A stretch of 64,000 bases of DNA, taken from positions 124,001-188,000 of the IMG/VR virus record IMGVR_UViG_3300050014_000823. One strand, 5' to 3'. Under the pieces are notes generated by a model. That model worked only from the letters and a program-made list of their open reading frames with translations. It searched no databases and was not told the origin of the DNA. Positions 1-64,000 of the stretch are shown one piece after another. The position numbers and the translations under genes are program-made. Each line of letters opens with the position of its first letter. Position 1 is the stretch's first letter.

Positions 1-492
1 GTTAGCTGAACACCACATCCAGTCTTTAAAATCCTCATAATTTTCTGTTTGTGAACTGAAGTAATGAATCTTCGATGGTTGTTGTGCGTAGTTCTGTGTT
101 CCTACAAGAATTTCTTTGTTTTGTTGTTTTAGTAAATCAAAAAATTCCTGGGGAAAAAATTTGTCTATTGTTTTTCTCATGGAATTAGATGTACATATGG
201 TTTTCTCACCCATTATGAACGAAATTAGTATTGGTAACTTCCTTAATTTACCCTCTCGTGATAATGGCGCAGGCTTATACCAATAATTATCAAACACACT
301 GTTATTAGTCACTGTTGTATAACCTTCTTTGAGTAAATCCCATTCTTTTAAAATTGTCAATGGTGCTAAGAGACTGCCAGTTGAGACACCCACAATAGTA
401 TCGTAATCGCCATTAATTCTTGCAAGCGTACCACCACCGTAAGCACCCCATGAACCGCCACCCGAAATAACTGCAGCTTTTTTGTTATTCAT
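1..492 (-). CDS. Patatin-like phospholipase (partial; runs off the left edge)
   Basis: My translation from ATG at 492 gives MNNKKAAVISGGGSWGAYGGGT...IVGVSTGSLL. It has the GGGxxG oxyanion motif and the GxSxG nucleophile elbow, and stays open to base 1. Not in the supplied ORF track. Confidence 0.85.
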   Translation of the reverse strand, partial: MNNKKAAVISGGGSWGAYGGGTLARINGDYDTIVGVSTGSLLAPLTILKEWDLLKEGYTTVTNNSVFDNYWYKPAPLSREGKLRKLPILISFIMGEKTICTSNSMRKTIDKFFPQEFFDLLKQQNKEILVGTQNYAQQPSKIHYFSSQTENYEDFKDWMWCSAN

Positions 493-505
493 GAGTTTAG
501 TTTTT

Positions 506-514
506 TATAAATAC
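506..514 (-). promoter_or_regulatory. Putative phage late-promoter motif GTATTTATA
   Basis: Motif lies 14 nt upstream of the ATG at 492; the same motif recurs before about 20 genes on their sense strand. Confidence 0.6.
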
Positions 515-517
515 AAA

Positions 518-1078
518 TTATTGTTTGATTTTTTGCCAGATGCGCAAATGTCTTGTTTCATCCGCAAATATCTTTAAAAATCTATCATCCTTTTCACTTT
601 CAAATTTCCAACCACATACAATTACATATGCATCAAGTTTCATATTGTCTTCAACTTTTGTTTTTAACACTTTCTGAAGTTCTTCCCGGCAAAATGGCGC
701 ATAATAATAAATTATGTCATAATCATAGTAATTATTAAAATCCCGAATATCTACATTATAAAAATTAAGTGTTGAATATATTTGTTTTGCAATACCGTAC
801 AGGACTGGATTTAATTCAATACCTTCTGCAACAAGTCCCATTTGTTCTGCAACACCACACACATTACCAACACCACAACCAATATCTAAGAATTTTTTAC
901 CAATAAAATTTTCTTTTTTTATACGTTCACAAATTATACCAAGTGTATGAGTAATATACTCAATTGGTGTGGGACAATAATCACAACCAACGTCTTTAAG
1001 GCATGCATCAAAAGCATCAGACGAAATTCTTGTAAAATATTCGTTTATTTTATTCAATATGTAATCGTTCATATCCAT
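518..1078 (-). CDS. Class I SAM-dependent methyltransferase
   Basis: Motif I FLDIGCGVGN, acidic end of beta2 (GIELN), VDIRDF, and YYYAPF post-beta4 motif. Confidence 0.8.
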   Translation of the reverse strand: MDMNDYILNKINEYFTRISSDAFDACLKDVGCDYCPTPIEYITHTLGIICERIKKENFIGKKFLDIGCGVGNVCGVAEQMGLVAEGIELNPVLYGIAKQIYSTLNFYNVDIRDFNNYYDYDIIYYYAPFCREELQKVLKTKVEDNMKLDAYVIVCGWKFESEKDDRFLKIFADETRHLRIWQKIKQ

Positions 1079-1089
1079 TTTATTATATT

Positions 1090-1989
1090 TTATGCGGGTG
1101 GACTACCACCATAACTTGCTTGGTCGTATGGCGTACCACGACAGAAACTTCCATTTACTGGAGTAACACTTAATATCTGAATTTCTGCAATTGAACTTCC
1201 ACCAAAGGTAGGAATACTTGATGCAAGTGTACAAACCATCCAACAAGAAGCACCATTAATACTTGTAATACACCAAGTACCGCTGCAAGTTTTAGTAAGG
1301 TTTGAAAGTGAACACACGCAATATTGAAAAGCACCATTATATACTGATACCATTGAACTTGTTGCTTTACCCACATTATTACTTAAATACCATTGTAAAC
1401 AAACATTATAACACTCACTACTGATTGGATTTCCTTGAATACAAGCAAGTGCGCAACAACCACCAACACCAGTATCACATGTATATATGTTCTGAAAACA
1501 AACTGGCTTATATGAAGGTGCTGCCGTAGTAGTTGTGGTTGCTGCTATTTGACAAAGACAAATATATTTAACATCAGCACTACAAGCATTTGGTTGTAAA
1601 CTGACATTTTCGGCTCTTGCACCACCAGTATTTGCATAAACACATATTTGTGGATTAACACCTGACGGTGACAATGTTGGAAGTGTTAAAATAGTACTCC
1701 AATATCCACCACCACTTTGATATGCATTGGCAGCTGGACCACATGCAGTAGCACATACAATTCCACCTGCAGCAGGTATGTTAACTATTGTTGTTGGTGT
1801 AACTTGAAAATTATTATATCCATACCAACAACTTGTCATATTTATTGAACCGCCTTTACCTGCGGAAGCACCTAAAGCAAGTAATGATTTAGGTCCGCTT
1901 GTATTAATACACGATGCCAAAGAAATACTACTACAGCCACCTTGCGGTGCAGATAACATTCCCATAGTACCACTACCACACATTGACAT
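1090..1989 (-). CDS. Cys-rich tail-associated protein (BACON-like middle, short Thr linker, C-terminal Cys-rich module)
   Basis: Directly follows the tail fibre gene. About 24 Cys in 299 aa by my count. CVYANTGGAR resembles BACON domains; the C-terminus resembles modules in 39015..41867. Confidence 0.5.
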   Translation of the reverse strand: MSMCGSGTMGMLSAPQGGCSSISLASCINTSGPKSLLALGASAGKGGSINMTSCWYGYNNFQVTPTTIVNIPAAGGIVCATACGPAANAYQSGGGYWSTILTLPTLSPSGVNPQICVYANTGGARAENVSLQPNACSADVKYICLCQIAATTTTTAAPSYKPVCFQNIYTCDTGVGGCCALACIQGNPISSECYNVCLQWYLSNNVGKATSSMVSVYNGAFQYCVCSLSNLTKTCSGTWCITSINGASCWMVCTLASSIPTFGGSSIAEIQILSVTPVNGSFCRGTPYDQASYGGSPPA

Positions 1990-1991
1990 AA

Positions 1992-3335
1992 TTATTCCTT
2001 ATTTTTATAACAATCTAATTCCATACAAAGGCAATTGACCTTTTTATCTAACTCTTTAATTGCTTCTATAAGTACTGCAGTTATTTTATCATAGGTTATT
2101 CCTAATCTACCATCAGTAATTCCATGTAAAATATCCTTATCGTCTGGAACACCAATTGTTACTACCTCTGGGAGTACCATCTGAGTATCTTGTGCAACCA
2201 AACCAATACGATTTGTATGTGTTTCATCGTTACATTCTTCATAGTTAACACCACGTAATTGTAATACTGTTGACAATGCATTACATATTGGCGTGATGCA
2301 TGTTTTAGTTCTACAGTCTGATGTTGCAATATAGTCAATTGCACATACACATGCTAAACCACCATCAGCAATACCATTAGACATTCTATATGATGTAATT
2401 GCACCCGAAGAACCTCTATATGCCAAATATAACACACCACCTGCAAAACCACAACCTAATGTTACTTCATTACCTGAAACTATATTTACTGCATTGGCAC
2501 AACATGCACATGTTGCATAACCTGCTGCACCTGCACTATAACCACTTAAACAACTTGCAACTGCAACACTTTGTGTACTAATATTTGCACTTGTTATAAT
2601 ATCGTAAAAAGCATTCCAAGTAGTATCAATACCTTTTCTAATTCTAAGCCAAGGTGTTCCACCGCCATTTACTGCTGTTCCACCAAAAACTAATTGATAT
2701 GAAGCATCACCAGTACTTGCAGTATTGCCATCATAAGGTGTAATTGTCATTAAACCCGCATAATTACCACCAGTTCCAACACTACCAGAACTAACGAAAT
2801 TCATGTGCATTGAACGTCCATTACTATTTGGACTATAATCGTTTGCACTTCTTGTACTATTATCGCAAATGCACATAAATTGGGTATTTGCGGCAATTGC
2901 ACTTACACCCAAGAAACAAGCAGGAGTACAGCCACAAAGGGCACTTGAATTACTTGCAGTTGCAGTTGCACCCAAGAAGCAGTTTGGTGTACAAGCACAA
3001 AGAGCCAAAGCATTACCTGCAGTTGTCGCACAAGTTGCTGTGGCTGTTGCACCTAAGAAACAAGCAGGGGTACAACCACAAAGTCCTAAAGAGTTACTTG
3101 CTGTTGCAGTTGCCCCTAAGAAACAACTTGGAACACAACCACAAAGAGCCAAAGCATTGCCAGCAGTAGTTGCACAAACAGCAGTAGCACCAGTAGCAAG
3201 ATATTTATTTGCCAAACAACTACCGTTTTCAATAACCTTTACAGATGTTAAACATGATACTCCACATACAGTAGTTCCTGAAAGTAGTGTAGCAGATACA
3301 GTATTTATTTTAATCGAACTTAAAAAATCTAACAT
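1992..3335 (-). CDS. Tail fibre/spike with C-terminal intramolecular chaperone (peptidase S74)
   Basis: TSDCRTK autocleavage-like motif, IGLVAQD..LPEVV and YDKITAVLIEAIKEL coiled coil; N-terminal GATATA repeats. Confidence 0.8.
   Translation of the reverse strand: MLDFLSSIKINTVSATLLSGTTVCGVSCLTSVKVIENGSCLANKYLATGATAVCATTAGNALALCGCVPSCFLGATATASNSLGLCGCTPACFLGATATATCATTAGNALALCACTPNCFLGATATASNSSALCGCTPACFLGVSAIAANTQFMCICDNSTRSANDYSPNSNGRSMHMNFVSSGSVGTGGNYAGLMTITPYDGNTASTGDASYQLVFGGTAVNGGGTPWLRIRKGIDTTWNAFYDIITSANISTQSVAVASCLSGYSAGAAGYATCACCANAVNIVSGNEVTLGCGFAGGVLYLAYRGSSGAITSYRMSNGIADGGLACVCAIDYIATSDCRTKTCITPICNALSTVLQLRGVNYEECNDETHTNRIGLVAQDTQMVLPEVVTIGVPDDKDILHGITDGRLGITYDKITAVLIEAIKELDKKVNCLCMELDCYKNKE
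2895..3200 (-). repeat. Two copies of a ~48-aa (144 bp) two-part Cys-containing fibre repeat
   Basis: CATTAGNALALCxCxPxCFLGATATASNSxxLCGCTPACFLG occurs twice in the translation; boundaries approximate. Confidence 0.8.
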
Positions 3336-3349
3336 AGTATTCGTTTACC

Positions 3350-3358
3350 TATAAATAC
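3350..3358 (-). promoter_or_regulatory. Putative late-promoter motif GTATTTATA
   Basis: 15 nt upstream of the tail fibre ATG (3335). Confidence 0.6.
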
Positions 3359-3360
3359 CA

Positions 3361-3395
3361 AAAAAAATAAAGTAAGTCGCTCGGACTTACTTTAT
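3361..3395 (-). terminator. Rho-independent terminator
   Basis: 12-bp stem ATAAAGTAAGTC/GACTTACTTTAT followed by a T-run on the minus strand, after the 3428 stop. Confidence 0.8.
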
Positions 3396-3427
3396 TTAAT
3401 ACAATTAAAATAAATGAAAACAAAAAA

Positions 3428-4207
3428 CTACATCTGCCTTAGTTCGTTCATTAGCTGTATGACAAGATTTGTTTGATTTGCGGATTGCAAAGATACTGAT
3501 TCAAGTGCTTCTTCGGGATTATTAGTAACAGTTTCCCAATAGTGCTTACTGACTTCTGGAAGTGCAAGTAATTCAACAGATTTTTTAAATCCAAGATAGT
3601 CTGCTATTAACATCAAAGGAGTATAGTCACTACCATTGAGTTTCCACACGTTAACCGTGTCGATAACCTTAGATTCCCAAGGTTTGGCAGCCAAACATCT
3701 TTTCAAAATGAAAGGAAGTTGTTTATTCTCGAACTTATCTTTGTGTTTAATATATCGCTTGATTAATAAAGGAATATCATAACTGAGTATATTGTGTCCG
3801 CAGAAGGTCGGATAATATTGTGGATTTGATTTCGCACCCTCTGACGATAATTGGTGTAGGACATCCATGAAAGTTGCAAGTACCATAAATTCGTCTTCGT
3901 TTGCAATTTTCTTAAAGAATCTCTGTAACTTACCGTTCTCAGAATATAGACTTGCATAGGTAATTGCAACTATTCTTGAGAACTCCGGATAGAAAATTGC
4001 CCGGTCTTGATAAACCTTCTCAGCCAAGTCCATATCTCTTTTATCAGTATCAAACTTATTCTCTGATAGATATCCCCAACGCTCATATAGTGCGGGGTTC
4101 TTATCTTTAAGGTCATCAAGTGTGGGGTGTTCTAAAACGGCTTTAATGTTGAAAAACAGCATATCGTAGATGCTTGCTCTGTTAAAAACTTCTTCGAAAA
4201 GTTCCAT
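3428..4207 (-). CDS. PolB-type 3'-5' exonuclease-like protein, probably catalytically inactive
   Basis: EFSRIVAI, GHNILSYDIP and IDT..W match the family; ExoI reads FFNIKAV instead of FxDIETV. Confidence 0.65.
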   Translation of the reverse strand: MELFEEVFNRASIYDMLFFNIKAVLEHPTLDDLKDKNPALYERWGYLSENKFDTDKRDMDLAEKVYQDRAIFYPEFSRIVAITYASLYSENGKLQRFFKKIANEDEFMVLATFMDVLHQLSSEGAKSNPQYYPTFCGHNILSYDIPLLIKRYIKHKDKFENKQLPFILKRCLAAKPWESKVIDTVNVWKLNGSDYTPLMLIADYLGFKKSVELLALPEVSKHYWETVTNNPEEALESVSLQSANQTNLVIQLMNELRQM

Positions 4208-4235
4208 AGTTAATAATGAATTAGATATTTATATG

Positions 4236-4243
4236 CAAATATA
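4236..4243 (-). promoter_or_regulatory. Bacteroidota-type -7 promoter element TATATTTG
   Basis: Matches TAnnTTTG, with TTG about 20 nt upstream; precedes the exonuclease-like gene. Confidence 0.6.
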
Positions 4244-4245
4244 GT

Positions 4246-4254
4246 GTATTTATG
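4246..4254 (+). promoter_or_regulatory. Late-motif variant GTATTTATG
   Basis: On the + strand upstream of the + strand gene at 4273, showing the motif follows gene orientation. Confidence 0.5.
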
Positions 4255-4272
4255 TGAAAAAGCAAGGATATT

Positions 4273-4731
4273 ATGGAAATAAAAATGCATGAACACAACT
4301 TTCGTAGAATGTTTTTTGATATTCTCAGAGATACCAATACTGCAAAGTACAGTATGACTAAGTTTGCAGCTTTAGTTGGCTTCATATTATTGACTGCAAC
4401 AATCATTGTTGGTTTAGTTATAATGTGTCAAAAGGGAGAAATTGACCACGTATTCATTGTCGAATTAATCGGTTTTGTATTAACATTATTAGGTTTCAAA
4501 AATAGTTTTGGGTTTAAAGGTAATGGACAGACAATTACCACTAACGGTAATAATGATAATAACAGTGCAATTACCAATGAAGACACTAAAGGTAGAATGG
4601 GTGATGGTCAACATGACGAAGACACTAAAGGTAGAATGGGTGATGGTCAACATGACGAAGACAGTATGGTGTGTACAACTGTAAATCCTAAAGAACAAGC
4701 GGATTTTGTAAACGACACTCTTAAAGGTTAA
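4273..4731 (+). CDS. Small two-TM membrane protein (holin-like candidate)
   Basis: Two hydrophobic helices (FAALVGFILLTATIIVGLVIM; VFIVELIGFVLTLLGF) and a charged tail; within 2 kb of the GH25 gene. Confidence 0.45.
   Translation: MEIKMHEHNFRRMFFDILRDTNTAKYSMTKFAALVGFILLTATIIVGLVIMCQKGEIDHVFIVELIGFVLTLLGFKNSFGFKGNGQTITTNGNNDNNSAITNEDTKGRMGDGQHDEDTKGRMGDGQHDEDSMVCTTVNPKEQADFVNDTLKG
4579..4663 (+). repeat. Perfect 39-bp tandem duplication (EDTKGRMGDGQHD x2)
   Basis: gaagacactaaaggtagaatgggtgatggtcaacatgac at 4579-4617 and 4618-4656, plus a partial copy. Confidence 0.95.
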
Positions 4732-5062
4732 AGATAAAATGAACTGCTTTACGTAATGGACGTTTACTGCGAATTTCATCGTAGATGTCCTTTACGTCTT
4801 CAAGTGAATAACTTGTGAGTTGACTTTTAATGTGGATTTTTGAATGTCTGAGGATGTATCTGATATACTTCTTTTTTTCTTTTTCTTTCCTCGTTTTTTT
4901 CGCCTCTACTTCGGCAAGTAGGTCCTCACCGATTTCCATGAAATCATTAGCAGATTTGTTTTTGTTTCTTTTGGTGTTATCTTCCATGAAGATAGTAAAC
5001 GACTTAATATCTACACCCTCATCGTCAGAATCAATGGATAATATCTTCTTATCGACTTCCAT
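4721..5062 (-). CDS. Hypothetical protein
   Basis: ORF tiles tightly with neighbours; no recognisable motif. Confidence 0.6.
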   Translation of the reverse strand: MEVDKKILSIDSDDEGVDIKSFTIFMEDNTKRNKNKSANDFMEIGEDLLAEVEAKKTRKEKEKKKYIRYILRHSKIHIKSQLTSYSLEDVKDIYDEIRSKRPLRKAVHFIFNL

Positions 5063-5068
5063 AAGAAA

Positions 5069-5584
5069 TTATTCCGGCAAATCCTCTAATTTTGAGCCAT
5101 ACATGTCTCTATTGCTTGTATCACCACTGACAACTGGAACTTTTGGAGTTCTTTTCCTTCTCTCTTTCTTTGTTGCAGCCAAGCCATTAACAAAATTATC
5201 GTTGAGTTTTCTAAACGAATTTTCTTTCAGTTCATCCAACTCCTTGAAAAATTCTCTTGCTTTTGTTTCAAGACCGCTTTTCATATCTTCCATCTGTTGC
5301 TTGAATTCCAATTCCTTTTCGGCAATTCTCTGATTGGTGTTGATAATTATTTCAACAAAAAGCACCAAGTCGTCTGCAACAACATTCTGATTTTTCGGAG
5401 AGATTTTAAGCAACTTACCAAGGTCGTTCTCACTAAGTACTTCAATTGAAATTTCTTCGTTCTCATCGAACACCCAATTTTTAGGTATTGCAATCTCCAT
5501 TTCGTACCAACCCTCTTGTGGATTTCTGTAAAGCGACTTCATATAACCTGTAATAGGTGCTAATATTGATTCTATTTCTTTCAT
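5069..5584 (-). CDS. Hypothetical protein with C-terminal coiled coil
   Basis: 171-aa ORF in a co-oriented cluster. Confidence 0.65.
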   Translation of the reverse strand: MKEIESILAPITGYMKSLYRNPQEGWYEMEIAIPKNWVFDENEEISIEVLSENDLGKLLKISPKNQNVVADDLVLFVEIIINTNQRIAEKELEFKQQMEDMKSGLETKAREFFKELDELKENSFRKLNDNFVNGLAATKKERRKRTPKVPVVSGDTSNRDMYGSKLEDLPE

Positions 5585-5587
5585 CTG

Positions 5588-5782
5588 CTATATTAAATAT
5601 GATAAAAATACCGACAAAGATATCCATAGCATTATCTTCTCAAAAGAAGTGAGAACAAAATGCGTGTCTTTGTTTAATTTAAACCTTCCATACATTTTTA
5701 TGACTAAATCACCTACGATGTATGCCATAAAAATGCTGGAAGATATAAATAGAAACTGATATAATTCAGTTAGTACTGTCAT
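5588..5782 (-). CDS. Small two-TM membrane protein
   Basis: Two hydrophobic segments in 64 aa; operonic spacing. Confidence 0.55.
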   Translation of the reverse strand: MTVLTELYQFLFISSSIFMAYIVGDLVIKMYGRFKLNKDTHFVLTSFEKIMLWISLSVFLSYLI

Positions 5783-5785
5783 TTC

Positions 5786-6073
5786 TTATTCTCCGTGAGT
5801 TTGTCCCGGATGTACCTGTCCCTGTGGAGCGTTAACTACCGGACCTGTAGGTGCTGTAGTAGGAGCTGCTGCAGGTGCTGGTTCCTGGAAATACTGTTCA
5901 GCAAGACCAAGACTTGCATTAATTAATGCGATTTCATTGAGTTTTTGCTGCATATCACTGATTTTGAAAAGATAATTGCAGTTAGGGTCTTGTGCGAGAC
6001 GCACTAATTCGATTTCAGCGTAATACTTGTCGGTCCTCAGTTTATTTAAGAGGTCGAGTTTTAAATTTGCCAT
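5786..6073 (-). CDS. Hypothetical protein (start reassigned to MANLK at 6073)
   Basis: The upstream in-frame extension looks like intergenic AT-rich sequence; Pro/Ala-rich C-terminus. Confidence 0.55.
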   Translation of the reverse strand: MANLKLDLLNKLRTDKYYAEIELVRLAQDPNCNYLFKISDMQQKLNEIALINASLGLAEQYFQEPAPAAAPTTAPTGPVVNAPQGQVHPGQTHGE

Positions 6074-6148
6074 TTTTGATTCTGGTTTAAATAATATTAT
6101 TTTTATGCACGTAAAAGTACATAAAGTAAATACTATATGCAAGGATTT

Positions 6149-6571
6149 TTATACGATTTCCAAGATATTTTTCTCTTGATTTACAGAAGTATCGAAGATA
6201 TTATACAATTCTATCATGGTATTCATAACATTTTTGTTCTTGTTGGGTGTAATATCGAAAATGTTTCGCCAAAACTTTTCATAATAATCAAGTGTGATAT
6301 TCTGATTTTCTCTCTTAAAATATTGGTGGTAGAAAAAGTCGTAGAAATACGCTCTCAGTGGCTCATTAACACTAAAGTCAAGACCTTCCCTTTTAAATTC
6401 ATCGCAAACCTTATTAAAACACCACCTAAAATAATTATGTATGTCTGAATCTTGAGATAAAACTTCTGAGCCAAGATAATAAGCATAAATATAATTAAGC
6501 AGGTTGATAGTAAAGTCTTTGTAAATTTCAACCCTGTCTTTGATTATAATATATTTTTGTGTTGCTGACAT
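6149..6571 (-). CDS. Hypothetical protein
   Basis: 140-aa ORF abutting the lysozyme gene. Confidence 0.6.
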   Translation of the reverse strand: MSATQKYIIIKDRVEIYKDFTINLLNYIYAYYLGSEVLSQDSDIHNYFRWCFNKVCDEFKREGLDFSVNEPLRAYFYDFFYHQYFKRENQNITLDYYEKFWRNIFDITPNKNKNVMNTMIELYNIFDTSVNQEKNILEIV

Positions 6572-6572
6572 A

Positions 6573-7253
6573 TTAAAATGTATCGAAATAATCTTTATGC
6601 ATTATGTTTAAATCAATGTCACCAATATAGCCATTGACTTGCCCCTTCTCAGTAAACTGCCAGATTTTCCATTCGGTCCAACCATTTGGAACTACAGGTA
6701 AGCTACCTTCGGGATTATTCAAGTAAGCTGCAATCCATAGTGGATATGTGCCGAAAATCGGACTTGAATTAGTATCTAAGAAACTCTTATATGAATAAAT
6801 TAAAACATCAACATTATGTTCTTTCAGTTTTTCTATGAAAGTCTTGATAAACCTATTCATGTGGTCAACTTTGTTATCCCAGATAACCGTAGACGAATAT
6901 GCTTCAACGTCAAATGCTAACGGAAATTCAACTTTTGGCAGGTAGGCAATATGACCTAAGACATTCTGTGCTTCTTCATTGGCATCGTCTTCAGGAACAC
7001 CGACATTTCCTGGTCGTGCAAAGTGATAGTAGCCGACCTTAACACCGTTCTTCTGTGCTGAAAGAACTCTTGCCTTTAAATTATAAAGATTGTCTTCATG
7101 TCCGGTTGTACCTTCTGTGACTTTTACAAAAGCAAACTCAATTCCAGCAGCTTTGGCAAGACCCCAATTAATGTCTGTTTGGTATTTAGAACAGTCTAAA
7201 CCCAACACACAGTTTAAGTTCTGCAGTCTTTGTTGTGATATCGTTGCTACCAT
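6573..7253 (-). CDS. GH25 muramidase (probable endolysin); start reassigned to MVATI
   Basis: GLDCSKYQ, FAFVKVTEG, GYYHFA, FDVE, LWIAAY, IWQFT..G.V.G...IDLN; a late motif at 7266-7274 fixes the start. Confidence 0.9.
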   Translation of the reverse strand: MVATISQQRLQNLNCVLGLDCSKYQTDINWGLAKAAGIEFAFVKVTEGTTGHEDNLYNLKARVLSAQKNGVKVGYYHFARPGNVGVPEDDANEEAQNVLGHIAYLPKVEFPLAFDVEAYSSTVIWDNKVDHMNRFIKTFIEKLKEHNVDVLIYSYKSFLDTNSSPIFGTYPLWIAAYLNNPEGSLPVVPNGWTEWKIWQFTEKGQVNGYIGDIDLNIMHKDYFDTF

Positions 7254-7294
7254 AATACTTTTTCTAATAAATACTATCTTATTCGGATAACGCA

Positions 7295-7329
7295 ATAAAA
7301 AAAGGGACAGTGTATTAACATTGTCCCTT
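7295..7329 (-). terminator. Rho-independent terminator
   Basis: Stem AAGGGACA/TGTCCCTT with a T-run on the minus strand. Confidence 0.65.
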
Positions 7330-7352
7330 CTAATAAATTCTTCTAATATCTT

Positions 7353-7724
7353 CTAATAATATACTGACACTAAAGCATCATACTCGTCTCGTGTAATGCC
7401 AAGTTCTTTTCTGATTTGTCTGATTCTCCAATTGTTTAAAAATACTGCTGAGAATAAGTACAGCACTAATACTGCCAATAGTATTGAGTATGGAATAACG
7501 AATAAACCAACAATTTTGTTAGATAAATTCAGTATTGCTGCAATCATTCCAAGGAGAAATAATCCACCGAGAACACCCACAACTGTCTTTTTAACACCAA
7601 AATCTTTCATTTCGGTTTCCTTTGAGAAGTACTTGTATGCGAACCTAATCCAGCCATTTGGCAGATGATTGTCGTATGCCAAGTCGAATTGTTCTTTAGA
7701 TATTCTATCGGTTATGTTTGTCAT
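7353..7724 (-). CDS. Membrane protein (two TM)
   Basis: Two hydrophobic helices. Confidence 0.6.
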   Translation of the reverse strand: MTNITDRISKEQFDLAYDNHLPNGWIRFAYKYFSKETEMKDFGVKKTVVGVLGGLFLLGMIAAILNLSNKIVGLFVIPYSILLAVLVLYLFSAVFLNNWRIRQIRKELGITRDEYDALVSVYY

Positions 7725-10492
7725 TATAGTATTTTACTCTGTTTAACAAATGTAGCGGTATTATAGCCAACAAGATGTTTCATCTTGTTCATCTGCTCGT
7801 TAACCACTGGTTTAGCAACTTCTTTAGACTCGTTGATGCTCTTAGCTGGTGTTTTAAACACGAATACTTCAACACCGTTTGTATAGAATTTCTTACCTTC
7901 CATTGCTTTAACAACGTTTTCGTTCACACTAACCTTTTGAGTATATGTGTTACCGAGACCATCAAAACTCAAATCGCAAAGGAATTCAGCAGGTTTATCT
8001 GTTTTAAGTTCCCATACTTCGTTTAAGTTGAAGTCAATGATTTTTCTCTTGCCGAGATAATCACGATATTTAGCTGTTACCATACCTTCTTTAAGACCTT
8101 CACGTTCATTCCAACCAGATTGTTCTTTGTTGAATTGTACCTTGTCAGATGTAGTATCTTCCACTGGCTGTGGGTCTTTATTGTACATCGGTGCTTTAGC
8201 ACGGAAAGCAAGTTTATCTTGTCTCTGTTTGTAAAGTTTGTCACCCATGTCAGCCTTCATACGGTCTTCGAAACGTTTTCCAACTTCGTTATCATAAACA
8301 AAGTCGCCAAGTCCAAGACGATAAAGATTTACTTCATCCTGTTCTTCCTTGCTGAGATTACGCTTTGGAATTTCGTCACCTGCATCATTGGCACTGTCAC
8401 CAACGTTTTTAAGTGCTTCCCCGGATTTTGCATCAGTTGCTTTGATTTCACCCTTCTCAAGTTTTTCACCCAACTCATATGGATTCTTACCTACTTCAGT
8501 CTGTTGGTCTTTCCATTGAAGTTCTTTTTCAACGTCAATAACTTCTTTAGTTCCACTGTGTTGTAGGTCTTTCTTGAAATTTTTCTCATTGTCGTTACCT
8601 AAACGGTCTTTGAGTATTAATGCTGACGGTCTTCTATCTTCTGTCATTTTCTTTAATTTATCTTGGTGAATTGAAAATGCTTTCAACTCGTTATTTAGTT
8701 CTTCCAATAGGTTGAATGATTCACTCATGCTACCACCACCAGATGACCTTGCACCCATGTCCATATTGCCGCTTTGCGTACCAATTGGCTGTGGTTTATT
8801 TGCCATAGTGTCAGGACTGTCACCAATCATAGTCTGTGATTCTTCTTTGAGTTTAGGTTTAACCTTCTCTGGTAAACCTTTATGCTTAGTAGACGCAAAA
8901 TCTTCTGCATCTTTTGGCTTCATTGACTTTGCTGTATCAGCAACATCACCACCAACTTTATCGGGACTAAGTTCGCCTTTTTGTACGGCATGAACCATAC
9001 CCATGAATTTTTGCTGTTTCTTAGAAACGGCTTTTTCGTCTATGTTTTTATTCTCTTCCATTGAATTTAAGTTAGCTTTGTCAGGGTCACCTGTTTTTAT
9101 TGTATTCATTTCAGTACCAGCATCTTTATTGTTCCAATGTTTTACTGTATCGCTTGTGAATGCTGATGTGTCGTTAATGATTGTGTTATCTTCTTTACCC
9201 CTATTTTCTTTTATTTTACCTGAAATTCCATCTGTAGGTAAATTAGGATTTTCGGGATGAGGGAAATATGAATGTTCTTTTGTCATGTCATTGTTTAAAA
9301 TTTTAACGTCATCGTCTCTCATTTTATCAACGTCTTGACCAATATACAGAGAAGTATTGTTGTCAATACCTGCTTTTAATTTTTCACGTTTAGGTGATTG
9401 AGGTACTTCACTAACGCCCAATCCTTTATTACTGCTTGTATGATTCTTATTATAGTCATCACTCAATTTTTCTTGATAGGACAAATCAGCCTCATTAAGA
9501 CTGTTGAAGAAATCTTCGAAACCTTCTGTTTCGATAAGATAATTCTTATTTTCCTGTATAATTGTACCACCTTTTATCATTGGTGTTGTTTTTACTTTAG
9601 CCTTGCCTTTGGTTTTCATTAGGTCACCACTACCCCACATTGCAGGTCCAACATATGCACCTGATGATGCACTGCCTGTTGTTTCACTAAGAATCTTACC
9701 GTCTCTGTCAATTATGTCAGCATTTCCGTGGTCGGAGATAAACCAAATGTTTGGATAAAAATTGTTTGCTTCTTGCCAATCAACAACTGCTTTCATAGCA
9801 TCTTCCCATTCAACAAATTTGTTAATGTATTTTCCACCACAACTTACAGAATATATGTTGCCGTTTGAACTTATAACACAATCATCCTCTTCAGGTTGAG
9901 TTGGTTGTTGTTCTTCAGGTTCTTCGAATTCTACCTCATCTACCTTTTTAGCATAGCCTAAAGGTGCTGTATATTGACCAGAGCCACTGAATGCTCCACC
10001 ACCACCTGCACCACCAGTGCCTGTGGTTTCATCCACGCCAATCTCTTGAATTGGTTTTGGTTTTTTGGGTTCGAGATTTCTTGTTTGCATATCTTCTCCT
10101 GCATGTTTTAATTGATTTATACCACTTTTGTCCCTACGTTTTTTCTCTTTCGGAACTGCTTGTTTGTATTTCTGTAGATACTTTGGACTATTAAGAACAT
10201 AATCATTAAAAAGCATATTCATAATAGTTTCATTGTAATGATAACCATATTTTTCCTCACCGTTCTCAGACATTTCCTCATAAATGGCTGCAAGTTTAGG
10301 GTCACCGAAAACCAACGCTTCCATCTTAGCAAGACTGAAAATCTTTTTCTTTAAAGACTGTTCTGCTTCGCCCAACATGCCGTCAATCTCATTTAAATTA
10401 GCAACACCCTTTGTATCAAATGTTCTCTGATAACCCTTAGATAAGTCGTTAACGGGTTTACTTAATGTCGGTTTAATATTTGTTTCTGCCAT
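7724..10492 (-). CDS. Large probable head-internal/virion protein with a DUF3008-like segment
   Basis: 922 aa, highly charged, many [ILVM]-x-E motifs. AVSKKQQKFMG...FASTKHKGLPEKV resembles DUF3008. Confidence 0.55.
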   Translation of the reverse strand: MAETNIKPTLSKPVNDLSKGYQRTFDTKGVANLNEIDGMLGEAEQSLKKKIFSLAKMEALVFGDPKLAAIYEEMSENGEEKYGYHYNETIMNMLFNDYVLNSPKYLQKYKQAVPKEKKRRDKSGINQLKHAGEDMQTRNLEPKKPKPIQEIGVDETTGTGGAGGGGAFSGSGQYTAPLGYAKKVDEVEFEEPEEQQPTQPEEDDCVISSNGNIYSVSCGGKYINKFVEWEDAMKAVVDWQEANNFYPNIWFISDHGNADIIDRDGKILSETTGSASSGAYVGPAMWGSGDLMKTKGKAKVKTTPMIKGGTIIQENKNYLIETEGFEDFFNSLNEADLSYQEKLSDDYNKNHTSSNKGLGVSEVPQSPKREKLKAGIDNNTSLYIGQDVDKMRDDDVKILNNDMTKEHSYFPHPENPNLPTDGISGKIKENRGKEDNTIINDTSAFTSDTVKHWNNKDAGTEMNTIKTGDPDKANLNSMEENKNIDEKAVSKKQQKFMGMVHAVQKGELSPDKVGGDVADTAKSMKPKDAEDFASTKHKGLPEKVKPKLKEESQTMIGDSPDTMANKPQPIGTQSGNMDMGARSSGGGSMSESFNLLEELNNELKAFSIHQDKLKKMTEDRRPSALILKDRLGNDNEKNFKKDLQHSGTKEVIDVEKELQWKDQQTEVGKNPYELGEKLEKGEIKATDAKSGEALKNVGDSANDAGDEIPKRNLSKEEQDEVNLYRLGLGDFVYDNEVGKRFEDRMKADMGDKLYKQRQDKLAFRAKAPMYNKDPQPVEDTTSDKVQFNKEQSGWNEREGLKEGMVTAKYRDYLGKRKIIDFNLNEVWELKTDKPAEFLCDLSFDGLGNTYTQKVSVNENVVKAMEGKKFYTNGVEVFVFKTPAKSINESKEVAKPVVNEQMNKMKHLVGYNTATFVKQSKIL

Positions 10493-10493
10493 C

Positions 10494-10700
10494 TTATTTA
10501 ATGTCTGATTTCCAAAAATCTCTTTTCTGCCACAATACCTTATAAACGGCTTCCATTGAGTTCTTTATCGTCTGAATAAGTTCGTCTCTCGTAGCACTAT
10601 TATTGCTATGAAGAACTTTTTTCATTTCTTTATCGAGCATGTCACCAACGAATTTCTTAATCTCGTCATTAACAATTGCTTTAACCTCAGTCTTATCCAT
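10494..10700 (-). CDS. Hypothetical protein
   Basis: Preceded by a late motif (10720-10728); co-transcribed with the 922-aa gene. Confidence 0.65.
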   Translation of the reverse strand: MDKTEVKAIVNDEIKKFVGDMLDKEMKKVLHSNNSATRDELIQTIKNSMEAVYKVLWQKRDFWKSDIK

Positions 10701-10740
10701 TTTATAATTACCAGTTGTTTATAAATACTTGACTAATACA

Positions 10741-10771
10741 AAAAGAACGCACATTACAATAATGTGCGTTC
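10741..10771 (-). terminator. Rho-independent terminator
   Basis: Stem GAACGCACATTA/TAATGTGCGTTC with a T-run. Confidence 0.75.
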
Positions 10772-10810
10772 CATAGAAATATTAATGTGTCCTCCACTTC
10801 AGGGAGTATA

Positions 10811-11596
10811 TTATTTCAACAAATAATGCCCTGCAACAACACCACCAACACCAACAATAATTATCGTGCCGTTTTTCTTTACCCAAGTCCAGGTTTTTTG
10901 CCATCCCGTTGGCTGAACTATGTCCTTATTTATACCGGGAATTGCGTAACTATCGATATTGGCAATTTGAAAATATTTATTTGAATTTGAGACGCTGAAA
11001 GAAATTGGACTACCCTTTGTTTTATCGAACTGAAAACTAACAAATGTCGTATTTGGCAGATATAAGTCCTTGATGAACAACGATGGCTGTACGTTCTTAA
11101 ATGCAGGGATTACGCTACGAACTTCAAGATGATATTTAAGGTCGGGATTCTTAACTTCTGCAAATGTTATCTTTTTATTAACTGTATCAACATCAACAGT
11201 ACCACCATGTAACAATGAATCGATTTTTACGTTTGCGTTAATAAGTGCTGCGGCAATTACATCACTTTTCTTGTTAATTTCTTTCACTCTGTCAATCAAC
11301 TCTTTTTGTGTTTCGGTGAGTTGACCGTACATCTTTTGAAGATTTTTAATGGTTTCTTGTATTGTAAGTTTTTCTGCAGTCCATTCACCTTCTTTGTTTT
11401 TATAGATTTTCATCGTATCTAACAAAGCGTTTTTAAGGTTAACCTCAGTATTATACTTATTCTTTAGATTTTTAATACTCAGACGTTGAAAATATACCAC
11501 TGCGCCTAAACCTAATATAATTGCAGCAATTATCACTATAAGTAAGTGATTTTTTGTCAGCAACCAACTTTTGAATTGTACTAATTTTGCGTTCAT
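10811..11596 (-). CDS. Membrane-anchored coiled-coil protein (spanin-like candidate); start reassigned to MNAKL
   Basis: N-terminal TM, coiled coil and hydrophobic C-terminus; motif CTATTTATT at 11610-11618. Confidence 0.45.
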   Translation of the reverse strand: MNAKLVQFKSWLLTKNHLLIVIIAAIILGLGAVVYFQRLSIKNLKNKYNTEVNLKNALLDTMKIYKNKEGEWTAEKLTIQETIKNLQKMYGQLTETQKELIDRVKEINKKSDVIAAALINANVKIDSLLHGGTVDVDTVNKKITFAEVKNPDLKYHLEVRSVIPAFKNVQPSLFIKDLYLPNTTFVSFQFDKTKGSPISFSVSNSNKYFQIANIDSYAIPGINKDIVQPTGWQKTWTWVKKNGTIIIVGVGGVVAGHYLLK

Positions 11597-11668
11597 ATCA
11601 ACTATTTTCAATAAATAGTTTAATATCAACAAATAATACGATTTTTAATAAAATTTTATAATTCTAAC

Positions 11669-12247
11669 TTATTCTGCAGCCATTTTCATTTCTGGGGAAG
11701 CAGTATTTAATATGTTGTTTCTCCAATATTTGTAGAAAATATCGAAGTACGACTCAATTTTTTCGATAATCAAATCGTTGTCAGGATTGTCTGCGGTGAA
11801 ATCTGGGAGATAATTAAACTCGATTCCCGTAGTCTTTTCATCCGGAGTTACTTTATAAACAAATTGTATTACTCCGTCAATCGTACCACCCCAAAAGATT
11901 AAATTGTCATATACCTTCAAGTCAGTAAACTTGATGTCAACATTCATGTCATTGAAATAGTTACGAAACTTTTCTTCTTCCTGTGTTTGGTCGTAAACTG
12001 TTTCTTTATTATTGCTTGGAGTCGTGTTTTCCTGACCTACGGGAACATTATCTTGCGGAGTATTTGTTGGTACAGCATCCTCATTCAACTTAACGGGATT
12101 GCGTGTAATTTTAAGCATATCACGTACCGATAGTTCATGCTTCGTTGTTTCTTGATTTGCGTTAGGACTATATTTACCTTCACGTAATCTTTTCATTAAG
12201 ACACGCATTTGGTTTGGAGCAGATTTATCGTTGATGCTATTTTTCAT
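11669..12247 (-). CDS. Hypothetical late (virion-associated?) protein
   Basis: Late motif at 12260-12268; KLNE linker motif. Confidence 0.55.
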   Translation of the reverse strand: MKNSINDKSAPNQMRVLMKRLREGKYSPNANQETTKHELSVRDMLKITRNPVKLNEDAVPTNTPQDNVPVGQENTTPSNNKETVYDQTQEEEKFRNYFNDMNVDIKFTDLKVYDNLIFWGGTIDGVIQFVYKVTPDEKTTGIEFNYLPDFTADNPDNDLIIEKIESYFDIFYKYWRNNILNTASPEMKMAAE

Positions 12248-12268
12248 ACTATTTTTTACTATAAATAC

Positions 12269-12883
12269 TTAAACGAATTCATTGTGCAACATTTCGTTGA
12301 ATTTTTGTATGTCGAATAGCGGATTAATGTCACTACTGTCTTCTATGTAGTTACTTCTAAAGACTATACCTTTATATCTTACAATATCCCTGTTGAAGTG
12401 ATGAAAGTCTATTGCTACCTTTGGAATATTAAATTCTTCACACAATTTTCTGCAAAGCAATACAGTATTTTCAACCTGTTCATCGTTGATTTTCTCCCAA
12501 AATTTATAGCCAAGCCATTGCTTTTCTACAACATTCTCGGTTTCACAAATCTCATTTATCCAATTGATATACTTGTCATCGGGAGTGACAAAGAGTGTTC
12601 CCATGTTCTCAAGAACAACAGAAACAGACTTTTTATCTGCTTCTTTAATACCAAGAAAATCTGAATGAAACCGTGGGTCATAATGCTCATAAATTTCTCC
12701 TGTCCGGGAAACAGTATAAGTATTCCACTTCATAGTTTTATGATAGTCCTTATTCTGTAACCTCAATATATGGTTACTACCCTTTCTTAAACTTGTGGCT
12801 AAAACTATCTGAGTCTTAGCAATTTCCGTTTTATATCTTTGGTCTTCTGTGATTGCATATGTACTACTGTCGATGTGCATCAT
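12269..12883 (-). CDS. N-acetylmuramoyl-L-alanine amidase (Amidase_2) fold, Zn ligands apparently lost
   Basis: QIVL...YTVSRTGEIYEHYD...SVSVVLENMG...QVENTVLLCRKL..FNIP; the HHT position reads ATS. Confidence 0.6.
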   Translation of the reverse strand: MMHIDSSTYAITEDQRYKTEIAKTQIVLATSLRKGSNHILRLQNKDYHKTMKWNTYTVSRTGEIYEHYDPRFHSDFLGIKEADKKSVSVVLENMGTLFVTPDDKYINWINEICETENVVEKQWLGYKFWEKINDEQVENTVLLCRKLCEEFNIPKVAIDFHHFNRDIVRYKGIVFRSNYIEDSSDINPLFDIQKFNEMLHNEFV

Positions 12884-13328
12884 AATTCATGTATATAACC
12901 TCTACCCCGCCTTCGGCTAAAATTTGTAATGCCCGTTTAAAGCCTTCACCAAATTTGATGTTATTTAAGTCTGGTTCTTTATCACAAAATATTCTTTTAA
13001 TACCTGCTTGAACGATAAATCCTGCACACGTATCACAAGGAAACCAGTTGACATATAAATCGCAATTCAATGTGCTTTTTCCTTGTCGGGCTGCATTAAT
13101 GATTGCATTTGCTTCGCTGTGGATAAACCAATGGTACTTTTCGGGTCTTTCGTGTCTTTCATTTATATCATCGTCAACCCCACGTGGCATTCCATTAAAA
13201 CCAGTTGTAACAATTTCCCTGTCTTTAACAATAACACACCCAACTTTACTTGAACGGTCTTTGCTCCATTGTGCCACTTCCAAATCAGCAATTTTCATAA
13301 ACCTTAAATCCCATTTATTATTTTCCAT
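12864..13328 (-). CDS. dCMP deaminase
   Basis: TGFNGMPRG, HSEANAI (HxE) and PCDTC (PCxxC) Zn motifs. Confidence 0.92.
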   Translation of the reverse strand: MENNKWDLRFMKIADLEVAQWSKDRSSKVGCVIVKDREIVTTGFNGMPRGVDDDINERHERPEKYHWFIHSEANAIINAARQGKSTLNCDLYVNWFPCDTCAGFIVQAGIKRIFCDKEPDLNNIKFGEGFKRALQILAEGGVEVIYMNYDAHRQ

Positions 13329-13330
13329 AA

Positions 13331-14230
13331 TTATTTACAATAAAATTCATTTAACCAATTATTTTTACGTGCATTATAATATGCACCACCATATGTTTTA
13401 GCAAATTCAGTTTTTGTTCTACATTGTTGAGCAACATCAGCACACCGTTCTTTTGTCCAATAAATGGTATTATATGGTAATTTCTCCATATGTTTACAAA
13501 TTTTATCAACCCATCCATTTTTTACCGAAGTACTGTATGCACTACTTGATTTTGTTTTAAATTCTTTTTTTGTGTTATATTTCAACGCTTCTTTTTCACA
13601 CTTATCAAACGTCCAATAAATTTTACGTTTAAATTTTTCCATGTGAGAACAAATATCATCCAACCATCCATTCATTTGTGCTGAATTATATGCAGACCCA
13701 GAGTTAATTCTAAAATCGTTTCTTGTATTATATTTTAATGCTACCGTCCCACATTTTTCTTTAGTCCAAATTAAATTATTTCCACCAATAGTACCAGTTT
13801 TTGCCACATTAAGTAATATCCAATTATTGTTTTTATATTTTTCAAGAAAAATACCCTCTAATTTACTTGCTTCATTAATTTCAATATAATCTGTTAGTTG
13901 AATAAAATTGGGTATTAAACCCGTTTTGGAAATATGTTTAGTGACTGCATCATCCGGGTTATTTTTTCTCCAAATTAATCTTTTTTTAATATTACCTGTC
14001 AATCCAACATAAACATAATTATCTGAAAATTCGTGAGAATATATGCATCTATGACACTTATCGCCCAATTTAATCATATGTGAACATATTTCATCAATAA
14101 AACCATTTCTCCTTGCACTAATATATGCAGACGGAAAATCGAGTTTAAATTCACTTCTTGTTGTATATTTAAGTGCCACAGTCATACAATTTTCTTTATT
14201 CCAATAATTTCTTCCTTTTCTTTTTTTCAT
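13331..14230 (-). CDS. GIY-YIG homing-endonuclease-like protein with WTxExC helical repeats
   Basis: YVYVGLTGNIKKR core flanked by repeats of WTKEKC..ALKY.T..EF....SAY..A..NGW.D.IC.HM. Confidence 0.75.
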   Translation of the reverse strand: MKKRKGRNYWNKENCMTVALKYTTRSEFKLDFPSAYISARRNGFIDEICSHMIKLGDKCHRCIYSHEFSDNYVYVGLTGNIKKRLIWRKNNPDDAVTKHISKTGLIPNFIQLTDYIEINEASKLEGIFLEKYKNNNWILLNVAKTGTIGGNNLIWTKEKCGTVALKYNTRNDFRINSGSAYNSAQMNGWLDDICSHMEKFKRKIYWTFDKCEKEALKYNTKKEFKTKSSSAYSTSVKNGWVDKICKHMEKLPYNTIYWTKERCADVAQQCRTKTEFAKTYGGAYYNARKNNWLNEFYCK

Positions 14231-14287
14231 AGTATCTATTTTATGAATAAATACTATGTTTTTTGAATTATCCTACTTTTATGAAAA

Positions 14288-14512
14288 TTATCTTAGAATA
14301 AAAAGACGATTTTTAGTCAATTTTTTTGCCTTTTCAATCAGTTCATCCAAATTATCCATGTCATCGTCATTATGTGAAATGTCATCGACATCCATTTTTG
14401 CCAAAGCATTCACAATTTTAAGTGAATCCTTGAGAATCTGTGCTGTTTGCCTATCATCAGATTTTTTCTGACGAGCATATTCTTCCCAATTTTCTAATTC
14501 TTTGTCTGCCAT
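14288..14512 (-). CDS. Hypothetical protein
   Basis: 74-aa ORF abutting the upstream gene. Confidence 0.55.
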   Translation of the reverse strand: MADKELENWEEYARQKKSDDRQTAQILKDSLKIVNALAKMDVDDISHNDDDMDNLDELIEKAKKLTKNRLFILR

Positions 14513-15664
14513 TTATCTTATGTTTTCGAGTACTCTGTAAGCATCATCAAAATGCTCAATTATATTTTCCGCTTCGGGATATGTGCTTGCTATCATTCTA
14601 CGTTTACCAACGGTTGTAAAAATCCCCAAATTGTCCATATCCTTTAAAAAATCGTCAACAAACTTATTGGAGTTCTGTATGTTAGCCTTTTCACTGACAA
14701 TCTCTTTCAGTTGCTGACCTGGCATAACTTGCTCACCGGGAATAAGTTTACCGTCCTTATACACAAACGCAAGTAATGCTTTATACCTGTCTTTCTTCTG
14801 ATAGATTTTCTCGAATTTTTGCTGATTGATAACAAACAAATTGTACTCATACCATTCTCGGAAATATACACCGCCAATAATTATTACTTCTGCAAAGATA
14901 GCGATAATAATAAATAAAACAATGTTTTTTGAATCTTCACTGGCATTATCTGCAATTGTTGTGTTAAGACCAGATTTTAATTCTGTTACTCTCACAGTTA
15001 ATTGTGCATCGATTTTATTTACTTCTGCTTGGTTGTTTTCAATAATTCCAGCATTCTTATCGATGCTCGACTGATAATCCCTTCGTATTGAAACCCAACC
15101 CATTGGTGTTTGTGCAAGACTGTTACGTAAGTCGTTGTTGACAGTACGAAGTGCTTGATTGTCTACTTCATAGGTGTGTTTCTTTCTTTCATATTGAACT
15201 GCAAGACTGTCTTTCTGTAAGTCTACTTGAGTAGTAGCAATTGTATTTTGCTTGACGCTTGTACTTGCAAGGTTCTTTGAGCCAACGAGTGACAGGTAGA
15301 AACTCAGTAGTACAATTGCAACAGATACACCGAACCAAGCTGCAATAGGTCCAGTGATTTTTTTACTATTAGCAACATAATCACTACTGAAATTTCTGAA
15401 CAAATATCTTTTGATTATCTCGAAGATTGTCAAGAAAGTAACTGAAAATACAAGTGCTAATGCTGTGCCTAAAAAGCCAGTGACTAAGTTAATGTTAATT
15501 GCCTTAAGCAGTGCAGGGTAAAGTAGGAAGTACGAGAAGAAAATTGACCCCAAGTTTCCCACGAATGAGAAACCATAGAGCCACTTATCTAAGATTTTGT
15601 TATTGCCTTCAAAGTCTTTGACATTTATCTTGTTTCGTAGTTTGTCATAATCTTTTAAATCCAT
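14513..15664 (-). CDS. Multi-TM membrane protein with coiled coil
   Basis: Three N-terminal and one C-proximal hydrophobic helices around a coiled coil; late-like motif at 15679-15687. Confidence 0.65.
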   Translation of the reverse strand: MDLKDYDKLRNKINVKDFEGNNKILDKWLYGFSFVGNLGSIFFSYFLLYPALLKAININLVTGFLGTALALVFSVTFLTIFEIIKRYLFRNFSSDYVANSKKITGPIAAWFGVSVAIVLLSFYLSLVGSKNLASTSVKQNTIATTQVDLQKDSLAVQYERKKHTYEVDNQALRTVNNDLRNSLAQTPMGWVSIRRDYQSSIDKNAGIIENNQAEVNKIDAQLTVRVTELKSGLNTTIADNASEDSKNIVLFIIIAIFAEVIIIGGVYFREWYEYNLFVINQQKFEKIYQKKDRYKALLAFVYKDGKLIPGEQVMPGQQLKEIVSEKANIQNSNKFVDDFLKDMDNLGIFTTVGKRRMIASTYPEAENIIEHFDDAYRVLENIR

Positions 15665-15691
15665 AATTATACTTTACCCATAAATAGTCGT

Positions 15692-18600
15692 TTATTCCAA
15701 AACTAATGAGGAAATACCGTCTTCATCCACAGTCACATTAATAAGGTAATCTGGGTTGATTTCTTCCTTATGTTCGATGACTAAAGTTTTCTTCATGTGG
15801 TTTTTAATAACATGAAGTATCTCAATGAATTCTTCAACGCTTTCGTCACTTAATTTACCCATAACTTCGTCAAGTAAGAACATCATTGGTTTTGCCTTGA
15901 TGTTAATTTGATTCAGAGCGAACTTTAACACCACGCTTGAGAATGTTCTTTCCTTACCACTTGCTGAGATACAATCAATGACTGCGCCAGGTCTGCTGTT
16001 GTAGACTAATTTAGGTCTGAGGTCGTCTTCATCGAGCCATACCTTAAACTGTGCTACCGACAATATGTTTTCCAAGGTCAGATTAATCTTAGGCAGAATA
16101 TAATTAACAAGCATTTGCTTTGGAATACCGTCACGGTGCACGCACTTCTTATATAGTGCCATAACAGAGTCTTGATATTCCTGTATTTTAAACTCGACAA
16201 TCAGTAATTCGTTGTTTTTAATTCTGATTTGTCTGTCAGCAATTGCTGTTTTTTTCAGATACAAATCTTCTGTAAGTTCACGCTCATCGTTTTCAAGTAA
16301 ACGAATCTTATCCTTTGCAGCGACAATACCCTTTTCAATCTTCTGATTTTCTTCGATTTGTAATATGTTATTGTCGTAATTGTCAATTTTCTGTTGCAGG
16401 ATTGAAATTTTAAGTTCTTCGTTCTGAATCTTCACGGGAATCTGGTCGAGTTCTACTTGAAGTTCTTTACGCCTGTTGACATCATTCATTTCGTTGGTGA
16501 GCGTACCGATTTCTTTCAGCGTACTTTCCATTTCAAGAGCATCGTTTTCAATAATTGTCTTAACTCCAGTAATTTCCTTATTTTTAGCATCAATTACATC
16601 TTGATTATTTTTAATGTCAACACTAAGCCATTTTTTAATGTCATCGGCAAGAGGAAACATTAATGCCTCAACTGCTTTAATCTTTTCAGTGATATGGTCT
16701 TGATGCTCTGCAGTTAATAGCTGTCCACAAGTAGGACAGATTTTACTATCTTTGAGTTCTTGAATATCTTTCTTATATTGTGCACCTTGTTGTTTATGTC
16801 TTAAAACATAGCCATTAAATATCTCAATCTGATGCTCTGCAGCCATGATGGTTTGTTCATGACCCTTGATTACCATCCTATTAGTATACTCATTAGTTTT
16901 ATGTGCATCCTTTTTCCAAGTAAGTTGTTGTAACCTTTCAGCATCATATGTTTCCCGCAAAGCTGCGATACTTGTTTCAAGAATGCCTTTACGTTGATTG
17001 TGTTGCTTGATAGTCTCGTTATGTATACCAATAGTCTTCTTGACACTATCTACGCTTAAATTAGCTATTTCGGGGTCTATTTTAAACAATTTCTTCGTCA
17101 ATGTCTCGACATAGGTTCTACCTGTTTGAATTTTTCCTTGAACTTCAGGGATTTTAATTGTTTCGTAATCCAGTACTTCGGCATCAAGCAATCTAATATC
17201 TTCCAAGTATTGTTGATTTTGCGATGTGGTTGCTTCGACATTACATGTGACTCTATTTCTCTCATTTGCTTTTTTCTGATATACCTTCAAACCTTCGAGT
17301 TTCTTGTCGAAAATGTCTAAGCCAGTGTCGAAGAGTAGTGAGTCAATAAAAACTGCCATATCATTTGATAATATGCGGTTTAACGTATCAGAGGTAGTCA
17401 TGACAATACGCATAAAGTTATCATAAGTGCCTAAGATGATGTCTAAGTTCTTTTGGGTTTTTATTCTGCGGTCATCATCGAGTTTTTCCAATACTGTATT
17501 ATCATCCATTTCTTCATCAGGATTTGACAGCAAATAATAACTCAATGTGGTTGGAGCACCTTTAATCTCACCAGATTTGTTTTTTTCAATTGTGGTTTTT
17601 TTCTTGATACCATAATATTCACCATTGGCTTCGATTACAATATAACCCTCGCAAAAGGTCGCACCGTTTCTGTTGTTGACAAAACGTGAATCACCAAATT
17701 GTTTACGACTTTCTGTTTCCAATGACTTACCGAACAATATGTAGGTGATAAGTTTCATGATAGTTGTTTTCCCGGCAGTGTTTATACCTGTAATCTGAAA
17801 CAAACCATCCATGTCACGCCAATCAACGTCAATGTTAGCATATGATGCGAAATTCCTACCACCGAACTTAATCACGTTCCACTCAAGGTTGCTTACCTCA
17901 TCAAGGGTAATGCTTGCAGTAATCTCTTCATCCAATGCAATTATATCTGCAACAAGTTGTGGGTCAGTACCGATTTTTTCCAAGTATTCTTTGAATATTT
18001 CGTGCTGAACAGCCTCATCGCTGATGTTTTCAATGGTAACGTTTTCATTGACATCCATTTTATCGGCTTCAATGAATTCGTTTTTGTGCGAGATAATAAC
18101 GTTTTTATGTTGTGACTTTAAAAATTCAACTAATTTTCTCTCATTATCTTTTGTCCTTGACTGCGGAAGCGTACCCCAGACAAATCTGACTCTCATGTGC
18201 TTCGTAGGATTTGGTATGTCTAATTCCAAGTCATCAAAGTCAGTAAACGGAGTGATTTTGACGTTTTTAAATGAATAATTATTCTTAATTGGGAACTCTT
18301 CAGCACTCATAGAATCCAAATGCCACAACAGATATCCGTGGAAATTGTCGTCACCCTCACTTACGTCCTGTGCAATTAATGACCCGCAATATGCTTTGGT
18401 ATGTAATGCATCGAGATACTGCATCCTATGTATGTCACCAAACATAGATAGGTCGCCTTTGAACTCTGAAAGTTTGTAATATGACTTACTTTTCATTTCA
18501 AACCCAGTGGTTGACTTACAGCCACTTATCGGGTCATGGAATAGGTCAATTGCAATTTGACCATCAGTTCTTCCACTGAGAAATTCTTTACCTGCCTTGG

Positions 18601-19015
18601 TTTTCCAAGGATTGTTTTTCTGGTCACCATGATGCCAAACCGCCCAAACTACATTATCGTCTTGATATAACGTTGTTTTATCGTAGTATTCGACATTGGG
18701 ATTGTTCAATGTCTTGACGATTGCACGTATACTATCAACTCGCTTGAGATTTTTCTTCCTGCAGTCGTGATTACCTCTTGTTATCCTCACAGGAGCAATC
18801 ATTGCCAAAGTATTGAGTAAATCGTGTGCTAATATAAGTTGTTCACCCTGTAAGTCAAGGTAATCGTGAACCAAGTCACCGACAACAACAATTCTGTCGG
18901 GTTTTTCTTTTTCTAAAGATTTTATGAGATTTTTAAATACTTCTTCGTATTCGTCATTTCGTACTGGTACTTTTCTGATGTGGATATCTGCAAGGTGAGC
19001 AATCTTTTTTATCAT
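15692..19015 (-). CDS. sbcCD: SbcD(Mre11)-SbcC(Rad50) fusion recombination nuclease/ATPase
   Basis: Phosphoesterase motifs ADIH, GDLVH, GNHD, GDIH; Walker A GINTAGKTT; Zn hook CPTCG; signature SASGKE; Walker B FLLDE; H-loop IEH. Confidence 0.9.
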   Translation of the reverse strand: MIKKIAHLADIHIRKVPVRNDEYEEVFKNLIKSLEKEKPDRIVVVGDLVHDYLDLQGEQLILAHDLLNTLAMIAPVRITRGNHDCRKKNLKRVDSIRAIVKTLNNPNVEYYDKTTLYQDDNVVWAVWHHGDQKNNPWKTKAGKEFLSGRTDGQIAIDLFHDPISGCKSTTGFEMKSKSYYKLSEFKGDLSMFGDIHRMQYLDALHTKAYCGSLIAQDVSEGDDNFHGYLLWHLDSMSAEEFPIKNNYSFKNVKITPFTDFDDLELDIPNPTKHMRVRFVWGTLPQSRTKDNERKLVEFLKSQHKNVIISHKNEFIEADKMDVNENVTIENISDEAVQHEIFKEYLEKIGTDPQLVADIIALDEEITASITLDEVSNLEWNVIKFGGRNFASYANIDVDWRDMDGLFQITGINTAGKTTIMKLITYILFGKSLETESRKQFGDSRFVNNRNGATFCEGYIVIEANGEYYGIKKKTTIEKNKSGEIKGAPTTLSYYLLSNPDEEMDDNTVLEKLDDDRRIKTQKNLDIILGTYDNFMRIVMTTSDTLNRILSNDMAVFIDSLLFDTGLDIFDKKLEGLKVYQKKANERNRVTCNVEATTSQNQQYLEDIRLLDAEVLDYETIKIPEVQGKIQTGRTYVETLTKKLFKIDPEIANLSVDSVKKTIGIHNETIKQHNQRKGILETSIAALRETYDAERLQQLTWKKDAHKTNEYTNRMVIKGHEQTIMAAEHQIEIFNGYVLRHKQQGAQYKKDIQELKDSKICPTCGQLLTAEHQDHITEKIKAVEALMFPLADDIKKWLSVDIKNNQDVIDAKNKEITGVKTIIENDALEMESTLKEIGTLTNEMNDVNRRKELQVELDQIPVKIQNEELKISILQQKIDNYDNNILQIEENQKIEKGIVAAKDKIRLLENDERELTEDLYLKKTAIADRQIRIKNNELLIVEFKIQEYQDSVMALYKKCVHRDGIPKQMLVNYILPKINLTLENILSVAQFKVWLDEDDLRPKLVYNSRPGAVIDCISASGKERTFSSVVLKFALNQINIKAKPMMFLLDEVMGKLSDESVEEFIEILHVIKNHMKKTLVIEHKEEINPDYLINVTVDEDGISSLVLE

Positions 19016-19030
19016 TACTAAAAATTTTTA

Positions 19031-19038
19031 CAAATATA
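19031..19038 (-). promoter_or_regulatory. Bacteroidota-type -7 element TATATTTG
   Basis: TAnnTTTG 16 nt upstream of the sbcCD ATG, with TTG further upstream. Confidence 0.6.
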
Positions 19039-19067
19039 TCTAAATCACCCTTATAATGCAAGGGTTT

Positions 19068-19814
19068 TTATAAATTGTCAATAATCCACGAATTACTTGA
19101 CTTATCTCTTTTAATATGATATTTTTTTATCAGTCTATAAAATGTCCTTAAATTCATATTTATTTTTTTGGCTGCAATATTAATCGTACCGGATGAATTT
19201 AATGCCTTAAGCATCGATGAAACCTTTTGAAATTCTAAATTTAATTCACCGTTATCTACCTTTCTCAAAATTGTGCTTCCACCATAATTTTTATTAAAAA
19301 GTATACCTGTTCCATTGTCTAATCTACCGAAATAATTAATAAACACTTGCTCAATATGATATGCATCAATTTCAGTAACATTTTCAATCAACTTTACGGC
19401 AGAAAAATCATTGGTTGACTTTAATTCATTAATGCGCTCGATTAAATTAGTGTCCCTATTATTCATGTCTGAAATTCTACCGTTTTTACCCTTACCAAAA
19501 TATATTGGTTCATAGTATAAATAAAAATTACCAACTCTAATATCTACTTCTTTTCTCATATTATAATATACATAAACGTAATAATTATTGGTCGCACGAT
19601 TGTTGTTGATTGTGTCGATGATTGTAGCATCTTCGATTTTTATTTCATTAAAATAATTAATATCGGTGATTTTAATCTTATAATGTTCTAATATCGCTTC
19701 CTCAATCACATCATTTACGCTAACGTCTTGATTTTCATCTTTAGATAATGTTATTCTAATTTCTTCAAGTTTATTAAATAAACCATCAGATAACTCATAC
19801 ACAATTTTTTTCAT
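19068..19814 (-). CDS. LEM-3-like GIY-YIG endonuclease with N-terminal RHH-like and C-terminal HTH segments (start reassigned to MKKIV)
   Basis: YYVYVYY...IYFGKGK..R and E..FI..FGR...G.L.N; late motif at 19828-19836. Confidence 0.65.
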   Translation of the reverse strand: MKKIVYELSDGLFNKLEEIRITLSKDENQDVSVNDVIEEAILEHYKIKITDINYFNEIKIEDATIIDTINNNRATNNYYVYVYYNMRKEVDIRVGNFYLYYEPIYFGKGKNGRISDMNNRDTNLIERINELKSTNDFSAVKLIENVTEIDAYHIEQVFINYFGRLDNGTGILFNKNYGGSTILRKVDNGELNLEFQKVSSMLKALNSSGTINIAAKKINMNLRTFYRLIKKYHIKRDKSSNSWIIDNL

Positions 19815-19836
19815 AACTAAAATTTTATATAAATAC

Positions 19837-19857
19837 TGACAATTTTGAAATTTGTCA
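19837..19857. promoter_or_regulatory. Imperfect inverted repeat TGACAATTTT-G-AAATTTGTCA (operator candidate)
   Basis: In the divergent intergenic region upstream of hsp20; a second TGACA at about 19875. Confidence 0.4.
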
Positions 19858-19947
19858 TGTTTTAATGTAAATTTTGACATTAAATACTCAATGGTATGAT
19901 TTCTGATAAGTTATGTGAAAATAACTTTATTTAAAATTTTAAAAGCT

Positions 19948-20286
19948 ATGTTAGTAAGAAGAAGCACAACACCATCCATTTTGGATTTGATATTCGATGA
20001 CGATTTATTTAATCCATTCAAAGACACATCGATTCAATGCCCGATTCACGATGTTATCGAAAACGAAAAAGAATTTGTTGTTGAAGCAATGTTAGCCGGG
20101 GTTAAAAAGGAAGATGTTCTCGTTGATATCAACGCAAGGAGATTGTCAATTGAGGCAGTACGCAAGGAAGTTAAAGACCTGAAATACAACCGTAAAGAAT
20201 CCTATACAGGCAAATATAAAAGGTCTTTCATTTTACCGGATATTGCCGATGCAGAAAACATCACAGCCAACTTGGAAGACGGGGTA
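19948..20286 (+). pseudogene. Hsp20 small heat-shock protein, 5' part (interrupted)
   Basis: Alpha-crystallin motifs DVIENEKEFVVEAMLAGVKKEDV and FxRSFILP..AD.ENITANLEDGV; the frame leaves hsp20 after GGG GTA. Confidence 0.9.
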
Positions 20287-20386
20287 CATGAACAGTTCGG
20301 TTAAATCTACAAAAAATTACAAGAACCTATGAAAATCTATGAAAAAAATAAATTTAAGAAAAACCGATATTTTTATTTAATATATA

Positions 20387-20395
20387 CTATTTATA
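20387..20395 (+). promoter_or_regulatory. Phage late-type motif CTATTTATA inside the IS, upstream of tnpB
   Basis: Same motif as the structural genes, on the tnpB sense strand. Confidence 0.5.
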
Positions 20396-20427
20396 AAAGG
20401 GATTAAAAATTAACCCGTAAAACAAAA

Positions 20428-21720
20428 ATGATAAAAGCAGTTAAAATAAGACTTTATCCGAACAAAACTCAAAGTAGTTATATAAATCGTCTATGTGGTT
20501 CATATAGAAAGATTTATAATATGTGTTTGGAGAAGAAAATAACCGCTTATACAACAGATAAAACAACAGTAACATTTGGTGATTTAGGTAAATATTTTCA
20601 TCAAGACCTAACTAAAAATGAAGAATTTAATTATCTTAATGAACACAATACTAAAGTATTAAAGCAAAGTATTATTGATTTAATGGATGCCTATAAACGA
20701 TTCTTCATCAACAATACTGGTTTTCCAAAATATAAATCAAAACATGACAGTAAACAATCGGCAAGGTTTCCTTTAGAAGCAATATCAAAACTAAATAGTT
20801 ATTCAGATAATAAAATAACTTTAGGTAAAAACTTACAAAAGATTGGCTTTGAATGCAGTGACAGAGATAAAAATTATTTAACTAATCATAAAGATAAAAT
20901 TAAATCAGCAACTATAAGTAGAACCAAATCAGATAAATATTTTTTATCAATACTAATTGAAAATATAATTGAAAAACAAATACCAGAACCAACTAATGAT
21001 ATTTTAGGTATTGATATTGGTATAAAAGATTTTATGGTTTGTTCTGATGGTCAGGTATTTGATAACTTAAAGTTAAAAAGAAATAATGAAAAGACTTTAA
21101 CTAAATTACAAAGACAATTAAGTAAAAAAGTTATTGGGAGTCATAACAGGTATAAAATCAAATTAAAATTAGCAAAGAAACACGAAAAATTAAATAATAT
21201 AAAAATAAATTACATACATAACATTACAACTCAATTAGTTCGTGAGAACCAAACGATAGTTATTGAGAATTTAAATGTTAAAGGTATGTTAAAAAACCAT
21301 TGTTTGGCAAAATCAATTCAAGATTTAAGTATCAACGAGACATTCAGACAGTTAAAATATAAATCTGAATGGTATGGAAGAGATTTGATTATAATAGACA
21401 GATGGTTTCCTTCATCAAAATTATGTAATGTTTGCGGTTATAAGTATAAAGAATTATCATTAAAAGAAAGGTATTGGACTTGTCCAGACTGTGGAACACA
21501 ACATAATAGAGATTATAATGCCGCAACAAACATTAAAAATGAAGGTCAGAGAATTTTAAATAATAAAATAGGGACACGTTATCCCGAATTTACGCTTGAG
21601 GACAATCCAACTATGGATGACAGACTTAGCAATAAGGTACTAAAAAGTAGTGATTGGTTGAGACAAGAAGAAAAAAGTACAAATAGTGAACGAAGTGAAC
21701 TTCGTACTAATTTTTTGTAG
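20428..21720 (+). CDS. tnpB: RNA-guided endonuclease TnpB
   Basis: N-terminal AVKIRLYPN HTH; RuvC-I LGIDIG, RuvC-II IVIENL, Zn finger CNVCG/CPDCG, RuvC-III HNRDYNAA; the D/E/D triad is intact. Confidence 0.95.
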   Translation: MIKAVKIRLYPNKTQSSYINRLCGSYRKIYNMCLEKKITAYTTDKTTVTFGDLGKYFHQDLTKNEEFNYLNEHNTKVLKQSIIDLMDAYKRFFINNTGFPKYKSKHDSKQSARFPLEAISKLNSYSDNKITLGKNLQKIGFECSDRDKNYLTNHKDKIKSATISRTKSDKYFLSILIENIIEKQIPEPTNDILGIDIGIKDFMVCSDGQVFDNLKLKRNNEKTLTKLQRQLSKKVIGSHNRYKIKLKLAKKHEKLNNIKINYIHNITTQLVRENQTIVIENLNVKGMLKNHCLAKSIQDLSINETFRQLKYKSEWYGRDLIIIDRWFPSSKLCNVCGYKYKELSLKERYWTCPDCGTQHNRDYNAATNIKNEGQRILNNKIGTRYPEFTLEDNPTMDDRLSNKVLKSSDWLRQEEKSTNSERSELRTNFL

Positions 21721-21755
21721 ATTTTTTTGAACGGTATTAACAGTTACAATTCCAA
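21575..21755 (+). ncRNA. Predicted omegaRNA scaffold plus guide (boundaries approximate)
   Basis: TnpB omegaRNAs overlap the 3' end of the ORF and right end, with the guide taken from the flank. This call is positional only; the RNA was not folded. Confidence 0.4.
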
Positions 21756-21802
21756 AACTTGACAAAGCCAAAGAACTAAAGACAAAAATTGAGATTAAAT
21801 AA
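21737..21802 (+). pseudogene. Hsp20, 3' part (LTVTIPKLDKAKELKTKIEIK*)
   Basis: Completes the GVLTVTIPK...IEI C-terminal motif. Confidence 0.9.
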
Positions 21803-21813
21803 CGCATGTCTCA

Positions 21814-21851
21814 AAAACAAGATGAGGTCACAAATTGTGACCTCATTTTTT
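21814..21851. terminator. Bidirectional terminator
   Basis: Stem ATGAGGTCACAA/TTGTGACCTCAT with an A-run before and a T-run after, between convergent genes. Confidence 0.8.
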
Positions 21852-22500
21852 ATTCGAATATGTCTTCTGGCATTGACTTCTTTAACTTTGTTTTTATGTA
21901 GTTGATTTTGTTGCTCACAGTACTACTCGTAAGTTGGAATTCACTGCCAATTTCCTTATAGTCATACCCTTGAACATATTTCATATCAAGCAGGGCATAG
22001 TCATCGGGCGATATTTGTTTGGAAATATAGCTTAGTGCATTGCTATTCTCAAAGTTACATGAAGTTGAGTTTACAATTGAGCCAGTAACTGTGCCTGAGT
22101 TTGAAACTGAAACATTCCCATCACTCACAGTAAATGTATTGTTGAAATATCCACCCGAACCATAGTCACAGGAAGTCAGAGTAACATTTGTGTTTGCGGG
22201 TAATATGGTGGTACAGCAGACTGCAGTACAACGCCACTTATCTATCATGTAATTTTTACAGATTGTCAACACCCAAGATTTGAATTTAGCTTTGTGTTCG
22301 CTAAAGTCCTTGATGTTCATGAAGATTTTAATCAGCACTTCTGATACGTCATCGTCAATATCGTAATAGGTTTTGTATTTGCTTAAAATAAAATCTTTAA
22401 CAACTTTTCTATAACGTTTATACAGTATTTCTTGTGCCGTCTGATTTCCATCCAAAATATTTTGAATTAGAACTATATCGTCCTGCTCCTTGCTTATCAT
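21850..22500 (-). CDS. ECF-type sigma-70 factor with an unusual Ser/Thr/Cys-rich linker (start likely MISKE)
   Basis: Region 2 (DDDVSEVLIKIF...FKSWVLTICKNYMIDKWR) and region 4 HTH (GYDYKEIGSEFQLTSSTVSNKI). Confidence 0.8.
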   Translation of the reverse strand: MISKEQDDIVLIQNILDGNQTAQEILYKRYRKVVKDFILSKYKTYYDIDDDVSEVLIKIFMNIKDFSEHKAKFKSWVLTICKNYMIDKWRCTAVCCTTILPANTNVTLTSCDYGSGGYFNNTFTVSDGNVSVSNSGTVTGSIVNSTSCNFENSNALSYISKQISPDDYALLDMKYVQGYDYKEIGSEFQLTSSTVSNKINYIKTKLKKSMPEDIFE

Positions 22501-23497
22501 AAGGTTTTGCCAACTTATTAATAAAGTAATCATCCACAGTCAAACCCCTTGCGCTACGTAGGCTTTTCAGTACTTCGTCAATACCTCTTCTCTTACGAAG
22601 TTCATCCAAATCCTTCTCACAAGGAATTTTAACTATTTTGACCCTTTCCTCACAATCCACATAAATATTATGTAGGGTGTAATACAATTCAATAGCATTT
22701 TTATATGCGTCAGGGTCTAATAAAACCACAACATCTGGTTTTAATTCTTTCAGTTTTAAAAATAAAGTCGATGAAATTGTCTTTCCCAACATCGGTATGA
22801 TGTTAACGGGGAAACTGAACATTTCAAATGCGCCTTCAACAAGATATACAGTAGAATCCCAATTTACAAATCCCTCATTAAAGATAATCTTGTCTTTATC
22901 AGACTTTGGATTATCATAGGGTTTAATTTTCTTATTTCCAATATCATAATTTCTTGCAACGAAATAATTGACCTCACCGTTCTTATCGTATGACGGTACA
23001 ATTATTCTTTTTTCATATTTACCTGTAGTACAAAAACCAAGCCGATATTTTAAAATTATATCCCTTGATATCATTCTTTCATTAATCATGTAGTTATATG
23101 CCTCAAAATGTTCTTGATTTGTTGCATCCATTTGACTGAATAAAATCATTTCCTCTGGCAACTTTACAGCTACATATTCTTTTTCATCATCCTCATTATA
23201 TTCATAATCTGCATAAATGCTTGCATATGATTTATAAAGGTCATAATCTATCGAAGTTCCGAATGTCCGGATTAATCTGCCAAGCGAACCACTGAACTTT
23301 GGCTCATCACACTTCCAACACCTAAACATTCTCTTAGCAGTGTTGATTTCTAAGTTGAATTTTCCGTCAGGATAACTAAGACCCTCTCTTTCTTGGCAAT
23401 GCGGACAGTTAACCTGTACCTGTTCAGATACTTGCAAACCATTTACATCGCCAAAGACGTTCTGGATTATACTATGAAATTCCTGTCCCCGAATCAT
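22418..23497 (-). CDS. dnaG: DNA primase (Zn-binding domain plus TOPRIM)
   Basis: CPHC...CWKC Zn motif; RIIVPSYD..G.VNYFVAR; VYLVEG and LLDPDA TOPRIM motifs. Confidence 0.85.
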   Translation of the reverse strand: MIRGQEFHSIIQNVFGDVNGLQVSEQVQVNCPHCQEREGLSYPDGKFNLEINTAKRMFRCWKCDEPKFSGSLGRLIRTFGTSIDYDLYKSYASIYADYEYNEDDEKEYVAVKLPEEMILFSQMDATNQEHFEAYNYMINERMISRDIILKYRLGFCTTGKYEKRIIVPSYDKNGEVNYFVARNYDIGNKKIKPYDNPKSDKDKIIFNEGFVNWDSTVYLVEGAFEMFSFPVNIIPMLGKTISSTLFLKLKELKPDVVVLLDPDAYKNAIELYYTLHNIYVDCEERVKIVKIPCEKDLDELRKRRGIDEVLKSLRSARGLTVDDYFINKLAKPYDKQGAGRYSSNSKYFGWKSDGTRNTV

Positions 23498-23502
23498 AGG
23501 GA

Positions 23503-23510
23503 CAAATATA
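23503..23510 (-). promoter_or_regulatory. Bacteroidota-type -7 element TATATTTG
   Basis: Immediately upstream of the primase ATG. Confidence 0.55.
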
Positions 23511-23513
23511 AAT

Positions 23514-23545
23514 AAAAAAATGCTCCAATCAAAGGATTTGGAGCA
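23514..23545 (-). terminator. Rho-independent terminator
   Basis: Stem TGCTCCA/TGGAGCA with a T-run. Confidence 0.65.
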
Positions 23546-23566
23546 CTCATTTTAAAATATTCTCAA

Positions 23567-24115
23567 TTAGAATCTTTTTTCTTTCTGCAAGAACGGGAAA
23601 AACAGTATCATCCTGTTCATAAAAGCTGCAGGTGGAATAATAAGATTTGGGTTATGTGTCATCGGGTCAAATCCCATTTTAATGTAGTTTGACTGTATCT
23701 CGTGAAAGAGTGTCAACACGCCACCTTTAAGGTCACCGTCATTCTGTATACCTGCACCATTTTTAATTGCCTGATTCTCGTTGAATATCTTCTGATAGTC
23801 AATTTTAGCAACAGCCAATTCTGATTTAAGTACTTCGTTTTCGCTTGCAAGCAATGCAACCTGTTCTTGGAGCCAGATATCACCAGACTTTGGTTCTCCT
23901 TCTTCTACTTCGAGAAGGTCTTCTTTCTTAGGTGCAGTAATTTCCAAGTTTACGCCATCAAGTAAATCTTTTACGGTTTCTTTTGCTTTGATGTCACGTT
24001 TTTCTTCTGGAGTAAGCACTTTTTCCACAACTTTTGTTGCAGGTTTTTTAGCAGGTGCTGCCTTCTTTGTAGCTGTACCTTTTGCTAAGTTTAATAAGTT
24101 CGTATTCTTTGCCAT
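23567..24115 (-). CDS. Hypothetical coiled-coil protein (start reassigned to MAKNT)
   Basis: Late motif at 24139-24147 overlaps the ORF-track start; Lys/Ala-rich N-terminus. Confidence 0.6.
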   Translation of the reverse strand: MAKNTNLLNLAKGTATKKAAPAKKPATKVVEKVLTPEEKRDIKAKETVKDLLDGVNLEITAPKKEDLLEVEEGEPKSGDIWLQEQVALLASENEVLKSELAVAKIDYQKIFNENQAIKNGAGIQNDGDLKGGVLTLFHEIQSNYIKMGFDPMTHNPNLIIPPAAFMNRMILFFPFLQKEKRF

Positions 24116-24176
24116 ATTAATAAATTTTATATTTTTCATATAAATACTGTAAAATTTTATAAAAATCTATAAAAAC

Positions 24177-24207
24177 AAAAAAACTCGCACAATAATGCGA
24201 GTTTTTT
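24177..24207 (-). terminator. Rho-independent terminator
   Basis: Stem AAAAAACTCGCA/TGCGAGTTTTTT. Confidence 0.75.
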
Positions 24208-24224
24208 ATTAAACATGGAATTAT

Positions 24225-25688
24225 TTAAAGTACCAAATTAGAATTCAGATGTGCCATAAGACCTGCTTCGTCATTCCAGATGAAACCTTCACCTGCTTTA
24301 ATTGCGCCAACGAAACCTTTCTTGTGATGCCATTCTTCCGTACCTGTAAGACTTGAAAGATACCTTACGGTAACTCCAAGGTCTTCACTGACAGTACGTT
24401 TTCTGTCAAGAATTGCATAGTTCACATTACGTTTTCTGTGTATGTGACCTAAATGCCATTCGTGATAAACTGTTTCGCTCCACATTGGTTTTGATTCAAT
24501 GTCGGTTGCCATTAACATTGGTAATGAAACTTCCTTTTCTTCGCCACCGTGGGTCAGACCAAGCAATACTTTACCGAATTTATAATATTTTCTTGGAGAA
24601 GCACCATTATTAACGCTAACCTGTTGGTCTTGGTTGAACCATGCTTCCAAGTATGCGCCTAAGTAATAACTACGCTCAAAGTCATGGTTGCCGGGAATTA
24701 CAACTACGTCAACTGGAACACCTGTTTGTTTCAACAAATTAATTGCATCAACAAGAAGTCTGGTTCCAACGTTGAAAGTTTTCTGCCAACGTAAGTCCTC
24801 ATCCTGTGGTGTACCTTTAGTTGTTGTATTGAGAATTGTATCTGAGTTGAAGAAGTCGTTGCCGACAGGGAAGAGTATTCTTGAGAACTGATATCCGCTT
24901 GCTCTATGAATCAAAGTCTTAATTGTGTGTAAAAATCTCTCACGAGCGATTTTCACGTCATAATTCTCAAATGTTTCACCACCCCAAGCAAGTTTACCGA
25001 TGTGTAAGTCAAAGATTGAAACTTCGAAAAGATTGTTTTCGATGTATGTCTTTGTTGTAAGCGGTTTTATGCTTAGTACTGGTGGCACGTAATCCTGTAC
25101 CATTTCAATAAACGCCTCACCGATTGCCTGTTCTTTAACATATGCCTTATTTCTTATAAGACGTGCTTTAACCTGGAAATTCTGAAAGGTTGTTGGTACT
25201 TTGTTTACGATTGCTGTTACGTCCCATTTGTTGACGATGTGGCTTTCAACTTTCCACACATTGAGGTCAACTTTACAGATTTTAATGAGTTCGTCAAGAG
25301 TTTTAATGTGGTCGGGTGGATAGTTTGCACCCCAAGTCCAGTCGATTACTGCTTCTTCCTTTTCTTCATCAGCACTAAAGGTTGTTTTTTCACCGTCCTG
25401 AATTTTAGGAATGTCTACGGGTTTTTCAGTTGCTTCTATGTCTGATTTTATTGGAGATACACCTAATTCTTGTTTTTCATAAGCGGTGTATGCGTCATTG
25501 AACCTTGAGAAAAGTTCATCAGAGATTGCTTCATTTTCATATAAGTCAATAACAACTGCTTTTACGTTTTTGACGTAAGTATTGGCACGTCCGAAATTTT
25601 CGCACGCTGCTCTGACTGATATTTTGTGTTGGATTGCATAATTAATGATTTCTACTGCTTTGTCTATTCGTTCACTTTTTATTGCCAT
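24225..25688 (-). CDS. Calcineurin-like metallophosphoesterase with N-terminal HTH
   Basis: DLHIGK, GNDFFN, PGNHD, THG and GHIH motifs; TAnnTTTG element at 25727-25734. Confidence 0.8.
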   Translation of the reverse strand: MAIKSERIDKAVEIINYAIQHKISVRAACENFGRANTYVKNVKAVVIDLYENEAISDELFSRFNDAYTAYEKQELGVSPIKSDIEATEKPVDIPKIQDGEKTTFSADEEKEEAVIDWTWGANYPPDHIKTLDELIKICKVDLNVWKVESHIVNKWDVTAIVNKVPTTFQNFQVKARLIRNKAYVKEQAIGEAFIEMVQDYVPPVLSIKPLTTKTYIENNLFEVSIFDLHIGKLAWGGETFENYDVKIARERFLHTIKTLIHRASGYQFSRILFPVGNDFFNSDTILNTTTKGTPQDEDLRWQKTFNVGTRLLVDAINLLKQTGVPVDVVVIPGNHDFERSYYLGAYLEAWFNQDQQVSVNNGASPRKYYKFGKVLLGLTHGGEEKEVSLPMLMATDIESKPMWSETVYHEWHLGHIHRKRNVNYAILDRKRTVSEDLGVTVRYLSSLTGTEEWHHKKGFVGAIKAGEGFIWNDEAGLMAHLNSNLVL

Positions 25689-25761
25689 AATTAATGATTT
25701 AGATAAAATTATAAGATATTTTCGGTCAAAAATAATTTAAATATATCGGAAACACAAGGTT

Positions 25762-26070
25762 TTATATAAATACATTGCCATTTTTTTTAAGAAAGTTCAG
25801 TGTTTCTTCTATTTTCATACATTCTTTTCGGAATGAAACCTCTTCAGTTATAGATAGTTCGAACCACTCACCTTCTTTATGAAAGTGAGAATAACGTCTT
25901 TGTAAAGCATGCTCAATTTTAATTGCATGCTCAGTTAAGTATGTGTCAATGAGTTTTAATGGAGACGAGTTTCCCGTCTGCAGTTGTTGAATTCTTTTTG
26001 TGGGGTGCTTTGAAATCCCAATCTTATAATACCCGTTTTCTAATGATTGTATTAAATAAATGTATCGCAT
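25762..26070 (-). CDS. GIY-YIG (T5orf172-like) nuclease
   Basis: YIYLIQS...YYKIGISK.P.KR..QLQTGN...EH.LQ...EGEWF. Confidence 0.85.
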   Translation of the reverse strand: MRYIYLIQSLENGYYKIGISKHPTKRIQQLQTGNSSPLKLIDTYLTEHAIKIEHALQRRYSHFHKEGEWFELSITEEVSFRKECMKIEETLNFLKKNGNVFI

Positions 26071-26681
26071 TACTTAAGAATACCCAAAGTTTTCAGTCCG
26101 GCAACACCTACACAATAGCTGTCTGACATATCGAAACACATGTCTTTCAGAGTGTTGTTCCTGGTGTAAAACCATTCAATTTGGGGTTCTAATTTAGCAA
26201 CTTTTTCCCAGATATACAACTTTTTATCTTTTAAATATTTTTCCGGGAAGCTAAGTGTCTCAACTCTTTCACCCTTTTTCATGCTAACTCGCACTAACTC
26301 AGGACAAAACAATTTACGAGACTCGTATACACTTATTTTTGCTGGCATTATATCAAACACCTTATATAATATGTATCTTGCAATGGCATTAAAACCAAGT
26401 AATAAAGCAGTGGTGTTGATATTCTTAGGTGTATTCGAAAGCGGTGCTTCGATAAAAACACTAACAATCTCACCGTTCAGTTCATCTTCGATTCTCTGTT
26501 TATATGCAATACAATATTCTTTAAAGACTTCTGCTTTAATAATATCTCTATCCTCAACAACAGTATCTTTATCGGACTTTAAAGCAAGGTGCTTGAGTTC
26601 GATTAGCTTACCCTTTTCGTCCCAAAGAGAACACCCTACATTAGTTGTTGAAACATCTAATGACCATATGTATTTTTCCAT
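26070..26681 (-). CDS. RuvC-like Holliday junction resolvase
   Basis: WSLDVSTTNVG, VFIEAP and DMSDSY acidic motifs. Confidence 0.75.
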   Translation of the reverse strand: MEKYIWSLDVSTTNVGCSLWDEKGKLIELKHLALKSDKDTVVEDRDIIKAEVFKEYCIAYKQRIEDELNGEIVSVFIEAPLSNTPKNINTTALLLGFNAIARYILYKVFDIMPAKISVYESRKLFCPELVRVSMKKGERVETLSFPEKYLKDKKLYIWEKVAKLEPQIEWFYTRNNTLKDMCFDMSDSYCVGVAGLKTLGILK

Positions 26682-26682
26682 A

Positions 26683-26880
26683 TTAGTTTCTTTCCTTTAA
26701 GTCGTCAATCATTTTTTGTAGACTCTTAGAGTCGTTGATATACAACTTAATAAGGTCTTCGATGACACCACCGATTTTCATGCTTTTACCTTTGCAGAGA
26801 ATTTTAAATCTGTTGTGAAGTTCTCCATCGATTATGACAGATTTTGGCTTAGTTTCTTCGTCAATGTACAATTTGCCCAT
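26683..26880 (-). CDS. Small ribbon-helix-helix-like DNA-binding protein
   Basis: KSVIIDGELHNRFKILC...KIGGVIEDLI pattern (beta strand then two helices). Confidence 0.55.
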   Translation of the reverse strand: MGKLYIDEETKPKSVIIDGELHNRFKILCKGKSMKIGGVIEDLIKLYINDSKSLQKMIDDLKERN

Positions 26881-26964
26881 ATATATTATAAATTTAAATT
26901 CGATAATTTATAATAAATACTAAGAAACTATAAAAAAATATAAAAATTTATGATTATTTTGAAA

Positions 26965-27696
26965 TTAAAAATCAATTGCGAATAAAACCGTCCTTGAAAT
27001 TTGACCATTTTTCTCAATCGGGTCGTTGAATTTACCGATAGCTACAAGGTTTCCGTTATCATCATAGATACCAATTTCAGTCATGAAAACTGACTGACCG
27101 CCCCAAGTATTATTGTTTGACGAATTAAATTCACCAAGTGGTAATAATATCGAAAGATTTGTTGTATAGACATCTGCATGTATTTCCGCACCGACATTTC
27201 CTAAGAAGAATGTTTCGTCACCAAAACACAATTCACTGTCTGCAGCTTGTAAATTTGACGGATAGTTTAATCCGTTAATGTTTGTATTCAGACTATATGT
27301 TGGTAGAACACTATAATTGTTTAATGCCACCTTAAATACCTGACCAGTTAATTGCTGTGGTGTTAATGGTGTTCCTGCAGTATGACCACTAATTTGACCA
27401 CTTACGTCAACAATTTTCCACTTAGCAGGGTCTGGTGTAAGATTTGTAGTTGTTAAACCAGTTTGAACCAATGCATAAAGATAATTGGCTGTATAGCCAG
27501 TGCCTGCACTAACACCTGTGTTTAAAAATTTAAAATCGTTTATCTCAGGAAATATTATACGAACTTCTTCAATGTCGAGTACTTCGGTACTCACTTTTAC
27601 TGGATGAATATAATTACAATGCACTGCAGGACTATAACCGCCTGCAACAACTGTTGGTTTTAAAAGATATGTGACAAAAATCGTATAATCAGTCAT
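26965..27696 (-). CDS. Tail/baseplate structural protein
   Basis: C-terminal TEIGIYDDNGNLVAIGKF..PIEK resembles tail-fibre attachment domains; late motif at 27710-27718. Confidence 0.6.
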   Translation of the reverse strand: MTDYTIFVTYLLKPTVVAGGYSPAVHCNYIHPVKVSTEVLDIEEVRIIFPEINDFKFLNTGVSAGTGYTANYLYALVQTGLTTTNLTPDPAKWKIVDVSGQISGHTAGTPLTPQQLTGQVFKVALNNYSVLPTYSLNTNINGLNYPSNLQAADSELCFGDETFFLGNVGAEIHADVYTTNLSILLPLGEFNSSNNNTWGGQSVFMTEIGIYDDNGNLVAIGKFNDPIEKNGQISRTVLFAIDF

Positions 27697-27721
27697 ACTG
27701 TGTTTTTACTATAAATACTCA

Positions 27722-29701
27722 TTATTCGAAAATTGCAGAGGCACAATTCTTACATATTGTCTGATATGCTAATTCAATTTTATTCTGATGTTCTTCACTT
27801 CCCCAAAAATCCCGTAATTCCTGTGTCTTAAAACTACCAAACTTAAATTCGAACTTATAATCGTTACAACAAAGAAATGCATCGCCTGCAGCATTAATAT
27901 GTATCCAGCCAATTGGTCTTCCACCAACTTCCCGACCATTACCACAACCAATTACCTTTCTGTTTAAATCGCCCTTCATCATGTATGCCTCAATTGCCCA
28001 TTTATTTGACATGACATTATCCAATAGACCTGCTCTGTCAATTAATGAAGGTACACTGAAAATCTGTAAGCCAGGAAATAGTTGCCTTGCAAGTCTTTCT
28101 TGTGTTGCTAATTCTCCGTTTATTAGGTCTAAGTCAATATCTTGAGGAAAATCCGGACCTTTAGTTAGCCAACCACCGTCTGCAACAAACGATTGTTTAT
28201 TAACACCATTTACTTGTATTGAGAATGATTTATCCTGTACTTTTTCTGGCAACATTTCCATTGCATGCCTGATATTTGCAATAAGTTTATCGAATAATTC
28301 TATGTCGAAACCTGTTCTTTTATTCCATGTCACTGCATCGAATGCGGGAATGTTAAGACAGATACCATTTACTACATGTTTATATTTTCTTATCAAATCA
28401 ATCTTCTCAGGCGTTAATGCTACTCCATTTGACAATATCATTGAGCACATGCCATATTTATCACAGATTTCCAAGAATTCTTTATAGTGAGGATAAAGCA
28501 GAATTTCGTTATAGTGAGCACTATAAAACCCGCCAAAGTTCTTAGCTACAAGTCCATCTGGTTTATTTCTTTCGTCAACCATATTCTTAATAATCTTCTC
28601 AAGCAATTCTGGACTCATTATTTCACGTCCTTCCAAAGGATTTCCAATATATTTCACCGGACAATACCAGCACTTTGAATTACAGAAACCAAAGGGGTCT
28701 AACTGCATTTGGGTTATTTTGAATTTATCAAGTATTGTATTTTTCTTCATGGTAAAAGTATTCCCAGAAATCAGACAAGATTTTTTTGCTGTTTTACAAA
28801 CTTCTTGCCAGTAAAAATATGATGCATATTTTGGAGATACTGAAAGGTCTTTTCCATATGGATATTCGTTCATGAAATTTGACTTGAAAAACTTATCGCT
28901 TTTAGTATCATCGGTTACGCCTGCATTATGAAGTATCGTATACTTTTCAACGTCATCATAGCCGTTTGTTACCCAACCAAAGTCCATTCTCTTATCAACA
29001 AGAGTTTCATGACCAAAATACCAGCCATTCCATAAAAAACTCCACATACCTGCGGTCCATTTCTGTATGGCATAGTCATATTCGTTCTTTTTAATGTGCA
29101 GATGTTCTATACTACAAAAATATTCATATAGTTTTGCACTGTCCTTTTCAACCTTATCCCAGAACTCAAAATTTGTGCCTTTCACAATATATTGAGCACC
29201 ACCCGAATTACTGTTCATGAGTTTAGGAATCAACTTGTCGATACCAACAATTTCACACATTTTTTCATATATGTGATTTCCTTTACATTGAATATAGTCG
29301 TAGTTTATGTAGAATCTCGTATCACTAATATACCAAGTGTCATTGTTCATCATTTCTTCGAAGTTCGGCTTTTTAGTAAACACAATATCAGCATCATGCA
29401 AGAATAGTACATCACCATGAATTTCAGGATGTGCCTGCATATGTTGCTTCATCATGTTAAAATAAATTGAGGGAATATAGACTTTATTCTCTCTTGTATC
29501 GTTGTAAAAGAAAAACCTCACAGGATACGTATTGACGAGTTTTTTAAATTCTTCAGGGATTACGTCATTCTCAATTGCACAGAGAATGTCCATTTGATTA
29601 GGGTCAACGCCTTTCTCTATAAAATTGTTAATTAGTACTTCGATTTGCCAAGCATAATATTTAATGGCTGGCTGTGCACAAATATATCTTAGTTGTTTCA
29701 T
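27722..29701 (-). CDS. Fusion of a GT-A glycosyltransferase (HPAT/SERGT-like) and a radical SAM/SPASM domain (start likely MKQLR)
   Basis: N-terminal YYAWQ, HDADIVF (DxD) and LHNAG; C-terminal CNSKCWYC (CxxxCxxC) and a SPASM-like C...CCNDY...CKNC; TATCTTTG element at 29706-29713. Confidence 0.75.
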   Translation of the reverse strand: MKQLRYICAQPAIKYYAWQIEVLINNFIEKGVDPNQMDILCAIENDVIPEEFKKLVNTYPVRFFFYNDTRENKVYIPSIYFNMMKQHMQAHPEIHGDVLFLHDADIVFTKKPNFEEMMNNDTWYISDTRFYINYDYIQCKGNHIYEKMCEIVGIDKLIPKLMNSNSGGAQYIVKGTNFEFWDKVEKDSAKLYEYFCSIEHLHIKKNEYDYAIQKWTAGMWSFLWNGWYFGHETLVDKRMDFGWVTNGYDDVEKYTILHNAGVTDDTKSDKFFKSNFMNEYPYGKDLSVSPKYASYFYWQEVCKTAKKSCLISGNTFTMKKNTILDKFKITQMQLDPFGFCNSKCWYCPVKYIGNPLEGREIMSPELLEKIIKNMVDERNKPDGLVAKNFGGFYSAHYNEILLYPHYKEFLEICDKYGMCSMILSNGVALTPEKIDLIRKYKHVVNGICLNIPAFDAVTWNKRTGFDIELFDKLIANIRHAMEMLPEKVQDKSFSIQVNGVNKQSFVADGGWLTKGPDFPQDIDLDLINGELATQERLARQLFPGLQIFSVPSLIDRAGLLDNVMSNKWAIEAYMMKGDLNRKVIGCGNGREVGGRPIGWIHINAAGDAFLCCNDYKFEFKFGSFKTQELRDFWGSEEHQNKIELAYQTICKNCASAIFE

Positions 29702-29722
29702 ATTACAAAGATACAATTATTT

Positions 29723-32263
29723 TTAATATACGCAACCACATACAACAACATACGAAGAACTGCTATCATATGAAAAACATTGTGTACACCAACTGGTTCC
29801 AGTTCCACCTATATTAATATATGTATTAATACCTGTATGTCCTTGAGGACCACTTTGATACAAAAGAATGTTATCGTACTTCACATAATAACAACCTGTT
29901 GCAGGATTTACTGTGCAAGATTTTGAACTTGCAATTGGTGGAACACCTAATGTATAAACAACACTATCGTTAGAACACATTAAGCACATTGCACCACCAA
30001 CACAATAACCTAAAACATCTGTACACGTATTAATGGTCAAGGATGGTGGTAGTGTTGTAGTGGTTGTTGTCGTAGTTGTGGTAGTAGGTGGTGTTTCTGG
30101 AACACAATTAGTAACACAATCACCATAGCACTCAGTTACACCAACACTCCAACCGTCATTGGTATGTAATACGAATTCACTATATGAACCCGCATCACCA
30201 CCGACCCAGTTTGTCCAACCAATTACATCACCATGATTAACAGGCTGTAATAATCCACCCGTATGACATGTAAATTGGTCTGAACATATTGTACATATTA
30301 TGTTTGTATTACAAGTAAATTGGATACAAGAATATGCAAGTCCCGGATTTGTTGTTGATAGGTTTGCGGTGAACTGTAAGCCAAGTGAATTTCCCGGTGC
30401 TAATACTGGTGACAAGTTAATATATCCAAATTGATTGTTTGCACTACCGCCTTGACATTGAACACATAAATATGTTGGTGTTAATGGTGGTGCAGTAGTT
30501 GTACTTGTAGTTGTTGTCGTAGTAGTTGTACTTGTTGTTGTACTCGTTGTTGTACTTGTAGTGGTCGGCAACGTAGTTGTACTTGTCGTAGTTGTACTTG
30601 TCGTAGTCGGCAACGTAGTTGTACTTGTCGTAGTTGTACTTGTCGTAGTCGGTGCAGCCGGTGTAGTAATTGAGAATCTATTACTTGATGAAACAGTATC
30701 AGTACCATTCCAAGTAGCATATGCCATGTAATTATACAAAGTACTTGGGGCTAATCCATTAATTGCCGTACTGAAATGATTAACACCTGCAGGAAGTGTA
30801 GTTCCCACAACCAATTTACTCCAAACACTATCTACGGCTTTCTTATAGTACATACCGTGTTCAGTAACAAGTTCTGGTGAGGTTATTTGAGCACCACCTG
30901 TACCTGCAATACTACCTGGAAATCCTTCGATTGTCAACAATGAAAATCCTGCTTCTCCAACATAACCACCACCACCTAAAGTTGCGATGTAGTCTGGATA
31001 AGTCCAACTTCTGTTTGATTTGTATGACAAAGCAAAAAGTAATTCTTGGTCTTCGATAACAAATATTTTTAAATCGGTGAAACACTTACCAACAGGATTG
31101 CCATATGGGTCGGCTAAGACATAATATTCTAAGTTTAGAGATTTTGTCAAACCTGTTAAAAGTAATGGTGCACCAGTTGCTTTTAATTTCAATCCAAGCG
31201 TTTTTCCTGATGACTTATGCCACATAATTGTTGGAATATTCAACTCAGGAGTCTTTAAATAAAATCCTTCTCCATATACATTAGCGGGTGAAGGGTTGGT
31301 ATAGTGAATTATACCTAATTTCTTATAAAGTGGTGCTTGATTTTGTATATACGAAACAAATCCACCAAATATTTTACTGTTGTATTTTGTGAAAGTTCTA
31401 TTATTACCTGTGAGTCCTGCAATATTATCGGTAAAAACAATTGACATGTTCCAAAATGGAAAAGCTGCAGTATCACACTGACTATTTGTTAAAAATGACA
31501 ATACACTTTCCTCAACATATTGAGTAGAATATTGATTTAAGATTGTGTCTCCGGTTAAATTCAATACGTTTGCATAAATCATTGCACCTGCTAAACCAGT
31601 TGGAGTATAACCACTGAAGTTCGGTAATTCTCTGTCAACAACAACAGTTAAATTGTTATTTGCTAATGTACCTGTCTTACTTACAACTTGATACATCAAA
31701 TACGGTGTAGGTCTTGCTATATTTATTAAGTACGGTGTTGTGTCGCCATTTAAGGTCCACTTAACCAATACAAAGTCACCAATTGCTGGTTCTTGACCAC
31801 TTGCACCATAAGTCGGAGATTTGCGTAACTGCAAACTGTTTCCACCTGTAACGGTGTTCATATAAACCATTGCATCGGGTTGTTTACAGTGATTGCTGTC
31901 ATTTAAAAATGTTGTAGCACCACTATTAAAAAATCCTACGGGTTCTATTGGGTTTGTTACCAAATATGCAGAAGTTGGTACGCTTGGAATCACATTGTAC
32001 GGATTTCCACTAATATTTCTTGGAATAAATGACAATAAACTTGGGTTAGCATCTGCAGCTCTTAATATTCTGGCATAGTATGGACTTGCTGTTGGGTCAC
32101 TTGGATTATCAAGTAATACTTGACTGTTGAAAACATAATCCATTTCGCTGTCACCGATAGCAAAAGATTTAAAATTCAAATTACCCGTAGATAGTAATTC
32201 TCTACCACATGAAGTCAATTTAATGTTCAATACCACAGGGTCTTTTTTCTCAATGAATGCCAT
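29723..32263 (-). CDS. Tail/baseplate structural protein with FN3-like domain, Thr stalks and Cys-rich modules
   Basis: N-terminal FAIGDSEMDY; GLAPSTLYNYMAYA FN3-like segment; long Thr tract; late motif at 32280-32288. Confidence 0.65.
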   Translation of the reverse strand: MAFIEKKDPVVLNIKLTSCGRELLSTGNLNFKSFAIGDSEMDYVFNSQVLLDNPSDPTASPYYARILRAADANPSLLSFIPRNISGNPYNVIPSVPTSAYLVTNPIEPVGFFNSGATTFLNDSNHCKQPDAMVYMNTVTGGNSLQLRKSPTYGASGQEPAIGDFVLVKWTLNGDTTPYLINIARPTPYLMYQVVSKTGTLANNNLTVVVDRELPNFSGYTPTGLAGAMIYANVLNLTGDTILNQYSTQYVEESVLSFLTNSQCDTAAFPFWNMSIVFTDNIAGLTGNNRTFTKYNSKIFGGFVSYIQNQAPLYKKLGIIHYTNPSPANVYGEGFYLKTPELNIPTIMWHKSSGKTLGLKLKATGAPLLLTGLTKSLNLEYYVLADPYGNPVGKCFTDLKIFVIEDQELLFALSYKSNRSWTYPDYIATLGGGGYVGEAGFSLLTIEGFPGSIAGTGGAQITSPELVTEHGMYYKKAVDSVWSKLVVGTTLPAGVNHFSTAINGLAPSTLYNYMAYATWNGTDTVSSSNRFSITTPAAPTTTSTTTTSTTTLPTTTSTTTTSTTTLPTTTSTTTSTTTSTTTTTTTTSTTTAPPLTPTYLCVQCQGGSANNQFGYINLSPVLAPGNSLGLQFTANLSTTNPGLAYSCIQFTCNTNIICTICSDQFTCHTGGLLQPVNHGDVIGWTNWVGGDAGSYSEFVLHTNDGWSVGVTECYGDCVTNCVPETPPTTTTTTTTTTTLPPSLTINTCTDVLGYCVGGAMCLMCSNDSVVYTLGVPPIASSKSCTVNPATGCYYVKYDNILLYQSGPQGHTGINTYINIGGTGTSWCTQCFSYDSSSSYVVVCGCVY
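30564..30652 (-). repeat. Perfect 42-bp tandem duplication inside the Thr stalk
   Basis: gtcggcaacgtagttgtacttgtcgtagttgtacttgtcgta at 30564-30605 and 30606-30647. Confidence 0.9.
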
Positions 32264-32296
32264 TTTATATGAATTTAATTATAAATACTAATATTT

Positions 32297-35200
32297 TTAA
32301 ATACTACAATCTAAAGTTGGCGTAAAATCTGTACCACTACCTTGAAGTCTATTATTGCACTTAATTGTTACTCCACCAATGTTTGCGACTACTGAAATTA
32401 TTTCTACCCAGAATCCACCATCAGACGAATCACTGAAACCAGTGCTCCAAGACCAATTTCCTCTAAATCTAATCTTAGCAATATCTGTTGCAGCTACTGT
32501 TACTGTTGTTGTTCCCGTTGCTTCTGCATAGCCTCCACTCTGTGGTGGATTTACATCACATGATACAGCATCTATCATACCAAAATTAACACCATCTGTA
32601 CTCATTTCGAATTGTGCTTGTGATTGATTATAACCACCAGAATATTCGTTACCACAAGTAGCAGAAACAAAATATTTAAATGTTATTGTAAATGTTTGAG
32701 TAGTTGCATTATCGGCAGCCATTATACCTGACTGTTGTATGTTATTAACTGAACCAAAATAAACTTGTGGTGTTGCAGGTGTAATAAATGACACTTCATT
32801 ACCATAAGAAGTTCCAACGGCACTTGTCGCATATGCTCTAACATAGTATGTTGTATTTGGTGCTAAACCAGTCATACTACTAACAAATGCACCTGTTCCA
32901 CTACCATCTACAGTATGTGAACCAGCAATTGTCGGACCACTTGATACACCCCAAGCAATACCACGTGCAGTCACAGGTTGAGTACCTGCATCAGTGACAT
33001 TACCACCGCCAGTTGCTGTTGTTTGTGCGATTGATGTTATTGTATTCGTTGTAACGGTTGGTGCTACTGGTGTTATCTGTGCTGTCGCTAATGTCAGAAC
33101 ATTTCCATAGTATTCAACACCACCAATAACCATATATGAACGATATTCATATGTTGTATTGGCAACTAAACCATTAATAATATAACTATAAGTACTGCCA
33201 ATTATTGGACCTGCAACTAATGGTGTGGTTGACCATGCGCCAGATATTCTGAATTGCATACCATACCAATTGGCTGAATTACCACCAATTACATTAATAC
33301 CACCTGTTGAAATTGTTGTTTGTGTTGAAGTACCTGCAAGTGTTTCAAGACTTGGAACAATCGGAACTGCAAGTGTTGTTGCTTGCAATGTTGCACCCGA
33401 TGCCGAATATATTCCAGATTGTATATATGCAAAATAATAATATAATGTATTTGGAGTTAATGGCGATGGCGATGCCGACATAGTATAACTATTCGTAATA
33501 GGTGCACCCAATTCAAATACTTTTTGCCAAGGACCTGTTGGTGATGTACTGTATTTCACGCCATATTCGGTAATCGTATTAAGACCAGTACTTATACTGA
33601 TATTATTACCACCAAAATTATTAATGCTTCCGATTCCCGGACTACCTGCTGTTGTTTCAACAAATAGTGTTGGGTCAACTGGTGGCGGTGGAGCATTGAT
33701 TTCTTGATTTATTAAGAATGTACTGCCATCATCACCCAAATAATGTACCATTGGCATACCTCTCATGTCCATAGTCGTTGAATTACCCGAATATAAATTT
33801 ACACCCCTTCTGTACATGAATTTTTGCTTGGTGAAGACCGTATTTCTTACAAGTAATCCACCCTGTTTCAATATTATTGTTGCTGATAGTAATTCGTCAA
33901 CAAATCTCTGAAAAAACGCATTATATTTACTTAAGAACGGATAAAGATTTTCAAAAGTATAACCATTAGAATGTAACGGGTCGTTATAAGGCAACTGACC
34001 TCTGATAAGATACTGAATATAAACATTTAAAAGTGTTGGATACCAACCACCTTTGAAGTCCGAAATAGTCTTACGAGTTTTTGCGTTTATAAGTCTTCTC
34101 TGAATTAATTCAATAAATTCCAAGAAAGAAAGTTTACTTATGTCGCCAACACCAAAACTATCGTGAACAATTGGCGTGAAATATGCACTGCCACCAACAA
34201 GATAATATACGCTAATAACCGAACCATAGTTGATACCTCTTGGTAAAAAGATTTCAAATAGATTCATAGGATTAATGTCATAGTCCATTCCTGGCTCTAA
34301 AGCGATACCATCGACAAGTACTTTAACATCTGAGGCACTATTTGCCTTGTAGTTCATTTTATAAACATACTTGTTAGCTGAAACGTTGAAATATATTTTA
34401 CTTGTGTTAAAACTATCAACCCTCTGTACTTCACTACGTGCATTAATGTCGTTACTACCACTAACTTCCAAATATGCAACAACAACACTTTGGTTTTGTA
34501 TTGATGCAAGATATGCAATTACTTCGGGGTTCTGAATAATAATATTATTTAGACCACCAACAGAATTAGCGGGGTCAACAATATAATCGGCAACAAATTG
34601 TGGTGTACCCTTTGTCATTGCAATACCATTCATCGTCACCTGTACATCACCACGTGGATAACCCGGTAATGGAATATATGTGCCAAGTTGTGTCAATGTT
34701 GGTTTAATTCTCGCAACAATATATTGAACGGTAATACCTGTAACTGGGTGTGTGCCACCAGAATAAACAAACGTTGCTTGTATTACGTCTCTTTGATTTC
34801 CTTGATTTATTGCACTTCCTCTAACTAAATAAATTTTATTAGTAATCTTACTATATGTATAATCATATGCGGGTACAGGCACATCAAATGGCGGTGTTGG
34901 TGCGTCATGTATTCCAGTCTCATCGTAATATTTATTTGGTGTTAATAAAATACCGTTATAACGAACCTCTAAATATCCCCCAACCTTATTTGCATTAAAC
35001 GGTAAAGTAAATTCGGTTTGTCCGCTTAATGCTGTTCCAGTTACTGGTAACGATATGTTCACGTAAGAGAATGGCAATGTATATCCACTTGAATTGGCTG
35101 CAAAGTCTTTCTCAATGTAAGTATAAACATCATATTCAATACCACGTGCAGTATCAAGTGCAACGTCAACTTCTTTGGTATTTAAAACTAATTTGCTGTC

Positions 35201-36907
35201 GGCTTGATTGTATTGTGGTGTACTATAATGAATTCTTGTTGTTGCACCTGTTTGTATCCATGACTTTTTATTGTCAACGGTTCGCATAAGATTAAATCCG
35301 GCTTGACGAAAATTATCCATGTATGCTTGACCACTATCAGTATCACCGCTAATCTGAAAATAAAATGCAGGTGATTCTAATGGTGCTACAGGATATCCAC
35401 TATTGTCATATGGTAGAGAATTATTCGGAAAATCTGCCTGTGTTAGTGGTACTGTATTCGGATTAATCTTACCTTGTACAGTATAAACGTATTCAGTTAT
35501 ATTAATAAAGGGTTCTGGAATACCAATAAGTAAGAATATTGATTTAATTGCTTGTCTTGTACCTTTAGACTTCCAAAGATAATTGGTGTTTATTAGAATC
35601 CTTCTCCAAAGTTCTATGTTTACTTCGGCAGGCATTAAGTCTGTGCCTAAAACTCTTTCGGTGCTGTCAATGCTTAAAAAATTATCAACAAGTTCGCCTT
35701 CGTTGACCAACGTGAAATAATCCCAACCAAATGTTCTTGCTAAGTTGCTCACTAATTGGTCGGGTATATTATTTAATTTATCGTATGTGACTGTGTTTAT
35801 ATTAACCAAAGAGTCAATAAATTTTCTTAATTGGTCAAATTCCCAACCATAAACTCTCAAAAGTTTAGTCATCTTACCGTCTTCAGTAAGGTCATAAGTC
35901 TTAATTGAGGCGGGTGTTAAGAATCTTGCAATTAAGTCGGTCTTAACTGCATCGTACTTAGCACCAATTGCCAACATAGATGTTAAAAACTTCTGATATG
36001 GAGTAGTACTAATATCTATATTATATCCGTCTGTTGTGGTCCACAACATTGAAGTTGTACTATATACAACACTACCGTCATCAAGTAGTGATGGTTCATT
36101 TATTGTAAACTGAAAACCGCTTGTAAATTGTCTTTGTGAAACAATATATTGCTCATAACTTGTCAGTAATGCTCTGAATTCCTCAAAAACAAAATTATTT
36201 GGCTTGATATGAAAGTCAAGTTTATTGGTCATACCAGTATTGAACAGGAATGGGTTGCCTTGAGTTTTCACCCAAACATATGGTATGCCCGATGTATCGC
36301 CAGTAAAACCAATTAGTGGATATGCATTATTCGGGTCATATTTTGACCAAATTACATATTTCTCATAAGATAAGTTTAAGTTTCTGATTACCATGTCATT
36401 TGGTTGACTTAAATTACCCATATTAAAGACTAATCCGAATGTATTTGCAATACATGCTGAAGGAATCTGGATTAATGACTCGTCAGTAATAACATTGTAG
36501 TTAAAATTAAGAATAGTTGGATTACCACCAAGAATTATATTTGAATTACAATAAAGACTTCCCGGATATTTTAAAATAATTTCCTGTATTGTAACTCTGA
36601 AGAATTCATATGTGCTACCAAATCTAACAAACGTATTAAGGTTGGATTTATCAAGATTTAGCACTGCGTTTACTTGATATTGATGCAATACTGCAGATTG
36701 TACGTCAGTAACACCAAGAGTTTCCAGTGTAACAGGACGCACAAAAGAATCTAAGGTGTTTGTGTAGTCAATTGGTATTCTACCACTAAAGTTAGAGGTA
36801 ACAGAAAACGTACCAAACTGGAAAATGGTTTCTGATGCCGTGTTATTAAAATTTGTACCGTTTAAATTTTGGTCAAGACCTGTACCTACTACTTTTACTT
36901 TTGCCAC
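32297..36907 (-). CDS. Large baseplate/tail protein with C-terminal FN3-like repeats
   Basis: LWKSKGTRQAI (baseplate wedge-like), three FN3-like units (TxYYVRAYA..VGTSYG); GTG start; late motif at 36924-36932. Confidence 0.65.
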   Translation of the reverse strand: MAKVKVVGTGLDQNLNGTNFNNTASETIFQFGTFSVTSNFSGRIPIDYTNTLDSFVRPVTLETLGVTDVQSAVLHQYQVNAVLNLDKSNLNTFVRFGSTYEFFRVTIQEIILKYPGSLYCNSNIILGGNPTILNFNYNVITDESLIQIPSACIANTFGLVFNMGNLSQPNDMVIRNLNLSYEKYVIWSKYDPNNAYPLIGFTGDTSGIPYVWVKTQGNPFLFNTGMTNKLDFHIKPNNFVFEEFRALLTSYEQYIVSQRQFTSGFQFTINEPSLLDDGSVVYSTTSMLWTTTDGYNIDISTTPYQKFLTSMLAIGAKYDAVKTDLIARFLTPASIKTYDLTEDGKMTKLLRVYGWEFDQLRKFIDSLVNINTVTYDKLNNIPDQLVSNLARTFGWDYFTLVNEGELVDNFLSIDSTERVLGTDLMPAEVNIELWRRILINTNYLWKSKGTRQAIKSIFLLIGIPEPFINITEYVYTVQGKINPNTVPLTQADFPNNSLPYDNSGYPVAPLESPAFYFQISGDTDSGQAYMDNFRQAGFNLMRTVDNKKSWIQTGATTRIHYSTPQYNQADSKLVLNTKEVDVALDTARGIEYDVYTYIEKDFAANSSGYTLPFSYVNISLPVTGTALSGQTEFTLPFNANKVGGYLEVRYNGILLTPNKYYDETGIHDAPTPPFDVPVPAYDYTYSKITNKIYLVRGSAINQGNQRDVIQATFVYSGGTHPVTGITVQYIVARIKPTLTQLGTYIPLPGYPRGDVQVTMNGIAMTKGTPQFVADYIVDPANSVGGLNNIIIQNPEVIAYLASIQNQSVVVAYLEVSGSNDINARSEVQRVDSFNTSKIYFNVSANKYVYKMNYKANSASDVKVLVDGIALEPGMDYDINPMNLFEIFLPRGINYGSVISVYYLVGGSAYFTPIVHDSFGVGDISKLSFLEFIELIQRRLINAKTRKTISDFKGGWYPTLLNVYIQYLIRGQLPYNDPLHSNGYTFENLYPFLSKYNAFFQRFVDELLSATIILKQGGLLVRNTVFTKQKFMYRRGVNLYSGNSTTMDMRGMPMVHYLGDDGSTFLINQEINAPPPPVDPTLFVETTAGSPGIGSINNFGGNNISISTGLNTITEYGVKYSTSPTGPWQKVFELGAPITNSYTMSASPSPLTPNTLYYYFAYIQSGIYSASGATLQATTLAVPIVPSLETLAGTSTQTTISTGGINVIGGNSANWYGMQFRISGAWSTTPLVAGPIIGSTYSYIINGLVANTTYEYRSYMVIGGVEYYGNVLTLATAQITPVAPTVTTNTITSIAQTTATGGGNVTDAGTQPVTARGIAWGVSSGPTIAGSHTVDGSGTGAFVSSMTGLAPNTTYYVRAYATSAVGTSYGNEVSFITPATPQVYFGSVNNIQQSGIMAADNATTQTFTITFKYFVSATCGNEYSGGYNQSQAQFEMSTDGVNFGMIDAVSCDVNPPQSGGYAEATGTTTVTVAATDIAKIRFRGNWSWSTGFSDSSDGGFWVEIISVVANIGGVTIKCNNRLQGSGTDFTPTLDCSI

Positions 36908-36938
36908 AATCTTTACATTTTACTATAAATACGATAAT

Positions 36939-36971
36939 AAAAAAAATCCCAATTGTTTACATCGGGATTTT
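36939..36971 (-). terminator. Rho-independent terminator
   Basis: Stem AAAATCCC/GGGATTTT with a T-run. Confidence 0.65.
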
Positions 36972-36997
36972 CTCGTTAATTTCTGTTGTTTGTACTA

Positions 36998-37897
36998 TTA
37001 TATGTCTGCAATTACATCTTTAAAGTTTTGTGTCTCATCGATATTTGTCCTTTTTTGCTTTACTTCATATAGTGGAACATCGGTTACTGAGTCTTTAATT
37101 TCAAATAAATTAAACTGGTCTGTGATGACATTATTTTGGTCATAGTATGTTAAAATACCTTTCTGAACGTCTTTAACTTGATTTCCCGCAAGAATATTAG
37201 CAAGTGTATCAATGGTGTTCTGAACTAAGTCGATTTCAATAGCAAGCGGTGAAAAAAATGTGTTTGACATTAAAATTGTTTGTCCGGGATTACCAATGAA
37301 CGGAAATACGTTTGGTTTCACATCGGAAGAACTGCTTGGAGTCAATTGTAAAAAAAGTAGTGTGCCTGCATCGTCAAAACGATATCTGATTGCCTTTTGA
37401 GTTGTATTTCCTACGTTTTCACTTATCAGAACTGCTTTATTTGATGTTGCAACATATCTTACCACATTTCTTAACTTAGTACCGTCTGTATTAATATATT
37501 CGATTCTATACCCCTGCAATGCGTTATTTGCCTGTAATGTTGCTGGAATAGTGTTGATATCAATCACAATTCCTTTGACGCTTGGAAGCGATGATAATAC
37601 GCTACAGTCGATAATAACAGTACTATAAGTTTTAGGTTTGATGTAAATCGTGTAAATTCCCAACTGGTTAAATATTGTTGCAGGCAGTTTAAGATTATAC
37701 AAACCCTCTAAAAGGTTTTCATTACCCACAATTTGTTCGGTATCCGGAAGATAGTTATAAGAAAGAATTTCTTGTGGAACTAATGGGTAAATTATATCGT
37801 TCTGAATTTCTCTGCTTGGCGTATAATTATAATACATGCTGATATCGTTTAAATCAACATCAGAAGGTCTAACCACACCATAAACACCTATCGCCAT
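36998..37897 (-). CDS. Probable structural protein of the tail module
   Basis: Beta-rich 299-aa ORF in the baseplate cluster. Confidence 0.55.
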   Translation of the reverse strand: MAIGVYGVVRPSDVDLNDISMYYNYTPSREIQNDIIYPLVPQEILSYNYLPDTEQIVGNENLLEGLYNLKLPATIFNQLGIYTIYIKPKTYSTVIIDCSVLSSLPSVKGIVIDINTIPATLQANNALQGYRIEYINTDGTKLRNVVRYVATSNKAVLISENVGNTTQKAIRYRFDDAGTLLFLQLTPSSSSDVKPNVFPFIGNPGQTILMSNTFFSPLAIEIDLVQNTIDTLANILAGNQVKDVQKGILTYYDQNNVITDQFNLFEIKDSVTDVPLYEVKQKRTNIDETQNFKDVIADI

Positions 37898-37898
37898 C

Positions 37899-38555
37899 TT
37901 AAACTTTTATTAATTCTTCTTTACTTATCGAACATTTTGTTCTCTTAACAACATTATCTCTCCAAGGTATAAATACAAGATTATTTAAACTTGCAATTAT
38001 TTCTGGTTTAATGTCATTTTTAAATCCCTCAAAAATTGAATATTTATGGTCCAAACAATATGCACCGTCAATTCCAGAAACACCCCTTTTCTCATAATTT
38101 TCCAATAAACTAATTGGTTGTTTATTGGTTAATTTAACAACCAATAATCTATATTTTTTATATTCGGGTAAGTTTTTTAAATATGTGTTATATTCAATAC
38201 CTGTGCGTTTAACTAAACCTACAGAAACTCCTTCACTAACAGTTCTCCTATAATTAACGGTAGTTAAATATTTATCTAAATATGAAGCATTTATATTCAA
38301 CACTTTACTGATTTCCTTAGCACTTTTATATTCAAACAAATATAATTTACGTATTTCATCCCTTTGTTTTTCGCTTAATATAATTTTAATACCATTACTT
38401 TTCCCTTTTCTTAATACATGTTCTCTTTTTAAAATCCTGTTTATCGGAGTGAGACTTGTGTTAAGTAGTTCTCCAATTTTTTTCGTACTTAATCCATCAA
38501 TCAAATAATAATTTTTGATTTTATTAACTTCAATATCAGAAAATTCTATCCTCAT
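37899..38555 (-). CDS. HNH-like free-standing endonuclease with N-terminal HTH repeats
   Basis: LDHKYSI...NNL.FIPW.DN..K (HNH-like); two HTH-like segments; inserted between tail genes. Confidence 0.65.
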   Translation of the reverse strand: MRIEFSDIEVNKIKNYYLIDGLSTKKIGELLNTSLTPINRILKREHVLRKGKSNGIKIILSEKQRDEIRKLYLFEYKSAKEISKVLNINASYLDKYLTTVNYRRTVSEGVSVGLVKRTGIEYNTYLKNLPEYKKYRLLVVKLTNKQPISLLENYEKRGVSGIDGAYCLDHKYSIFEGFKNDIKPEIIASLNNLVFIPWRDNVVKRTKCSISKEELIKV

Positions 38556-38995
38556 GTGTTATTAACTATATTAAAGAAATTACCGCCAGCATATGTCGTC
38601 AAATCAACCAAACTTTGAATATATTCAAGTCTGTAGTTTTGGTCAAAAGCCGACAATTCTTGTCTTACTATAAATACATCATCATAAATTTTTGGGTTAC
38701 TGATAATGTTTTCTTTATTCGGGTCTTTATAAATCGGTGCAGTAATGAAGTCTGGACTGCTATATCCTTGTCCAATAAAGCTAAACGTAGTCCCACTTGT
38801 TTCACCTGTGAGAATGTCTGTATATTTTATGCCACCAAGATAATACACTACTTTTGAACCTGCTGTTGAGACAAAATAATCTACACCATCAAATGTCGGA
38901 CTACCGTTACCAACATATTGCAATAGAAAATTACTTGTGATTGTATATTTTCGCAATTCTGTTAATCGACTACTTGATGAACCTGTTACTACCAT
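38552..38995 (-). CDS. Probable structural protein
   Basis: Late motif at 39007-39015; tail-cluster context. Confidence 0.55.
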   Translation of the reverse strand: MVVTGSSSSRLTELRKYTITSNFLLQYVGNGSPTFDGVDYFVSTAGSKVVYYLGGIKYTDILTGETSGTTFSFIGQGYSSPDFITAPIYKDPNKENIISNPKIYDDVFIVRQELSAFDQNYRLEYIQSLVDLTTYAGGNFFNIVNNT

Positions 38996-39014
38996 TTTAA
39001 TTTTATTATAAATA

Positions 39015-41867
39015 CTATACTGGTGCTATATCACCTGCATATACATCATTAGGACTACCTATGACATAATTACCAACAATATTTGACACACCCACCAAGT
39101 ATGCATCGGCAGATGCTGCAGACTCTGGACAAATACTTGCAGCTCGTGTTGTAAGATATAAATTATCTCCTGCATTAACTATAAACGGACCCCAAATTCC
39201 ACCAATATATCCACTGAAACTACTTGCAATACTACAGCTACATTTGGTTACACCATTACATACGATACAAACACCTGCAGTGCCTTTAAACGCATTTTTA
39301 CCAAGACTATATGCAACACATAAATTAAATGAATCTCCTGCACACATAGATGGACACAATTGACCCTCACACGTAGAATTAAATATATCCAAATATATCT
39401 GACAAACATATGATGCAGTGGTTGTGGTTGTTGTAGTAGTTGGCAACGTAGTTGTCGTTGTAGTTGTTGTCGTAGGTGGAGGACCGCCTGCATAGCTACA
39501 GCAACAATATGGATTACATCTTGCAAAATTGCCAGAAATTGGTGTAACACCAATACATACTGCTGACATACTACCACCATGACAAGAAATATTTCCCACT
39601 TCAGTATAATTAAACATACGAACATCGTCACCAGGAAGAACTTGGAATGAAATTGAAGGCATTAAACAAACCTGTGCTTCGGTTATGCAACAACATAGCA
39701 TTGGATTACCATTACACATTACACAGAAACGTGAGAACGAACCCGGTGCTTGGTCATAATTAACACATAAATCACCAGTTATGCATGCACAATAACATTC
39801 ACCTGCGCTCATTGGATATGATGAAGCCAAGCAAAAATCTCTTGCACTATAAATACCACCATCATTGCCTGGAGCAACATATGTCATACATAAATCAATA
39901 TATTTTACCGCAGGTGGTGGAAGTGTTGTGGTAGTCGTGGTAGTTGTTGTTGTTGTGGTTGTCGTAGGTGGAGTTCCCCCTGCATAACTACAGCAACAAT
40001 AAGGCGTTCCTAATTGATAATTGCCAACAATCGGAGCAACTGAACGAATACATATGCCTGACATTGTACCACCCGGACATGTAATGTTTGCTACTTCCGT
40101 ATAATTACACATGTACACCGTATCACCTTGATGAACAATAATTGTGGTACTTGGTATAGCACAAACTTCTGTTTGGTCTATGCAACAAGTTAAACAACAT
40201 GACCCATTATGACCTATACCCGCACGTGAGTATGAACCCGGTGCTTGGTTATAATTAACACATAAATCAGCCATTAAACAAACAGAATAACTATCGCCCG
40301 GAGCCATTGGACTCGATGTTGCTAAACAAAATTCTCTTGTACTATAAACACTACCGTCATTACCGGGAGCAGCATATGTTTGAAATAAAGTAACATAATT
40401 CGGTGGTGGTGCAGTAGTCGTTGTGGTAGTTGTTGTCGTTGTAGTAGTCGTTGTAGTACTTGTTGTGGTTGTCGCCTCTGTTGTAAACACCGATTGACCA
40501 TCATATGCAGTTCCTGCATTATTGGTTGCATATACACCTACATAATAGGTTGTAGCTGGAATTAAACCAGTCATTAAACTTGCAAAGCCGACACCAACAG
40601 TATTATTGCCATCAGTTGTTTTAAAATTCGCAGTTGTTGGGTTTGGACTTGTACTCCAAACAATACCACTTACAGTTATTGGTGCGCCACCGTCACTAAG
40701 TATGACTCCACCGCCTTGTGCTGTTGTTTGAGTTACACTACCTGCGCCACCAGTTGCTACTGTTGGTAAATCTGCTGCTGTTTTGAACAATACTTCATTA
40801 CCATAAGCGATACCCACAGCATTAATTGCATATGCTCGTACATAATATGAAGTAATCTTAGTCAATCCTGTGATTGAAGACGTAAATGTTCCAATACCTG
40901 TTCCATCGACAACAACATTGTCCAGAATTGTCGGAGTACTACTTGTGCTCCAAACTATTCCTTTCTCAGTTACAGGATTACCACCTTCTGAAGTCACATT
41001 ACCACCACCTGTTGCAGTTGTTTGTGCAATTGCAGTAATACTGCTTGTGGTTACAGTTGCAAGTCCCCAAGTACTGAATGACAATTCACTACCGTACATA
41101 ATATCTGTATTATTAACTGCATATGCTCGAACAAAATATGTTGTTGATGTAGTTAAACCCGTCAAATAACTATTAAAATTACCAATTCCAAACCCATTCG
41201 TTGTTGTATTGCCTGCAATGGTAGGTCCAGAGAATAATCCCCAAGCAACACCACGTCTGATTATCGGACTACCGCCATCAGCAGTTATTTCACCACCAGT
41301 GGTTGCACCACTTGACGTAATATTTGTTATTGGTTTTGTAGAAATTGTAGAAATTGCTAATGTCGTGAAATTTACTTCCTCACCATAAACAAGTCCAGCA
41401 CTATTAATAGCATATGCACGTGCATAATATGTAGTAAGATTTGTTAAACCGCTTATTGGCACTGTAAAAGTACCTAATCCACCTGCAACAATTATTTTTG
41501 TACTTGCTGTTGTCGGATTTGGACTTGTACTATATACAAGACCTCTTTGTGTAACAGCATGTCCACCGTCTGCAAGAACCGCACCACCGCCAATTGCAGA
41601 GTTTTTAGTAATTGTTGAAAATGTGTTTGTTGATACTGTTAAAGTAGTTAAAGGCGGTGCTATATAAGCACTAAAGAAACCAATATCTTCGGCATCCTGT
41701 GTCAAACTAAATTTGACATAGTATGTTTTGCTCAAATCGGGAACAAGCGTCATTGTGGTTGCCGTACAGCCAGTAATGAGAATACCCGTTTCCGGGTCTC
41801 TGTACGAACACGGAGCAGTTGTTCCGGTTGTCATTATCCGATATATTGTTTTCTTTATGAGTTCCAT
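39015..41867 (-). CDS. Tail-associated adhesin-like protein: four FN3-like repeats, then three Thr-stalk plus Cys-rich modules
   Basis: Repeats of TxYYxRAYA.N..G..YG.E..F.T; TTTT tracts; duplicated APGNDG...NYTEV...PYCCCSYAGG modules. Confidence 0.7.
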   Translation of the reverse strand: MELIKKTIYRIMTTGTTAPCSYRDPETGILITGCTATTMTLVPDLSKTYYVKFSLTQDAEDIGFFSAYIAPPLTTLTVSTNTFSTITKNSAIGGGAVLADGGHAVTQRGLVYSTSPNPTTASTKIIVAGGLGTFTVPISGLTNLTTYYARAYAINSAGLVYGEEVNFTTLAISTISTKPITNITSSGATTGGEITADGGSPIIRRGVAWGLFSGPTIAGNTTTNGFGIGNFNSYLTGLTTSTTYFVRAYAVNNTDIMYGSELSFSTWGLATVTTSSITAIAQTTATGGGNVTSEGGNPVTEKGIVWSTSSTPTILDNVVVDGTGIGTFTSSITGLTKITSYYVRAYAINAVGIAYGNEVLFKTAADLPTVATGGAGSVTQTTAQGGGVILSDGGAPITVSGIVWSTSPNPTTANFKTTDGNNTVGVGFASLMTGLIPATTYYVGVYATNNAGTAYDGQSVFTTEATTTTSTTTTTTTTTTTTTTTAPPPNYVTLFQTYAAPGNDGSVYSTREFCLATSSPMAPGDSYSVCLMADLCVNYNQAPGSYSRAGIGHNGSCCLTCCIDQTEVCAIPSTTIIVHQGDTVYMCNYTEVANITCPGGTMSGICIRSVAPIVGNYQLGTPYCCCSYAGGTPPTTTTTTTTTTTTTTLPPPAVKYIDLCMTYVAPGNDGGIYSARDFCLASSYPMSAGECYCACITGDLCVNYDQAPGSFSRFCVMCNGNPMLCCCITEAQVCLMPSISFQVLPGDDVRMFNYTEVGNISCHGGSMSAVCIGVTPISGNFARCNPYCCCSYAGGPPPTTTTTTTTTLPTTTTTTTTASYVCQIYLDIFNSTCEGQLCPSMCAGDSFNLCVAYSLGKNAFKGTAGVCIVCNGVTKCSCSIASSFSGYIGGIWGPFIVNAGDNLYLTTRAASICPESAASADAYLVGVSNIVGNYVIGSPNDVYAGDIAPV

Positions 41868-43714
41868 TATACAACAGACTTTCTCAGATATACTTTAATG
41901 TCCTTTTCGGGATATTTTATTTCAAACATACCGTCTTCGGTAGAATAAATAGTGTTGTTGATTATTTTAATCTCACCAGTTGTGGTATTCAAGATTTCCT
42001 GAGAAACAACGTTGTTCGAATACTGACCACCAACTCTATTATAAACCTTAATACTGATGACGTTTATAACACCATTTGCAGAGAGTATTTGTTTCTGAAG
42101 TCTACCAAGGAAAATATTTTCGTCCATTTCGTAGTTGTTCACATCAAAATAATCTCTGACAATTGTAATAATGCTATTGGCTATCTGATTATCTGCAATG
42201 TTTTCCACATATACGTCAATATCGAATGCCAAGTTGTAAATTTTACCGTCTTTAATCTCCACATAGTCATTTACCATGCGGAATTCGGTTAGGTATTCCG
42301 CAATATTATCTTTTAACAGAGTATTGCTTGTATTTGACAACTTACCGTCCACACCAATGCCGAGCATCGAAATAACTACCTTATTATTGTATTTAAAAGC
42401 ATTTGCCCTAAAAGGTGAACCAAACTTACCTGGCATTTTATAGAGTTGTAATAAATAATCTGTAAGCGTGACATCCCTTGTTTGACTTGCAAAATTAAAC
42501 TTGATTAACTGTCTTATTTGCTCAATGCTCAAACCATCATTACCGCCAATGGCAGGTATTGGATTATTAGTTTTTAAACTTCTCTGTACACTCTGATTAA
42601 AGTCAGAACGTGAACCTGCAACTCTCAGAGAATATCCACCGAGTTGTGTAAGGGTTGCTGCACCGAGATTTGAATTAATACCGCCACCAACTCTATATCT
42701 CACAAATAATGTATAGTTTGGTTTAAGTTTTTCACCCAAAGCGGTGTTATTTAAGAAGTTATCGAGAAAATACTTATTACTTACACCAACTTTAATAAAG
42801 CCGTTTTTAAATGCGTCAGCATCTGCATCGCCACTACCGAAGGTCAGTTTACAATAACCGTTTGGGGTATATTCTTTAATGAATTTCTTCGTTATGTCAA
42901 TCCAACGAGCAGCTTTAATACCCGTATTCTGTGTGTTAACCGAACTGCTGAAGTTCTCAACAAAAACTCTTTGCTGTGCAAGCCACTCCACTTCATAAAA
43001 TCTATTTTCACTTGTATATAAATCTGAAAGCGGTGGATTGTTAGTATAATTTGTACCTTCGAGCAAAATAACGTTTTCTATTTCAATTACATCTGGGTCT
43101 GGAAGTGTTATACTAAAAAATGATGTAACGTCTTGTGGATTAATTATTCTTTTATATATGCTTGTTGAACCATTGATAACTACTTCTCTTTTGGTAACAT
43201 TATAGCTTACGATAATACCATTTGAGTTTAAGTTTGGTATAATTGAACGATTAGGGTCACCAAGATTGCTCATAGGTGAATTCCAGTCAATTGTGTCTTG
43301 TGTTTCAAATATTTTACCACCACCAAGTACCTGTGCGCCAGGAGCAAGCGTAGGATAATAACTGGCATCGGGTCTATCACCAAGTACAGGAACAGTTACA
43401 GAAAAGTCTACTACTGTTACAGAAGGTCGTCTGCCGGGAATATTAAATCCCATATTTTTTGCAATATTTAATATTGATGACCTCAATTGTGCATACTCCA
43501 ATTGTGTTTCTTGAAATGCTCTGTCAGTATTAACGCTCAAGTTATTACCAACACCCGCATTTAAGTCGATTAACATAGCACCAACGGAACTATCGGTAAA
43601 ATCAGATAAAACTTCTGGATATGCTTGACGAATAAACGAAATCAAATCTGTTTTGATTTCCCCAAATGTTCGTGAGCCATATTGAATTATGTTTGTTGAA
43701 TTGTCAGTAGCCAT
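41867..43714 (-). CDS. Baseplate wedge subunit (T4 gp6/P2 gpJ-like)
   Basis: RTFGEIK.DL..FI...YP....DF.DSS.G.MLIDL.A; AQLRSSILNIAK.MG; AIGGNDG.SIEQIR...RDVT..DY. Confidence 0.85.
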   Translation of the reverse strand: MATDNSTNIIQYGSRTFGEIKTDLISFIRQAYPEVLSDFTDSSVGAMLIDLNAGVGNNLSVNTDRAFQETQLEYAQLRSSILNIAKNMGFNIPGRRPSVTVVDFSVTVPVLGDRPDASYYPTLAPGAQVLGGGKIFETQDTIDWNSPMSNLGDPNRSIIPNLNSNGIIVSYNVTKREVVINGSTSIYKRIINPQDVTSFFSITLPDPDVIEIENVILLEGTNYTNNPPLSDLYTSENRFYEVEWLAQQRVFVENFSSSVNTQNTGIKAARWIDITKKFIKEYTPNGYCKLTFGSGDADADAFKNGFIKVGVSNKYFLDNFLNNTALGEKLKPNYTLFVRYRVGGGINSNLGAATLTQLGGYSLRVAGSRSDFNQSVQRSLKTNNPIPAIGGNDGLSIEQIRQLIKFNFASQTRDVTLTDYLLQLYKMPGKFGSPFRANAFKYNNKVVISMLGIGVDGKLSNTSNTLLKDNIAEYLTEFRMVNDYVEIKDGKIYNLAFDIDVYVENIADNQIANSIITIVRDYFDVNNYEMDENIFLGRLQKQILSANGVINVISIKVYNRVGGQYSNNVVSQEILNTTTGEIKIINNTIYSTEDGMFEIKYPEKDIKVYLRKSVV

Positions 43715-44406
43715 TATATTATGTTTTTTAAAATTCGATTAATATTATTTATTTCGCTGTATTTTATTCTCAACAATAAGATATTTTTACTGTTGGCATA
43801 TAAATTTTTTGCTTCGTCATTACTTTGTCTTATGTTAAGTTTAGCACTACCGCCCCAATATTCGATTGGTTTAAAGTGTTGTTCTCCGTCATACTCAATA
43901 AGTATGTTTACCGTTGGTAAATAGAAATCGAATGATAGTTTATTTTTACCACAATCAGCAAATCTTTTTTCTTTAACATATTCAATCATATGCATATCCA
44001 AATATTTTTTTATTAATAATTCGCCTTTAGATAATTTACATATTGAGCAACCTTTACCGTTTAAATGACCGTTTGGTGTCTGATTGAATATGCCGTGTTC
44101 TGGACAAATTATATTAATTTTATTATGTGCATTAACGTATTCAACTAAAGAATACCCATATCTATTGTTGTGTATTAAGTTTGCTTTATCAATAAATTCA
44201 TTTAATGTTATATAATTACCAGCACATTTGGGACATCCATGATTACGTAAATGATGTTTTGGTATTTGTTCGAAAACTCCATGTTCTGCACACACTATTT
44301 TAATTCTCGAAACATTATTAACATAGTCCACTAACGAATAATCGTATTTCTCGTCATGAATTTTCTTAGCCTTTTCAATAAATTCTTCAGTGGTATATTT
44401 TTTCAT
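43714..44406 (-). CDS. Free-standing endonuclease (DUF723-like Zn repeats plus Vsr/DUF559-like nuclease), copy 1
   Basis: Two FI.KA..IH..YDYS.V.Y...I.C..HG.F.Q.P..HL..GC..C repeats; FDFYLP..N.LIEYDG.QH. Confidence 0.75.
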   Translation of the reverse strand: MKKYTTEEFIEKAKKIHDEKYDYSLVDYVNNVSRIKIVCAEHGVFEQIPKHHLRNHGCPKCAGNYITLNEFIDKANLIHNNRYGYSLVEYVNAHNKINIICPEHGIFNQTPNGHLNGKGCSICKLSKGELLIKKYLDMHMIEYVKEKRFADCGKNKLSFDFYLPTVNILIEYDGEQHFKPIEYWGGSAKLNIRQSNDEAKNLYANSKNILLLRIKYSEINNINRILKNII

Positions 44407-44409
44407 ATT

Positions 44410-44808
44410 TTAAAAGTTTAAATCTAATTGACCTGATTCGCTGAAGCTATCTTCGGTATAAGTGAATAATATTGTTACGTTAAGTTGATTTTCAGATATT
44501 GGTTGACCATTATCATCGAGATTCCAATTAAAATTTATTTTATTGATTTTTAAGTTTGGAATGTACTTCGACACAGTAGTTTTGATTTCTTGCTCAACAT
44601 CTGTAGCGTTTAAAGTATCGTTAGGTTCGAAAATGTATTTCAGTAAGTTTGTACCGTATTCCGGCTCATAATACCTTTCTCCTTTCTGAGTGAGCAACAG
44701 CAAAAGCAAGTCAGAACTAAACGCTTCCTTAGTTACTTGTGTCAGTAAGAAATACGTGTTTTTACTTAAATCGTCATTCAAAGGAAATTTGATATTGTAC
44801 GTAATCAT
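44410..44808 (-). CDS. Baseplate gp25-like protein
   Basis: LLLLLTQKGER...PEYGTNL..YIFEP...EIK..V.KYIP; upstream of the wedge gene; late motifs at 44822-44840. Confidence 0.85.
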   Translation of the reverse strand: MITYNIKFPLNDDLSKNTYFLLTQVTKEAFSSDLLLLLLTQKGERYYEPEYGTNLLKYIFEPNDTLNATDVEQEIKTTVSKYIPNLKINKINFNWNLDDNGQPISENQLNVTILFTYTEDSFSESGQLDLNF

Positions 44809-44838
44809 ATAAAGTATTTTCCATAAATACTTATAAAT

Positions 44839-44869
44839 AAAAAAATCCCGACATCGATTGCCGGGATTT
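44839..44869 (-). terminator. Rho-independent terminator
   Basis: Stem AAATCCCG/CGGGATTT with a T-run. Confidence 0.7.
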
Positions 44870-44892
44870 GTCTAAACTTGTCCGAATTGTTA

Positions 44893-45375
44893 TTATACTT
44901 CTGCGGTTTTTTTACCACGCTTGCCTTTCTTCTGTGCTTTTTCTTCGTCTTCCTGCTGTTTCTTCTTGTCATAGAGACTTTTTATCGACTCGTGTAATAC
45001 GATGATAGGTTTGTCGCCATACTTAGCAAGAACGCCTGTATGAGTGTTGAAATTTGGTTTTTCGAGTGTCAGAACATCAGCATCGCTGATACCAACACCT
45101 GCAAGGCACTCATCAATTGCAATTACCTGCATGTCTTCTGGTAATTCAGAGAAAATCGATTCGTTGATAACCACAACAAAATTAATACCACCACCACCAT
45201 CTGTATTGGTAAGTGCTTCAATGAGGTCATTTGCTTTAAAAAGTTTGCAGGGGTCATTCTTCTGTTTGTCGTTACAAAGAACCTCAATTTCCACCCACTG
45301 TGGAATGCTGGTCTTCTCACGAACTTCTTCAAAAAGTAATTTTACTTCATCGGATGCTTTTGAAAGTTTTGCCAT
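44893..45375 (-). CDS. Hypothetical protein (weak resemblance to phage putative metallopeptidase fold)
   Basis: FVVVINE..F..L.....AIDECL resembles the family pattern but lacks the HE motif. Confidence 0.4.
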   Translation of the reverse strand: MAKLSKASDEVKLLFEEVREKTSIPQWVEIEVLCNDKQKNDPCKLFKANDLIEALTNTDGGGGINFVVVINESIFSELPEDMQVIAIDECLAGVGISDADVLTLEKPNFNTHTGVLAKYGDKPIIVLHESIKSLYDKKKQQEDEEKAQKKGKRGKKTAEV

Positions 45376-45389
45376 TTCGTAATTTGTTT

Positions 45390-45818
45390 TTAATTGTTAA
45401 TAATAGAACTATATTTATTTTTAATCAGTTCAACTTCAGCCAATAACTCTGCGAAATTTGGATTGTTCTTGTCAAATGTTTCATCAAGAGTTTTAAGAAA
45501 ATCACGCATGTCATATACACTTAGTCTTACTGTTTCTTCGATGTCACGTAACATCGCCAATTGTTGCAAAGCTAAGTCTTTTTCTTTAATTACTTGCATT
45601 TTGTCAAAATCTTCCTTAATTGTTGCAGCTTCTGCCTCTGTGACGGTTTTAATCTCTTTATTTGCAGTTGCTTTTTCATATGCACTGCTAAGAGCACCCG
45701 AAAATAACGGATTGTCTGCAAGTTTGTTGACTTCAATGATTTTTTTTGCTGCGTCAGAATTAAATTCTCCTGTATCGACAGACTTTTTTAAGTTTTCTAA
45801 AAACGGTGATAGTGCCAT
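45390..45818 (-). CDS. Hypothetical helical protein
   Basis: 142-aa ORF in a co-oriented cluster. Confidence 0.6.
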   Translation of the reverse strand: MALSPFLENLKKSVDTGEFNSDAAKKIIEVNKLADNPLFSGALSSAYEKATANKEIKTVTEAEAATIKEDFDKMQVIKEKDLALQQLAMLRDIEETVRLSVYDMRDFLKTLDETFDKNNPNFAELLAEVELIKNKYSSIINN

Positions 45819-45829
45819 GTTATTTGATT

Positions 45830-46786
45830 TTAGTGTATACCCATGTTTTCCATTTCGATTCCTTCGAATATCAGAACATCGTGAGTATTGTTATGAATTA
45901 TTCTTTTGAAATATTTAGTAACGCCAAAGCCGTGTAACTGACCATATTCGTCTTTAACATAAACTTCTTTAATGTCAATAATTTCTTTGAAAATGTCTGA
46001 ATCCTCAGATATTTCGAGTGTTTTGAACTTAAGCGGAATTAAGAATTCGAGTTGACGATGCTCAAAGCCGATTTTTTTAACGTGAAGGAATTCTGCAAGT
46101 TGTTCGATTTTATTAACTGCGTCTTTATTCTCACGTTCAACTTTAAGTGGAAATTCCCAAGACTTAACAACTGCAACCTCAAACTCAATCTTTTCTTCCT
46201 GTGCCTTCTCCATTGCCTCATATAATTTTCCCATTCCAGCCACAATTGGCTTATTGTTGAAGATGTACAGTAATTCCAAGTCATCGTCTTTGGTACGTCT
46301 TTCTTCGTATTCCTTGAGAAATACTTCTTCCATTGTCTTCCCGGCATTTTTATGTTTCTCATCGTAAAATCCATAATGCTCATGTGTTCTACCTTGAGTA
46401 TCTTTCATGCCATATGAAGTGCCGTACTTGTCTGCAGCAACCGCCATTTGATGTGGTGTTGCAGTACGCATGAATTTATCGGCTTTCTTGAGAATTTCGT
46501 AATAATCTTTCACGTACTTTTCGTCTGTTTGTCCTTGATAGAATTTTTCAAGAGTTTGATTTCTATGAAGTTTACGAGTTTCTTTTTTATCTCTCTCACC
46601 CAAATCATTTGGGTCGGCTTTCAGAATTTCCTGTTCGGTGTTATATAATGCAATAGTAATTGCAATTATCATGGTGTGGACCTTGATATAACACCAGAAA
46701 TATATTTTCTTGAAGAAGTCTATCATTTTTGCATGTCGGCTATTATCTGAGACACACTGTCCGGTAATTTTCTTTTCATTGTCCAT
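45830..46786 (-). CDS. Hypothetical protein
   Basis: 318-aa ORF with an N-terminal hydrophobic stretch. Confidence 0.6.
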   Translation of the reverse strand: MDNEKKITGQCVSDNSRHAKMIDFFKKIYFWCYIKVHTMIIAITIALYNTEQEILKADPNDLGERDKKETRKLHRNQTLEKFYQGQTDEKYVKDYYEILKKADKFMRTATPHQMAVAADKYGTSYGMKDTQGRTHEHYGFYDEKHKNAGKTMEEVFLKEYEERRTKDDDLELLYIFNNKPIVAGMGKLYEAMEKAQEEKIEFEVAVVKSWEFPLKVERENKDAVNKIEQLAEFLHVKKIGFEHRQLEFLIPLKFKTLEISEDSDIFKEIIDIKEVYVKDEYGQLHGFGVTKYFKRIIHNNTHDVLIFEGIEMENMGIH

Positions 46787-47385
46787 TGTGAACCAAATGT
46801 TCCGGGAGTTTCATACTTTTTCGCATTGCGTTCTTCGACAACCTCCAACGGTATTCTGTTAACAATTACATCCAAGTCGTCTTTGAAACTCTCGTATGAG
46901 ATAATTCCAAGCGCATGCATTCTTGACAATCTCTGCTCTGGAGTGGTCTTGGCAATGTATTCGTCCATTCTTTTGGTAAGACTGACAACACCTGCAGAAA
47001 CAACTTCGAAGGTTTTGATTTTCTTGTAAAGTTCTCTTTCGAAAACAAATACGTATGCCTTAGATATGTTATAAATAACCTTATCAAATGCTCGTACATA
47101 CCATTTTACTGGCAGTGGCTTAAGTTCACCACGTTTATAGTCAACAGCATTATAGAAAAATTTTCTATACTTATCACTGTCGAGAATCTTCATGATTTCC
47201 TTATACCTTCTTGCTCTTGCATCGTTCCATACAGAAGCAGTTGTAATGTTATTTACCGCAAGGTATTGCATGAATACCGGATGACAATCGTTTACATAAC
47301 GACCTGCGAGACTTCTACTTAAATTAGTAAGCCATCTAAAGAGTATGAATCTCTTTTTTTCTTTGTTTTTAGTTGGTATTTTCAT
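46723..47385 (-). CDS. Hypothetical protein
   Basis: 220-aa ORF overlapping the downstream gene by 64 bp. Confidence 0.55.
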   Translation of the reverse strand: MKIPTKNKEKKRFILFRWLTNLSRSLAGRYVNDCHPVFMQYLAVNNITTASVWNDARARRYKEIMKILDSDKYRKFFYNAVDYKRGELKPLPVKWYVRAFDKVIYNISKAYVFVFERELYKKIKTFEVVSAGVVSLTKRMDEYIAKTTPEQRLSRMHALGIISYESFKDDLDVIVNRIPLEVVEERNAKKYETPGTFGSQWTMKRKLPDSVSQIIADMQK

Positions 47386-47396
47386 TGTTTTTAGTT

Positions 47397-48779
47397 TTAA
47401 ACTACTGCCAAAGATTTCATAACTGCAGCTTTGTAAAATTCCGCACGTTTTTTAGTAACTTCGGCAAGATTATATTCTTCTTTAAAGTCCTCATATAGCT
47501 GTTCCCCAAGTTGTTTACGAAGGTCTGCATCTAATATCAGTCTCTTTAAATACTTCTGCCAATACTTTCTGGCATTTTTTTCTGCAGGAATCAACACACA
47601 ATTTTCCATGTGTCTACCATCCACATCGTATGGTGGAATATCTGAACAGACAATTGGAAGTTTCCTTGTCCAACATTCAACCTGTTTCAAATTTGACTTC
47701 ATCCTGTTAAATGGATTGTCGGCAAGTGGTGCGATTACTATATCGGTTTCATCCAATACCTGTGCGTATGTATTGGCTTTCTGTGTCCATCTACGAGCAA
47801 AGTTACCTTCATTATCATACTTCACATTTCTTTCGAAGTTGCCGAGCCATTCGAGATAATCTTTGTCTTGAATATTTCTGTGATTATCGGTCAAAATCTT
47901 TTCGTAAACAAGATATACGCTTTCTTCTGACTTAATATCACGTTGTTCCTGATTGAAAACTTTACCCCTGTACTTTTCTTTTAATGCTTCAGGTAAACCA
48001 GGAATTAAATCAACATTACCACGACTTTTGTTAATTATTTTAACATTACCAATGGTCCAAAGTCCTAATTTCTGCAATTCAGTACCAAATTCCTGGTTGA
48101 ATGTAATATCAGTTGTATTACCTTCTGTGTCCCAACCTGCAATAATGACTTTGAATTTATCATGGAGCATTGGGTCACCATTAAGTACATTGAATACTCC
48201 ATCGAGTTGTTCAACGTCACCCATGTGAGAAGAACCTGCCATGTAAGTAATTCTTACACGACCATCTGGGTCGGGTTTCCAGTTGTTCTGAAACTGCTTC
48301 ATCCAAGTAGGGTCAATACTGTTATAGAACACCATGACATTATCCTTACCTGTCACTTTACGAATTTCGTCCGCAAATATGTCCGTAGTTGTAGTAACAT
48401 AGTCAGCAATCTTTAAGTTTTCCAGAATTGGAATATGCATTTTCTTTTCCTGTGCAAGACCATAGAACGGGTGATTCTTATGTAGTTGCCAGTAGTCGTC
48501 AATGTCCACAATCAATATTACACCTGACTTACGCAATTCAGTTGCAAGTAACTGCATCTGTTTTGGGTCGGGAAGAAATTGACGGTGATAATGTATAATG
48601 TGAAATGTTTTGAGATAATCAATTGTCTTAGGGTCATTAAAGTCTAATTCGGGGTTGATTTCAACATAAAAATCTTCTGAATGATTCCTATCGAGTTCCG
48701 TTGCCGGGGTTAATGTTCTGAAGTAGTTTACACCTGCTCCATCTAAGTTGTAGAATAAAATTCTAATTTTTCCGTCCAT
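47397..48779 (-). CDS. GT-B (GT4-like) glycosyltransferase (start reassigned to MDGKI)
   Basis: DGAGVNYFR, DIDDYW, ADYVTTTT..FADE, DIVIAPL..N.FN..KSNLK..E, IVCSDIPPY. Confidence 0.8.
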   Translation of the reverse strand: MDGKIRILFYNLDGAGVNYFRTLTPATELDRNHSEDFYVEINPELDFNDPKTIDYLKTFHIIHYHRQFLPDPKQMQLLATELRKSGVILIVDIDDYWQLHKNHPFYGLAQEKKMHIPILENLKIADYVTTTTDIFADEIRKVTGKDNVMVFYNSIDPTWMKQFQNNWKPDPDGRVRITYMAGSSHMGDVEQLDGVFNVLNGDPMLHDKFKVIIAGWDTEGNTTDITFNQEFGTELQKLGLWTIGNVKIINKSRGNVDLIPGLPEALKEKYRGKVFNQEQRDIKSEESVYLVYEKILTDNHRNIQDKDYLEWLGNFERNVKYDNEGNFARRWTQKANTYAQVLDETDIVIAPLADNPFNRMKSNLKQVECWTRKLPIVCSDIPPYDVDGRHMENCVLIPAEKNARKYWQKYLKRLILDADLRKQLGEQLYEDFKEEYNLAEVTKKRAEFYKAAVMKSLAVV

Positions 48780-48866
48780 CTTGTGTTTATAAAATATTAT
48801 AAAATTATGCAATTAATTATAAATACGTAAAAATAGCGGAAAATCTGCCAAGTGGCAAGACATTTT

Positions 48867-48894
48867 AAAAAAAAAGCCAACAAATCGTTGGCTT
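48867..48894 (-). terminator. Rho-independent terminator
   Basis: Stem AAGCCAAC/GTTGGCTT with a T-run. Confidence 0.75.
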
Positions 48895-48916
48895 AATATC
48901 GTTAAATTAGATTAGG

Positions 48917-49285
48917 TTACTCATTACCAGGAACTTCGGTGTCGTGTAATTTCTTCCCAATCTTTTTTCTTGGAGTAGTGTCAACCCTCATATCAATATT
49001 TTTGGGTTCTTCCACAGGTGCTGTTGTAACAACTGGTTTACCTGCATTCATACTATTGTTCAACTCGTTAGTGCTTACTTCGATGACGCTAATGAGTTTC
49101 TTCACTCTTAATTTATGTACTGAGAGTGGTAATGAATGTATTTGTAAGAAAATAGTTTCACCGGGTTTAACCTGAATACTTTTTCTCTGCATAGAATCAA
49201 CATAGTCAATCGACAGTGTTGTGTTGAATTTCAAATCACGCTTTCCTGCGGTATTTGTTAAGTTTGTTATTTTGTAGTTTGCCAT
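48917..49285 (-). CDS. Hypothetical protein
   Basis: 122-aa ORF. Confidence 0.6.
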   Translation of the reverse strand: MANYKITNLTNTAGKRDLKFNTTLSIDYVDSMQRKSIQVKPGETIFLQIHSLPLSVHKLRVKKLISVIEVSTNELNNSMNAGKPVVTTAPVEEPKNIDMRVDTTPRKKIGKKLHDTEVPGNE

Positions 49286-49293
49286 TGTAGTAG

Positions 49294-50133
49294 TTATTTA
49301 AGTCCTTGTATTAATGTATCGCCATATTTAATGCCATCATATCCCATATGCTGTGCTTTTTCGGCAATTGCTTTATTTTTTAAGTTAATTGGTGGAACTT
49401 TATATTGTTCACCTAATTTTTCAAAGTTTACGTGCGGAAACCATGCTTTAGCAAGTACTTCTGCAGGTATTTGGCTGTCCTTATACTCGATGCCTAAGTC
49501 ATTGGTATCAAGTAAGTTTTCAAAATCAATCTGATATTTAATAAATCCTTCAACAGGTGTTAATGTAAAGAAATTTCCAATGACGGACCTTTCTTTAATT
49601 GGTTCTCTACGATACGCAATTATCGACTGGTCATTTTTGCTTGGATTTTCTGATTCAACGCCTGCATTATTTTCTTCAAGTGCTGAAAGAAATTCATTGT
49701 AGCTTACACCTGAGTTTGTTTGATTATTTGCATTAAGAACATCCTGTCCGACCACTTCTTCCATTTTCTGCACTTCGGTATAGTCATAAACGTCCTGTAT
49801 TTTATTTAAAAGTCTGCAGGCATCTTTAAATTCTAAGTCGATTTTAATTGCTGTCAACGGTAAGTTATCTGTTGTGGCAAAAACATACCGATGATGCCCG
49901 TCACAGATGGTATTTTCTTTATCAAGCCAAATTGGATTCATATCATTTGGCTTTGCTTTTTCAACATCATCAGAAAAAGTAAATCCTTGTGACACATTTA
50001 AATTTTTTAACTCTTCTGGACTAATTTGAATGTATTCATAATCAACACCCTCCTCATCGAGTTGTTTCACGACAGCATCAACAGGTGCGCTAATCTGTGG
50101 CAAATAGTACGGCTTGTGTTTCATTCTTATCAT
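49294..50133 (-). CDS. ParB/sulfiredoxin-like N-terminal domain protein
   Basis: PIWLDKENTICDGHHRYV motif. Confidence 0.6.
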   Translation of the reverse strand: MIRMKHKPYYLPQISAPVDAVVKQLDEEGVDYEYIQISPEELKNLNVSQGFTFSDDVEKAKPNDMNPIWLDKENTICDGHHRYVFATTDNLPLTAIKIDLEFKDACRLLNKIQDVYDYTEVQKMEEVVGQDVLNANNQTNSGVSYNEFLSALEENNAGVESENPSKNDQSIIAYRREPIKERSVIGNFFTLTPVEGFIKYQIDFENLLDTNDLGIEYKDSQIPAEVLAKAWFPHVNFEKLGEQYKVPPINLKNKAIAEKAQHMGYDGIKYGDTLIQGLK

Positions 50134-50873
50134 ATTACTGACAAATTTTTTAATTCACATTCTAATGCTTCTTTAACAGTGCCTAATACAGAATAAGGTA
50201 TTTTAATTAATTTATAGCCATTGTTAATAGCATAATTAATTTTAATTTTGTCACGTTTTTTTGTATCCAATAAAGCATTGTCACCACCAAAAAAATCAAC
50301 AGATTTATAATGTTGAATTCCATCGAACTCTATGAATATTTTATGTTTGGGTAGATAAAAATCATAATATAAATTCGAAACAGATTTTAAATTATTAAAT
50401 GTTACTTCACGCTCAAAGTTAATGTTGTGTTTCAACAAAATATTTGCTATTTGTTCTTCATTATGTGAAGCACGACATTTTCTACATCCATATCCATGTA
50501 AATGTGCATGGGGCGTTTGTTCAAATTTACCATGCTTATTACAAATAATCGTTATTTTGTTTTCATATCCACCATATTTTACTAACGAATAATCAAATCT
50601 ATTGCCGTGCATTTCTTTTGCTTTTTCAATAAAAGTTTCATTGGTGAACCTATTTTCTTTTGAGATTTTTTCGTATTGACATTTCTTACACCCATATCCC
50701 GTTAAATGGTCATTCGGTGTTTGCAAAAATTCTCCATGTTTAGTACAAATAATAATAACTTTATTTTTGTTGCCAACATACTCAACTTTCGAATAATCAT
50801 ATTTATCACCATGTTTATTTAGTGATTTTAATATGAATTCTCCTGTGTTTGATTTTTTTGTTGACCTAATCAT
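50130..50873 (-). CDS. Free-standing endonuclease (DUF723-like repeats plus Vsr-like domain), copy 2
   Basis: Same repeat and YDFYLPKHKIFIEFDG.QH core as copy 1; late motif at 50887-50895. Confidence 0.75.
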   Translation of the reverse strand: MIRSTKKSNTGEFILKSLNKHGDKYDYSKVEYVGNKNKVIIICTKHGEFLQTPNDHLTGYGCKKCQYEKISKENRFTNETFIEKAKEMHGNRFDYSLVKYGGYENKITIICNKHGKFEQTPHAHLHGYGCRKCRASHNEEQIANILLKHNINFEREVTFNNLKSVSNLYYDFYLPKHKIFIEFDGIQHYKSVDFFGGDNALLDTKKRDKIKINYAINNGYKLIKIPYSVLGTVKEALECELKNLSVI

Positions 50874-50896
50874 AGAATTATTTTACTATAAATACA

Positions 50897-51475
50897 TCAG
50901 ATTATAATTTTTTTTAGTTCGTCTTGAATAATGCATAATGCATTCTGACTTCGACTTGTTTCTGTCAAAGCAATAGTACCTTCAGTTGCACGATAAATAT
51001 TAAATTCAACACCCGATGGTAGTTTACTTCTGATTTCTTCGTATGCTTCAATATCAACATCACGGTCCTCATAGACGTTTATTACCTTCAAGTCTGGTAG
51101 TTGCTGTACATAACGCATAACCTTAACACCTTTGTTGCCTTCTGCACGTTTCATGTCAAATTTATCGACTTTGATTTTATTTGCATCAAGTACTGCTTCA
51201 ACTTCTGAACGTAGTTTTTCCATTCTCGATGTTAAAACAATAACATAAGTTCCGGGAGTTACAATCTCTTTTTTGAGTTGTTTTAACACACTTGGAAATG
51301 GTTTGATGTCAAAAACCTCTAAGTCCAGGCTTTCTGGTCTACCCCACCATCCACTAAATGGATATTCTTTATCCATTTTCTCCGACCATTCTTTTTTACC
51401 TGTTTCTGGCATAGGAGAATTCATAAGTGTCCCGTCAAAATCAAATACTGCTAATCTCTTAATCATAACAAACAA
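50897..51475 (-). CDS. HAD phosphatase of the RNA-repair type (Swiss-army-knife HAD-like)
   Basis: AVFDFDGTLMNSP.P (motif I), W.GWW..P.SL, VLTSR (motif II), VYEDR (motif IV). Confidence 0.75.
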   Translation of the reverse strand: MFVMIKRLAVFDFDGTLMNSPMPETGKKEWSEKMDKEYPFSGWWGRPESLDLEVFDIKPFPSVLKQLKKEIVTPGTYVIVLTSRMEKLRSEVEAVLDANKIKVDKFDMKRAEGNKGVKVMRYVQQLPDLKVINVYEDRDVDIEAYEEIRSKLPSGVEFNIYRATEGTIALTETSRSQNALCIIQDELKKIII

Positions 51476-51960
51476 TTATATTTTATTTCATTAATATTGC
51501 TTATCTCTGAGCAATACGGTGCAAATATATCTTTTTTTATTAAATAAATGTTCATTTCCTTAGTAATATTTCCTTCTTGTTGAACGCTAAAGGTTTCATA
51601 TCGAGTTTCAGGATGCTCAACAATACAATCGTGAATTCTTTGCTTCTCAATTATGTATGCTGTTTCTCCGTCTGCAATAAGCCAATAATCTGCTTTGGTA
51701 ATCAATAAACCCGACCACCTGCCATTACAGCCAACCTCAATACAAATATTGCCCGTAATATAAGACATTTCATCATACTTACATTCAAGAGTCTTTGAGG
51801 ATTTACTGAAATCTCCGTTGAAAAGAATTATGTCGTAGAAACTATAATCTTCTCTTTTCATGTTTTTGTATGCGAGAGGTAATACCTTACTATTGATATC
51901 TTCTAAGACGAATTTTTCAAAATCAAATCCTTTTGCAGATGCTTCTTTCCAACTTGGCAT
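51463..51960 (-). CDS. PD-(D/E)XK nuclease-like protein
   Basis: YDII...TLECKYD...TGNICIE...SGL..TKADYW pattern. Confidence 0.6.
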   Translation of the reverse strand: MPSWKEASAKGFDFEKFVLEDINSKVLPLAYKNMKREDYSFYDIILFNGDFSKSSKTLECKYDEMSYITGNICIEVGCNGRWSGLLITKADYWLIADGETAYIIEKQRIHDCIVEHPETRYETFSVQQEGNITKEMNIYLIKKDIFAPYCSEISNINEIKYNCLL

Positions 51961-51961
51961 A

Positions 51962-54900
51962 TTATTCTACTTCGGTTACTTTTCCTGTTAATATCAATGG
52001 TTCACTCAAATTTACCCACATGCTTAATTGATTTGACATCATTGGTTTACCACCCTGTGCACGATTTACGGCAATAGTTATATGTGGCTTCTTATTCTTT
52101 GTGAGATATTTATCCACCACCACACCAACTGCCATAACCATATCATCCATAGAAAATTCTGTGGCTTCCATAACAATAGTCATGCCCAAGAATTTCAAAT
52201 ACTCTGGAGCAATCGGACCTAAGTTCATTGTCATGTGATGTGCAATAGTTTCCCAACCTTCGGGAATCATATTACCAAGTCTCTTAAGCAATGCTGTACG
52301 GGATTTGTCATCAAGCACCACGGCAGTATATTTCACATTTTTATTCATGTCTTCGTCAAGTACTTCGTTATCAACTAATTTGTGATATAAATCGTGTTTT
52401 AATTTTTCATCATGGCTGAAATCCTCATAATTATTCTGTAAGAATTCCAATACGGATTTATCTGATGCACTTTCATATCCACCTTGATTCCACTCATAAT
52501 ATTTATCCGTAAAGAAATTAATATCAACCTGTTGTCCATTTACGTTCCAAGTAGGCTTCTCTTGACCTGTTTCAGGATAACTATATTCGTTAAGTGTAAT
52601 TGGTTCGCCTTTAACATTCTCATAATACTCCGGATAAAAATTATATTGAGGATTACGTCTTTTTGCAGCTCTTAAGAAGTCATTAACAATTTTTATGTTG
52701 TCATAATCATATTCATCTGCAGCAAAATCATAACTACTGTCAGCCAAACCGAAATCATTTGTGCTTCCAATTCTGTTTACAAGCATCCATTCAGTCAAAT
52801 AATTATACATGGCTTCTGTATCACCCTCAATAAATCCCAATGCTCTACCAATATTACCATGATTAAAATAACCGTCCTTTTGTGCAAGAAATAAATTGCC
52901 CTCTTGGTCAATTATTCCTCTGACTCCCGGACCGATATTCCGTAATGATTTAGGATTTTCATATATTGGTGACTTTTTACCATTTCTATCTCTTACCATA
53001 GCAACTGGTTCTTCTTCCTGTGCCTGTACTGCACCCCTTGCAATCACGTCTTGTTCTGCACTCTGATTTGGCATGTTAAACATCCTTTCAGCAGCTTTAT
53101 CGGCAATACTTTCATCTACACTACCGTCAAGCATAAGTTTATCGCCATCATTGCCTTTATGACCTTTCCAAGTATAAACCAATTCAGTACCGTTAAGCAT
53201 TCTGTTCTTCTCGAATGGTTTAATGTACTTCTGTCCTTCTCCGGGTTTAACATACGCAATTGTAATATGTGGATGATAATCGGGGAATGCACTTGTATGT
53301 GGTAATGCTTTCATTATCTCATTTAATTTTGTAAGTTCTGGAGATTCAACATCGAACTTAACAACATCAAACTTAGGATTACCAGTGAAAAACGATATGC
53401 CCTTAATTCCTATCTTAATTGGTTCTATCGGCATATTTTTTTCAAACAAACTAAAGCAATCTTCTGAAGTTACTTCATCGTGAAAACCATATAATATTGT
53501 AGTATGTGGTTCTGTTTCAATTCCATATCCTGGCTCGTCATAAACATCATCAGGAGAAATTATTGACGTAATTTTTGTCCAAATCGGAACGTCAAGAAAC
53601 AACATCAGACATCCATATTCTATTTTGTCCGTGGGTTTTACTTCTTCCTTAATCATTTCGCCATTTTGTTTCGCCAAAGCTAATAAATCTTCACGATTAT
53701 TCCTAACCTTATCTGCATAAACCTTTAGCAATAATGATTTTTGCATGTCGCCAATTGCCTTACCCTGTAAACCAAGTTGTGACAAATCATTACCATTAAC
53801 AGCTAATTCGTTGACAGTTTTAGGATATTTGCCCTGTTGAAATTCTTCTGAGGCTTTTTGAAGTCCCATTGGAATTATCTGACTCTGTAATGCCTGTGGA
53901 CTTAGCAGATACATATTATGTGCAATTGACCTATCGAGAACATCATGTGTTATGTCGGGTAATGTAAACGCTAATTCAAGTGCTTTAATTTCCTTATATG
54001 TTGGGATATCACCTTTGAGATTATTCTTGTAAAATTCCGAAGGACTCTGAACAGTACCAACTGCCAACAGATAAATAAATTCACCCATTGTTTTAACATC
54101 GGCAATTCTATCGCTAATCTGCTTTGGCTGTCCACCGAAAATCTGTTCATATAAGCCAGTATTCACAAGTAAATCCGCACCCATTTTCACATTACCCTTC
54201 TTGATTATCTTATCGAATTCCGTTAAAATTCTCTCTGGTGCAATTTCTTTAACCCTCTGGGCATTTTCTTTTATCATCTGCATAGTCTGTGGCTCAATTG
54301 TAAACCCGAAACGTGATGCAAATTGTACTGCACGCAACATTCTCAATGGGTCATCACTGAATGCCTGTGGATTAACAATACGAATAATTTTGTTTTTAAG
54401 GTCTTCTTGACCACCAAATGGGTCAACTATATTACCCTCTGAATCTTTTGCAATAGCATTAATTGTAAAATCCCTGCGTTCCAAGTCTTTTTCAATCGGT
54501 AGTGCATGGTCAGACTTAACATCAAAACCTTGATGACCACCTTCACCCGTAGCTGTTTCAGTACGTGGAATAGCAATGTCAATATCATCGGTAGCACCCT
54601 TTGGCTTGAATTTCAACACACCAAATGATTTACCAACAGCATCTACACGACCATATTTGCCAAGAAGTTGTTCAAGTTCTTCAAACGGCACACCAGTAAT
54701 AAGCACATCCAAATCTTTGGATTGTTTACCAAGAAATTCATCCCGGACCGCACCACCAACACTATAAATTTTACCACCAAGTTGCTCAACCTCTTGTTTG
54801 AAAGGCAAGTCTTGTAATGACATTATTTCCGCTTCGTTCATGACTGATTCTTCAAGTGCATTATCTCCATAAAAACGTATTGATTCCGCTATGAATTCCA

Positions 54901-57900
54901 TAGTCGGATTTTTTTCTTTTGCCAAAGATAAGAATTTTTCGTAATATGGCAACGCTTCTTCTCTTTTTGGTACAGTTTCCCAATAACTTGAATGAAAGTT
55001 TCTTTTTTCTTCTGGATATAACGGTGCATTTGACTCTCCAACTAAGATGATATTATCTCTTTTATATCGTTGAACAGTCAAAAAATTAGTTGGTGGGGTT
55101 TTATCCCAATGTTCCTCATTTTCAATGACTCCCAAGCTATTGAGGGTATAGAGTAATTCGAAGTGTATAACAACACTTTTTTGTTCAGTGTATAAGTTTC
55201 CTTCTTTGTCAACAACACCCCGGACATCACCCCAAATATTTTTCCAAGATTTCGGATTTTTTATTATTACCAACCCATTTTCGGGATTATTGTAAACGAT
55301 ATCTTCGGAATCCTGCTCCCTGTTGAACCTATCGTTGAATTCTGCATCAGGATTCGGAACATTAAACATTTTTTCCGCAGCAACATCCGCTACACCTTCG
55401 TCAACACTTACTGGTTCTCCTTCAATAAAAGTATAATATTCTTCATAAAACTCATATTGTGGATTTCGTCTTTTTGTGGCTTTCAATATATCAATTGCAT
55501 TGTCATAGTTATGCGCATTTGAATTAATATATCTTGAAGAAATGTCCCCCAAACCGAAATTATTTGTTAAGTCAACCCTATTAAGTAATTGATATTTATC
55601 TAATTCTGAATATATTCTTGCATCAATCGTGAATAATCCCAATGCTTTTGCTATATTACCGTGGGTAAATGAATAATCTGCTTGTGCAACATATAGATTT
55701 CCATCTGTATCTGCGATTGCCCGTACATCCCTTTGAAATCTTTCTAAGGATTTGGGATTTTTATAAATTTGACTAACTCTTCCAATGGTATCTACTACTT
55801 CTCCAACAGGTTCATTCGTATTTTTTTCTATCTCACCCTGTGCTTGAACGTCTTGTTCTGCATGTGGGTCGGGAATATTAAATGCTTTCTCAGCATATTT
55901 ATCAGCCACACCTTCCATTTGATATTTCTTACCACCCGTAGGTTTGAAATTCTTCTTAAATGCAGTGTACATCAGACTTGAAATTCTTTCAGATTCTCCT
56001 TCTTCACTGATACTCTCTGTTCTTTTTCTGAAAAGCAATTCAACTTTATTTGCAATGTCATGGGCGTTATCGTATGTATAACCATAATGCTTGATAAGAT
56101 AGCTTTCAACCCTTTCATGAAGTAAAATCCCTTCAAAGTCGTTTGGCTTTGTCAAATGTACGTCATCAACCCAAAGTTCGTCTGCTGGAATGTGCTTAGC
56201 ATATTTTTGCTGTGATTTTGGTAAGTCATAGTCAACCCAATGATTGCCACCTTCAACCCACTCAATAAAACCACTGTCACGCACTTCGTCACCATTAACT
56301 GCATAAACGGGATTGACATCAATACCGTCATTGTATGTACGGATTAATTTCTTATCCAATTCATGTGTAGTATTGTCTTTCTCAATCTGTGGTTCACTTA
56401 CAGGAAATTCTTCTTCGTGTATTGTGTTTTTCATTTTATCGAGATACTGCTCATAGTCTGTATCTTGAAATATTTCAGAAGTTTCTTCGTCTGGCTCATC
56501 GTATGCTTCTAAACCATTAATCTCATAGAAAGCATTCATTCTCTTTTTAAAATCATCAGTAATATCGACTTTGCCAATATAATGACCTTGTACTGCCCTT
56601 CTGAATCTAACTTCTTTTAAATAAGTAAAATCACCTATTTCCCAATGAGAAATGTCCGCATCGGGTTTTTCGTTTATTTCATAAACATAAAAAACTCCCG
56701 GATTTTTACCGTGTTGCATAAACATCGAATACAGTCCCATTAAAGCACCACCAACACTTTTACTTGCAGCAATTTCTGGTGTTTCACTAACCCAAAACGT
56801 ATCATACTTATATATTGGATTACCGTCATCGTCAATTGCTTCGTAATAACCTTCGGGTTCAAATTCAATCGTTTCACCCATATATTTTTCAACAGCACGA
56901 TAATATTTTTCACCACCACTTGTTACCACTTCATTTATTGCAGTATTGGGAAGTCTGTACATCAACTGCATAGTCTGGAAGTCCTTATTCCTGCCTTTGT
57001 TCATGATAAATCCCAATGATTTATACCATGCAGTTAGTTTAGACTTACTTGCGCCCCACATACTATCGGGAGTTAATGTAACAATTAATTTATTTCTGTC
57101 GGCATAGTCAAAGATAAGTTTCATTGCATCATTGGCATATCCTTTACCTCTGAATTCTTTGTTGATAAAAATTTTATCTATTGCGATGTAATGATTCTGA
57201 CCTTGAACGCCTCTGTCCATGATACCTACCTCACCAACGACTTGACCATCATCAGTTATCTTAAGCGAATCATATCCGCTTAAATTGTTTGGTAGATTAA
57301 GATTCACAGACTCTTTAATACTACCAAATGTCAAGTTGCCAATATCTCCTTGATTACAGGCAGTGCTTGTACCGTCACCATTACCACCAAGTCTGCACTT
57401 TTTCTTAACATCAACAGTTTTACTGCCAGATTGAAACGACTGAACTCTTTCTGTTATTTGAAATTCGTCTTGGGTTGCATCACCGACAACATGGTTATAT
57501 TCTAAGTCTTCGTTTACTTCACTGTTTGCGTTTAAATCGTTGCTTATTGAGGGTGAAGTGTCCATATTATTGTATGTTGGAAAATTATCTTGACCAAAAC
57601 TATTGTCTGTCGAATATAATGCTGAACCGTCTTCGTCAACTTGAACAGGTTCTGGCATATTATTAGATTTAAAAAAATAATTACCAAAACCTACATCAAA
57701 AAATCCCAAATTACCATTTGGTTTATATCCTAAGTTATTTGGATTTGTATAATCTGTACTTTCTAAGCCGTATTTTTTTACTTCTTCGCCAATTTTAAGT
57801 ATTTTATCAAAAAATTCTCTGTCTTGTGGATTTCTTGCAAAGTATTTTTGAACCTTATCTTCATCCACATTGTCATCGCCAAAACGATTGTGTATGAAAT

Positions 57901-60028
57901 GGTCAAGAACATCGCCATAGTTTGCACCCATTATTTTTTCAAACGCAAATTTCATTCTTTCAACTCTTGCAATAAAATCAGCCTTATCTGTTCTTAACTT
58001 CTCTAAGATTATCACATAAAGGTCATATCTCGTTTCGCCCGACAATGTATTAGACTTAATTGAGTAGACCTTATATGGTTGAGCAATGTATTCTAATGGT
58101 TTACCAATAAGTTCAAGATTTTCATTTGCTTCGCTTTGGTCCTTAGTAACCTTTAATACTAAATTGTTTCCTATATCATATGCATAGCCAAATACACCAT
58201 CACCAAGAGGTTTTGGCTGACCATATCCAAACTTCTGTGCTACACTATTCGCCACTTTATTAGCGACTTCTCTCGGAAATCCTGTAGGTTCTTCATTCAG
58301 TACTTCTTCACCTTCGGGTAAAGAAATTCGGTTTTCTGGTGGTAAATCCGGTACAACTACACCCATGCATCCACCTATGTCATAGTATGTTAAAATACCG
58401 TTCTTATATCCCAAATTACTGAGAGTCATATAATCGTCTGACTTAATCATCAGTGCAAGTAATTCTCTTTTAATGTCATAGAGTCCCAACATAAAACGAT
58501 ATGCCTTTTCTCTATCGCCTGCAGCAATATTAGCATCGGGATTTGCCGTTAAAATTAGTTTAGCTAATTCTGGAAAATCGTTAAATGTTTTTCCAAAAAA
58601 TTCCGTATCTTCTTTCTTAGGTTTACCTTTGATTAAAATTCTCAATAACCTACCGTATAAGTCTTCACCGAGCGAATTAATTATTTCAGTGTATCTTTCA
58701 AATTCCTGATGTGGTTTATCAACAATATTGTCTTCGATAAGCGCATAAACTGCTTTGTTTTGTTCGGTGTCAGTTACCTTATACACATTGTAAACCATTG
58801 CAAGTGTTTTAGGCTTACCCCTGCTAATTTTTAAACCAGCATCGACCTCACATGCATCAGTAGTAATTTTTAAAACCCTGTTGTTATTAACCTCATAAGC
58901 ATATCCATATCCACCACCACCAAGATATTTAATAGCACCAAGATTTAACTTCTGTGCAACCGCATTAGCAAGAGTATCAGAATATTCTCTTGGTAATTGC
59001 ATTGCTGCAACTTTTGGACTACTCTCATTTATTTCTACAGTTTCTTCCTCAAGTGGTTCTCTATCATAGAATTTACCTCTGATAAGATAGTCTTGAAGTT
59101 CCAATAAGTTACTATAAAATTTCTTTTTCTCAGGTACGTGTTCAAGTACTTCTTTAAGGTTGTTTACTACATCATGAAATTCATCGACAATATATGGAGC
59201 ACTTGGAAGTTTTGATGTTGGATATTTGTCTCTGTTGAGTACAAATGAAATAAAATCTTCATTAATTACGCCAGGTCCGTCACCTACACCGTAAGGCATA
59301 AGTCCCCACATAGCTTGTCGGGTATCAACGGCATCTTGTGGTGGTAAATCACCAAGCATATCGTCATTACCATCGGCAAAGTTATAAAGTTCATACATTT
59401 GATACTTTTGGTTTTTGCCACTATAATGAGTATCTACAACTTCATCATTTAACCCATAGTCGGTTAAAACTATTGCAGGTTTACCGTTACGCAGTACTTC
59501 TCCAAAGGTACTTGGTCTACCCATATCGCCTGAGTTTTGAGCATAGCTTGCAACAAAATCGGCTAATGAAAATGCAAATTCGTTTTTATTCCAAAAAAAT
59601 TCTTCAAGTTCGGGTGATTGTGGAAATATTTTCTTATGCCCCTTACTTAATTCTTCGGCATTCTTAAGAAACTCTTTTAAATCATTCAAACTTGGAATAC
59701 CTGTTACTTGTTTAATACGTGCTTCATTGACTTTCTTAGCCTTTTCTGCTATCAACCAAGTATCGTCATCCATAGAATCAATAACCTTTGCAAGTATATG
59801 ATGATTGCTTTCAAAATATCCTGCACCTGTCTCTGCTTCGTTTTGACCAACACCTTTGGGGTTTTTCGCAAGTTTTAATACCTTTTCACCATCAATGTCA
59901 TAAACGATTCGACCACTACCACTACCAATTCTCGGTAAGTATTGATTTGCGTACTTTATTTTTCCATTAAATGATTTAATTTTAAGGAATTCTGGTAAGA
60001 AATTCGTTTTGAATTCAGCGTATGTCAT
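51962..60028 (-). CDS. 2688-aa multi-enzyme polyprotein: 3 kinase-like domains, GNAT, ART-like, HExxE domain, 3 copies of an unknown domain, CCA-adding enzyme, 2 2H phosphoesterases
   Basis: Kinase GxGxxG/VLK/DxG x3; GNAT FRGKGYA; CCA motifs GGAVRD..DLD, RRDFTINA, DPLRMLR; 2H motif pairs HTT/HIT and HMT/HIT; late motif at 60049-60057. Confidence 0.85.
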   Translation of the reverse strand: MTYAEFKTNFLPEFLKIKSFNGKIKYANQYLPRIGSGSGRIVYDIDGEKVLKLAKNPKGVGQNEAETGAGYFESNHHILAKVIDSMDDDTWLIAEKAKKVNEARIKQVTGIPSLNDLKEFLKNAEELSKGHKKIFPQSPELEEFFWNKNEFAFSLADFVASYAQNSGDMGRPSTFGEVLRNGKPAIVLTDYGLNDEVVDTHYSGKNQKYQMYELYNFADGNDDMLGDLPPQDAVDTRQAMWGLMPYGVGDGPGVINEDFISFVLNRDKYPTSKLPSAPYIVDEFHDVVNNLKEVLEHVPEKKKFYSNLLELQDYLIRGKFYDREPLEEETVEINESSPKVAAMQLPREYSDTLANAVAQKLNLGAIKYLGGGGYGYAYEVNNNRVLKITTDACEVDAGLKISRGKPKTLAMVYNVYKVTDTEQNKAVYALIEDNIVDKPHQEFERYTEIINSLGEDLYGRLLRILIKGKPKKEDTEFFGKTFNDFPELAKLILTANPDANIAAGDREKAYRFMLGLYDIKRELLALMIKSDDYMTLSNLGYKNGILTYYDIGGCMGVVVPDLPPENRISLPEGEEVLNEEPTGFPREVANKVANSVAQKFGYGQPKPLGDGVFGYAYDIGNNLVLKVTKDQSEANENLELIGKPLEYIAQPYKVYSIKSNTLSGETRYDLYVIILEKLRTDKADFIARVERMKFAFEKIMGANYGDVLDHFIHNRFGDDNVDEDKVQKYFARNPQDREFFDKILKIGEEVKKYGLESTDYTNPNNLGYKPNGNLGFFDVGFGNYFFKSNNMPEPVQVDEDGSALYSTDNSFGQDNFPTYNNMDTSPSISNDLNANSEVNEDLEYNHVVGDATQDEFQITERVQSFQSGSKTVDVKKKCRLGGNGDGTSTACNQGDIGNLTFGSIKESVNLNLPNNLSGYDSLKITDDGQVVGEVGIMDRGVQGQNHYIAIDKIFINKEFRGKGYANDAMKLIFDYADRNKLIVTLTPDSMWGASKSKLTAWYKSLGFIMNKGRNKDFQTMQLMYRLPNTAINEVVTSGGEKYYRAVEKYMGETIEFEPEGYYEAIDDDGNPIYKYDTFWVSETPEIAASKSVGGALMGLYSMFMQHGKNPGVFYVYEINEKPDADISHWEIGDFTYLKEVRFRRAVQGHYIGKVDITDDFKKRMNAFYEINGLEAYDEPDEETSEIFQDTDYEQYLDKMKNTIHEEEFPVSEPQIEKDNTTHELDKKLIRTYNDGIDVNPVYAVNGDEVRDSGFIEWVEGGNHWVDYDLPKSQQKYAKHIPADELWVDDVHLTKPNDFEGILLHERVESYLIKHYGYTYDNAHDIANKVELLFRKRTESISEEGESERISSLMYTAFKKNFKPTGGKKYQMEGVADKYAEKAFNIPDPHAEQDVQAQGEIEKNTNEPVGEVVDTIGRVSQIYKNPKSLERFQRDVRAIADTDGNLYVAQADYSFTHGNIAKALGLFTIDARIYSELDKYQLLNRVDLTNNFGLGDISSRYINSNAHNYDNAIDILKATKRRNPQYEFYEEYYTFIEGEPVSVDEGVADVAAEKMFNVPNPDAEFNDRFNREQDSEDIVYNNPENGLVIIKNPKSWKNIWGDVRGVVDKEGNLYTEQKSVVIHFELLYTLNSLGVIENEEHWDKTPPTNFLTVQRYKRDNIILVGESNAPLYPEEKRNFHSSYWETVPKREEALPYYEKFLSLAKEKNPTMEFIAESIRFYGDNALEESVMNEAEIMSLQDLPFKQEVEQLGGKIYSVGGAVRDEFLGKQSKDLDVLITGVPFEELEQLLGKYGRVDAVGKSFGVLKFKPKGATDDIDIAIPRTETATGEGGHQGFDVKSDHALPIEKDLERRDFTINAIAKDSEGNIVDPFGGQEDLKNKIIRIVNPQAFSDDPLRMLRAVQFASRFGFTIEPQTMQMIKENAQRVKEIAPERILTEFDKIIKKGNVKMGADLLVNTGLYEQIFGGQPKQISDRIADVKTMGEFIYLLAVGTVQSPSEFYKNNLKGDIPTYKEIKALELAFTLPDITHDVLDRSIAHNMYLLSPQALQSQIIPMGLQKASEEFQQGKYPKTVNELAVNGNDLSQLGLQGKAIGDMQKSLLLKVYADKVRNNREDLLALAKQNGEMIKEEVKPTDKIEYGCLMLFLDVPIWTKITSIISPDDVYDEPGYGIETEPHTTILYGFHDEVTSEDCFSLFEKNMPIEPIKIGIKGISFFTGNPKFDVVKFDVESPELTKLNEIMKALPHTSAFPDYHPHITIAYVKPGEGQKYIKPFEKNRMLNGTELVYTWKGHKGNDGDKLMLDGSVDESIADKAAERMFNMPNQSAEQDVIARGAVQAQEEEPVAMVRDRNGKKSPIYENPKSLRNIGPGVRGIIDQEGNLFLAQKDGYFNHGNIGRALGFIEGDTEAMYNYLTEWMLVNRIGSTNDFGLADSSYDFAADEYDYDNIKIVNDFLRAAKRRNPQYNFYPEYYENVKGEPITLNEYSYPETGQEKPTWNVNGQQVDINFFTDKYYEWNQGGYESASDKSVLEFLQNNYEDFSHDEKLKHDLYHKLVDNEVLDEDMNKNVKYTAVVLDDKSRTALLKRLGNMIPEGWETIAHHMTMNLGPIAPEYLKFLGMTIVMEATEFSMDDMVMAVGVVVDKYLTKNKKPHITIAVNRAQGGKPMMSNQLSMWVNLSEPLILTGKVTEVE

Positions 60029-60069
60029 GCCAACATTATTAAGTTATTAATAAATACAAACTTGATTAT

Positions 60070-60097
60070 AAAAAGAAAGGACATCTTACTGTCCTTT
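60070..60097 (-). terminator. Rho-independent terminator
   Basis: Stem AAAGGACA/TGTCCTTT overlapping the 60086 stop. Confidence 0.65.
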
Positions 60098-60898
60098 ATT
60101 TTTGTTTTTGTTTTGTAATTCTCGTATGGTTTCGTAAACCACCGATTTTATCATTTCCTTATTCTCTGTAAGCACTTCTTTGATTCTTTCAACAGCATAC
60201 ATTTCAAGTATGGTTGACTTAATGGCTTCCTCCACAATCGGACCGAAGTTTTCCATGAGATAGTTATTCACTGTTCTCTTTACACTCTCAGTTAAATAAC
60301 CCTCATTAATCATTGGCATACCATTGTTTCCGAATGACACTGCAGGTGGATTTAATAGACTTCCATCAGGATTAACGGGTTGTCCCTTGGCATTGTATAG
60401 CTGATTTGCAGCCATTGCTCTATTGTTATTAAAACCTTCGATAGATTCAGCAAGAGTTCCATTATTACCTGCCACACCAACACTTCTGAATTTTCTTTGA
60501 AAATCACTGAAGATTGCATCGTCTCTTTCTGGTCCCATTCCCATATCGGCTTCATTAATTCTTCCCGGCTGAACATACTGTGGGGGTTGATTGTGTTGCG
60601 GTGCTGCAGGAGCAACATAATTTGTAGAATTTTTTAATTCCTTAATTTTATTTATCGCTTCAGGTGTTACGACACCACTTTTAACTGCGCCACTAATAAT
60701 GTCTGCCCTTTCATTCATTGTCTTTATATTGTTCACAACAGGAGTATTCTGACCTGTATGAAGTGATGTAAGCAAGCTATTTAGGAATACATCTTTTGCA
60801 GGTATTGTAGTACCTTGCATTGTTTCACCAAGAATGCCTTTTTCCTTTTTGCGGGTATCTATCTCAGTTCTGAGTTTATTTAAATCGGGTTTTGCCAT
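60086..60898 (-). CDS. Hypothetical late protein
   Basis: Late motif at 60933-60941; RINE and MINE motifs; helical C-terminus. Confidence 0.6.
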   Translation of the reverse strand: MAKPDLNKLRTEIDTRKKEKGILGETMQGTTIPAKDVFLNSLLTSLHTGQNTPVVNNIKTMNERADIISGAVKSGVVTPEAINKIKELKNSTNYVAPAAPQHNQPPQYVQPGRINEADMGMGPERDDAIFSDFQRKFRSVGVAGNNGTLAESIEGFNNNRAMAANQLYNAKGQPVNPDGSLLNPPAVSFGNNGMPMINEGYLTESVKRTVNNYLMENFGPIVEEAIKSTILEMYAVERIKEVLTENKEMIKSVVYETIRELQNKNKNKGQ

Positions 60899-60945
60899 TA
60901 TCTTAAAATTATAAAATTTTATTATTTTTTATAATAAATACGTGG

Positions 60946-61836
60946 TTATTTGAAAAAAGTCGGTTTATTTAGATTTTCTTGTGCAATATTTGTTCTATTT
61001 AATTCATTCACTGCATCACTTTCGGCATTTTTAAAAAATCCGACATCGGTTTGCTTCTGACTTGGCTGAACTAATTTCACGTATAAGTCTTTAAGATTTC
61101 CAACAACTGAATTAGGGTCAATGCTTTGTAACTGATTCTCTGTTTTCAATACCATATCGCCATTCTCTGTACTAACCACCCAATATTTTGCTCTTGAACC
61201 ACCTGCTCTCATCTGATTTACCATACCCCACAGATGTTTAACTTCATCGGCAGTAATATCTCTTTGTTTTTTAGCAACATTTGAGAAATTTCTGAACTTA
61301 TTCTTTTGTCCTGCAAATGCAGATGGTTGTGGTTCGGGAAGTTTTTGTGCAGTAGTATTACCCACAACATTTGTTTGTGGTTCACCGCTATCTATTTGTA
61401 CTGCAGCCACAATGCCCGTCATTTGGGAATCATTGGGGTTATATCCTTCGGGAAATTTATCTTTGTTTGTACTGAAAATTTCACCTGTCGGTAAAAAGGA
61501 TGTAATTTTATCTACTCTGAATAATCTCCATCCGGGTTTAGCCTTTCCCTTTTGATTATAATATACTTTCCTACTGTCGGTGTTACCTGCTTCCTGCCAT
61601 GCACGAAGTAACATATATCCACCTTCCGCTTGTGCTTTCTGTGATTTACTATGACCCAATACCATTGGCATTATTGTTCGATAACCTTTCATAATGGTGT
61701 CATCACCAGCATAATATATGTGAACATACTTATGCTTATTAATAGCATCGGCAATAGTACCCTCTCCAACACCTTCATTTAAAAGTTGCCTGAAGTGAGT
61801 CAGGGTTTCCAAGAATATTTTAGCCTCACTTAACAT
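60946..61836 (-). CDS. WYL-like domain protein
   Basis: VHIYY.G......R.I.P..LG......LLRAWQ......GWRLFRVDKI pattern. Confidence 0.65.
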   Translation of the reverse strand: MLSEAKIFLETLTHFRQLLNEGVGEGTIADAINKHKYVHIYYAGDDTIMKGYRTIMPMVLGHSKSQKAQAEGGYMLLRAWQEAGNTDSRKVYYNQKGKAKPGWRLFRVDKITSFLPTGEIFSTNKDKFPEGYNPNDSQMTGIVAAVQIDSGEPQTNVVGNTTAQKLPEPQPSAFAGQKNKFRNFSNVAKKQRDITADEVKHLWGMVNQMRAGGSRAKYWVVSTENGDMVLKTENQLQSIDPNSVVGNLKDLYVKLVQPSQKQTDVGFFKNAESDAVNELNRTNIAQENLNKPTFFK

Positions 61837-61837
61837 C

Positions 61838-62077
61838 TTATGCTGTTCCTGCGTTGTACTCTCTGTTACGGTTGAATTTGTTTTTAGCTATTAAAGTTTT
61901 TCTTACTTTAATGTCAGTTGCACCGCCAACCTCACCATTTACTTCGCCCTTACCTTGCTCGTCACCAGTTGACAAAGCATCTGGGTTTCCTGCATTATAT
62001 GGGTCGTTGTTATCATAGTCGTTTTTAGCAACTAAGTTTTTTCTGAATGGTACGCTGATATCTTCTAATCTGCTCAT
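61838..62077 (-). CDS. Small hypothetical protein
   Basis: Late motif at 62108-62116. Confidence 0.6.
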   Translation of the reverse strand: MSRLEDISVPFRKNLVAKNDYDNNDPYNAGNPDALSTGDEQGKGEVNGEVGGATDIKVRKTLIAKNKFNRNREYNAGTA

Positions 62078-62118
62078 TTTATTTTGTTTTATATCTCAAT
62101 TATTTACTATAAATACAA

Positions 62119-62904
62119 TTAATCGTACTTTTTAAACGATAATGTTATGTATTCAATCAAATTTGGTACAATGTCCAGGTAATGCATTTCATCCACATCA
62201 TACCAACCATAGTTTGTGTTTTCGGCATTATCTAACTCAATTTCAGTTGGGTCGCCCTCATATCGACAAGCAAAAACTGTTTCAATGCTCTCAGGATTCC
62301 TTTGTATTGTGAAGGTCCTGACAAACTTATTAATTTCCAACCCAATTTCTTCAAGTATCTCTCTCTCAATAGCACGCTGTGGAGTTTCACCCTTCTCAAT
62401 AGCACCACCAACCAATGCCCATTTCTCCGGCATCCAAGGTGCTTCTTTGCCTCTTTTCAACAGTAAAATCTTATTGTCGTTATTTACAATAACTGCAACG
62501 GCATTTTTTTGTTTTTCTTCTTTCTTCTCTTTCTTTTCTTCATTCAGTGTTGGCATGGGACTATTCGGCATTAATTCTGAATTAGGATTTGATGTCATAT
62601 CCTGCTTGGTTTCTTTTGACCTTGCCACACCTGCTCTATCTTGTGCTAATGAAGTTTCAATAAACTGTCTCATTGCTTCCCCACCAGCAAGGGCATATTG
62701 TGTTTTATCATCAGTCTGTGGATTAAAATAATCAAAGAAGTTTTTAAGTCTTTTCATTGCTTGATATGTTAAATTACCGTTCTTAAGAATGAAATTAGCA
62801 CGTTTAAGACCATTTTCATTCGAAGTGGATGCTTTAGCCACCGCAATACCATTAAGTACATTTGAGGGTATCCTATATGTCTTATCTTTGAGATATTGGT
62901 TCAT
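62119..62904 (-). CDS. NUDIX hydrolase fused to an N-terminal helical domain
   Basis: Nudix box GGAIEKGETPQRAIEREILEEIGL; TLNEE linker. Confidence 0.85.
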   Translation of the reverse strand: MNQYLKDKTYRIPSNVLNGIAVAKASTSNENGLKRANFILKNGNLTYQAMKRLKNFFDYFNPQTDDKTQYALAGGEAMRQFIETSLAQDRAGVARSKETKQDMTSNPNSELMPNSPMPTLNEEKKEKKEEKQKNAVAVIVNNDNKILLLKRGKEAPWMPEKWALVGGAIEKGETPQRAIEREILEEIGLEINKFVRTFTIQRNPESIETVFACRYEGDPTEIELDNAENTNYGWYDVDEMHYLDIVPNLIEYITLSFKKYD

Positions 62905-63601
62905 ATGCTTCTAAGATTTTGTTTATTCTGTTGATTTGGTCAAACTTTATTCTCAATAGAAAGTAGTTGTTTGATTCTGCAAAAGTATTTTTTATTTCAT
63001 CGTTAATTTTCTGGATTCTAAACTTATCAAGTCCACCGAAATGGTTATTAGCTATAAAGTGTTGTGCACCATCAAACTCTATTAATACGTTGTTCTCTGG
63101 AAGAAAAAAATCGAATGCAAGTTTATTTATATTTTTACAGTCATTAAATTTTTTCTCTCTTTCAAAAGCAATTGAATTATTTATTAAATATTTTGCAATC
63201 TCTCTTTCTCCGATAGATTCTGTACAACTGGGACAACCACATCCTTTTAAATGAGTATTTGGTTTTTGATTAAATTTTCCATGAATCGGACATAATATTT
63301 CTACATAAATATGTGCTGTTATATAGTTAACATTAGAATAATCATATCTATCTCCGTGAATTTCTTTTGCTTTAGTAATAAAATAATCAGTATTTTTTCT
63401 TAATTTCATTTTACCACACAATGGACAACCACAACCCTCTAAATGAGTATTTACTCGCTGTATGAATTCGCCATGTGTGGGACATGATATGATAATATTA
63501 TCGTGTGTATGTTTAAAATCAACCAAATCATACTCATAATAATTATTGTGCACAGCATTTGCTTTAGCAATAAACGCATCTATAGTTAATATCCTTGCCA
63601 T
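62882..63601 (-). CDS. Free-standing endonuclease (DUF723-like repeats plus Vsr-like domain), copy 3
   Basis: Same repeats and FDFFLPENNVLIEFDGAQH core; overlaps both neighbours. Confidence 0.75.
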   Translation of the reverse strand: MARILTIDAFIAKANAVHNNYYEYDLVDFKHTHDNIIISCPTHGEFIQRVNTHLEGCGCPLCGKMKLRKNTDYFITKAKEIHGDRYDYSNVNYITAHIYVEILCPIHGKFNQKPNTHLKGCGCPSCTESIGEREIAKYLINNSIAFEREKKFNDCKNINKLAFDFFLPENNVLIEFDGAQHFIANNHFGGLDKFRIQKINDEIKNTFAESNNYFLLRIKFDQINRINKILEAYEPISQR

Positions 63602-64000
63602 TACTTTGCTTCGAGTAGATTTTTCAGTTTATCTTTAGATTCTTTATCAAGTTTGTCAATCAGGTCAGCAATTTTTTCAAGTTTCTTGTCGCCAATTTCT
63701 TTATCCTTGCTTTTACTTGCCATTTCATCTTCACTACGTTTCTCGATAACCCTATCTTCAACAACCGTAGCCTCATCAAGATTTTCAGGTTCTTTAAATG
63801 CATCTTCAAAGTGTTTTTCAACTACCTTAACAATTTTTCTTGCCCATTGGTCATCGAATTTCTGACATTCCTCAGTATGTTGACCCTCAGATGATTTTCT
63901 ATAATCTGGCTTTAATTTATTTGGATTTCTGTAGTAATGACCTAAAATATCAATAAATCTTTCGTGCATAAGTTGTGACAGGTCACGGAGTAATGCTTTT
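63601..64000 (-). CDS. Hypothetical protein (5' end probably outside the window)
   Basis: The frame stays open from the ATG at 63969 to the window edge (KALLRDLSQL-MHERF). Confidence 0.55.
   Translation of the reverse strand, partial: KALLRDLSQLMHERFIDILGHYYRNPNKLKPDYRKSSEGQHTEECQKFDDQWARKIVKVVEKHFEDAFKEPENLDEATVVEDRVIEKRSEDEMASKSKDKEIGDKKLEKIADLIDKLDKESKDKLKNLLEAK

What the first reader, a model, noticed from the sequence alone, without database searches (positions are those of the whole stretch)
1090..41867. A mobile Thr-stalk plus Cys-rich module family grafted onto several structural proteins
SEEN: mucin-like TTTT(S)TTT tracts each followed by a ~110-140 aa Cys-rich domain. There are three in 39015..41867, two in 29723..32263 and one in 1090..1989. 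Several share the ending xSVxPxxGxY/FxxGxPxxxxxY/AGGxPP (e.g. LSVTPVNGSFCRGTPY..SYGGSPP versus RSVAPIVGNYQLGTPYCCCSYAGGTPP). The stalks show recent slippage (42-bp duplication). INFERENCE: interchangeable adhesin or decoration domains on extensible stalks, spread by recombination in the Thr codon tracts. The architecture resembles eukaryotic surface glycoproteins.
Basis: partly seen in the sequence, partly recalled or inferred. Interest (0 to 1): 0.62.

Follow-up and report, generated by a model that had tools for sequence, protein, structure and literature searches.

The report
Shuffled Cys-rich tail modules on Thr stalks
A 299-kb peat phage hangs a previously unnamed family of cysteine-rich beta-sandwich domains on its baseplate and tail-fibre proteins, often on poly-threonine linkers, and related phages carry the same domains on different proteins, so they look like swappable host-binding tips.

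Summary
Three ORFs on the minus strand (39015-41867, 29723-32263, 1090-1989) carry Thr tracts followed by Cys-rich modules. The 42-bp repeat is real: 2.6 copies, 95% matches.

The window lies in a 299-kb tailed jumbo phage from peat. A profile built only from foreign proteins recognises five of the six modules as one family (famA). The first module of 29723-32263 matches weakly and in part. The last module of that ORF belongs to a second family. A third module type ends the neighbouring 1536-aa protein. A fourth carrier lies outside the window.

FamA has about 65 relatives among 1.84 billion representative proteins. It has no Pfam model, no PHROG match of note and no PDB sequence match. It folds confidently (pLDDT 95) as a beta sandwich. 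Its nearest fold matches, all weak, are lectin/CBM domains and the receptor-binding end of lambda-type gpJ.

Interchangeability is shown. FamA sits behind at least five N-terminal anchors. Orthologues of the conserved 29723-32263 core have variable C-termini. The closest relative (70% core identity) carries the same three module types on different proteins.

Three points are not shown: recombination inside the Thr codons, glycosylation, and adhesion itself. Cysteine positions are poorly conserved, which remains unexplained.

The parts
41652..41867 (-). P0001 N-terminal anchor (type D, residues 1-72)
   Evidence: 60% identical to residues 1-101 of the 287-aa gene that follows the gp6-like gene in relative L011. 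The same anchor heads family members P0181 and P0184.
40473..41651 (-). P0001 spacer of four FN3-like repeats (residues 73-465)
   Evidence: Weak Pfam fn3 and NAR2 matches. The same repeat type in P0002 folds as FN3 with Z 10.9.
40413..40472 (-). P0001 Thr stalk 1 (20 residues)
   Evidence: Translation. 30-bp repeat of 2 copies, 90% matches.
39966..40412 (-). Module M1, family A (149 aa, 14 Cys)
   Evidence: Foreign-only profile E 8e-36. 57% identical to M2.
39924..39965 (-). P0001 Thr stalk 2 (14 residues)
39474..39923 (-). Module M2, family A (150 aa, 18 Cys)
   Evidence: E 5.5e-38. AlphaFold2 model with pLDDT 95.2 and pTM 0.88, all beta.
39417..39473 (-). P0001 Thr stalk 3 (T9-LP-T8)
39018..39416 (-). 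Module M3, family A (133 aa, 10 Cys)
   Evidence: E 5.6e-18.
38552..38995 (-). 147-aa ORF: the C-terminal domain of the ancestral anchor-D gene, now a separate ORF
   Evidence: 75% identical to residues 141-287 of the L011 287-aa gene. Has its own ATG 19 nt after the P0001 stop, in another frame.
41867..43714 (-). gp6-like baseplate wedge gene directly upstream of P0001
   Evidence: phrog_219, E 1.5e-21. Weak Pfam Gp6-like_1st match. The order gp25 then gp6-like is kept in L011, L015 and L016.
30974..32263 (-). P0002 conserved core (residues 1-430), fold unknown
   Evidence: More than 400 orthologues at 50-70% identity. AF2 model poor, pLDDT 62. No PDB sequence match.
30659..30952 (-). P0002 FN3 domain (residues 438-535)
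   Evidence: VIA-align Z 10.9, rmsd 2.7, 100 aligned to Ihog FN3.
30494..30658 (-). P0002 long T/S stalk (55 residues) holding the 42-bp tandem repeat at 30544-30652
   Evidence: TRF: period 42, 2.6 copies, 95% matches. Logan contigs of two peat runs break inside it.
30086..30493 (-). Module M4, divergent family A (136 aa, 10 Cys)
   Evidence: Partial match, E 4.7e-6, profile positions 13-98 of 141. 35% identical to the C-terminal module of orthologue P0034 (E 1e-10) and linked to family member P0168.
30053..30085 (-). P0002 Thr stalk 2 (11 residues)
29726..30052 (-). Module M5, second family (famB; 109 aa, 10 Cys)
   Evidence: No family-A match. 35% identical over its full length, E 4e-14, to the C-terminus of a separate 289-aa gene in relative L011.
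32300..32776 (-). Third module type (ModC) at the C-terminus of the 1536-aa protein 32297-36907
   Evidence: Homologous to the first post-stalk module of P0004 (E 1e-12) and to P0123 residues 838-987 (E 2e-15).
1810..1989 (-). P0003 N-terminal anchor (type A, residues 1-60)
   Evidence: Same motif (...SL..L...AG......M..FYGY) as in about 30 foreign proteins of about 195 aa from this family.
1516..1545 (-). P0003 short linker AATTTTTAAP
1093..1515 (-). Module M6, family A (141 aa)
   Evidence: E 4.8e-16.
1992..3335 (-). Tail-fibre gene directly upstream of P0003 (447 aa, 7.4% Cys, C-terminal Peptidase_S74 chaperone)
   Evidence: PHROG tail-fibre families down to E 3.7e-22. Pfam Peptidase_S74, E 6e-8. 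The same order (S74 fibre, then module protein) occurs in L008 and at genome 203733-205733 / 203002-203733.
27722..29716 (-). Gene directly downstream of P0002: a conserved ~320-aa domain fused to a radical SAM/SPASM domain. A neighbour, not shown to belong to the module system.
   Evidence: Pfam Radical_SAM E 4e-11 and SPASM E 2e-7. The N-domain scores 0.97 in Atlas features against clusters of which 10% carry HPAT. The two domains are separate, neighbouring genes in L011, L017 and L018.

Best explanation
The modules are distal, exchangeable binding heads of the phage's tail apparatus. Family A is a ~140-aa Cys-rich beta sandwich. An N-terminal anchor fixes it to the virion. The anchor may be a baseplate-wedge-associated segment encoded after gp6, a conserved ~420-aa core, the ~1500-aa neighbour, or a short peptide encoded next to a tail-fibre gene. 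A spacer of FN3 repeats and/or a flexible poly-Thr stalk holds the module away from the anchor.

The phage displays several heads of three families in series and in parallel. Related phages re-sort them among carriers by illegitimate or short-homology recombination at domain borders, which changes what the virion sticks to.

Shown: the anatomy, the homology, the fold class, the position in tail gene clusters, and the re-sorting between relatives. Inferred: binding, the ligand, virion location, extension of the stalk, and the recombination mechanism.
For: - Family membership with a foreign-only profile. The whole library of 1.84 billion representatives holds 67 hits at E up to 1e-3, almost all ending a protein.
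- Confident all-beta model of M2.
- Fold leads to binding domains: Fbs1/Fbs2 sugar-binding domains (Z 7.6 and 7.3), phage A8 gpJ central-fibre C-terminus (Z 6.7, 120 aligned), CBM16/51/61 (Z about 6). Atlas clusters of gpJ C-terminal receptor-binding domains reach TM 0.60-0.62 with 124-125 aligned.
- Tail context: gp6-like gene upstream of P0001, and an S74 tail fibre upstream of P0003, of the fourth carrier and of foreign P0134.
- At least five anchor types.
- Variable orthologue architectures.
- Permuted modules between the window and L011.
- P0001 arose by placing a spacer-plus-module array into the gene after gp6, which split that gene.
Against: - No structural match reaches Z 8 or a Foldseek TM of 0.5 against PDB, so the fold says only 'generic sandwich'.
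- There is no experimental or expression evidence: no RNA run holds the stretch.
- Cysteine positions are poorly conserved, which is odd for an extracellular binding domain and is not explained by this model.
- The fold of the P0002 core, and so its place in the virion, is unknown.
- Stalk DNA shows no excess identity between genes after allowing for 21 comparisons.
Confidence: 0.6

Rival explanations
1. The modules are adherence decorations rather than receptor-specific heads. They would be weak, multivalent binders of environmental or capsular polymers (peat polysaccharides, host slime). They would keep the particle near hosts, as the Ig-like Hoc domains of T4 are proposed to do on mucus, without deciding host range.
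For: Tandem arrays of up to three heads on flexible stalks and FN3 spacers. Fold leads to CBM and lectin domains. Peat habitat. The array in P0001 is an add-on to a gene that relatives have without it.
Against: Several carriers are encoded directly after tail-fibre genes, the usual place of specific adhesins. No ligand is known either way.
Confidence: 0.2
2. The modules are structural cross-linkers or stabilisers. Their many thiols would form variable disulfide, metal or thioether bridges that harden the fibres in acidic peat. On this view binding is not their job.
For: 8-23 Cys per module against 1.58% in the proteome. The tail fibres of the same phage are also Cys-rich at 4.8-7.4%. Some Cys columns co-occur. 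A radical SAM/SPASM gene sits next to P0002.
Against: A purely structural element would not be expected to be re-sorted among carriers or to be absent from most orthologues. The co-occurrence is confounded by relatedness. The radical SAM gene is widely conserved and often far from module genes.
Confidence: 0.12
3. It is a compositional artefact: low-complexity Thr runs and Cys-rich tails that are not real domains, or not real genes.
For: None beyond the low complexity of the stalks.
Against: Significant homologues in many independent metagenomes. A confident fold. Identical sequence in a second IMG/VR contig and in two peat runs.
Confidence: 0.01

Closest known systems
C-terminal receptor-binding domain of lambda-type central tail fibre gpJ (Pfam PF12421 Ig_GpJ_C; PDB 9wca chain J)
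   Same: A C-terminal, distal beta sandwich of similar size on a tail protein. Fold similarity is TM 0.60-0.62 to Atlas clusters and Z 6.7 to 9wca_J.
   Different: No sequence match to PF12421. Family A is Cys-rich, occurs in tandem, and sits on many carriers rather than one. The fold scores are in the range of generic sandwiches.
Carbohydrate-binding modules joined by Pro/Thr-rich linkers in bacterial glycoside hydrolases; Fbs1/Fbs2 sugar-binding domains
   Same: A small beta-sandwich module set off by a Thr/Pro linker, with the module bracketed by PP motifs (T(n)-L/A-P-P ... G-G-x-P-P-T(n)). Fold leads at Z 5.7-7.6.
   Different: No catalytic partner. The setting is a phage tail. No sequence relation to any Pfam CBM. 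Sugar binding is untested. That such linkers are O-glycosylated in cellulases is stated from general knowledge, not tested here.
T-even gp38-type adhesins and other small proteins encoded after the distal tail-fibre gene
   Same: P0003, the fourth carrier and P0134 are small proteins encoded directly after (P0134: one ORF after) a tail-fibre gene. Each has a short conserved N-terminal segment and a variable C-terminal head.
   Different: No PHROG or Pfam match to gp38 families. The fibre here ends in a Peptidase_S74 chaperone, unlike T4 gp37. Docking on the fibre is not shown.
Ig-like/FN3 decoration domains of tailed phages (for example T4 Hoc) and shuffling of receptor-binding domains between phage tail genes
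   Same: Accessory beta-sandwich domains are added to structural proteins and exchanged between phages. FN3 spacers are present.
   Different: The head domain is a new Cys-rich family. The spacers include poly-Thr stalks of 11-55 residues, which I know of in few phage proteins (own knowledge). One literature search of three of four terms found nothing comparable.

Membership tests
Family A module (defined here by alignment A3) | Significant match to a profile built only from foreign members | tested here: met
   M1 8e-36, M2 5.5e-38, M3 5.6e-18, M6 4.8e-16, fourth carrier 2.1e-9. M4 only partial at 4.7e-6. M5 no match.
Family A module (defined here by alignment A3) | Motifs G-D/E-C-Y..C, C-N-G, F.V..GD and the C-terminal I..V-T/S-x-I/V-x-G-S/N-F/Y..G-T/S | tested here: met
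   Seen in the alignments for M1, M2, M3, M6 and the fourth carrier.
gpJ C-terminal receptor-binding domain (PF12421) | Sequence match to the Pfam model | tested here: not met
   No Pfam match in the module regions at E up to 0.1.
gpJ C-terminal receptor-binding domain (PF12421) | Same fold | tested here: inconclusive
   TM 0.60-0.62 over 124-125 residues. Z 6.7, rmsd 3.8, 120 aligned to 9wca_J. Both are within the range of chance sandwich matches.
Carbohydrate-binding module / lectin sandwich | Fold match clearly above background and conserved sugar-binding residues | tested here: inconclusive
   Best Z 7.6 (Fbs1), and none reaches 8. Foldseek TM is under 0.5. Binding residues were not examined.
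Disulfide-scaffold domain (fixed Cys framework) | Conserved cysteine positions | tested here: not met
   No invariant Cys column in 58 sequences. Five columns exceed 65% Cys and 22 columns have 25% or more.
Mucin-like / PT-linker O-glycosylated stalk | Long Thr/Ser/Pro tract between folded domains | tested here: met
   Tracts of 11-55 residues between FN3 and modules or between modules.
Mucin-like / PT-linker O-glycosylated stalk | O-glycans on the tract | not testable with these tools
   Only leads. An HPAT-like feature match for the neighbouring gene's N-domain has no Pfam or PDB support. Glycosyltransferase genes lie nearby at 47397-48812 and in relatives.
gp38-type tail-fibre tip adhesin | Gene directly after the distal tail-fibre gene | tested here: met
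   P0003 follows 1992-3335. The fourth carrier follows genome 203733-205733. P0134 follows an S74 fibre plus one ORF.
gp38-type tail-fibre tip adhesin | Sequence relation to gp38 families | tested here: not met
   No PHROG or Pfam match for P0003 or P0134.
FN3 domain | FN3 fold of the spacer before the stalk | tested here: met
   P0002 residues 438-540: Z 10.9, with 155 chains at Z 8 or more, all FN3.

The most novel reading that the evidence does not exclude
The stalk-and-module arrays are substrates of a phage-encoded maturation system. Here the gene directly downstream of P0002 fuses a glycosyltransferase-like domain (HPAT-like lead) to a radical SAM/SPASM domain. In relatives these are neighbouring genes, once with a 2OG-Fe(II) oxygenase between them. 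Such a system could glycosylate the Thr/Pro stalks, cross-link the cysteines (thioether-type bridges), or both. The result would be a post-translationally hardened, mucin-like tail appendage, something not described for phages.
Probability: 0.12. Interest if true: 0.8.

Novelty: new variant of a known kind. Interest (0 to 1): 0.5.

Why it matters
Host recognition is the least predictable part of uncultured jumbo phages. This work defines a domain family with no model in Pfam and no annotated PHROG. It marks the exchangeable distal ends of tail proteins in a widespread group of 300-370-kb phages from peat and sediment. It also gives a worked example of three module types permuted among neighbouring structural genes in two phages whose cores are 70% identical.

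The family profile can flag candidate receptor-binding ends in metagenomic phage genomes. Two further questions are now testable: why the heads are so Cys-rich without a fixed Cys pattern, and whether a fused glycosyltransferase-like/radical SAM gene nearby matures the virion.

Tried and rejected
- Pfam and PHROGs on the three proteins gave only weak fn3 matches and no annotated function for the modules: two PHROGs of unknown function, and one weak 'major tail protein' match over the FN3 region of P0002.
- A blastn search of the phage collection found only a short match in the HNH gene region to huge-phage records.
- The window has no tRNA genes.
- The search for related loci in viral contigs found only a near-identical 107-kb contig with no stalk-length differences.
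- A profile of the four core modules alone did not find M4 or M5.
- PDB sequence searches with the P0002 core, its profile, the family-A profile and the neighbour's N-domain profile gave nothing usable.
- The AF2 model of the P0002 core was poor (pLDDT 62), and only its FN3 part matched anything. The Atlas search on the core gave only 'hypothetical viral'.
- Foldseek against PDB and BFVD gave no match with TM of 0.5 or more.
- The test for stalk-to-stalk recombination was negative: longest shared DNA words match the synonymous null in 18 of 21 pairs, and the remaining three (P 0.02-0.05) do not survive correction.
- Reads. Only Logan contigs were available. They break in the 42-bp repeat, so copy-number polymorphism could not be read. 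A low-depth joint between the two P0002 stalks has a short side and many mismatches and was dismissed.
- Complex prediction of the fibre tip (three copies) with the P0003 N-domain returned 'no answer'. It is not used as evidence either way.
- Cys co-occurrence: two column pairs pass Bonferroni correction but are confounded by relatedness.
- The idea that the radical SAM gene is an accessory tied to module carriers was weakened. Both of its domains have hundreds to thousands of homologues at 60-84% identity, often elsewhere in the genome.
- No 2OG-Fe(II) oxygenase was found in this genome.
- Three literature searches found nothing on this architecture.
- No alternative genetic code was needed or used.
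Full report
**Setting**

The window is bases 124001-188000 of a 299,144-bp IMG/VR virus record, 91% complete by CheckV. It has 35% G+C and nearly all genes are on the minus strand.

PHROG and Pfam matches mark it as a tailed jumbo phage. They include:
- a gp6-like baseplate wedge gene (41867-43714);
- a tail fibre with a Peptidase_S74 C-terminal chaperone (1992-3335);
- SbcCD-like nucleases, a primase and HNH endonucleases.

Two peat metagenome runs hold the stretch almost completely. Others from peat and freshwater sediment hold small shares. No RNA run holds it.

**Observation**

Domain borders were checked against the DNA.

- P0001 (39015-41867, 950 aa) has a 72-aa N-terminal segment and four FN3-like repeats. 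Three units of Thr stalk plus module follow: stalks of 20, 14 and 19 residues, and modules M1, M2 and M3.
- P0002 (29723-32263, 846 aa) has a ~430-aa core and one FN3 domain (Z 10.9). Then come a 55-residue T/S stalk, M4, an 11-residue stalk and M5.
- P0003 (1090-1989, 299 aa) has a 60-aa N-terminal segment, an 88-aa middle part, the short linker AATTTTTAAP and M6.

A fourth carrier lies outside the window at genome 203002-203733. It has 243 aa, two long stalks and one module.

The 42-bp tandem repeat is at 30544-30652, with 2.6 copies and 95% matches.

The modules have 8-12% Cys against 1.58% for the proteome. All Thr tracts of 10 or more residues in the genome lie in module carriers.

**Are the modules one family?**

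Within the genome, M1 and M2 are 57% identical. M3 and M6 are detectably related, and M4 and M5 are not.

A profile of five modules was run against 1.84 billion representative proteins. It found 67 proteins at E up to 1e-3, two of them from this genome.

I aligned 58 modules (A3) and then rebuilt the profile from the 53 foreign ones only. Against all ORFs of the genome it scored:
- M1 8e-36
- M2 5.5e-38
- M3 5.6e-18
- M6 4.8e-16
- fourth carrier 2.1e-9
- M4 4.7e-6, over profile positions 13-98 only
- M5 no match

M4 is also 35% identical to the C-terminal module of orthologue P0034 and is linked to family member P0168. I count it as a divergent member.

M5 belongs to a second family. It is 35% identical over its full length (E 4e-14) to the C-terminus of a separate 289-aa gene in the closest relative.

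A third type, ModC, ends the 1536-aa protein 32297-36907. It recurs in P0004 and P0123.

**Fold**

With A3 as input, M2 folds with pLDDT 95.2 and pTM 0.88 as a ten-strand all-beta domain. No PDB or BFVD entry matches well by Foldseek; TM stays under 0.5.

The exhaustive aligner gives these best matches:
- Z 7.6 and 7.3 to the sugar-binding domains of Fbs1 and Fbs2;
- Z 6.7 to the C-terminal part of the central tail fibre gpJ of phage A8;
- Z about 6 to several CBMs.

The Atlas shape search gives TM 0.64 to a viral SprB-repeat protein cluster. It gives TM 0.60-0.62 to clusters annotated as gpJ C-terminal receptor-binding domains.

These are leads to binding domains, not proof. The tool itself warns that Z under 8 is common for unrelated sandwiches. 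Pfam, PHROGs and PDB sequence profiles give no annotated function for the modules.

**Cysteines**

Family-A modules hold 8-23 Cys, 15.6 on average. Nearly all are on predicted strands, often as CxCxC or CCC. Yet no column is invariant and only five exceed 65% Cys. Cys alternates with S, T, A, Y and N.

The tail fibres of this phage are Cys-rich too, at 4.8-7.4%. A fixed disulfide scaffold does not fit, and this feature remains unexplained.

**Carriers and exchange**

The foreign members show at least five N-terminal anchor types:
- Type A: about 55 aa ending in ...M-x-E-F-Y-G-Y, as in P0003. It heads some 30 proteins of about 195 aa.
- Type B: ending in ...L-L-N-F-R-N-Y, as in the fourth carrier. 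It matches phrog_21885.
- Type C: a short Gly-rich peptide followed by a Thr stalk.
- Type D: as in P0001.
- FN3-led proteins.

Only about 9 of 65 foreign members have Thr stalks.

Type A and B proteins sit after tail-fibre genes. P0003 follows 1992-3335. The fourth carrier follows an S74 fibre at genome 203733-205733. Foreign P0134 follows an S74 fibre plus one small ORF.

The P0002 core has more than 400 orthologues at 50-70% identity. They range from 472 to 1134 aa, and everything after residue ~420 varies. Some have a short Cys-rich tail, some FN3 arrays. Some have Thr, TTAAP or TST stalks of up to 81 residues. Family-A modules occur in about a dozen, along with other domains.

The closest orthologue, P0004, is 70% identical through the FN3 domain. 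It loses all similarity exactly where the stalk starts. Its locus L011 holds the same three module types on different carriers.

| Phage | Gene order and modules |
|---|---|
| Window | [1536 aa ... FN3-FN3-ModC] [core-FN3-stalk-famA-stalk-famB] |
| L011 | [1461 aa ... famA] [289 aa: T10-FN3-FN3-famB] [core-FN3-stalk-ModC-stalk-famA] |

This comparison rests.

P0001 is itself a product of such an event. In relatives the gene after gp6-like is 215-287 aa, made of anchor D plus a conserved C-domain. Here anchor D is followed by the FN3-stalk-module array and a stop. The C-domain (75% identical) is a separate 147-aa ORF starting 19 nt later, in another frame.

**Mechanism of exchange**

The stalks use mixed Thr codons. 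The longest words shared between stalks are 10-19 nt. That is no more than synonymous resampling gives in 18 of 21 pairs. Three pairs reach P 0.02-0.05, which does not survive correction for 21 tests.

So there is no sign of recent stalk-to-stalk homologous exchange in this genome. Most family members move without stalks. One breakpoint (P0002/P0004) does coincide with a stalk start.

Slippage within a stalk is real (the 42-bp repeat). Assemblies break there, so population variation could not be read.

Two HNH endonuclease genes (43714-44406 and 37899-38555) flank P0001 and are absent at those places in L011. They may promote local exchange, but that is inference.

**Neighbouring enzyme**

Directly downstream of P0002 lies a 664-aa gene with two parts. 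The first is a very conserved ~320-aa domain with more than 3000 homologues. Its Atlas features score 0.97 against clusters in which 10% of members carry the HPAT glycosyltransferase family. It has no Pfam or PDB support.

The second part is a radical SAM domain (CX3CX2C) plus a SPASM domain. It is the only radical SAM gene in the genome.

The two domains are separate genes in relatives:
- adjacent in L018;
- near each other in L011;
- in L017, with a 2OG-Fe(II) oxygenase between them.

Both are widely conserved and not always near module genes. I therefore report a link to the stalks or cysteines only as the novel reading, at low probability.

**Verdict**

The modules are real and homologous, though they form three families rather than one, and they are exchanged among tail-associated carriers.

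A role as distal binding heads is the best-supported function (confidence 0.6), but it rests on fold leads and gene position. Glycosylation, stalk-mediated recombination and the role of the cysteines are open.

This is a new variant of a known kind: modular, shuffled phage tail-tip domains. The new elements are an unnamed Cys-rich domain family and unusual poly-Thr linkers.

No alternative code was used.

Noticed in passing
window 27722-29716 (-): A 664-aa fusion of a highly conserved ~320-aa domain (HPAT-like glycosyltransferase lead, H-D-x-D motif) with a radical SAM/SPASM domain. The two parts are separate neighbouring genes in related phages, once with a 2OG-Fe(II) oxygenase between them. 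It is the only radical SAM gene in this genome.
   Followed up: partly
window 38552-38995 (-) and 39015-41867 (-): The gene that follows gp6-like in relatives (215-287 aa) is split here. Its N-terminal part heads P0001, and its C-terminal domain is a separate 147-aa ORF 19 nt downstream in another frame. In L016 the same gene is split differently (107 aa, an inserted 154-aa ORF, then 197 aa).
   Followed up: yes
window 37899-38555 (-) and 43714-44406 (-): Two HNH/homing-endonuclease-like genes flank the gp6-like/P0001 region. They are absent at the corresponding places in relative L011, so they may be mobile insertions.
   Followed up: partly
window 1992-3335 (-); 2906-3177: The tail-fibre gene has 7.4% Cys and a 144-bp tandem repeat (1.9 copies, 81% matches). 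The repeat encodes repeated ...GNALALCGC.P.CFLGATATA... units ahead of a Peptidase_S74 chaperone domain.
   Followed up: no
window 51962-60028 (-): A 2688-aa ORF with PHROG matches to tRNA nucleotidyltransferase (residues 1753-1966), RNA ligase (2172-2262) and an acetyltransferase-like stretch. This is an unusually large multidomain RNA-repair-like protein.
   Followed up: no
window 20428-21720 (+): One of the few plus-strand genes: a transposase (phrog_506, E 3e-114) inside the replication/repair gene block.
   Followed up: no
L011 9092-9961: The 289-aa gene of the closest relative begins M-P-A-P-T10, a Thr stalk at the very N-terminus. It starts 28 nt after the stop of the 1461-aa gene, which itself ends in a family-A module. 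This looks like a former stalk junction that has become a gene border.
   Followed up: partly
window 47397-48812 (-); L014 1528-2983; L018 13239-16036: Glycosyltransferase genes recur near the baseplate and fibre clusters of this phage group: a PHROG glycosyltransferase here, two GT2 genes in L014, and two GT7-plus-Laminin_G genes in L018.
   Followed up: no

What the first reader, a model, noticed from the sequence alone, without database searches (positions are those of the whole stretch)
19948..21802. TnpB-only IS607-like element splitting hsp20, with a predictable guide and TAM
SEEN: removing 1450 bp between the GGTA copies gives ...NLEDGVLTVTIPK...IEIK* (134 aa). The ends carry a 17-bp inverted repeat (AAATCTACAAAAAATTA), and further AAATCTAY-like direct repeats lie at the left end. 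There is no tnpA, and TnpB catalytic residues are intact. KNOWN: IS607 elements recombine at a GG core, and TnpB cuts empty alleles using the right-flank guide. INFERENCE: guide = TATTAACAGTTACAATTCC..., TAM about GGGG, which differs from the element's own right end (ACGG) and avoids self-cutting. The element would home into intact hsp20 of co-infecting phages.
Basis: partly seen in the sequence, partly recalled or inferred. Interest (0 to 1): 0.62.

Follow-up and report, generated by a model that had tools for sequence, protein, structure and literature searches.

The report
TnpB-only IS607 transposon splitting phage hsp20
A 1,450-bp selfish DNA element carrying only an RNA-guided nuclease gene (TnpB) and its guide RNA, with no transposase, sits precisely inside the small heat-shock gene of a 299-kb phage. 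It is an ordinary though well-preserved member of the known IS607 transposon family.

Summary
hsp20 (19948-20284) is split by a 1,450-bp insert (20285-21734). Its last 21 codons resume at 21737. Six intact alleles in syntenic relatives read straight through ...EDGV|LTVT... at this point.

The insert carries:
- a 143-nt left end
- an intact 430-aa TnpB (D196/E280/D362, two CxxC pairs)
- a right-end RNA whose fold is backed by compensatory changes in 22 of 23 pairs across 24 distinct relatives

GG sits at both junctions. The right end stops in ACGG. Sixteen related copies all lie after VGGG. This matches the published IS607 rule of an xGGG TAM against an xCGG right end. The predicted TAM is GGGG and the guide is TATTAACAGTTACAATTCC.

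Relatives with 50-56% identical TnpB carry a serine TnpA, so the family assignment holds. No group I intron is present, so it is not an IStron.

New here:
- The same genome holds a second copy, splitting a mazG-like gene.
- It also holds two serine tnpA genes about 29 kb upstream of the element, outside the window.

Homing into co-infecting phages is plausible but untested. None of the intact alleles found has the TAM or a matching target. Verdict: a new member of a known kind, of modest interest.

The parts
19948..20284 (+). 5' part of hsp20. The interrupted frame runs on to a stop at 20302-20304, giving a 118-aa truncated product with the tail HEQFG.
   Evidence: Pfam HSP20 1.1e-15; translation; 77-90% identical to the N-terminal part of intact 134-153-aa alleles
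20281..20284 (+). Predicted TAM, GGGG. Its last two bases (20283-20284) are the left copy of the GG recombination core.
   Evidence: Sequence; left flanks of 16 related copies end in VGGG; published IS607 TAM TGGG
20285..21734 (+). The 1,450-bp TnpB-only IS607-family element, in the register with the left GG in the flank and the right GG in the element. GC is 25.9% against 34.7% for the window.
20285..20427 (+). Left end, 143 nt, non-coding. It starts TACATGAACAGTTCGG, holds the inverted-repeat arm 20303-20319 and an AAATCTAT repeat at 20333-20340, and then a conserved ATATATACTATTTATAA block upstream of tnpB.
   Evidence: 87% identical to the left end of the second copy L005
20428..21720 (+). 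tnpB, 430 aa, intact. RuvC residues are D196, E280 and D362. Zinc-finger cysteines are C333/C336 and C352/C355.
   Evidence: Pfam; alignment to ISDra2 TnpB structures 8bf8/8h1j; positions
21550..21734 (+). omegaRNA (reRNA) scaffold. It overlaps the 3' end of tnpB and ends in ...UUUUUUUGAACGG.
   Evidence: Covariance model R1 scores 170.8 bits. On 24 distinct sequences 94.4% of cells pair and 22 of 23 pairs show compensatory change, against 37-55% pairing in slid controls. Consensus fold from 8 copies.
21708..21724 (-). Right arm of the 17-bp perfect inverted repeat, a putative TnpA-binding motif. It contains the tnpB stop codon.
21735..21753 (+). Predicted guide-templating flank, TATTAACAGTTACAATTCC, which is also the target in an empty allele. 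The true guide length is not known.
   Evidence: It directly follows the ACGG end of the scaffold. This rests on analogy with CboTnpB, whose scaffold ends ...UCGG. It is the only match with 3 or fewer mismatches over its first 16 nt that lies next to a G-rich motif in the window.
21737..21802 (+). 3' part of hsp20: 21 codons, LTVTIPKLDKAKELKTKIEIK, plus the stop. It holds the last beta strand and the C-terminal I-x-I motif.
   Evidence: aligns with the C-termini of intact alleles
21822..21846 (.). G+C-rich hairpin flanked by T runs, between the convergent hsp20 and sigma-factor genes. It is the likely terminator for read-through from tnpB/omegaRNA.
   Evidence: (I6)

Best explanation
This is a non-autonomous IS607-family insertion sequence: left end, tnpB, omegaRNA and right end, with no transposase gene. 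It lies in hsp20 of a 299-kb phage. A serine TnpA supplied in trans inserted it by conservative recombination at a GG core, in the site GGGG|TA. That is why there is no target duplication and why removing the element restores the reading frame exactly. Transcription through tnpB yields an RNA whose structured 3' part, ending ...GAACGG, binds TnpB, and the next roughly 16-20 nt (UAUUAACAGUUACAAUUCC) serve as the guide. The TnpB-omegaRNA complex should cut any hsp20 allele reading GGGG + TATTAACAGTT.... That means the donor joint left by excision, or an empty allele in a co-infecting genome of the same population. It should spare its own right junction, which reads ACGG at the same place. Recombinational repair from an occupied copy would then re-install the element. 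Shown here: the anatomy, the precise joint, family membership, an intact nuclease, a structurally conserved RNA, the VGGG versus ACGG rule across the family, a second copy in the same genome, and tnpA genes in the same genome. Inferred: RNA expression, cleavage, the exact TAM and guide length, which TnpA moved it, and homing. My confidence is about 0.9 that it is an IS607-family TnpB-only element. It is about 0.6 that TnpB-omegaRNA is active with an NGGG-type TAM, and about 0.35 that it spreads between co-infecting phages.
For: Precise interruption: intact alleles read through the same point. GG(T) is at both junctions of this copy and of the second copy L005, which splits a mazG-like gene; intact alleles of that gene, L124 and L125, read AIKG|ELSD. 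TnpB domains and catalytic residues are intact. The right-end RNA shows strong covariation. Of 25 matches to the RNA model, 24 end in CGG, 23 of them in ACGG, and 21 of the 24 are followed by T; 16 left flanks end in VGGG (A 10, G 4, C 2, T 0). Published IS607 biology fits: GG core, TGGG target and TAM, scaffold ending UCGG, discrimination at -3, TnpB-driven retention. Autonomous relatives L044, L013 and L054 have a serine TnpA (Resolvase + MerR HTH) directly upstream of a TnpB 50-56% identical to this one, and the same right end, TAGATTTTTTTGAACGG. In the tree the window copy lies in a 100/100 clade of five TnpA-less copies, inside an all-viral clade that also holds the TnpA-linked L044 and L054. 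The same genome has two serine tnpA genes (L064, contig 114,885-116,139).
Against: No empty allele with the GGGG TAM and the exact target was found in the viral or metagenome collections. All intact alleles found have GGTG, GGAG, GGTA or similar at the TAM position and 3 or more target mismatches, so no natural substrate is documented. The two copies in this genome are only 82% identical in TnpB, so neither is a very recent duplicate of the other. The nearer tnpA (TnpA#1) has lost its C-terminal tail, and its own left-end repeats differ from AAATCTAC. A terminator-like hairpin with a T run (21690-21705) lies about 30 nt before the guide and could limit guide synthesis. Nothing here measures RNA or cleavage.
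Confidence: 0.75

Rival explanations
1. Inert relic. The element inserted once, can no longer move or cut, and simply knocks out a dispensable hsp20. TnpB and the RNA look intact only because too little time has passed.
For: No matching empty allele was found anywhere searched. There is no tnpA in the element or window. TnpA#1 in the genome is C-terminally altered. A terminator-like hairpin precedes the guide.
Against: The TnpA-less clade has diverged to 72-82% TnpB identity while every member keeps a full-length ORF of 412-445 aa. The clade members that carry the right-end RNA (window, L005, L012, L003) sit at a different site in each genome. The RNA fold is kept by compensatory changes. Such persistence argues for selection on function and for repeated mobilisation. 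Both hsp20 fragments are free of further stops or frameshifts.
Confidence: 0.18
2. IStron. [quoted passage not shown]
For: Some IS607 elements in Clostridia are IStrons. The insertion is in frame with respect to the restored ORF.
Against: No Rfam family reaches its gathering score anywhere in the window. No group I intron match appears even at E up to 10 in 19800-21950. Only 143 nt precede tnpB and 14 nt follow it, too little for a group I core. In the source paper's excision assay, the wild-type substrate carried 581 bp of native left end.
Confidence: 0.03
3. Phage weapon rather than transposon keeper. TnpB-omegaRNA is kept because it cuts the hsp20 of competing phages (interference competition), whether or not the element is copied into them.
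For: The guide covers the DNA for the conserved sHSP strand GVLTVTIP. An unrelated viral hsp20 (L106) carries a perfect 29-nt match. Such killing of competitors is known for phage homing endonucleases (review PMC13565253).
Against: Every relative's allele examined lacks NGGG at the TAM position, and L106 has GGAG. The other copies of the family target unrelated genes, as expected of a transposon and not of a dedicated weapon.
Confidence: 0.04

Closest known systems
CboIStron / IS607-family TnpA(S)-TnpB-omegaRNA of Clostridium botulinum (Zedaveinyte et al., bioRxiv 10.1101/2023.11.20.567912)
   Same: GG core at both ends. Target and TAM are xGGG, the omegaRNA scaffold ends in xCGG, and self is told from non-self at position -3. 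The guide is templated by the right flank, and tnpB and its omegaRNA overlap at the right end.
   Different: There is no tnpA and no group I intron. Position -4 of the TAM is V (mostly A, here G), not T. The left end is only 143 nt. The carrier is a phage genome. The omegaRNA matches no Rfam family.
ISFba1 and other IS607 TnpBs guided by RAGATH-18-derived RNAs (Ren et al., Cell Res 2024, PMC11061315)
   Same: An IS607-associated TnpB of about 390-430 aa with a RuvC D-E-D triad, a right-end guide RNA and a G-rich TAM.
   Different: Their TAMs are AGGAG or GAGGG. RAGATH-18 was not detected here, even at E up to 10.
ISDra2 TnpB (IS200/IS605; PDB 8bf8, 8exa, 8h1j)
   Same: The closest natural solved structure, E 1.7e-60 over residues 3-373. 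An AI-designed nuclease (9yyg) scores higher. Same domain order and same catalytic residues.
   Different: ISDra2 moves by a Y1 HUH TnpA as single-stranded DNA and has a TTGAT TAM. Here the clade is linked to a serine TnpA, has a GG core and a VGGG flank.
Free-standing and intron-borne homing endonucleases of T-even phages (Seg, Mob, I-TevI), and the 'transposon non-restorative homing' proposed in review PMC13565253
   Same: The expected population behaviour is the same: cut the empty allele of a co-infecting genome and be copied in by recombinational repair. A phage Mre11-Rad50-type nuclease gene lies next door (15692-19015).
   Different: Recognition is by RNA guide plus TAM, not by protein. 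No transfer between phages has been shown for this element.
TnpB genes in deposited phage genomes (416 of 50,697 records; best are the Prevotella Lak megaphages at 48% identity)
   Same: TnpB-type genes, often several per genome, in large phages of Bacteroidota and in many other phages.
   Different: Those records are unannotated or call the gene 'transposase'. Their ends, guides and targets were not examined here.

Membership tests
IS607 family (serine-recombinase insertion sequences) | Encodes a serine recombinase TnpA (MerR-type HTH plus resolvase catalytic domain) | tested here: not met
   No tnpA in the element or the 64-kb window. It is present in clade relatives L044, L013 and L054 directly upstream of tnpB, and twice elsewhere in the same genome (L064). 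The element is therefore a non-autonomous derivative.
IS607 family (serine-recombinase insertion sequences) | GG core dinucleotide at both junctions, no target-site duplication, and scarless joint on removal | tested here: met
   GG at 20283-84 and 21733-34. The second copy shares only GGT. Removing the element restores hsp20 and the mazG-like gene exactly as in intact alleles.
IS607 family (serine-recombinase insertion sequences) | Insertion downstream of a G-rich motif that matches the TnpB TAM, and a right end ending in xCGG | tested here: met
   16 left flanks end in VGGG. 24 of 25 RNA-model matches end in CGG, 23 of them in ACGG. Compare the published TGGG and TCGG.
IS607 family (serine-recombinase insertion sequences) | Subterminal repeated TnpA-binding motifs rather than classical terminal inverted repeats | tested here: inconclusive
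   AAATCTAC/AAATCTAT repeats lie in the left end and one inverted copy in the right end. Relatives carry 2-4 copies. Binding by a TnpA was not tested.
TnpB / OMEGA RNA-guided nucleases | OrfB_IS605 RuvC fold with a D-E-D triad and a zinc-ribbon TNB domain | tested here: met
   Pfam PF01385, PF07282 and PF12323. D196, E280 and D362, and the CxxC pairs, align to ISDra2 TnpB.
TnpB / OMEGA RNA-guided nucleases | Structured omegaRNA that overlaps the 3' end of tnpB and abuts the right boundary | tested here: met
   Model R1 finds it in 27 places, always at the 3' end of a tnpB or at a right end. 22 of 23 pairs show compensatory change and 94.4% of cells pair, against 37-55% in slid controls. The alignment was fitted to the model, which favours the structure.
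TnpB / OMEGA RNA-guided nucleases | Guide- and TAM-dependent DNA cleavage | not testable with these tools
   Needs small-RNA sequencing and a cleavage or interference assay.
IStron (IS plus group I intron) | Group I intron ribozyme spanning the element ends | tested here: not met
   No Rfam hit at gathering score. No Intron_gpI hit at E up to 10 in 19800-21950. The non-coding ends are 143 nt and 14 nt.
IS200/IS605 family | Y1 HUH TnpA, subterminal hairpins, and an AT-rich penta-nucleotide (TTGAT-like) 5' of the left end | tested here: not met
   The left flanks are VGGG. Clade relatives pair this TnpB with a serine TnpA, not a Y1 TnpA. A dedicated search for Y1 TnpA was not run.

The most novel reading that the evidence does not exclude
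A TnpA-less IS607 lineage persists in large virulent phages as an RNA-guided gene drive. TnpB-omegaRNA cuts empty alleles in co-infecting genomes and the phage's own recombination machinery copies the element in. Related phages escape through silent changes that remove the TAM. At both loci examined, only the occupied allele reads NGGG, while every intact relative has a synonymous GGT/GGA or AAA-GGT instead.
Probability: 0.25. Interest if true: 0.6.

Novelty: new member of a known kind. Interest (0 to 1): 0.35.

Why it matters
The IS607 TnpB mechanism has been worked out in bacteria. The idea that such elements could home between co-infecting phages has so far only been proposed (review PMC13565253). 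This locus offers a compact, fully specified test case: a defined guide and TAM, defined self/non-self bases, a second copy in the same genome, candidate trans-acting transposases, and natural intact alleles that differ at the TAM. It also shows that one IS607 lineage has spread widely in large uncultivated phages, mostly without its transposase, and that it interrupts conserved phage genes. It adds no new principle, and the phage is known only from metagenomes.

Tried and rejected
- Group I intron/IStron: Rfam at gathering score over the whole window and at E up to 10 over 19800-21950 found nothing relevant. The only nearby hit was a sub-threshold RAGATH-30 match (E 0.52) on the first codons of tnpB, taken as noise from the conserved coding sequence.
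- Megablast of 19000-23000 against 50,697 deposited phage genomes gave no match.
- An exact search for the reconstructed empty joint in viral contigs gave nothing.
- A degenerate search in metagenome contigs gave one hit, L106. It is an unrelated 175-aa hsp20 that shares the 29 nt by conserved coding, with GGAG at the TAM position, so it is not an empty allele of this phage.
- The closest intact allele, P0001 (90% identity), could not be read as DNA because the sample file is too large.
- tblastn with a family TnpA against the window gave only chance hits.
- A scan of genome contigs with TnpB gave no relative above 56% identity in cellular genomes. That search uses exact peptide words from the query, so it is biased.
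- The sigma-70 promoter scan was no better than shuffles and was not used.
- IS200/IS605 membership was rejected on the flanks and on the transposase carried by relatives.
- A TldR-like dead-nuclease regulator was rejected because the RuvC triad is intact.
Full report
**What is in the sequence.** The region is a plus-strand island in a window otherwise transcribed almost wholly from the minus strand.
- An ORF starting at 19948 matches Pfam HSP20 (1e-15). It reads ...NLEDGV at 20286 and then runs into six foreign codons and a stop.
- At 21737 the frame resumes with LTVTIPKLDKAKELKTKIEIK*.
- GGTA lies at 20283-20286 and again at 21733-21736, exactly 1,450 bp apart.
- Between them are a 143-nt non-coding left end and an intact 430-aa ORF (20428-21720). 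After its stop codon, 14 nt remain.
- The 17-mer AAATCTACAAAAAATTA occurs twice in the window, once at each end in inverted orientation. Shuffles allowing 2 mismatches expect 0.15. The inverted repeat extends to 28 nt at 82%.
- The insert has 25.9% G+C against 34.7% for the window.

**Where the window comes from.** The element and its flanks are identical in two IMG/VR contigs, a 299,144-bp one and a 107,774-bp one. The window corresponds to positions 124,001-188,000 of the larger. Neighbouring genes are a fused Mre11-Rad50-type nuclease, a sigma factor, a primase, an exonuclease and a baseplate wedge protein, so this is a large tailed phage. The best matches to TnpB among deposited phages are the Prevotella Lak megaphages, at 48% identity.

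**The insertion is precise.** Syntenic relatives carry an uninterrupted hsp20 between the Mre11-Rad50 gene and the sigma-factor gene.
- These are L035, L036, L037 and L038 from viral contigs, and L202 and L203 from ENA and Logan assemblies, 87% identical and 134 aa.
- A 90% identical 134-aa protein, P0001, also exists, but its DNA could not be read.
- All read ...(E/T)DG(V/I)|L(T/K)(V/I)T(V/I)PK...IEIK across the point of insertion.
- The truncated product lacks the last strand and the C-terminal I-x-I motif (IEIK).

**What the ORF is.**
- It has the three Pfam domains of TnpB.
- It aligns over residues 3-373 with ISDra2 TnpB structures at E 1.7e-60.
- D196, E280 and D362 fall on the catalytic D191, E278 and D361. 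Both CxxC pairs are present.

**Family.** Thirty-two viral loci encode relatives.
- Copies 58-82% identical (window, L005, L003, L006, L007, L012) have a left end only 85-150 nt from the tnpB start, so they have no tnpA.
- Relatives at 50-56% identity (L044, L013, L054) carry a 208-216-aa protein directly upstream of tnpB. Where scanned (L044), it has MerR-type HTH and Resolvase domains, which is a serine TnpA. A conserved ORF of about 70 aa precedes it in L013 and L044.
- L044 ends in TAGATTTTTTTGAACGG, like the window copy.
- In a maximum-likelihood tree the window copy falls in a 100/100 clade of five TnpA-less copies. That clade sits inside a 100/100 all-viral clade that also contains the TnpA-linked L044 and L054. 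L013 was left out of the tree because its tnpB is frameshifted, and sampling was driven by the query.

The element is therefore a non-autonomous IS607-family member. It fails only the criterion of encoding TnpA.

**Ends, core and TAM.**
- Of 25 matches to the right-end RNA model, 24 end in CGG, 23 of them in ACGG. Of those 24, 21 are followed by T.
- Sixteen left boundaries could be placed. Each is preceded by VGGG (A 10, G 4, C 2, T 0), and the element then starts with T.
- This matches what was measured for the C. botulinum IS607 element: a strict GG core, TGGG as both target and TAM, an omegaRNA scaffold ending UCGG, and self/non-self discrimination at -3.
- In the window the TAM position reads GGGG (20281-20284), the right end reads ACGG (21731-21734), and the flank that would template the guide is TATTAACAGTTACAATTCC (21735-21753).

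**The RNA.** An alignment of the last roughly 180 nt of eight copies folds into a hairpin (GGGAC.../...TCCC) and a nested long-range helix system. Ten of 23 pairs show compensatory change.
- A covariance model built from it finds 27 places in 631 kb of fetched loci, always at the 3' end of a tnpB or at a right end. The window scores 170.8 bits at 21550-21734.
- On the 24 distinct sequences, 94.4% of cells pair and 22 of 23 pairs show changes on both sides.
- Controls with the partner slid by 1-3 columns pair at 37-55%, and no shuffle reaches the observed values.
- That alignment was fitted to the model, which favours the structure, but the margin is large.
- The region also codes for the TnpB tail, which makes maintained pairing more telling.
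- No Rfam family matches it.

**Other copies and transposases in the same genome.**
- A second copy (L005, contig about 281 kb; TnpB 82% identical, right end 96%, left end 87%) splits a mazG-like gene. Its left junction reads ...ATTAAGGG|TACGTGAACAG and its right junction ...GAACGG|TGAATTATC.
- Intact alleles of that gene in L124 (91% identical, from the same sample) and L125 read AIKG|ELSD through the site.
- About 29 kb upstream of the window element, and 8.5 kb outside the window, L064 carries a 71-aa ORF and a serine TnpA. This TnpA#1 is 58% identical to the L044 TnpA, but its basic tail after LYGK is replaced.
- It abuts a different, complete IS607 (TnpA#2, TnpB#2, right end ...ACGTAACGG).

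A trans-acting transposase is therefore available in principle. Whether either enzyme recognises the AAATCTAC-type ends is untested.

**How it most likely works.** A serine TnpA acting in trans placed the element at GGGG|TA. Transcripts through tnpB give the omegaRNA, and TnpB-omegaRNA cuts GGGG + TATTAACAGTT... but not its own ACGG junction. Recombinational repair from an occupied copy then restores or spreads the element. The anatomy is shown here. Expression, cleavage and spread are inferred from the published IS607 and IS605 systems.

**Caveats.**
- No empty allele with the right TAM and target was found.
- All intact hsp20 alleles have GGTG, GGAG or GGTA at the TAM position and at least three target mismatches.
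- The intact mazG-like alleles have AAGG, not AGGG.
- This pattern fits either insertion only into alleles that happened to read NGGG, or escape from cutting. With two loci I cannot tell which.
- A terminator-like hairpin with a T run (21690-21705), present only in the window and L005 copies, precedes the guide and might reduce its synthesis.

**Rivals.** An inert relic is possible. However, every member of the TnpA-less clade keeps a full-length ORF at 72-82% identity, the RNA fold is conserved by compensatory change, and the members that carry the RNA sit at different sites in different genomes. Self-splicing is very unlikely. A dedicated anti-competitor weapon is not supported, because other family copies target unrelated genes.

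**Novelty.** The kind is known, and TnpB genes are common in phage records (416 of 50,697). Homing of such transposons between co-infecting phages has been proposed in a 2026 review. I found no experimental report of it in the papers searched. This is a new, well-defined member with useful natural controls, not a new principle.

Noticed in passing
L064:2197-4918 (same genome, contig 3300050014_000823 about 114.6-117.3 kb, outside the window): A composite of two IS607 elements. First comes a left end AAGGG|TTAATCAACTG, a 71-aa ORF and TnpA#1, whose tail after LYGK is replaced. Directly after it lies a different IS607 with TnpA#2 (201 aa), TnpB#2 (391 aa) and a right end ...ACGTAACGG. The tnpB and right end of the first element are missing, possibly lost by recombination between the two right ends.
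   Followed up: partly
L005:3857-5352 (same genome, contig about 281 kb): A second TnpB-only copy (TnpB 445 aa, 82% identical) splits a mazG-like pyrophosphohydrolase gene. Intact alleles in L124 and L125 read AIKG|ELSD.
   Followed up: yes
L003:820-1184: A 365-bp miniature element: a left end (GAAGGG|TTAACTAACTG...) plus an omegaRNA (R1 73.5 bits) ending ...CATACGG, with no tnpB. It lies 2.7 kb upstream of a full TnpB-only copy in the same contig and could be served in trans.
   Followed up: no
L013:3121-3375, L044:2296-2508, L064:2293-2508: A conserved ORF of about 70-84 aa (…VVRVxKxEFELDNGDxYP…) sits immediately upstream of tnpA in the phage-borne autonomous IS607 copies. The L044 ORF has no Pfam or PHROG match.
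   Followed up: partly
window 19068-19880 (-): A 270-aa ORF lies between the Mre11-Rad50 fusion gene and hsp20. It is absent in L035 and L202, present in L036, and replaced by an unrelated 568-aa ORF in L037. This variable slot may hold a free-standing mobile endonuclease gene. Its only match is PHROG 15526, of unknown function.
   Followed up: partly
L106:6924-6952 (-) (Ga0075480_10004352): An unrelated 175-aa hsp20 in a metagenome contig has a perfect 29-nt match to the reconstructed joint, including the whole predicted 19-nt guide target (coding EDGVLTVTIP). It has GGAG rather than NGGG at the TAM position.
   Followed up: partly
window 21690-21705 (+): A terminator-like hairpin, ACGAAGTGAACTTCGT, followed by a T run lies inside the omegaRNA about 30 nt before the guide. 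It is an insertion found only in the window and L005 copies.
   Followed up: no
window 15692-19015 (-): A single 1,107-aa protein combines a Mre11/SbcD-type phosphoesterase domain with a Rad50/SbcC-type ATPase and zinc hook. The fusion is conserved in relatives L035, L038 and L202.
   Followed up: no
window 20440-20510 (+): A sub-threshold Rfam RAGATH-30 match (21 bits, E 0.52) lies on the first codons of tnpB (VKIRLYPN). It probably reflects conserved coding sequence, not an RNA.
   Followed up: no

Follow-up and report, generated by a model that had tools for sequence, protein, structure and literature searches.

A jumbo phage gene predicted to fuse a plant-like peptide glycosyltransferase to a radical SAM enzyme, and the co-occurrence of this glycosyltransferase with poly-threonine tails and stalks of virion proteins

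Why would a phage place a glycosyltransferase (GT) fused to a radical SAM (rSAM) enzyme next to a gene for a threonine-rich structural protein? The gene in question lies in a 64,000-nt stretch of DNA (hereafter, the window; positions 124,001 to 188,000 of IMG/VR record IMGVR_UViG_3300050014_000823), which is part of a 299-kb jumbo phage record. A sequence-only reading of the window had described an N-terminal GT-A domain fused to an rSAM/SPASM domain, located between two structural genes, and had inferred an enzyme that modifies virion proteins. The observation itself was confirmed by our analysis. The interpretation was supported in part: the resemblance to plant peptide glycosyltransferases and the association with Thr-stalk genes held, whereas a full SPASM domain, a link between the rSAM domain and Cys residues, and synthesis of the enzyme ahead of its substrates were not supported. 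The features of the locus are as follows.

27722–29701, minus strand: gene for the 659-aa GT-A/rSAM fusion protein (ATG at 29701, stop at 27722–27724).
28787–29701, minus strand: predicted N-terminal GT-A glycosyltransferase domain (about residues 1–305), PHROG 4417, with an HPAT/SGT1-like fold.
29387–29398, minus strand: H-D-A-D (residues 102–105), the DxD metal/nucleotide-sugar motif of the GT-A domain.
28217–28720, minus strand: rSAM core (about residues 328–495), with CNSKCWYC at 28661–28684 and HYNEILLY at 28493–28516.
27725–28216, minus strand: bridging region and Twitch-like auxiliary-cluster domain, with conserved C586 (within 27938–27952), C611/C612 (within 27860–27877) and C650-x2-C653 (within 27725–27760).
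29723–32263, minus strand: 846-aa putative fibre protein with 24 Cys and poly-Thr stalks at 30470–30676 (residues 530–598) and 30026–30094 (residues 724–746); the proposed substrate.
39015–41867, minus strand: 950-aa protein with 44 Cys and three poly-Thr stalks (residues 457–491, 627–654 and 795–822), just downstream of the gp6-like baseplate gene; a second candidate substrate, with weak fn3 hits.
26965–27696, minus strand: 243-aa protein, probably tail-associated.
29706–29713, minus strand: TATCTTTG, a match to the Bacteroidota -7 promoter consensus TAnnTTTG.
41867–44808, minus strand: gp6-like baseplate wedge gene (41867–43714; PHROG 219, E 1.5e-21, with a weak Gp6-like_1st hit), inserted HNH endonuclease gene (43714–44406; PHROG 559, E 5.5e-66) and gp25-like baseplate gene (44410–44808; PHROG 261, E 1.5e-16).

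The open reading frame extends from a TTG at 29716 (664 aa), but the real start is almost certainly the ATG at 29701, because homologues begin with MKQLR and the database copy of the protein (P0001) is 659 aa long. The fusion is not an assembly artefact: 52 of the 384 retrieved cluster-representative proteins share the same GT-rSAM architecture (51, plus one with an extra C-terminal extension), and the full-length ones are 53–81% identical to the window protein. The motifs named in the sequence-only reading are present and conserved. In the AWQ motif (residues 17–19), W18 is invariant and Q19 is >=90% conserved; in the HDAD motif, D105 is invariant and D103 is >=90% conserved across 51 stand-alone homologues, and H102, D103 and D105 are invariant in 26 fusion proteins. 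H258 is also invariant in the stand-alone homologues. The three Cys of the CX3CX2C motif (C340, C344 and C347) and the HYNE(I/V)LLY motif are invariant. A megablast search of 20 kb of the window against cultured phages gave no match.

The N-terminal domain belongs to PHROG 4417 (E 6e-66), a family of unknown function for which we found 825 clusters at 50% identity. Pfam and NCBIfam searches of this domain returned no GT family, and a PDB profile search with the N-domain alignment gave only spurious repeat hits to the TALE protein Hax3 over a 31-residue stretch and a weak hit to GNPTAB, which were discarded. Identification required structure prediction. The AF2 model is confident (pLDDT 96.9, pTM 0.93) and has a GT-A fold: there were at least 340 PDB matches at E<=1e-3, and the 50 best are all GT-A enzymes such as UGGT, glycogenin, WbbM, XXYLT1 and LARGE1. 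Among Swiss-Prot models, the top eight Foldseek matches are plant peptidyl-Ser alpha-galactosyltransferase SGT1 (CAZy GT96) and seven hydroxyproline O-arabinosyltransferases, HPAT/RDN/PLENTY (GT95), with E-values of 1.6e-11 to 2e-8 and TM-scores of 0.63–0.67, as the sequence-only reading had guessed. They are followed by GT8/GT24 enzymes, many of which act on protein or protein-linked acceptors (glycogenin, UGGT, XXYLT1); GT8 enzymes score 0.41–0.50. Sequence identity to the plant enzymes is only 11–13%. The window protein has no hit to Pfam HPAT (PF23452) at E<=1 and is not a member of that family, although two of 51 relatives hit it weakly (best E 1.3e-4). Unlike the plant enzymes, it has no N-terminal membrane anchor: the fold begins at residue 4, with no hydrophobic segment before it, and the protein is phage-encoded and presumably cytoplasmic.

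The C-terminal half is an rSAM domain that scores 43.7 bits against Pfam PF04055 (cut-off 29.5), and its partial TIM-barrel model has a pLDDT of 88.6. Pfam SPASM is also passed (31.6 bits against a cut-off of 21.5), but NCBIfam TIGR04085 is not (12.8 against 27), and the seven-Cys, two-cluster SPASM motif (CX9-15GX4C ... CX2CX5CX3C ... C) is absent. Only C586, C611, C612, C650 and C653 are conserved, enough for one auxiliary cluster, and the protein ends six residues after the CxxC. The domain thus looks Twitch-like rather than full SPASM. Viperin-like (NCBIfam viperin_w_prok) and spiro-SPASM models score far below their cut-offs. The Cys pattern fits the C...C...CxxC arrangement of a Twitch domain, and the nearest solved relative by phmmer, profile HMM and VIA-align is the Twitch enzyme BtrN (2-deoxy-scyllo-inosamine dehydrogenase, PDB 4m7t), which oxidises a sugar-like alcohol; the profile match lies in this region. 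The relationship is distant, however, as the window domain is about 100 residues longer, has a conserved insert between the core and the Cys region, and is fused or linked to a putative polypeptide GT. No RRE or leader-recognition domain was seen in Pfam or NCBIfam searches; the rSAM core follows the GT domain after a linker of about 25 residues, and stand-alone homologues start about 15 residues before the CX3CX2C.

The gene lies in a structural module, with firm baseplate genes 12–15 kb upstream on the same strand. The stalk protein encoded immediately upstream is 70% identical over its N-terminal 535 aa to its orthologue in a related, syntenic phage locus (L005), where the stalk is followed by a separate GT gene and the rSAM module is a separate, adjoining gene. 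Structural hints for the downstream protein, which the sequence-only reading had called structural, are weak: a Phage_tail_fib hit at E 0.098 and a crAss_MUZ_C hit in the orthologue from a second related locus, L009. Genes for proteins of 242–249 aa are found in the same position in L005, L006 and L009, directly downstream of the GT/rSAM genes. Only three substantial poly-Thr ORFs exist in the 299-kb genome, of which one is the adjacent gene and one is 9 kb away in the same module.

Co-occurrence of this GT with Thr-stalk genes had been proposed beforehand as a check on the interpretation, and the association proved strong and polarised. In 80 IMG/VR loci, the gene immediately upstream of the GT carries a poly-Thr tract in 54 of 79 cases, compared with 22% for the second gene upstream and 0–2% for downstream genes. 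The pattern holds in 25 of 34 GT clusters and involves at least 11 unrelated upstream protein families. In the phiFL1A and 1706 major-tail-protein families, a poly-Thr tail and the GT are both present in 14 cases and both absent in 23, with no discordant case (Fisher 1.6e-10); the tail-plus-GT state occurs in at least three sequence groups interleaved with tail-less relatives. In the fibre family of the window itself, stalk and GT are found together in 5 cases, stalk alone in 0, GT alone in 1 and neither in 54 (Fisher 1.1e-6). These statistics are not corrected for phylogeny, and some loci are near-duplicates. One close relative (L226/L015) carries the GT-rSAM fusion but has no poly-Thr ORF within 17–21 kb.

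Placement of the GT inside the structural module, next to surface-exposed virion proteins, was seen in the window, in cultured phages and across 160 IMG/VR loci. In the Firmicutes phages phiFL1A, iLp84 and 1706, the capsid protein (annotated as such or, for phiFL1A gp45, assigned by position) and the major tail protein all end in poly-Thr. The same is true of the major tail protein in SA2 and in VPE25, the latter having further tracts in unannotated proteins near the GT. The GT gene sits directly after one of these proteins. Cultured carriers include Enterococcus phiFL1A (gp45 and gp50, with gp51 as the GT), Lactococcus 1706 (orf10 and orf13, with orf14 as the GT), Lacticaseibacillus iLp84 and PLE3, Staphylococcus SA2 and Chryseobacterium MA9V-3.

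The fusion partners of both halves point to glycan building. Other C-terminal partners of the GT domain are GT2, GT6, GT7C, GT11, GT25, GT29 and SAM methyltransferases, whereas the rSAM module is separately fused to GT1, GT2 and a sulfotransferase, and abuts the GT as a separate gene in 19 loci. Where this GT is absent, the commonest neighbour of the rSAM gene is a GT60-like PF11397 GlcNAc-transferase (24 of 49 loci), with NDP-sugar epimerase/dehydratases nearby. No relationship between the GT family and the PF11397-type neighbour was detected by hhalign. Searches of the window's genome for P4H-like (PF13640) and PF11397 proteins gave no match, although the PF11397 search also found nothing in any control genome and so does not show absence.

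Based on these data, we hypothesize that the gene encodes a cytoplasmic enzyme that modifies virion proteins, a reading to which we assign a probability of about 0.6. In this view, the GT-A domain uses a nucleotide sugar (Mn2+/DxD type, probably a UDP-sugar) to attach the first sugar to Thr, possibly also Ser, in the poly-Thr stalks of the upstream fibre-like protein, and probably also acts on the second stalk protein, which would produce a mucin-like, glycan-coated stalk. The rSAM domain, with one SAM cluster and one auxiliary Twitch-type [4Fe-4S] cluster, would then abstract a hydrogen from that sugar, BtrN-style, giving a keto-sugar or an epimer; in other phages, a methyltransferase or a second glycosyltransferase occupies the same fused position. 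The poly-Thr tract would act as a portable acceptor tag, gained and lost together with the transferase on capsid, tail-tube and fibre proteins of phages infecting Firmicutes and Bacteroidota. Our analysis establishes the domain identities, folds, conserved motifs, fusion partners, gene order and co-variation, all of it from sequence, predicted structure and comparative genomics. That glycosyl transfer and virion glycosylation occur at all, the acceptor residue, the donor sugar, the order of the two steps, the cluster content and the rSAM chemistry are inferred, without biochemical or proteomic evidence of any kind. A structure prediction of the enzyme–stalk complex scored 0.01, which counts neither for nor against this reading.

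The main alternatives concern the rSAM step. It is possible, though unlikely, that the GT glycosylates the stalks while the rSAM domain acts on the polypeptide, by L-to-D epimerisation of stalk residues (EpeE/YydG-like), anSME-like oxidation of a Ser/Thr/Cys side chain, or thioether or C-C crosslinking in the Cys-rich modules. The lack of an RRE, the presence of only one auxiliary cluster's worth of Cys, and the sugar enzymes found as fusion partners and neighbours of the module argue against this, as do the methyltransferases and elongating GTs in the same fused position in other phages. The Cys content of upstream stalk proteins is the same with or without the rSAM (p = 0.86), leaving the crosslinking suggested in the sequence-only reading unsupported. 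Somewhat less likely still, the rSAM domain may act before transfer, remodelling a nucleotide sugar by DesII- or BlsE-like deamination, dehydration, decarboxylation or oxidation into an unusual donor. The sugar rSAMs DesII (a TDP-sugar enzyme) and BlsE are the top Foldseek PDB hits (E 1e-9 and 8e-9), NDP-sugar epimerase/dehydratase genes lie next to stand-alone homologues, and fusion of a donor-making enzyme to its transferase is a common arrangement. The fold search does not discriminate between sugar and peptide substrates, however, because DesII, BlsE and BtrN score about the same as anSME, CteB and SuiB.

We consider it very unlikely that the enzyme instead glycosylates phage DNA or host envelope glycans or lipids and adjoins poly-Thr genes only as a by-product of sitting in variable tail-fibre regions. 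Phage GTs are best known for DNA glucosylation and serotype conversion (PMC12619734), the genome carries another large glycan cluster elsewhere, and one relative has the fusion without a nearby stalk. Nevertheless, the perfect co-variation in two tail-tube families, the strict polarity of the poly-Thr enrichment, the occurrence of the tails on both capsid and tail-tube proteins of cultured carriers, the structural similarity to peptide O-glycosyltransferases, and the absence of a membrane anchor or flippase context all speak against it.

Among characterized systems, the plant SGT1 and HPAT families prime O-glycosylation of repetitive, extended Ser/Hyp-rich structural proteins, the extensins (PMC4908140), analogous to poly-Thr stalks, although the likely acceptor here is Thr rather than Ser or Hyp and the plant enzymes lack an rSAM partner. 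In mycobacteriophages (Che8, Corndog, Myrna; Freeman et al. 2023), phage-encoded GTs and, in Corndog, an O-methyltransferase sit inside the structural operon (PMC4351075), and glycans are reported on the C-termini of capsid and tail-tube subunits (Freeman 2023, as cited in PMC12619734), paralleling the poly-Thr C-termini described above. The transferases appear unrelated: a tblastn search of the whole protein against 50,697 phage records gave 77 hits, with no Mycobacterium phage in the organism or host tallies. The present system is further distinguished by a recognisable poly-Thr tag, a strict tag-to-enzyme gene order, distribution in Firmicutes and Bacteroidota phages, internal fibre stalks as well as tails, and the rSAM partner. 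The SPASM-domain peptide maturases (anSME, CteB, SuiB, SkfB, PqqE) differ in the Cys motif, the RRE and the gene partners, as detailed above. In mucin-type O-glycosylation, primed by polypeptide GTs (GT27 ppGalNAc-T; GT60 polypeptide/Skp1 alpha-GlcNAc-T), dense modification of Thr/Pro-rich unstructured tracts gives stiff, protease-resistant stalks; the GT family is different, and the system described here is viral and cytoplasmic, with no secretory pathway.

A broader reading, which remains tentative, is that poly-Thr tracts are a portable glycosylation tag for phage particles that travels with PHROG 4417 as a two-part cassette, repeatedly gained and lost, and that in jumbo phages such as this one the transferase has been fused to a mostly viral Twitch-type rSAM enzyme. 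To our knowledge, this would be the first rSAM enzyme dedicated to tailoring a protein-linked O-glycan. Literature searches revealed no description of this GT family, of poly-Thr tails as phage glycosylation sites or of GT-rSAM fusions in phages, and virion glycosylation by phage-encoded enzymes has, as far as we know, been shown experimentally only in mycobacteriophages, where it shields particles from antibodies. If the reading is correct, a poly-Thr tail or stalk with an adjacent PHROG 4417 gene would allow glycosylated virion proteins to be predicted from sequence alone in hundreds of phage lineages, including cultured phages of Enterococcus, Staphylococcus, Lactococcus and lactobacilli that matter for phage therapy and dairy fermentation. 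PHROG 4417 and a large, mostly viral rSAM family would both gain a function, rSAM chemistry would extend to protein-linked glycans, and a phage enzyme family would be connected structurally to the plant extensin-glycosylating enzymes.

The sequence-only reading had also proposed, from a host-type TAnnTTTG promoter, that the enzyme is made before its substrates. The motif TATCTTTG ends 4 nt before the ATG, and TAnnTTTG occurs 458 times in the genome, with about 3-fold enrichment 0–39 nt upstream of gene starts. However, this copy lies within the 21-nt gap separating the gene from its putative substrate gene, which is located upstream on the same strand in a tightly packed module, and in the absence of expression data the timing claim is not supported. 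Elsewhere, the same genome encodes further glycan-related proteins: UDP-GlcNAc 2-epimerase, an NDP-sugar epimerase/dehydratase, a PfkB kinase, a methyltransferase and GT2/GT4 enzymes.

The window represents bases 124001-188000 of a 299,144-bp IMG/VR virus record with an estimated completeness of 91% and thus comes from a jumbo phage. On the minus strand, 27722-29716 is an open frame of 664 aa when read from a TTG codon. The database copy (P0001) is 659 aa long and homologues begin with MKQLR, so the real start is the ATG at 29701. The frame lies at the distal end of a co-directional, tightly packed module. In the order of transcription, the module contains the genes listed here and then large proteins that give weak fibronectin-type-III (fn3) hits:

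44410-44808, minus strand, gp25-like baseplate gene
43714-44406, minus strand, inserted HNH endonuclease gene (phrog_559, E 5.5e-66), exactly between the two baseplate genes
41867-43714, minus strand, gp6-like wedge gene

A second HNH/homing-endonuclease gene is inserted in the baseplate/fibre module at 37899-38555 (minus strand).

The N-terminal half of the protein is a predicted GT-A glycosyltransferase (GT) of an unnamed family. Pfam and NCBIfam searches returned no hit for this half, whereas PHROGs placed residues 10-308 in phrog_4417, annotated as 'unknown function' (E 6e-66). An exhaustive search identified 825 clusters at 50% identity. In an alignment of 51 stand-alone members, W18, D105, H258 and K273 are invariant and D103 is conserved in at least 90% of the sequences; the AWQ and HDAD motifs named in the sequence-only reading are therefore real and conserved. 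The AlphaFold model is very confident (pLDDT 96.9). When the model was compared with Swiss-Prot models, the top eight matches were Arabidopsis peptidyl-serine alpha-galactosyltransferase and seven hydroxyproline O-arabinosyltransferases (HPATs; TM 0.63-0.67), followed by GT8 enzymes, whereas in the comparison with PDB, UGGT, glycogenin, WbbM, XXYLT1 and LARGE1 lead. Two of the 51 relatives weakly hit Pfam HPAT. The likeness to plant peptide O-glycosyltransferases noted in the sequence-only reading is therefore correct as a structural resemblance, but the protein is not a sequence member of that family and lacks a membrane anchor.

The C-terminal half is a radical SAM (rSAM) enzyme, but not a canonical SPASM one. 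Radical_SAM and SPASM both pass the Pfam cut-offs. However, the family conserves only five C-terminal Cys, and the chain ends six residues after a CxxC, which is enough for one auxiliary cluster. The only PDB sequence hit is BtrN, and a family profile raises this hit to E 1e-6, with the match in the auxiliary-cluster region. Foldseek ranks DesII and BlsE first, but peptide maturases (anSME, SuiB, SkfB, CteB and EpeE) are nearly as close, so that the fold alone cannot name the substrate. The family is overwhelmingly viral, and its nearest bacterial structural neighbours include rSAM proteins fused to GT2 or GT1.

The two halves are modular. Among the 384 retrieved proteins, 117 consist of the GT module alone, in 87 the GT module is fused to another C-terminal module, and in 52 it is fused to the rSAM; 119 consist of the rSAM alone, and one each has the rSAM fused to a sulfotransferase, a GT1 or a GT2. 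The other partners of the GT are GT2, GT7C, GT6, GT11, GT25 and GT29, as well as several SAM methyltransferase families. Of 80 viral loci found with the rSAM profile, 12 contain fusions, and 19 have a separate GT gene that almost always abuts the rSAM gene. In a syntenic 372-kb contig (L005), the order is stalk fibre, GT (44% identical), a 456-aa putative GT, rSAM (about 70% identical) and the conserved 249-aa gene. In other lineages, the fusion is followed by further glycan genes, namely, a GT1-methyltransferase, a weakly GT9/TibC-like protein (E about 7e-4), a CTP-transferase, a PfkB kinase, a GT7-LamG protein and a second rSAM.

Where the HPAT-like GT is absent, the commonest neighbour of the rSAM (24 of 49 loci) is a PF11397 GlcNAc-transferase, a family corresponding to CAZy GT60, polypeptide/Skp1-hydroxyproline GlcNAc-transferases. 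NDP-sugar epimerase/dehydratases, a GDP-mannose dehydratase, a GT2 and a P4H-like oxygenase lie nearby. The rSAM thus behaves as a component of glycan pathways that sits with a priming transferase. In IMG/VR loci such as L152, L145 and L167, stand-alone rSAM homologues sit with the PF11397 (GT60-like) gene, an NDP-sugar epimerase/dehydratase and, in 7 loci, a P4H-like 2OG-Fe(II) oxygenase, an arrangement reminiscent of the Skp1 hydroxyproline-GlcNAc pathway. Proline is frequent in the stalks (TTTAAP, TTTLPP), so hydroxyproline glycosylation is conceivable in those phages.

Poly-Thr tracts are rare in the genome: only three substantial ORFs in the entire 299 kb contain them (G000:C1 denotes the genome record).

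29723-32263, minus strand, the gene directly upstream of the GT-rSAM gene, encoding an 846-aa protein with 24 Cys and Thr stalks at residues 530-598 and 724-746
39015-41867, minus strand, a 950-aa protein with three more stalks
G000:C1 203002-203733, minus strand, outside the window, a 243-aa ORF with 16 Cys, T17 and mixed S/T runs

To assess whether this proximity is general, we examined 80 IMG/VR loci found with the GT profile. The gene immediately upstream of the GT (rank -1) carries a poly-Thr tract in 54 of 79 cases (68%), compared with 22% at rank -2, 4-12% further upstream and 0-2% downstream. The pattern holds in 25 of 34 GT clusters (70% identity), and the upstream proteins fall into at least 11 unrelated families. 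In two jumbo-phage contigs, L273 (6089-7958) and L274 (5391-6374 and 8853-9842), two paralogous HPAT-like GT genes precede or flank the stalk-bearing fibre gene, which suggests more than one priming specificity.

Co-occurrence of the enzyme with Thr-stalk genes, which had been set beforehand as a test, was further assessed by presence and absence. Two major tail proteins of cultured phages that end in poly-Thr (phiFL1A gp50 and Lactococcus 1706 orf13) were selected, and their relatives were fetched using queries without the tail. Of 37 loci, 14 have both the tail and the GT gene directly downstream, 23 have neither, and none is discordant (Fisher's exact test, 1.6e-10, uncorrected for phylogeny). 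In the phiFL1A family, the tail+GT state occurs in at least three sequence groups, interleaved with relatives that have neither. For the window's own fibre family (60 loci with enough flanking sequence), after three apparent exceptions were resolved, 5 loci have stalk and GT, none has the stalk only, 1 has the GT only and 54 have neither (Fisher's exact test, 1.1e-6). The one true exception, L226/L015 (IMGVR_UViG_3300038461_000191), and the only clear exception to the stalk/GT rule, carries a GT-rSAM fusion 82% identical (N-domain) to that of the window beside a truncated, stalk-less 457-aa fibre homologue, with no poly-Thr ORF within 17-21 kb.

In cultured Firmicutes siphophages, the stand-alone GT gene sits directly after the major tail protein (phiFL1A, SA2 and 1706) or after the capsid gene region (iLp84 and VPE25). 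In phiFL1A, iLp84 and 1706, the capsid protein (annotated or, for phiFL1A gp45, assigned by position) and the major tail protein all end in poly-Thr. In SA2, the major tail protein ends in poly-Thr, and in VPE25 the major tail protein does so as well, with further tracts in unannotated proteins near the GT. Short, almost pure poly-Thr ORFs overlap, in another frame, the 3' end of the major tail protein gene in Staphylococcus phage SA2 (L177, 3093-3710 and 3649-3927) or of the gene before the GT in Enterococcus phage VPE25 (L178, 3728-3883); this may be programmed frameshifting that yields long-stalk isoforms of these virion proteins. The positions of the tails mirror the one case known to be established experimentally, the mycobacteriophages, in which glycans sit on the C-termini of capsid and tail-tube subunits (Freeman 2023, as summarised in PMC12619734) and GT and O-methyltransferase genes lie in the structural operon (PMC4351075). 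No Mycobacterium phage appeared in the organism or host tallies of the 77 records matching the GT described here, or among the 40 records listed.

We propose that the GT-A domain primes O-glycosylation of Thr in the stalks of the neighbouring virion proteins in the cytoplasm, using an NDP-sugar and a DxD-bound metal. The fused Twitch-like rSAM would then abstract a hydrogen from the attached sugar, giving a keto or epimerised sugar; alternatively, it is possible that the rSAM acts on the donor sugar before transfer. GTs and methyltransferases encoded elsewhere may elaborate the glycan further. One candidate is a putative GT in the same structural region, at 47397-48812 (minus strand; phrog_7162 'glycosyltransferase', E 2.9e-33, matching only the C-terminal 130 residues of a 471-aa protein). 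Another is a large glycan-biosynthesis cluster outside the window (locus L181, G000:C1 about 238,800-250,000), which contains an NDP-sugar epimerase/dehydratase, a PfkB sugar kinase, UDP-GlcNAc 2-epimerase, Methyltransf_24, two GT2 genes and a GT2_5-GT4 protein and is interrupted by an HNH gene. This cluster could supply donors or elongating enzymes for virion glycans, or it could serve another target. Only the sequence-level facts are demonstrated by our analysis, whereas each biochemical step in this scheme is an inference. We consider it probable that the GT glycosylates poly-Thr tracts of virion proteins, whereas action of the rSAM on the sugar after transfer is about as likely as not; for the explanation as a whole, we estimate a probability of about 0.6.

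Some of the analyses did not contribute to this picture. Prediction of an enzyme-stalk complex gave no answer. The Cys content of stalk proteins is unrelated to the presence of the rSAM. The sequence TATCTTTG (29706-29713), taken in the sequence-only reading as a host-type promoter that would allow the enzyme to be made before its substrates, matches a motif that is about 3-fold enriched upstream of genes in this genome, but it lies in a 21-nt gap downstream of the putative substrate gene, so the claim of early expression has no support. The observation of a GT-radical SAM fusion at this locus is confirmed. Its interpretation as a virion protein-modification enzyme is supported in part: the core is strongly supported, by comparative genomics alone, but the early-expression claim is not. 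Phage virion glycosylation is already known, whereas the enzyme family, the cassette of poly-Thr tag plus enzyme, its breadth across phage groups and the radical SAM partner appear to be new; literature searches found nothing on this family, on poly-Thr tails as phage glycosylation tags or on GT-rSAM fusions in phages.

The surroundings of the module contain additional features. Upstream of the baseplate region lies a very large ORF of 2688 aa (51962-60028, minus strand). Just downstream of the structural module, a 102-aa ORF (25762-26070, minus strand) occupies the position where the syntenic contigs L005 and L006 carry a T5orf172/MUG113 (GIY-YIG-like) gene. It lies at the start of a replication-type block comprising a 203-aa gene, a metallophosphatase-like gene (weak hit), a primase-like gene (weak hit) and a sigma-like gene. 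A small heat-shock protein gene (HSP20, PF00011, E 2.7e-16; 19915-20304, plus strand) sits near a sigma-factor-like gene (21850-22533, minus strand), and the same HSP20/sigma arrangement occurs in the related contigs L005 and L006. This resembles the 'moraphages' described in PMC12619734, which are large aquatic Bacteroidota phages with heat-shock genes and several core GTs.
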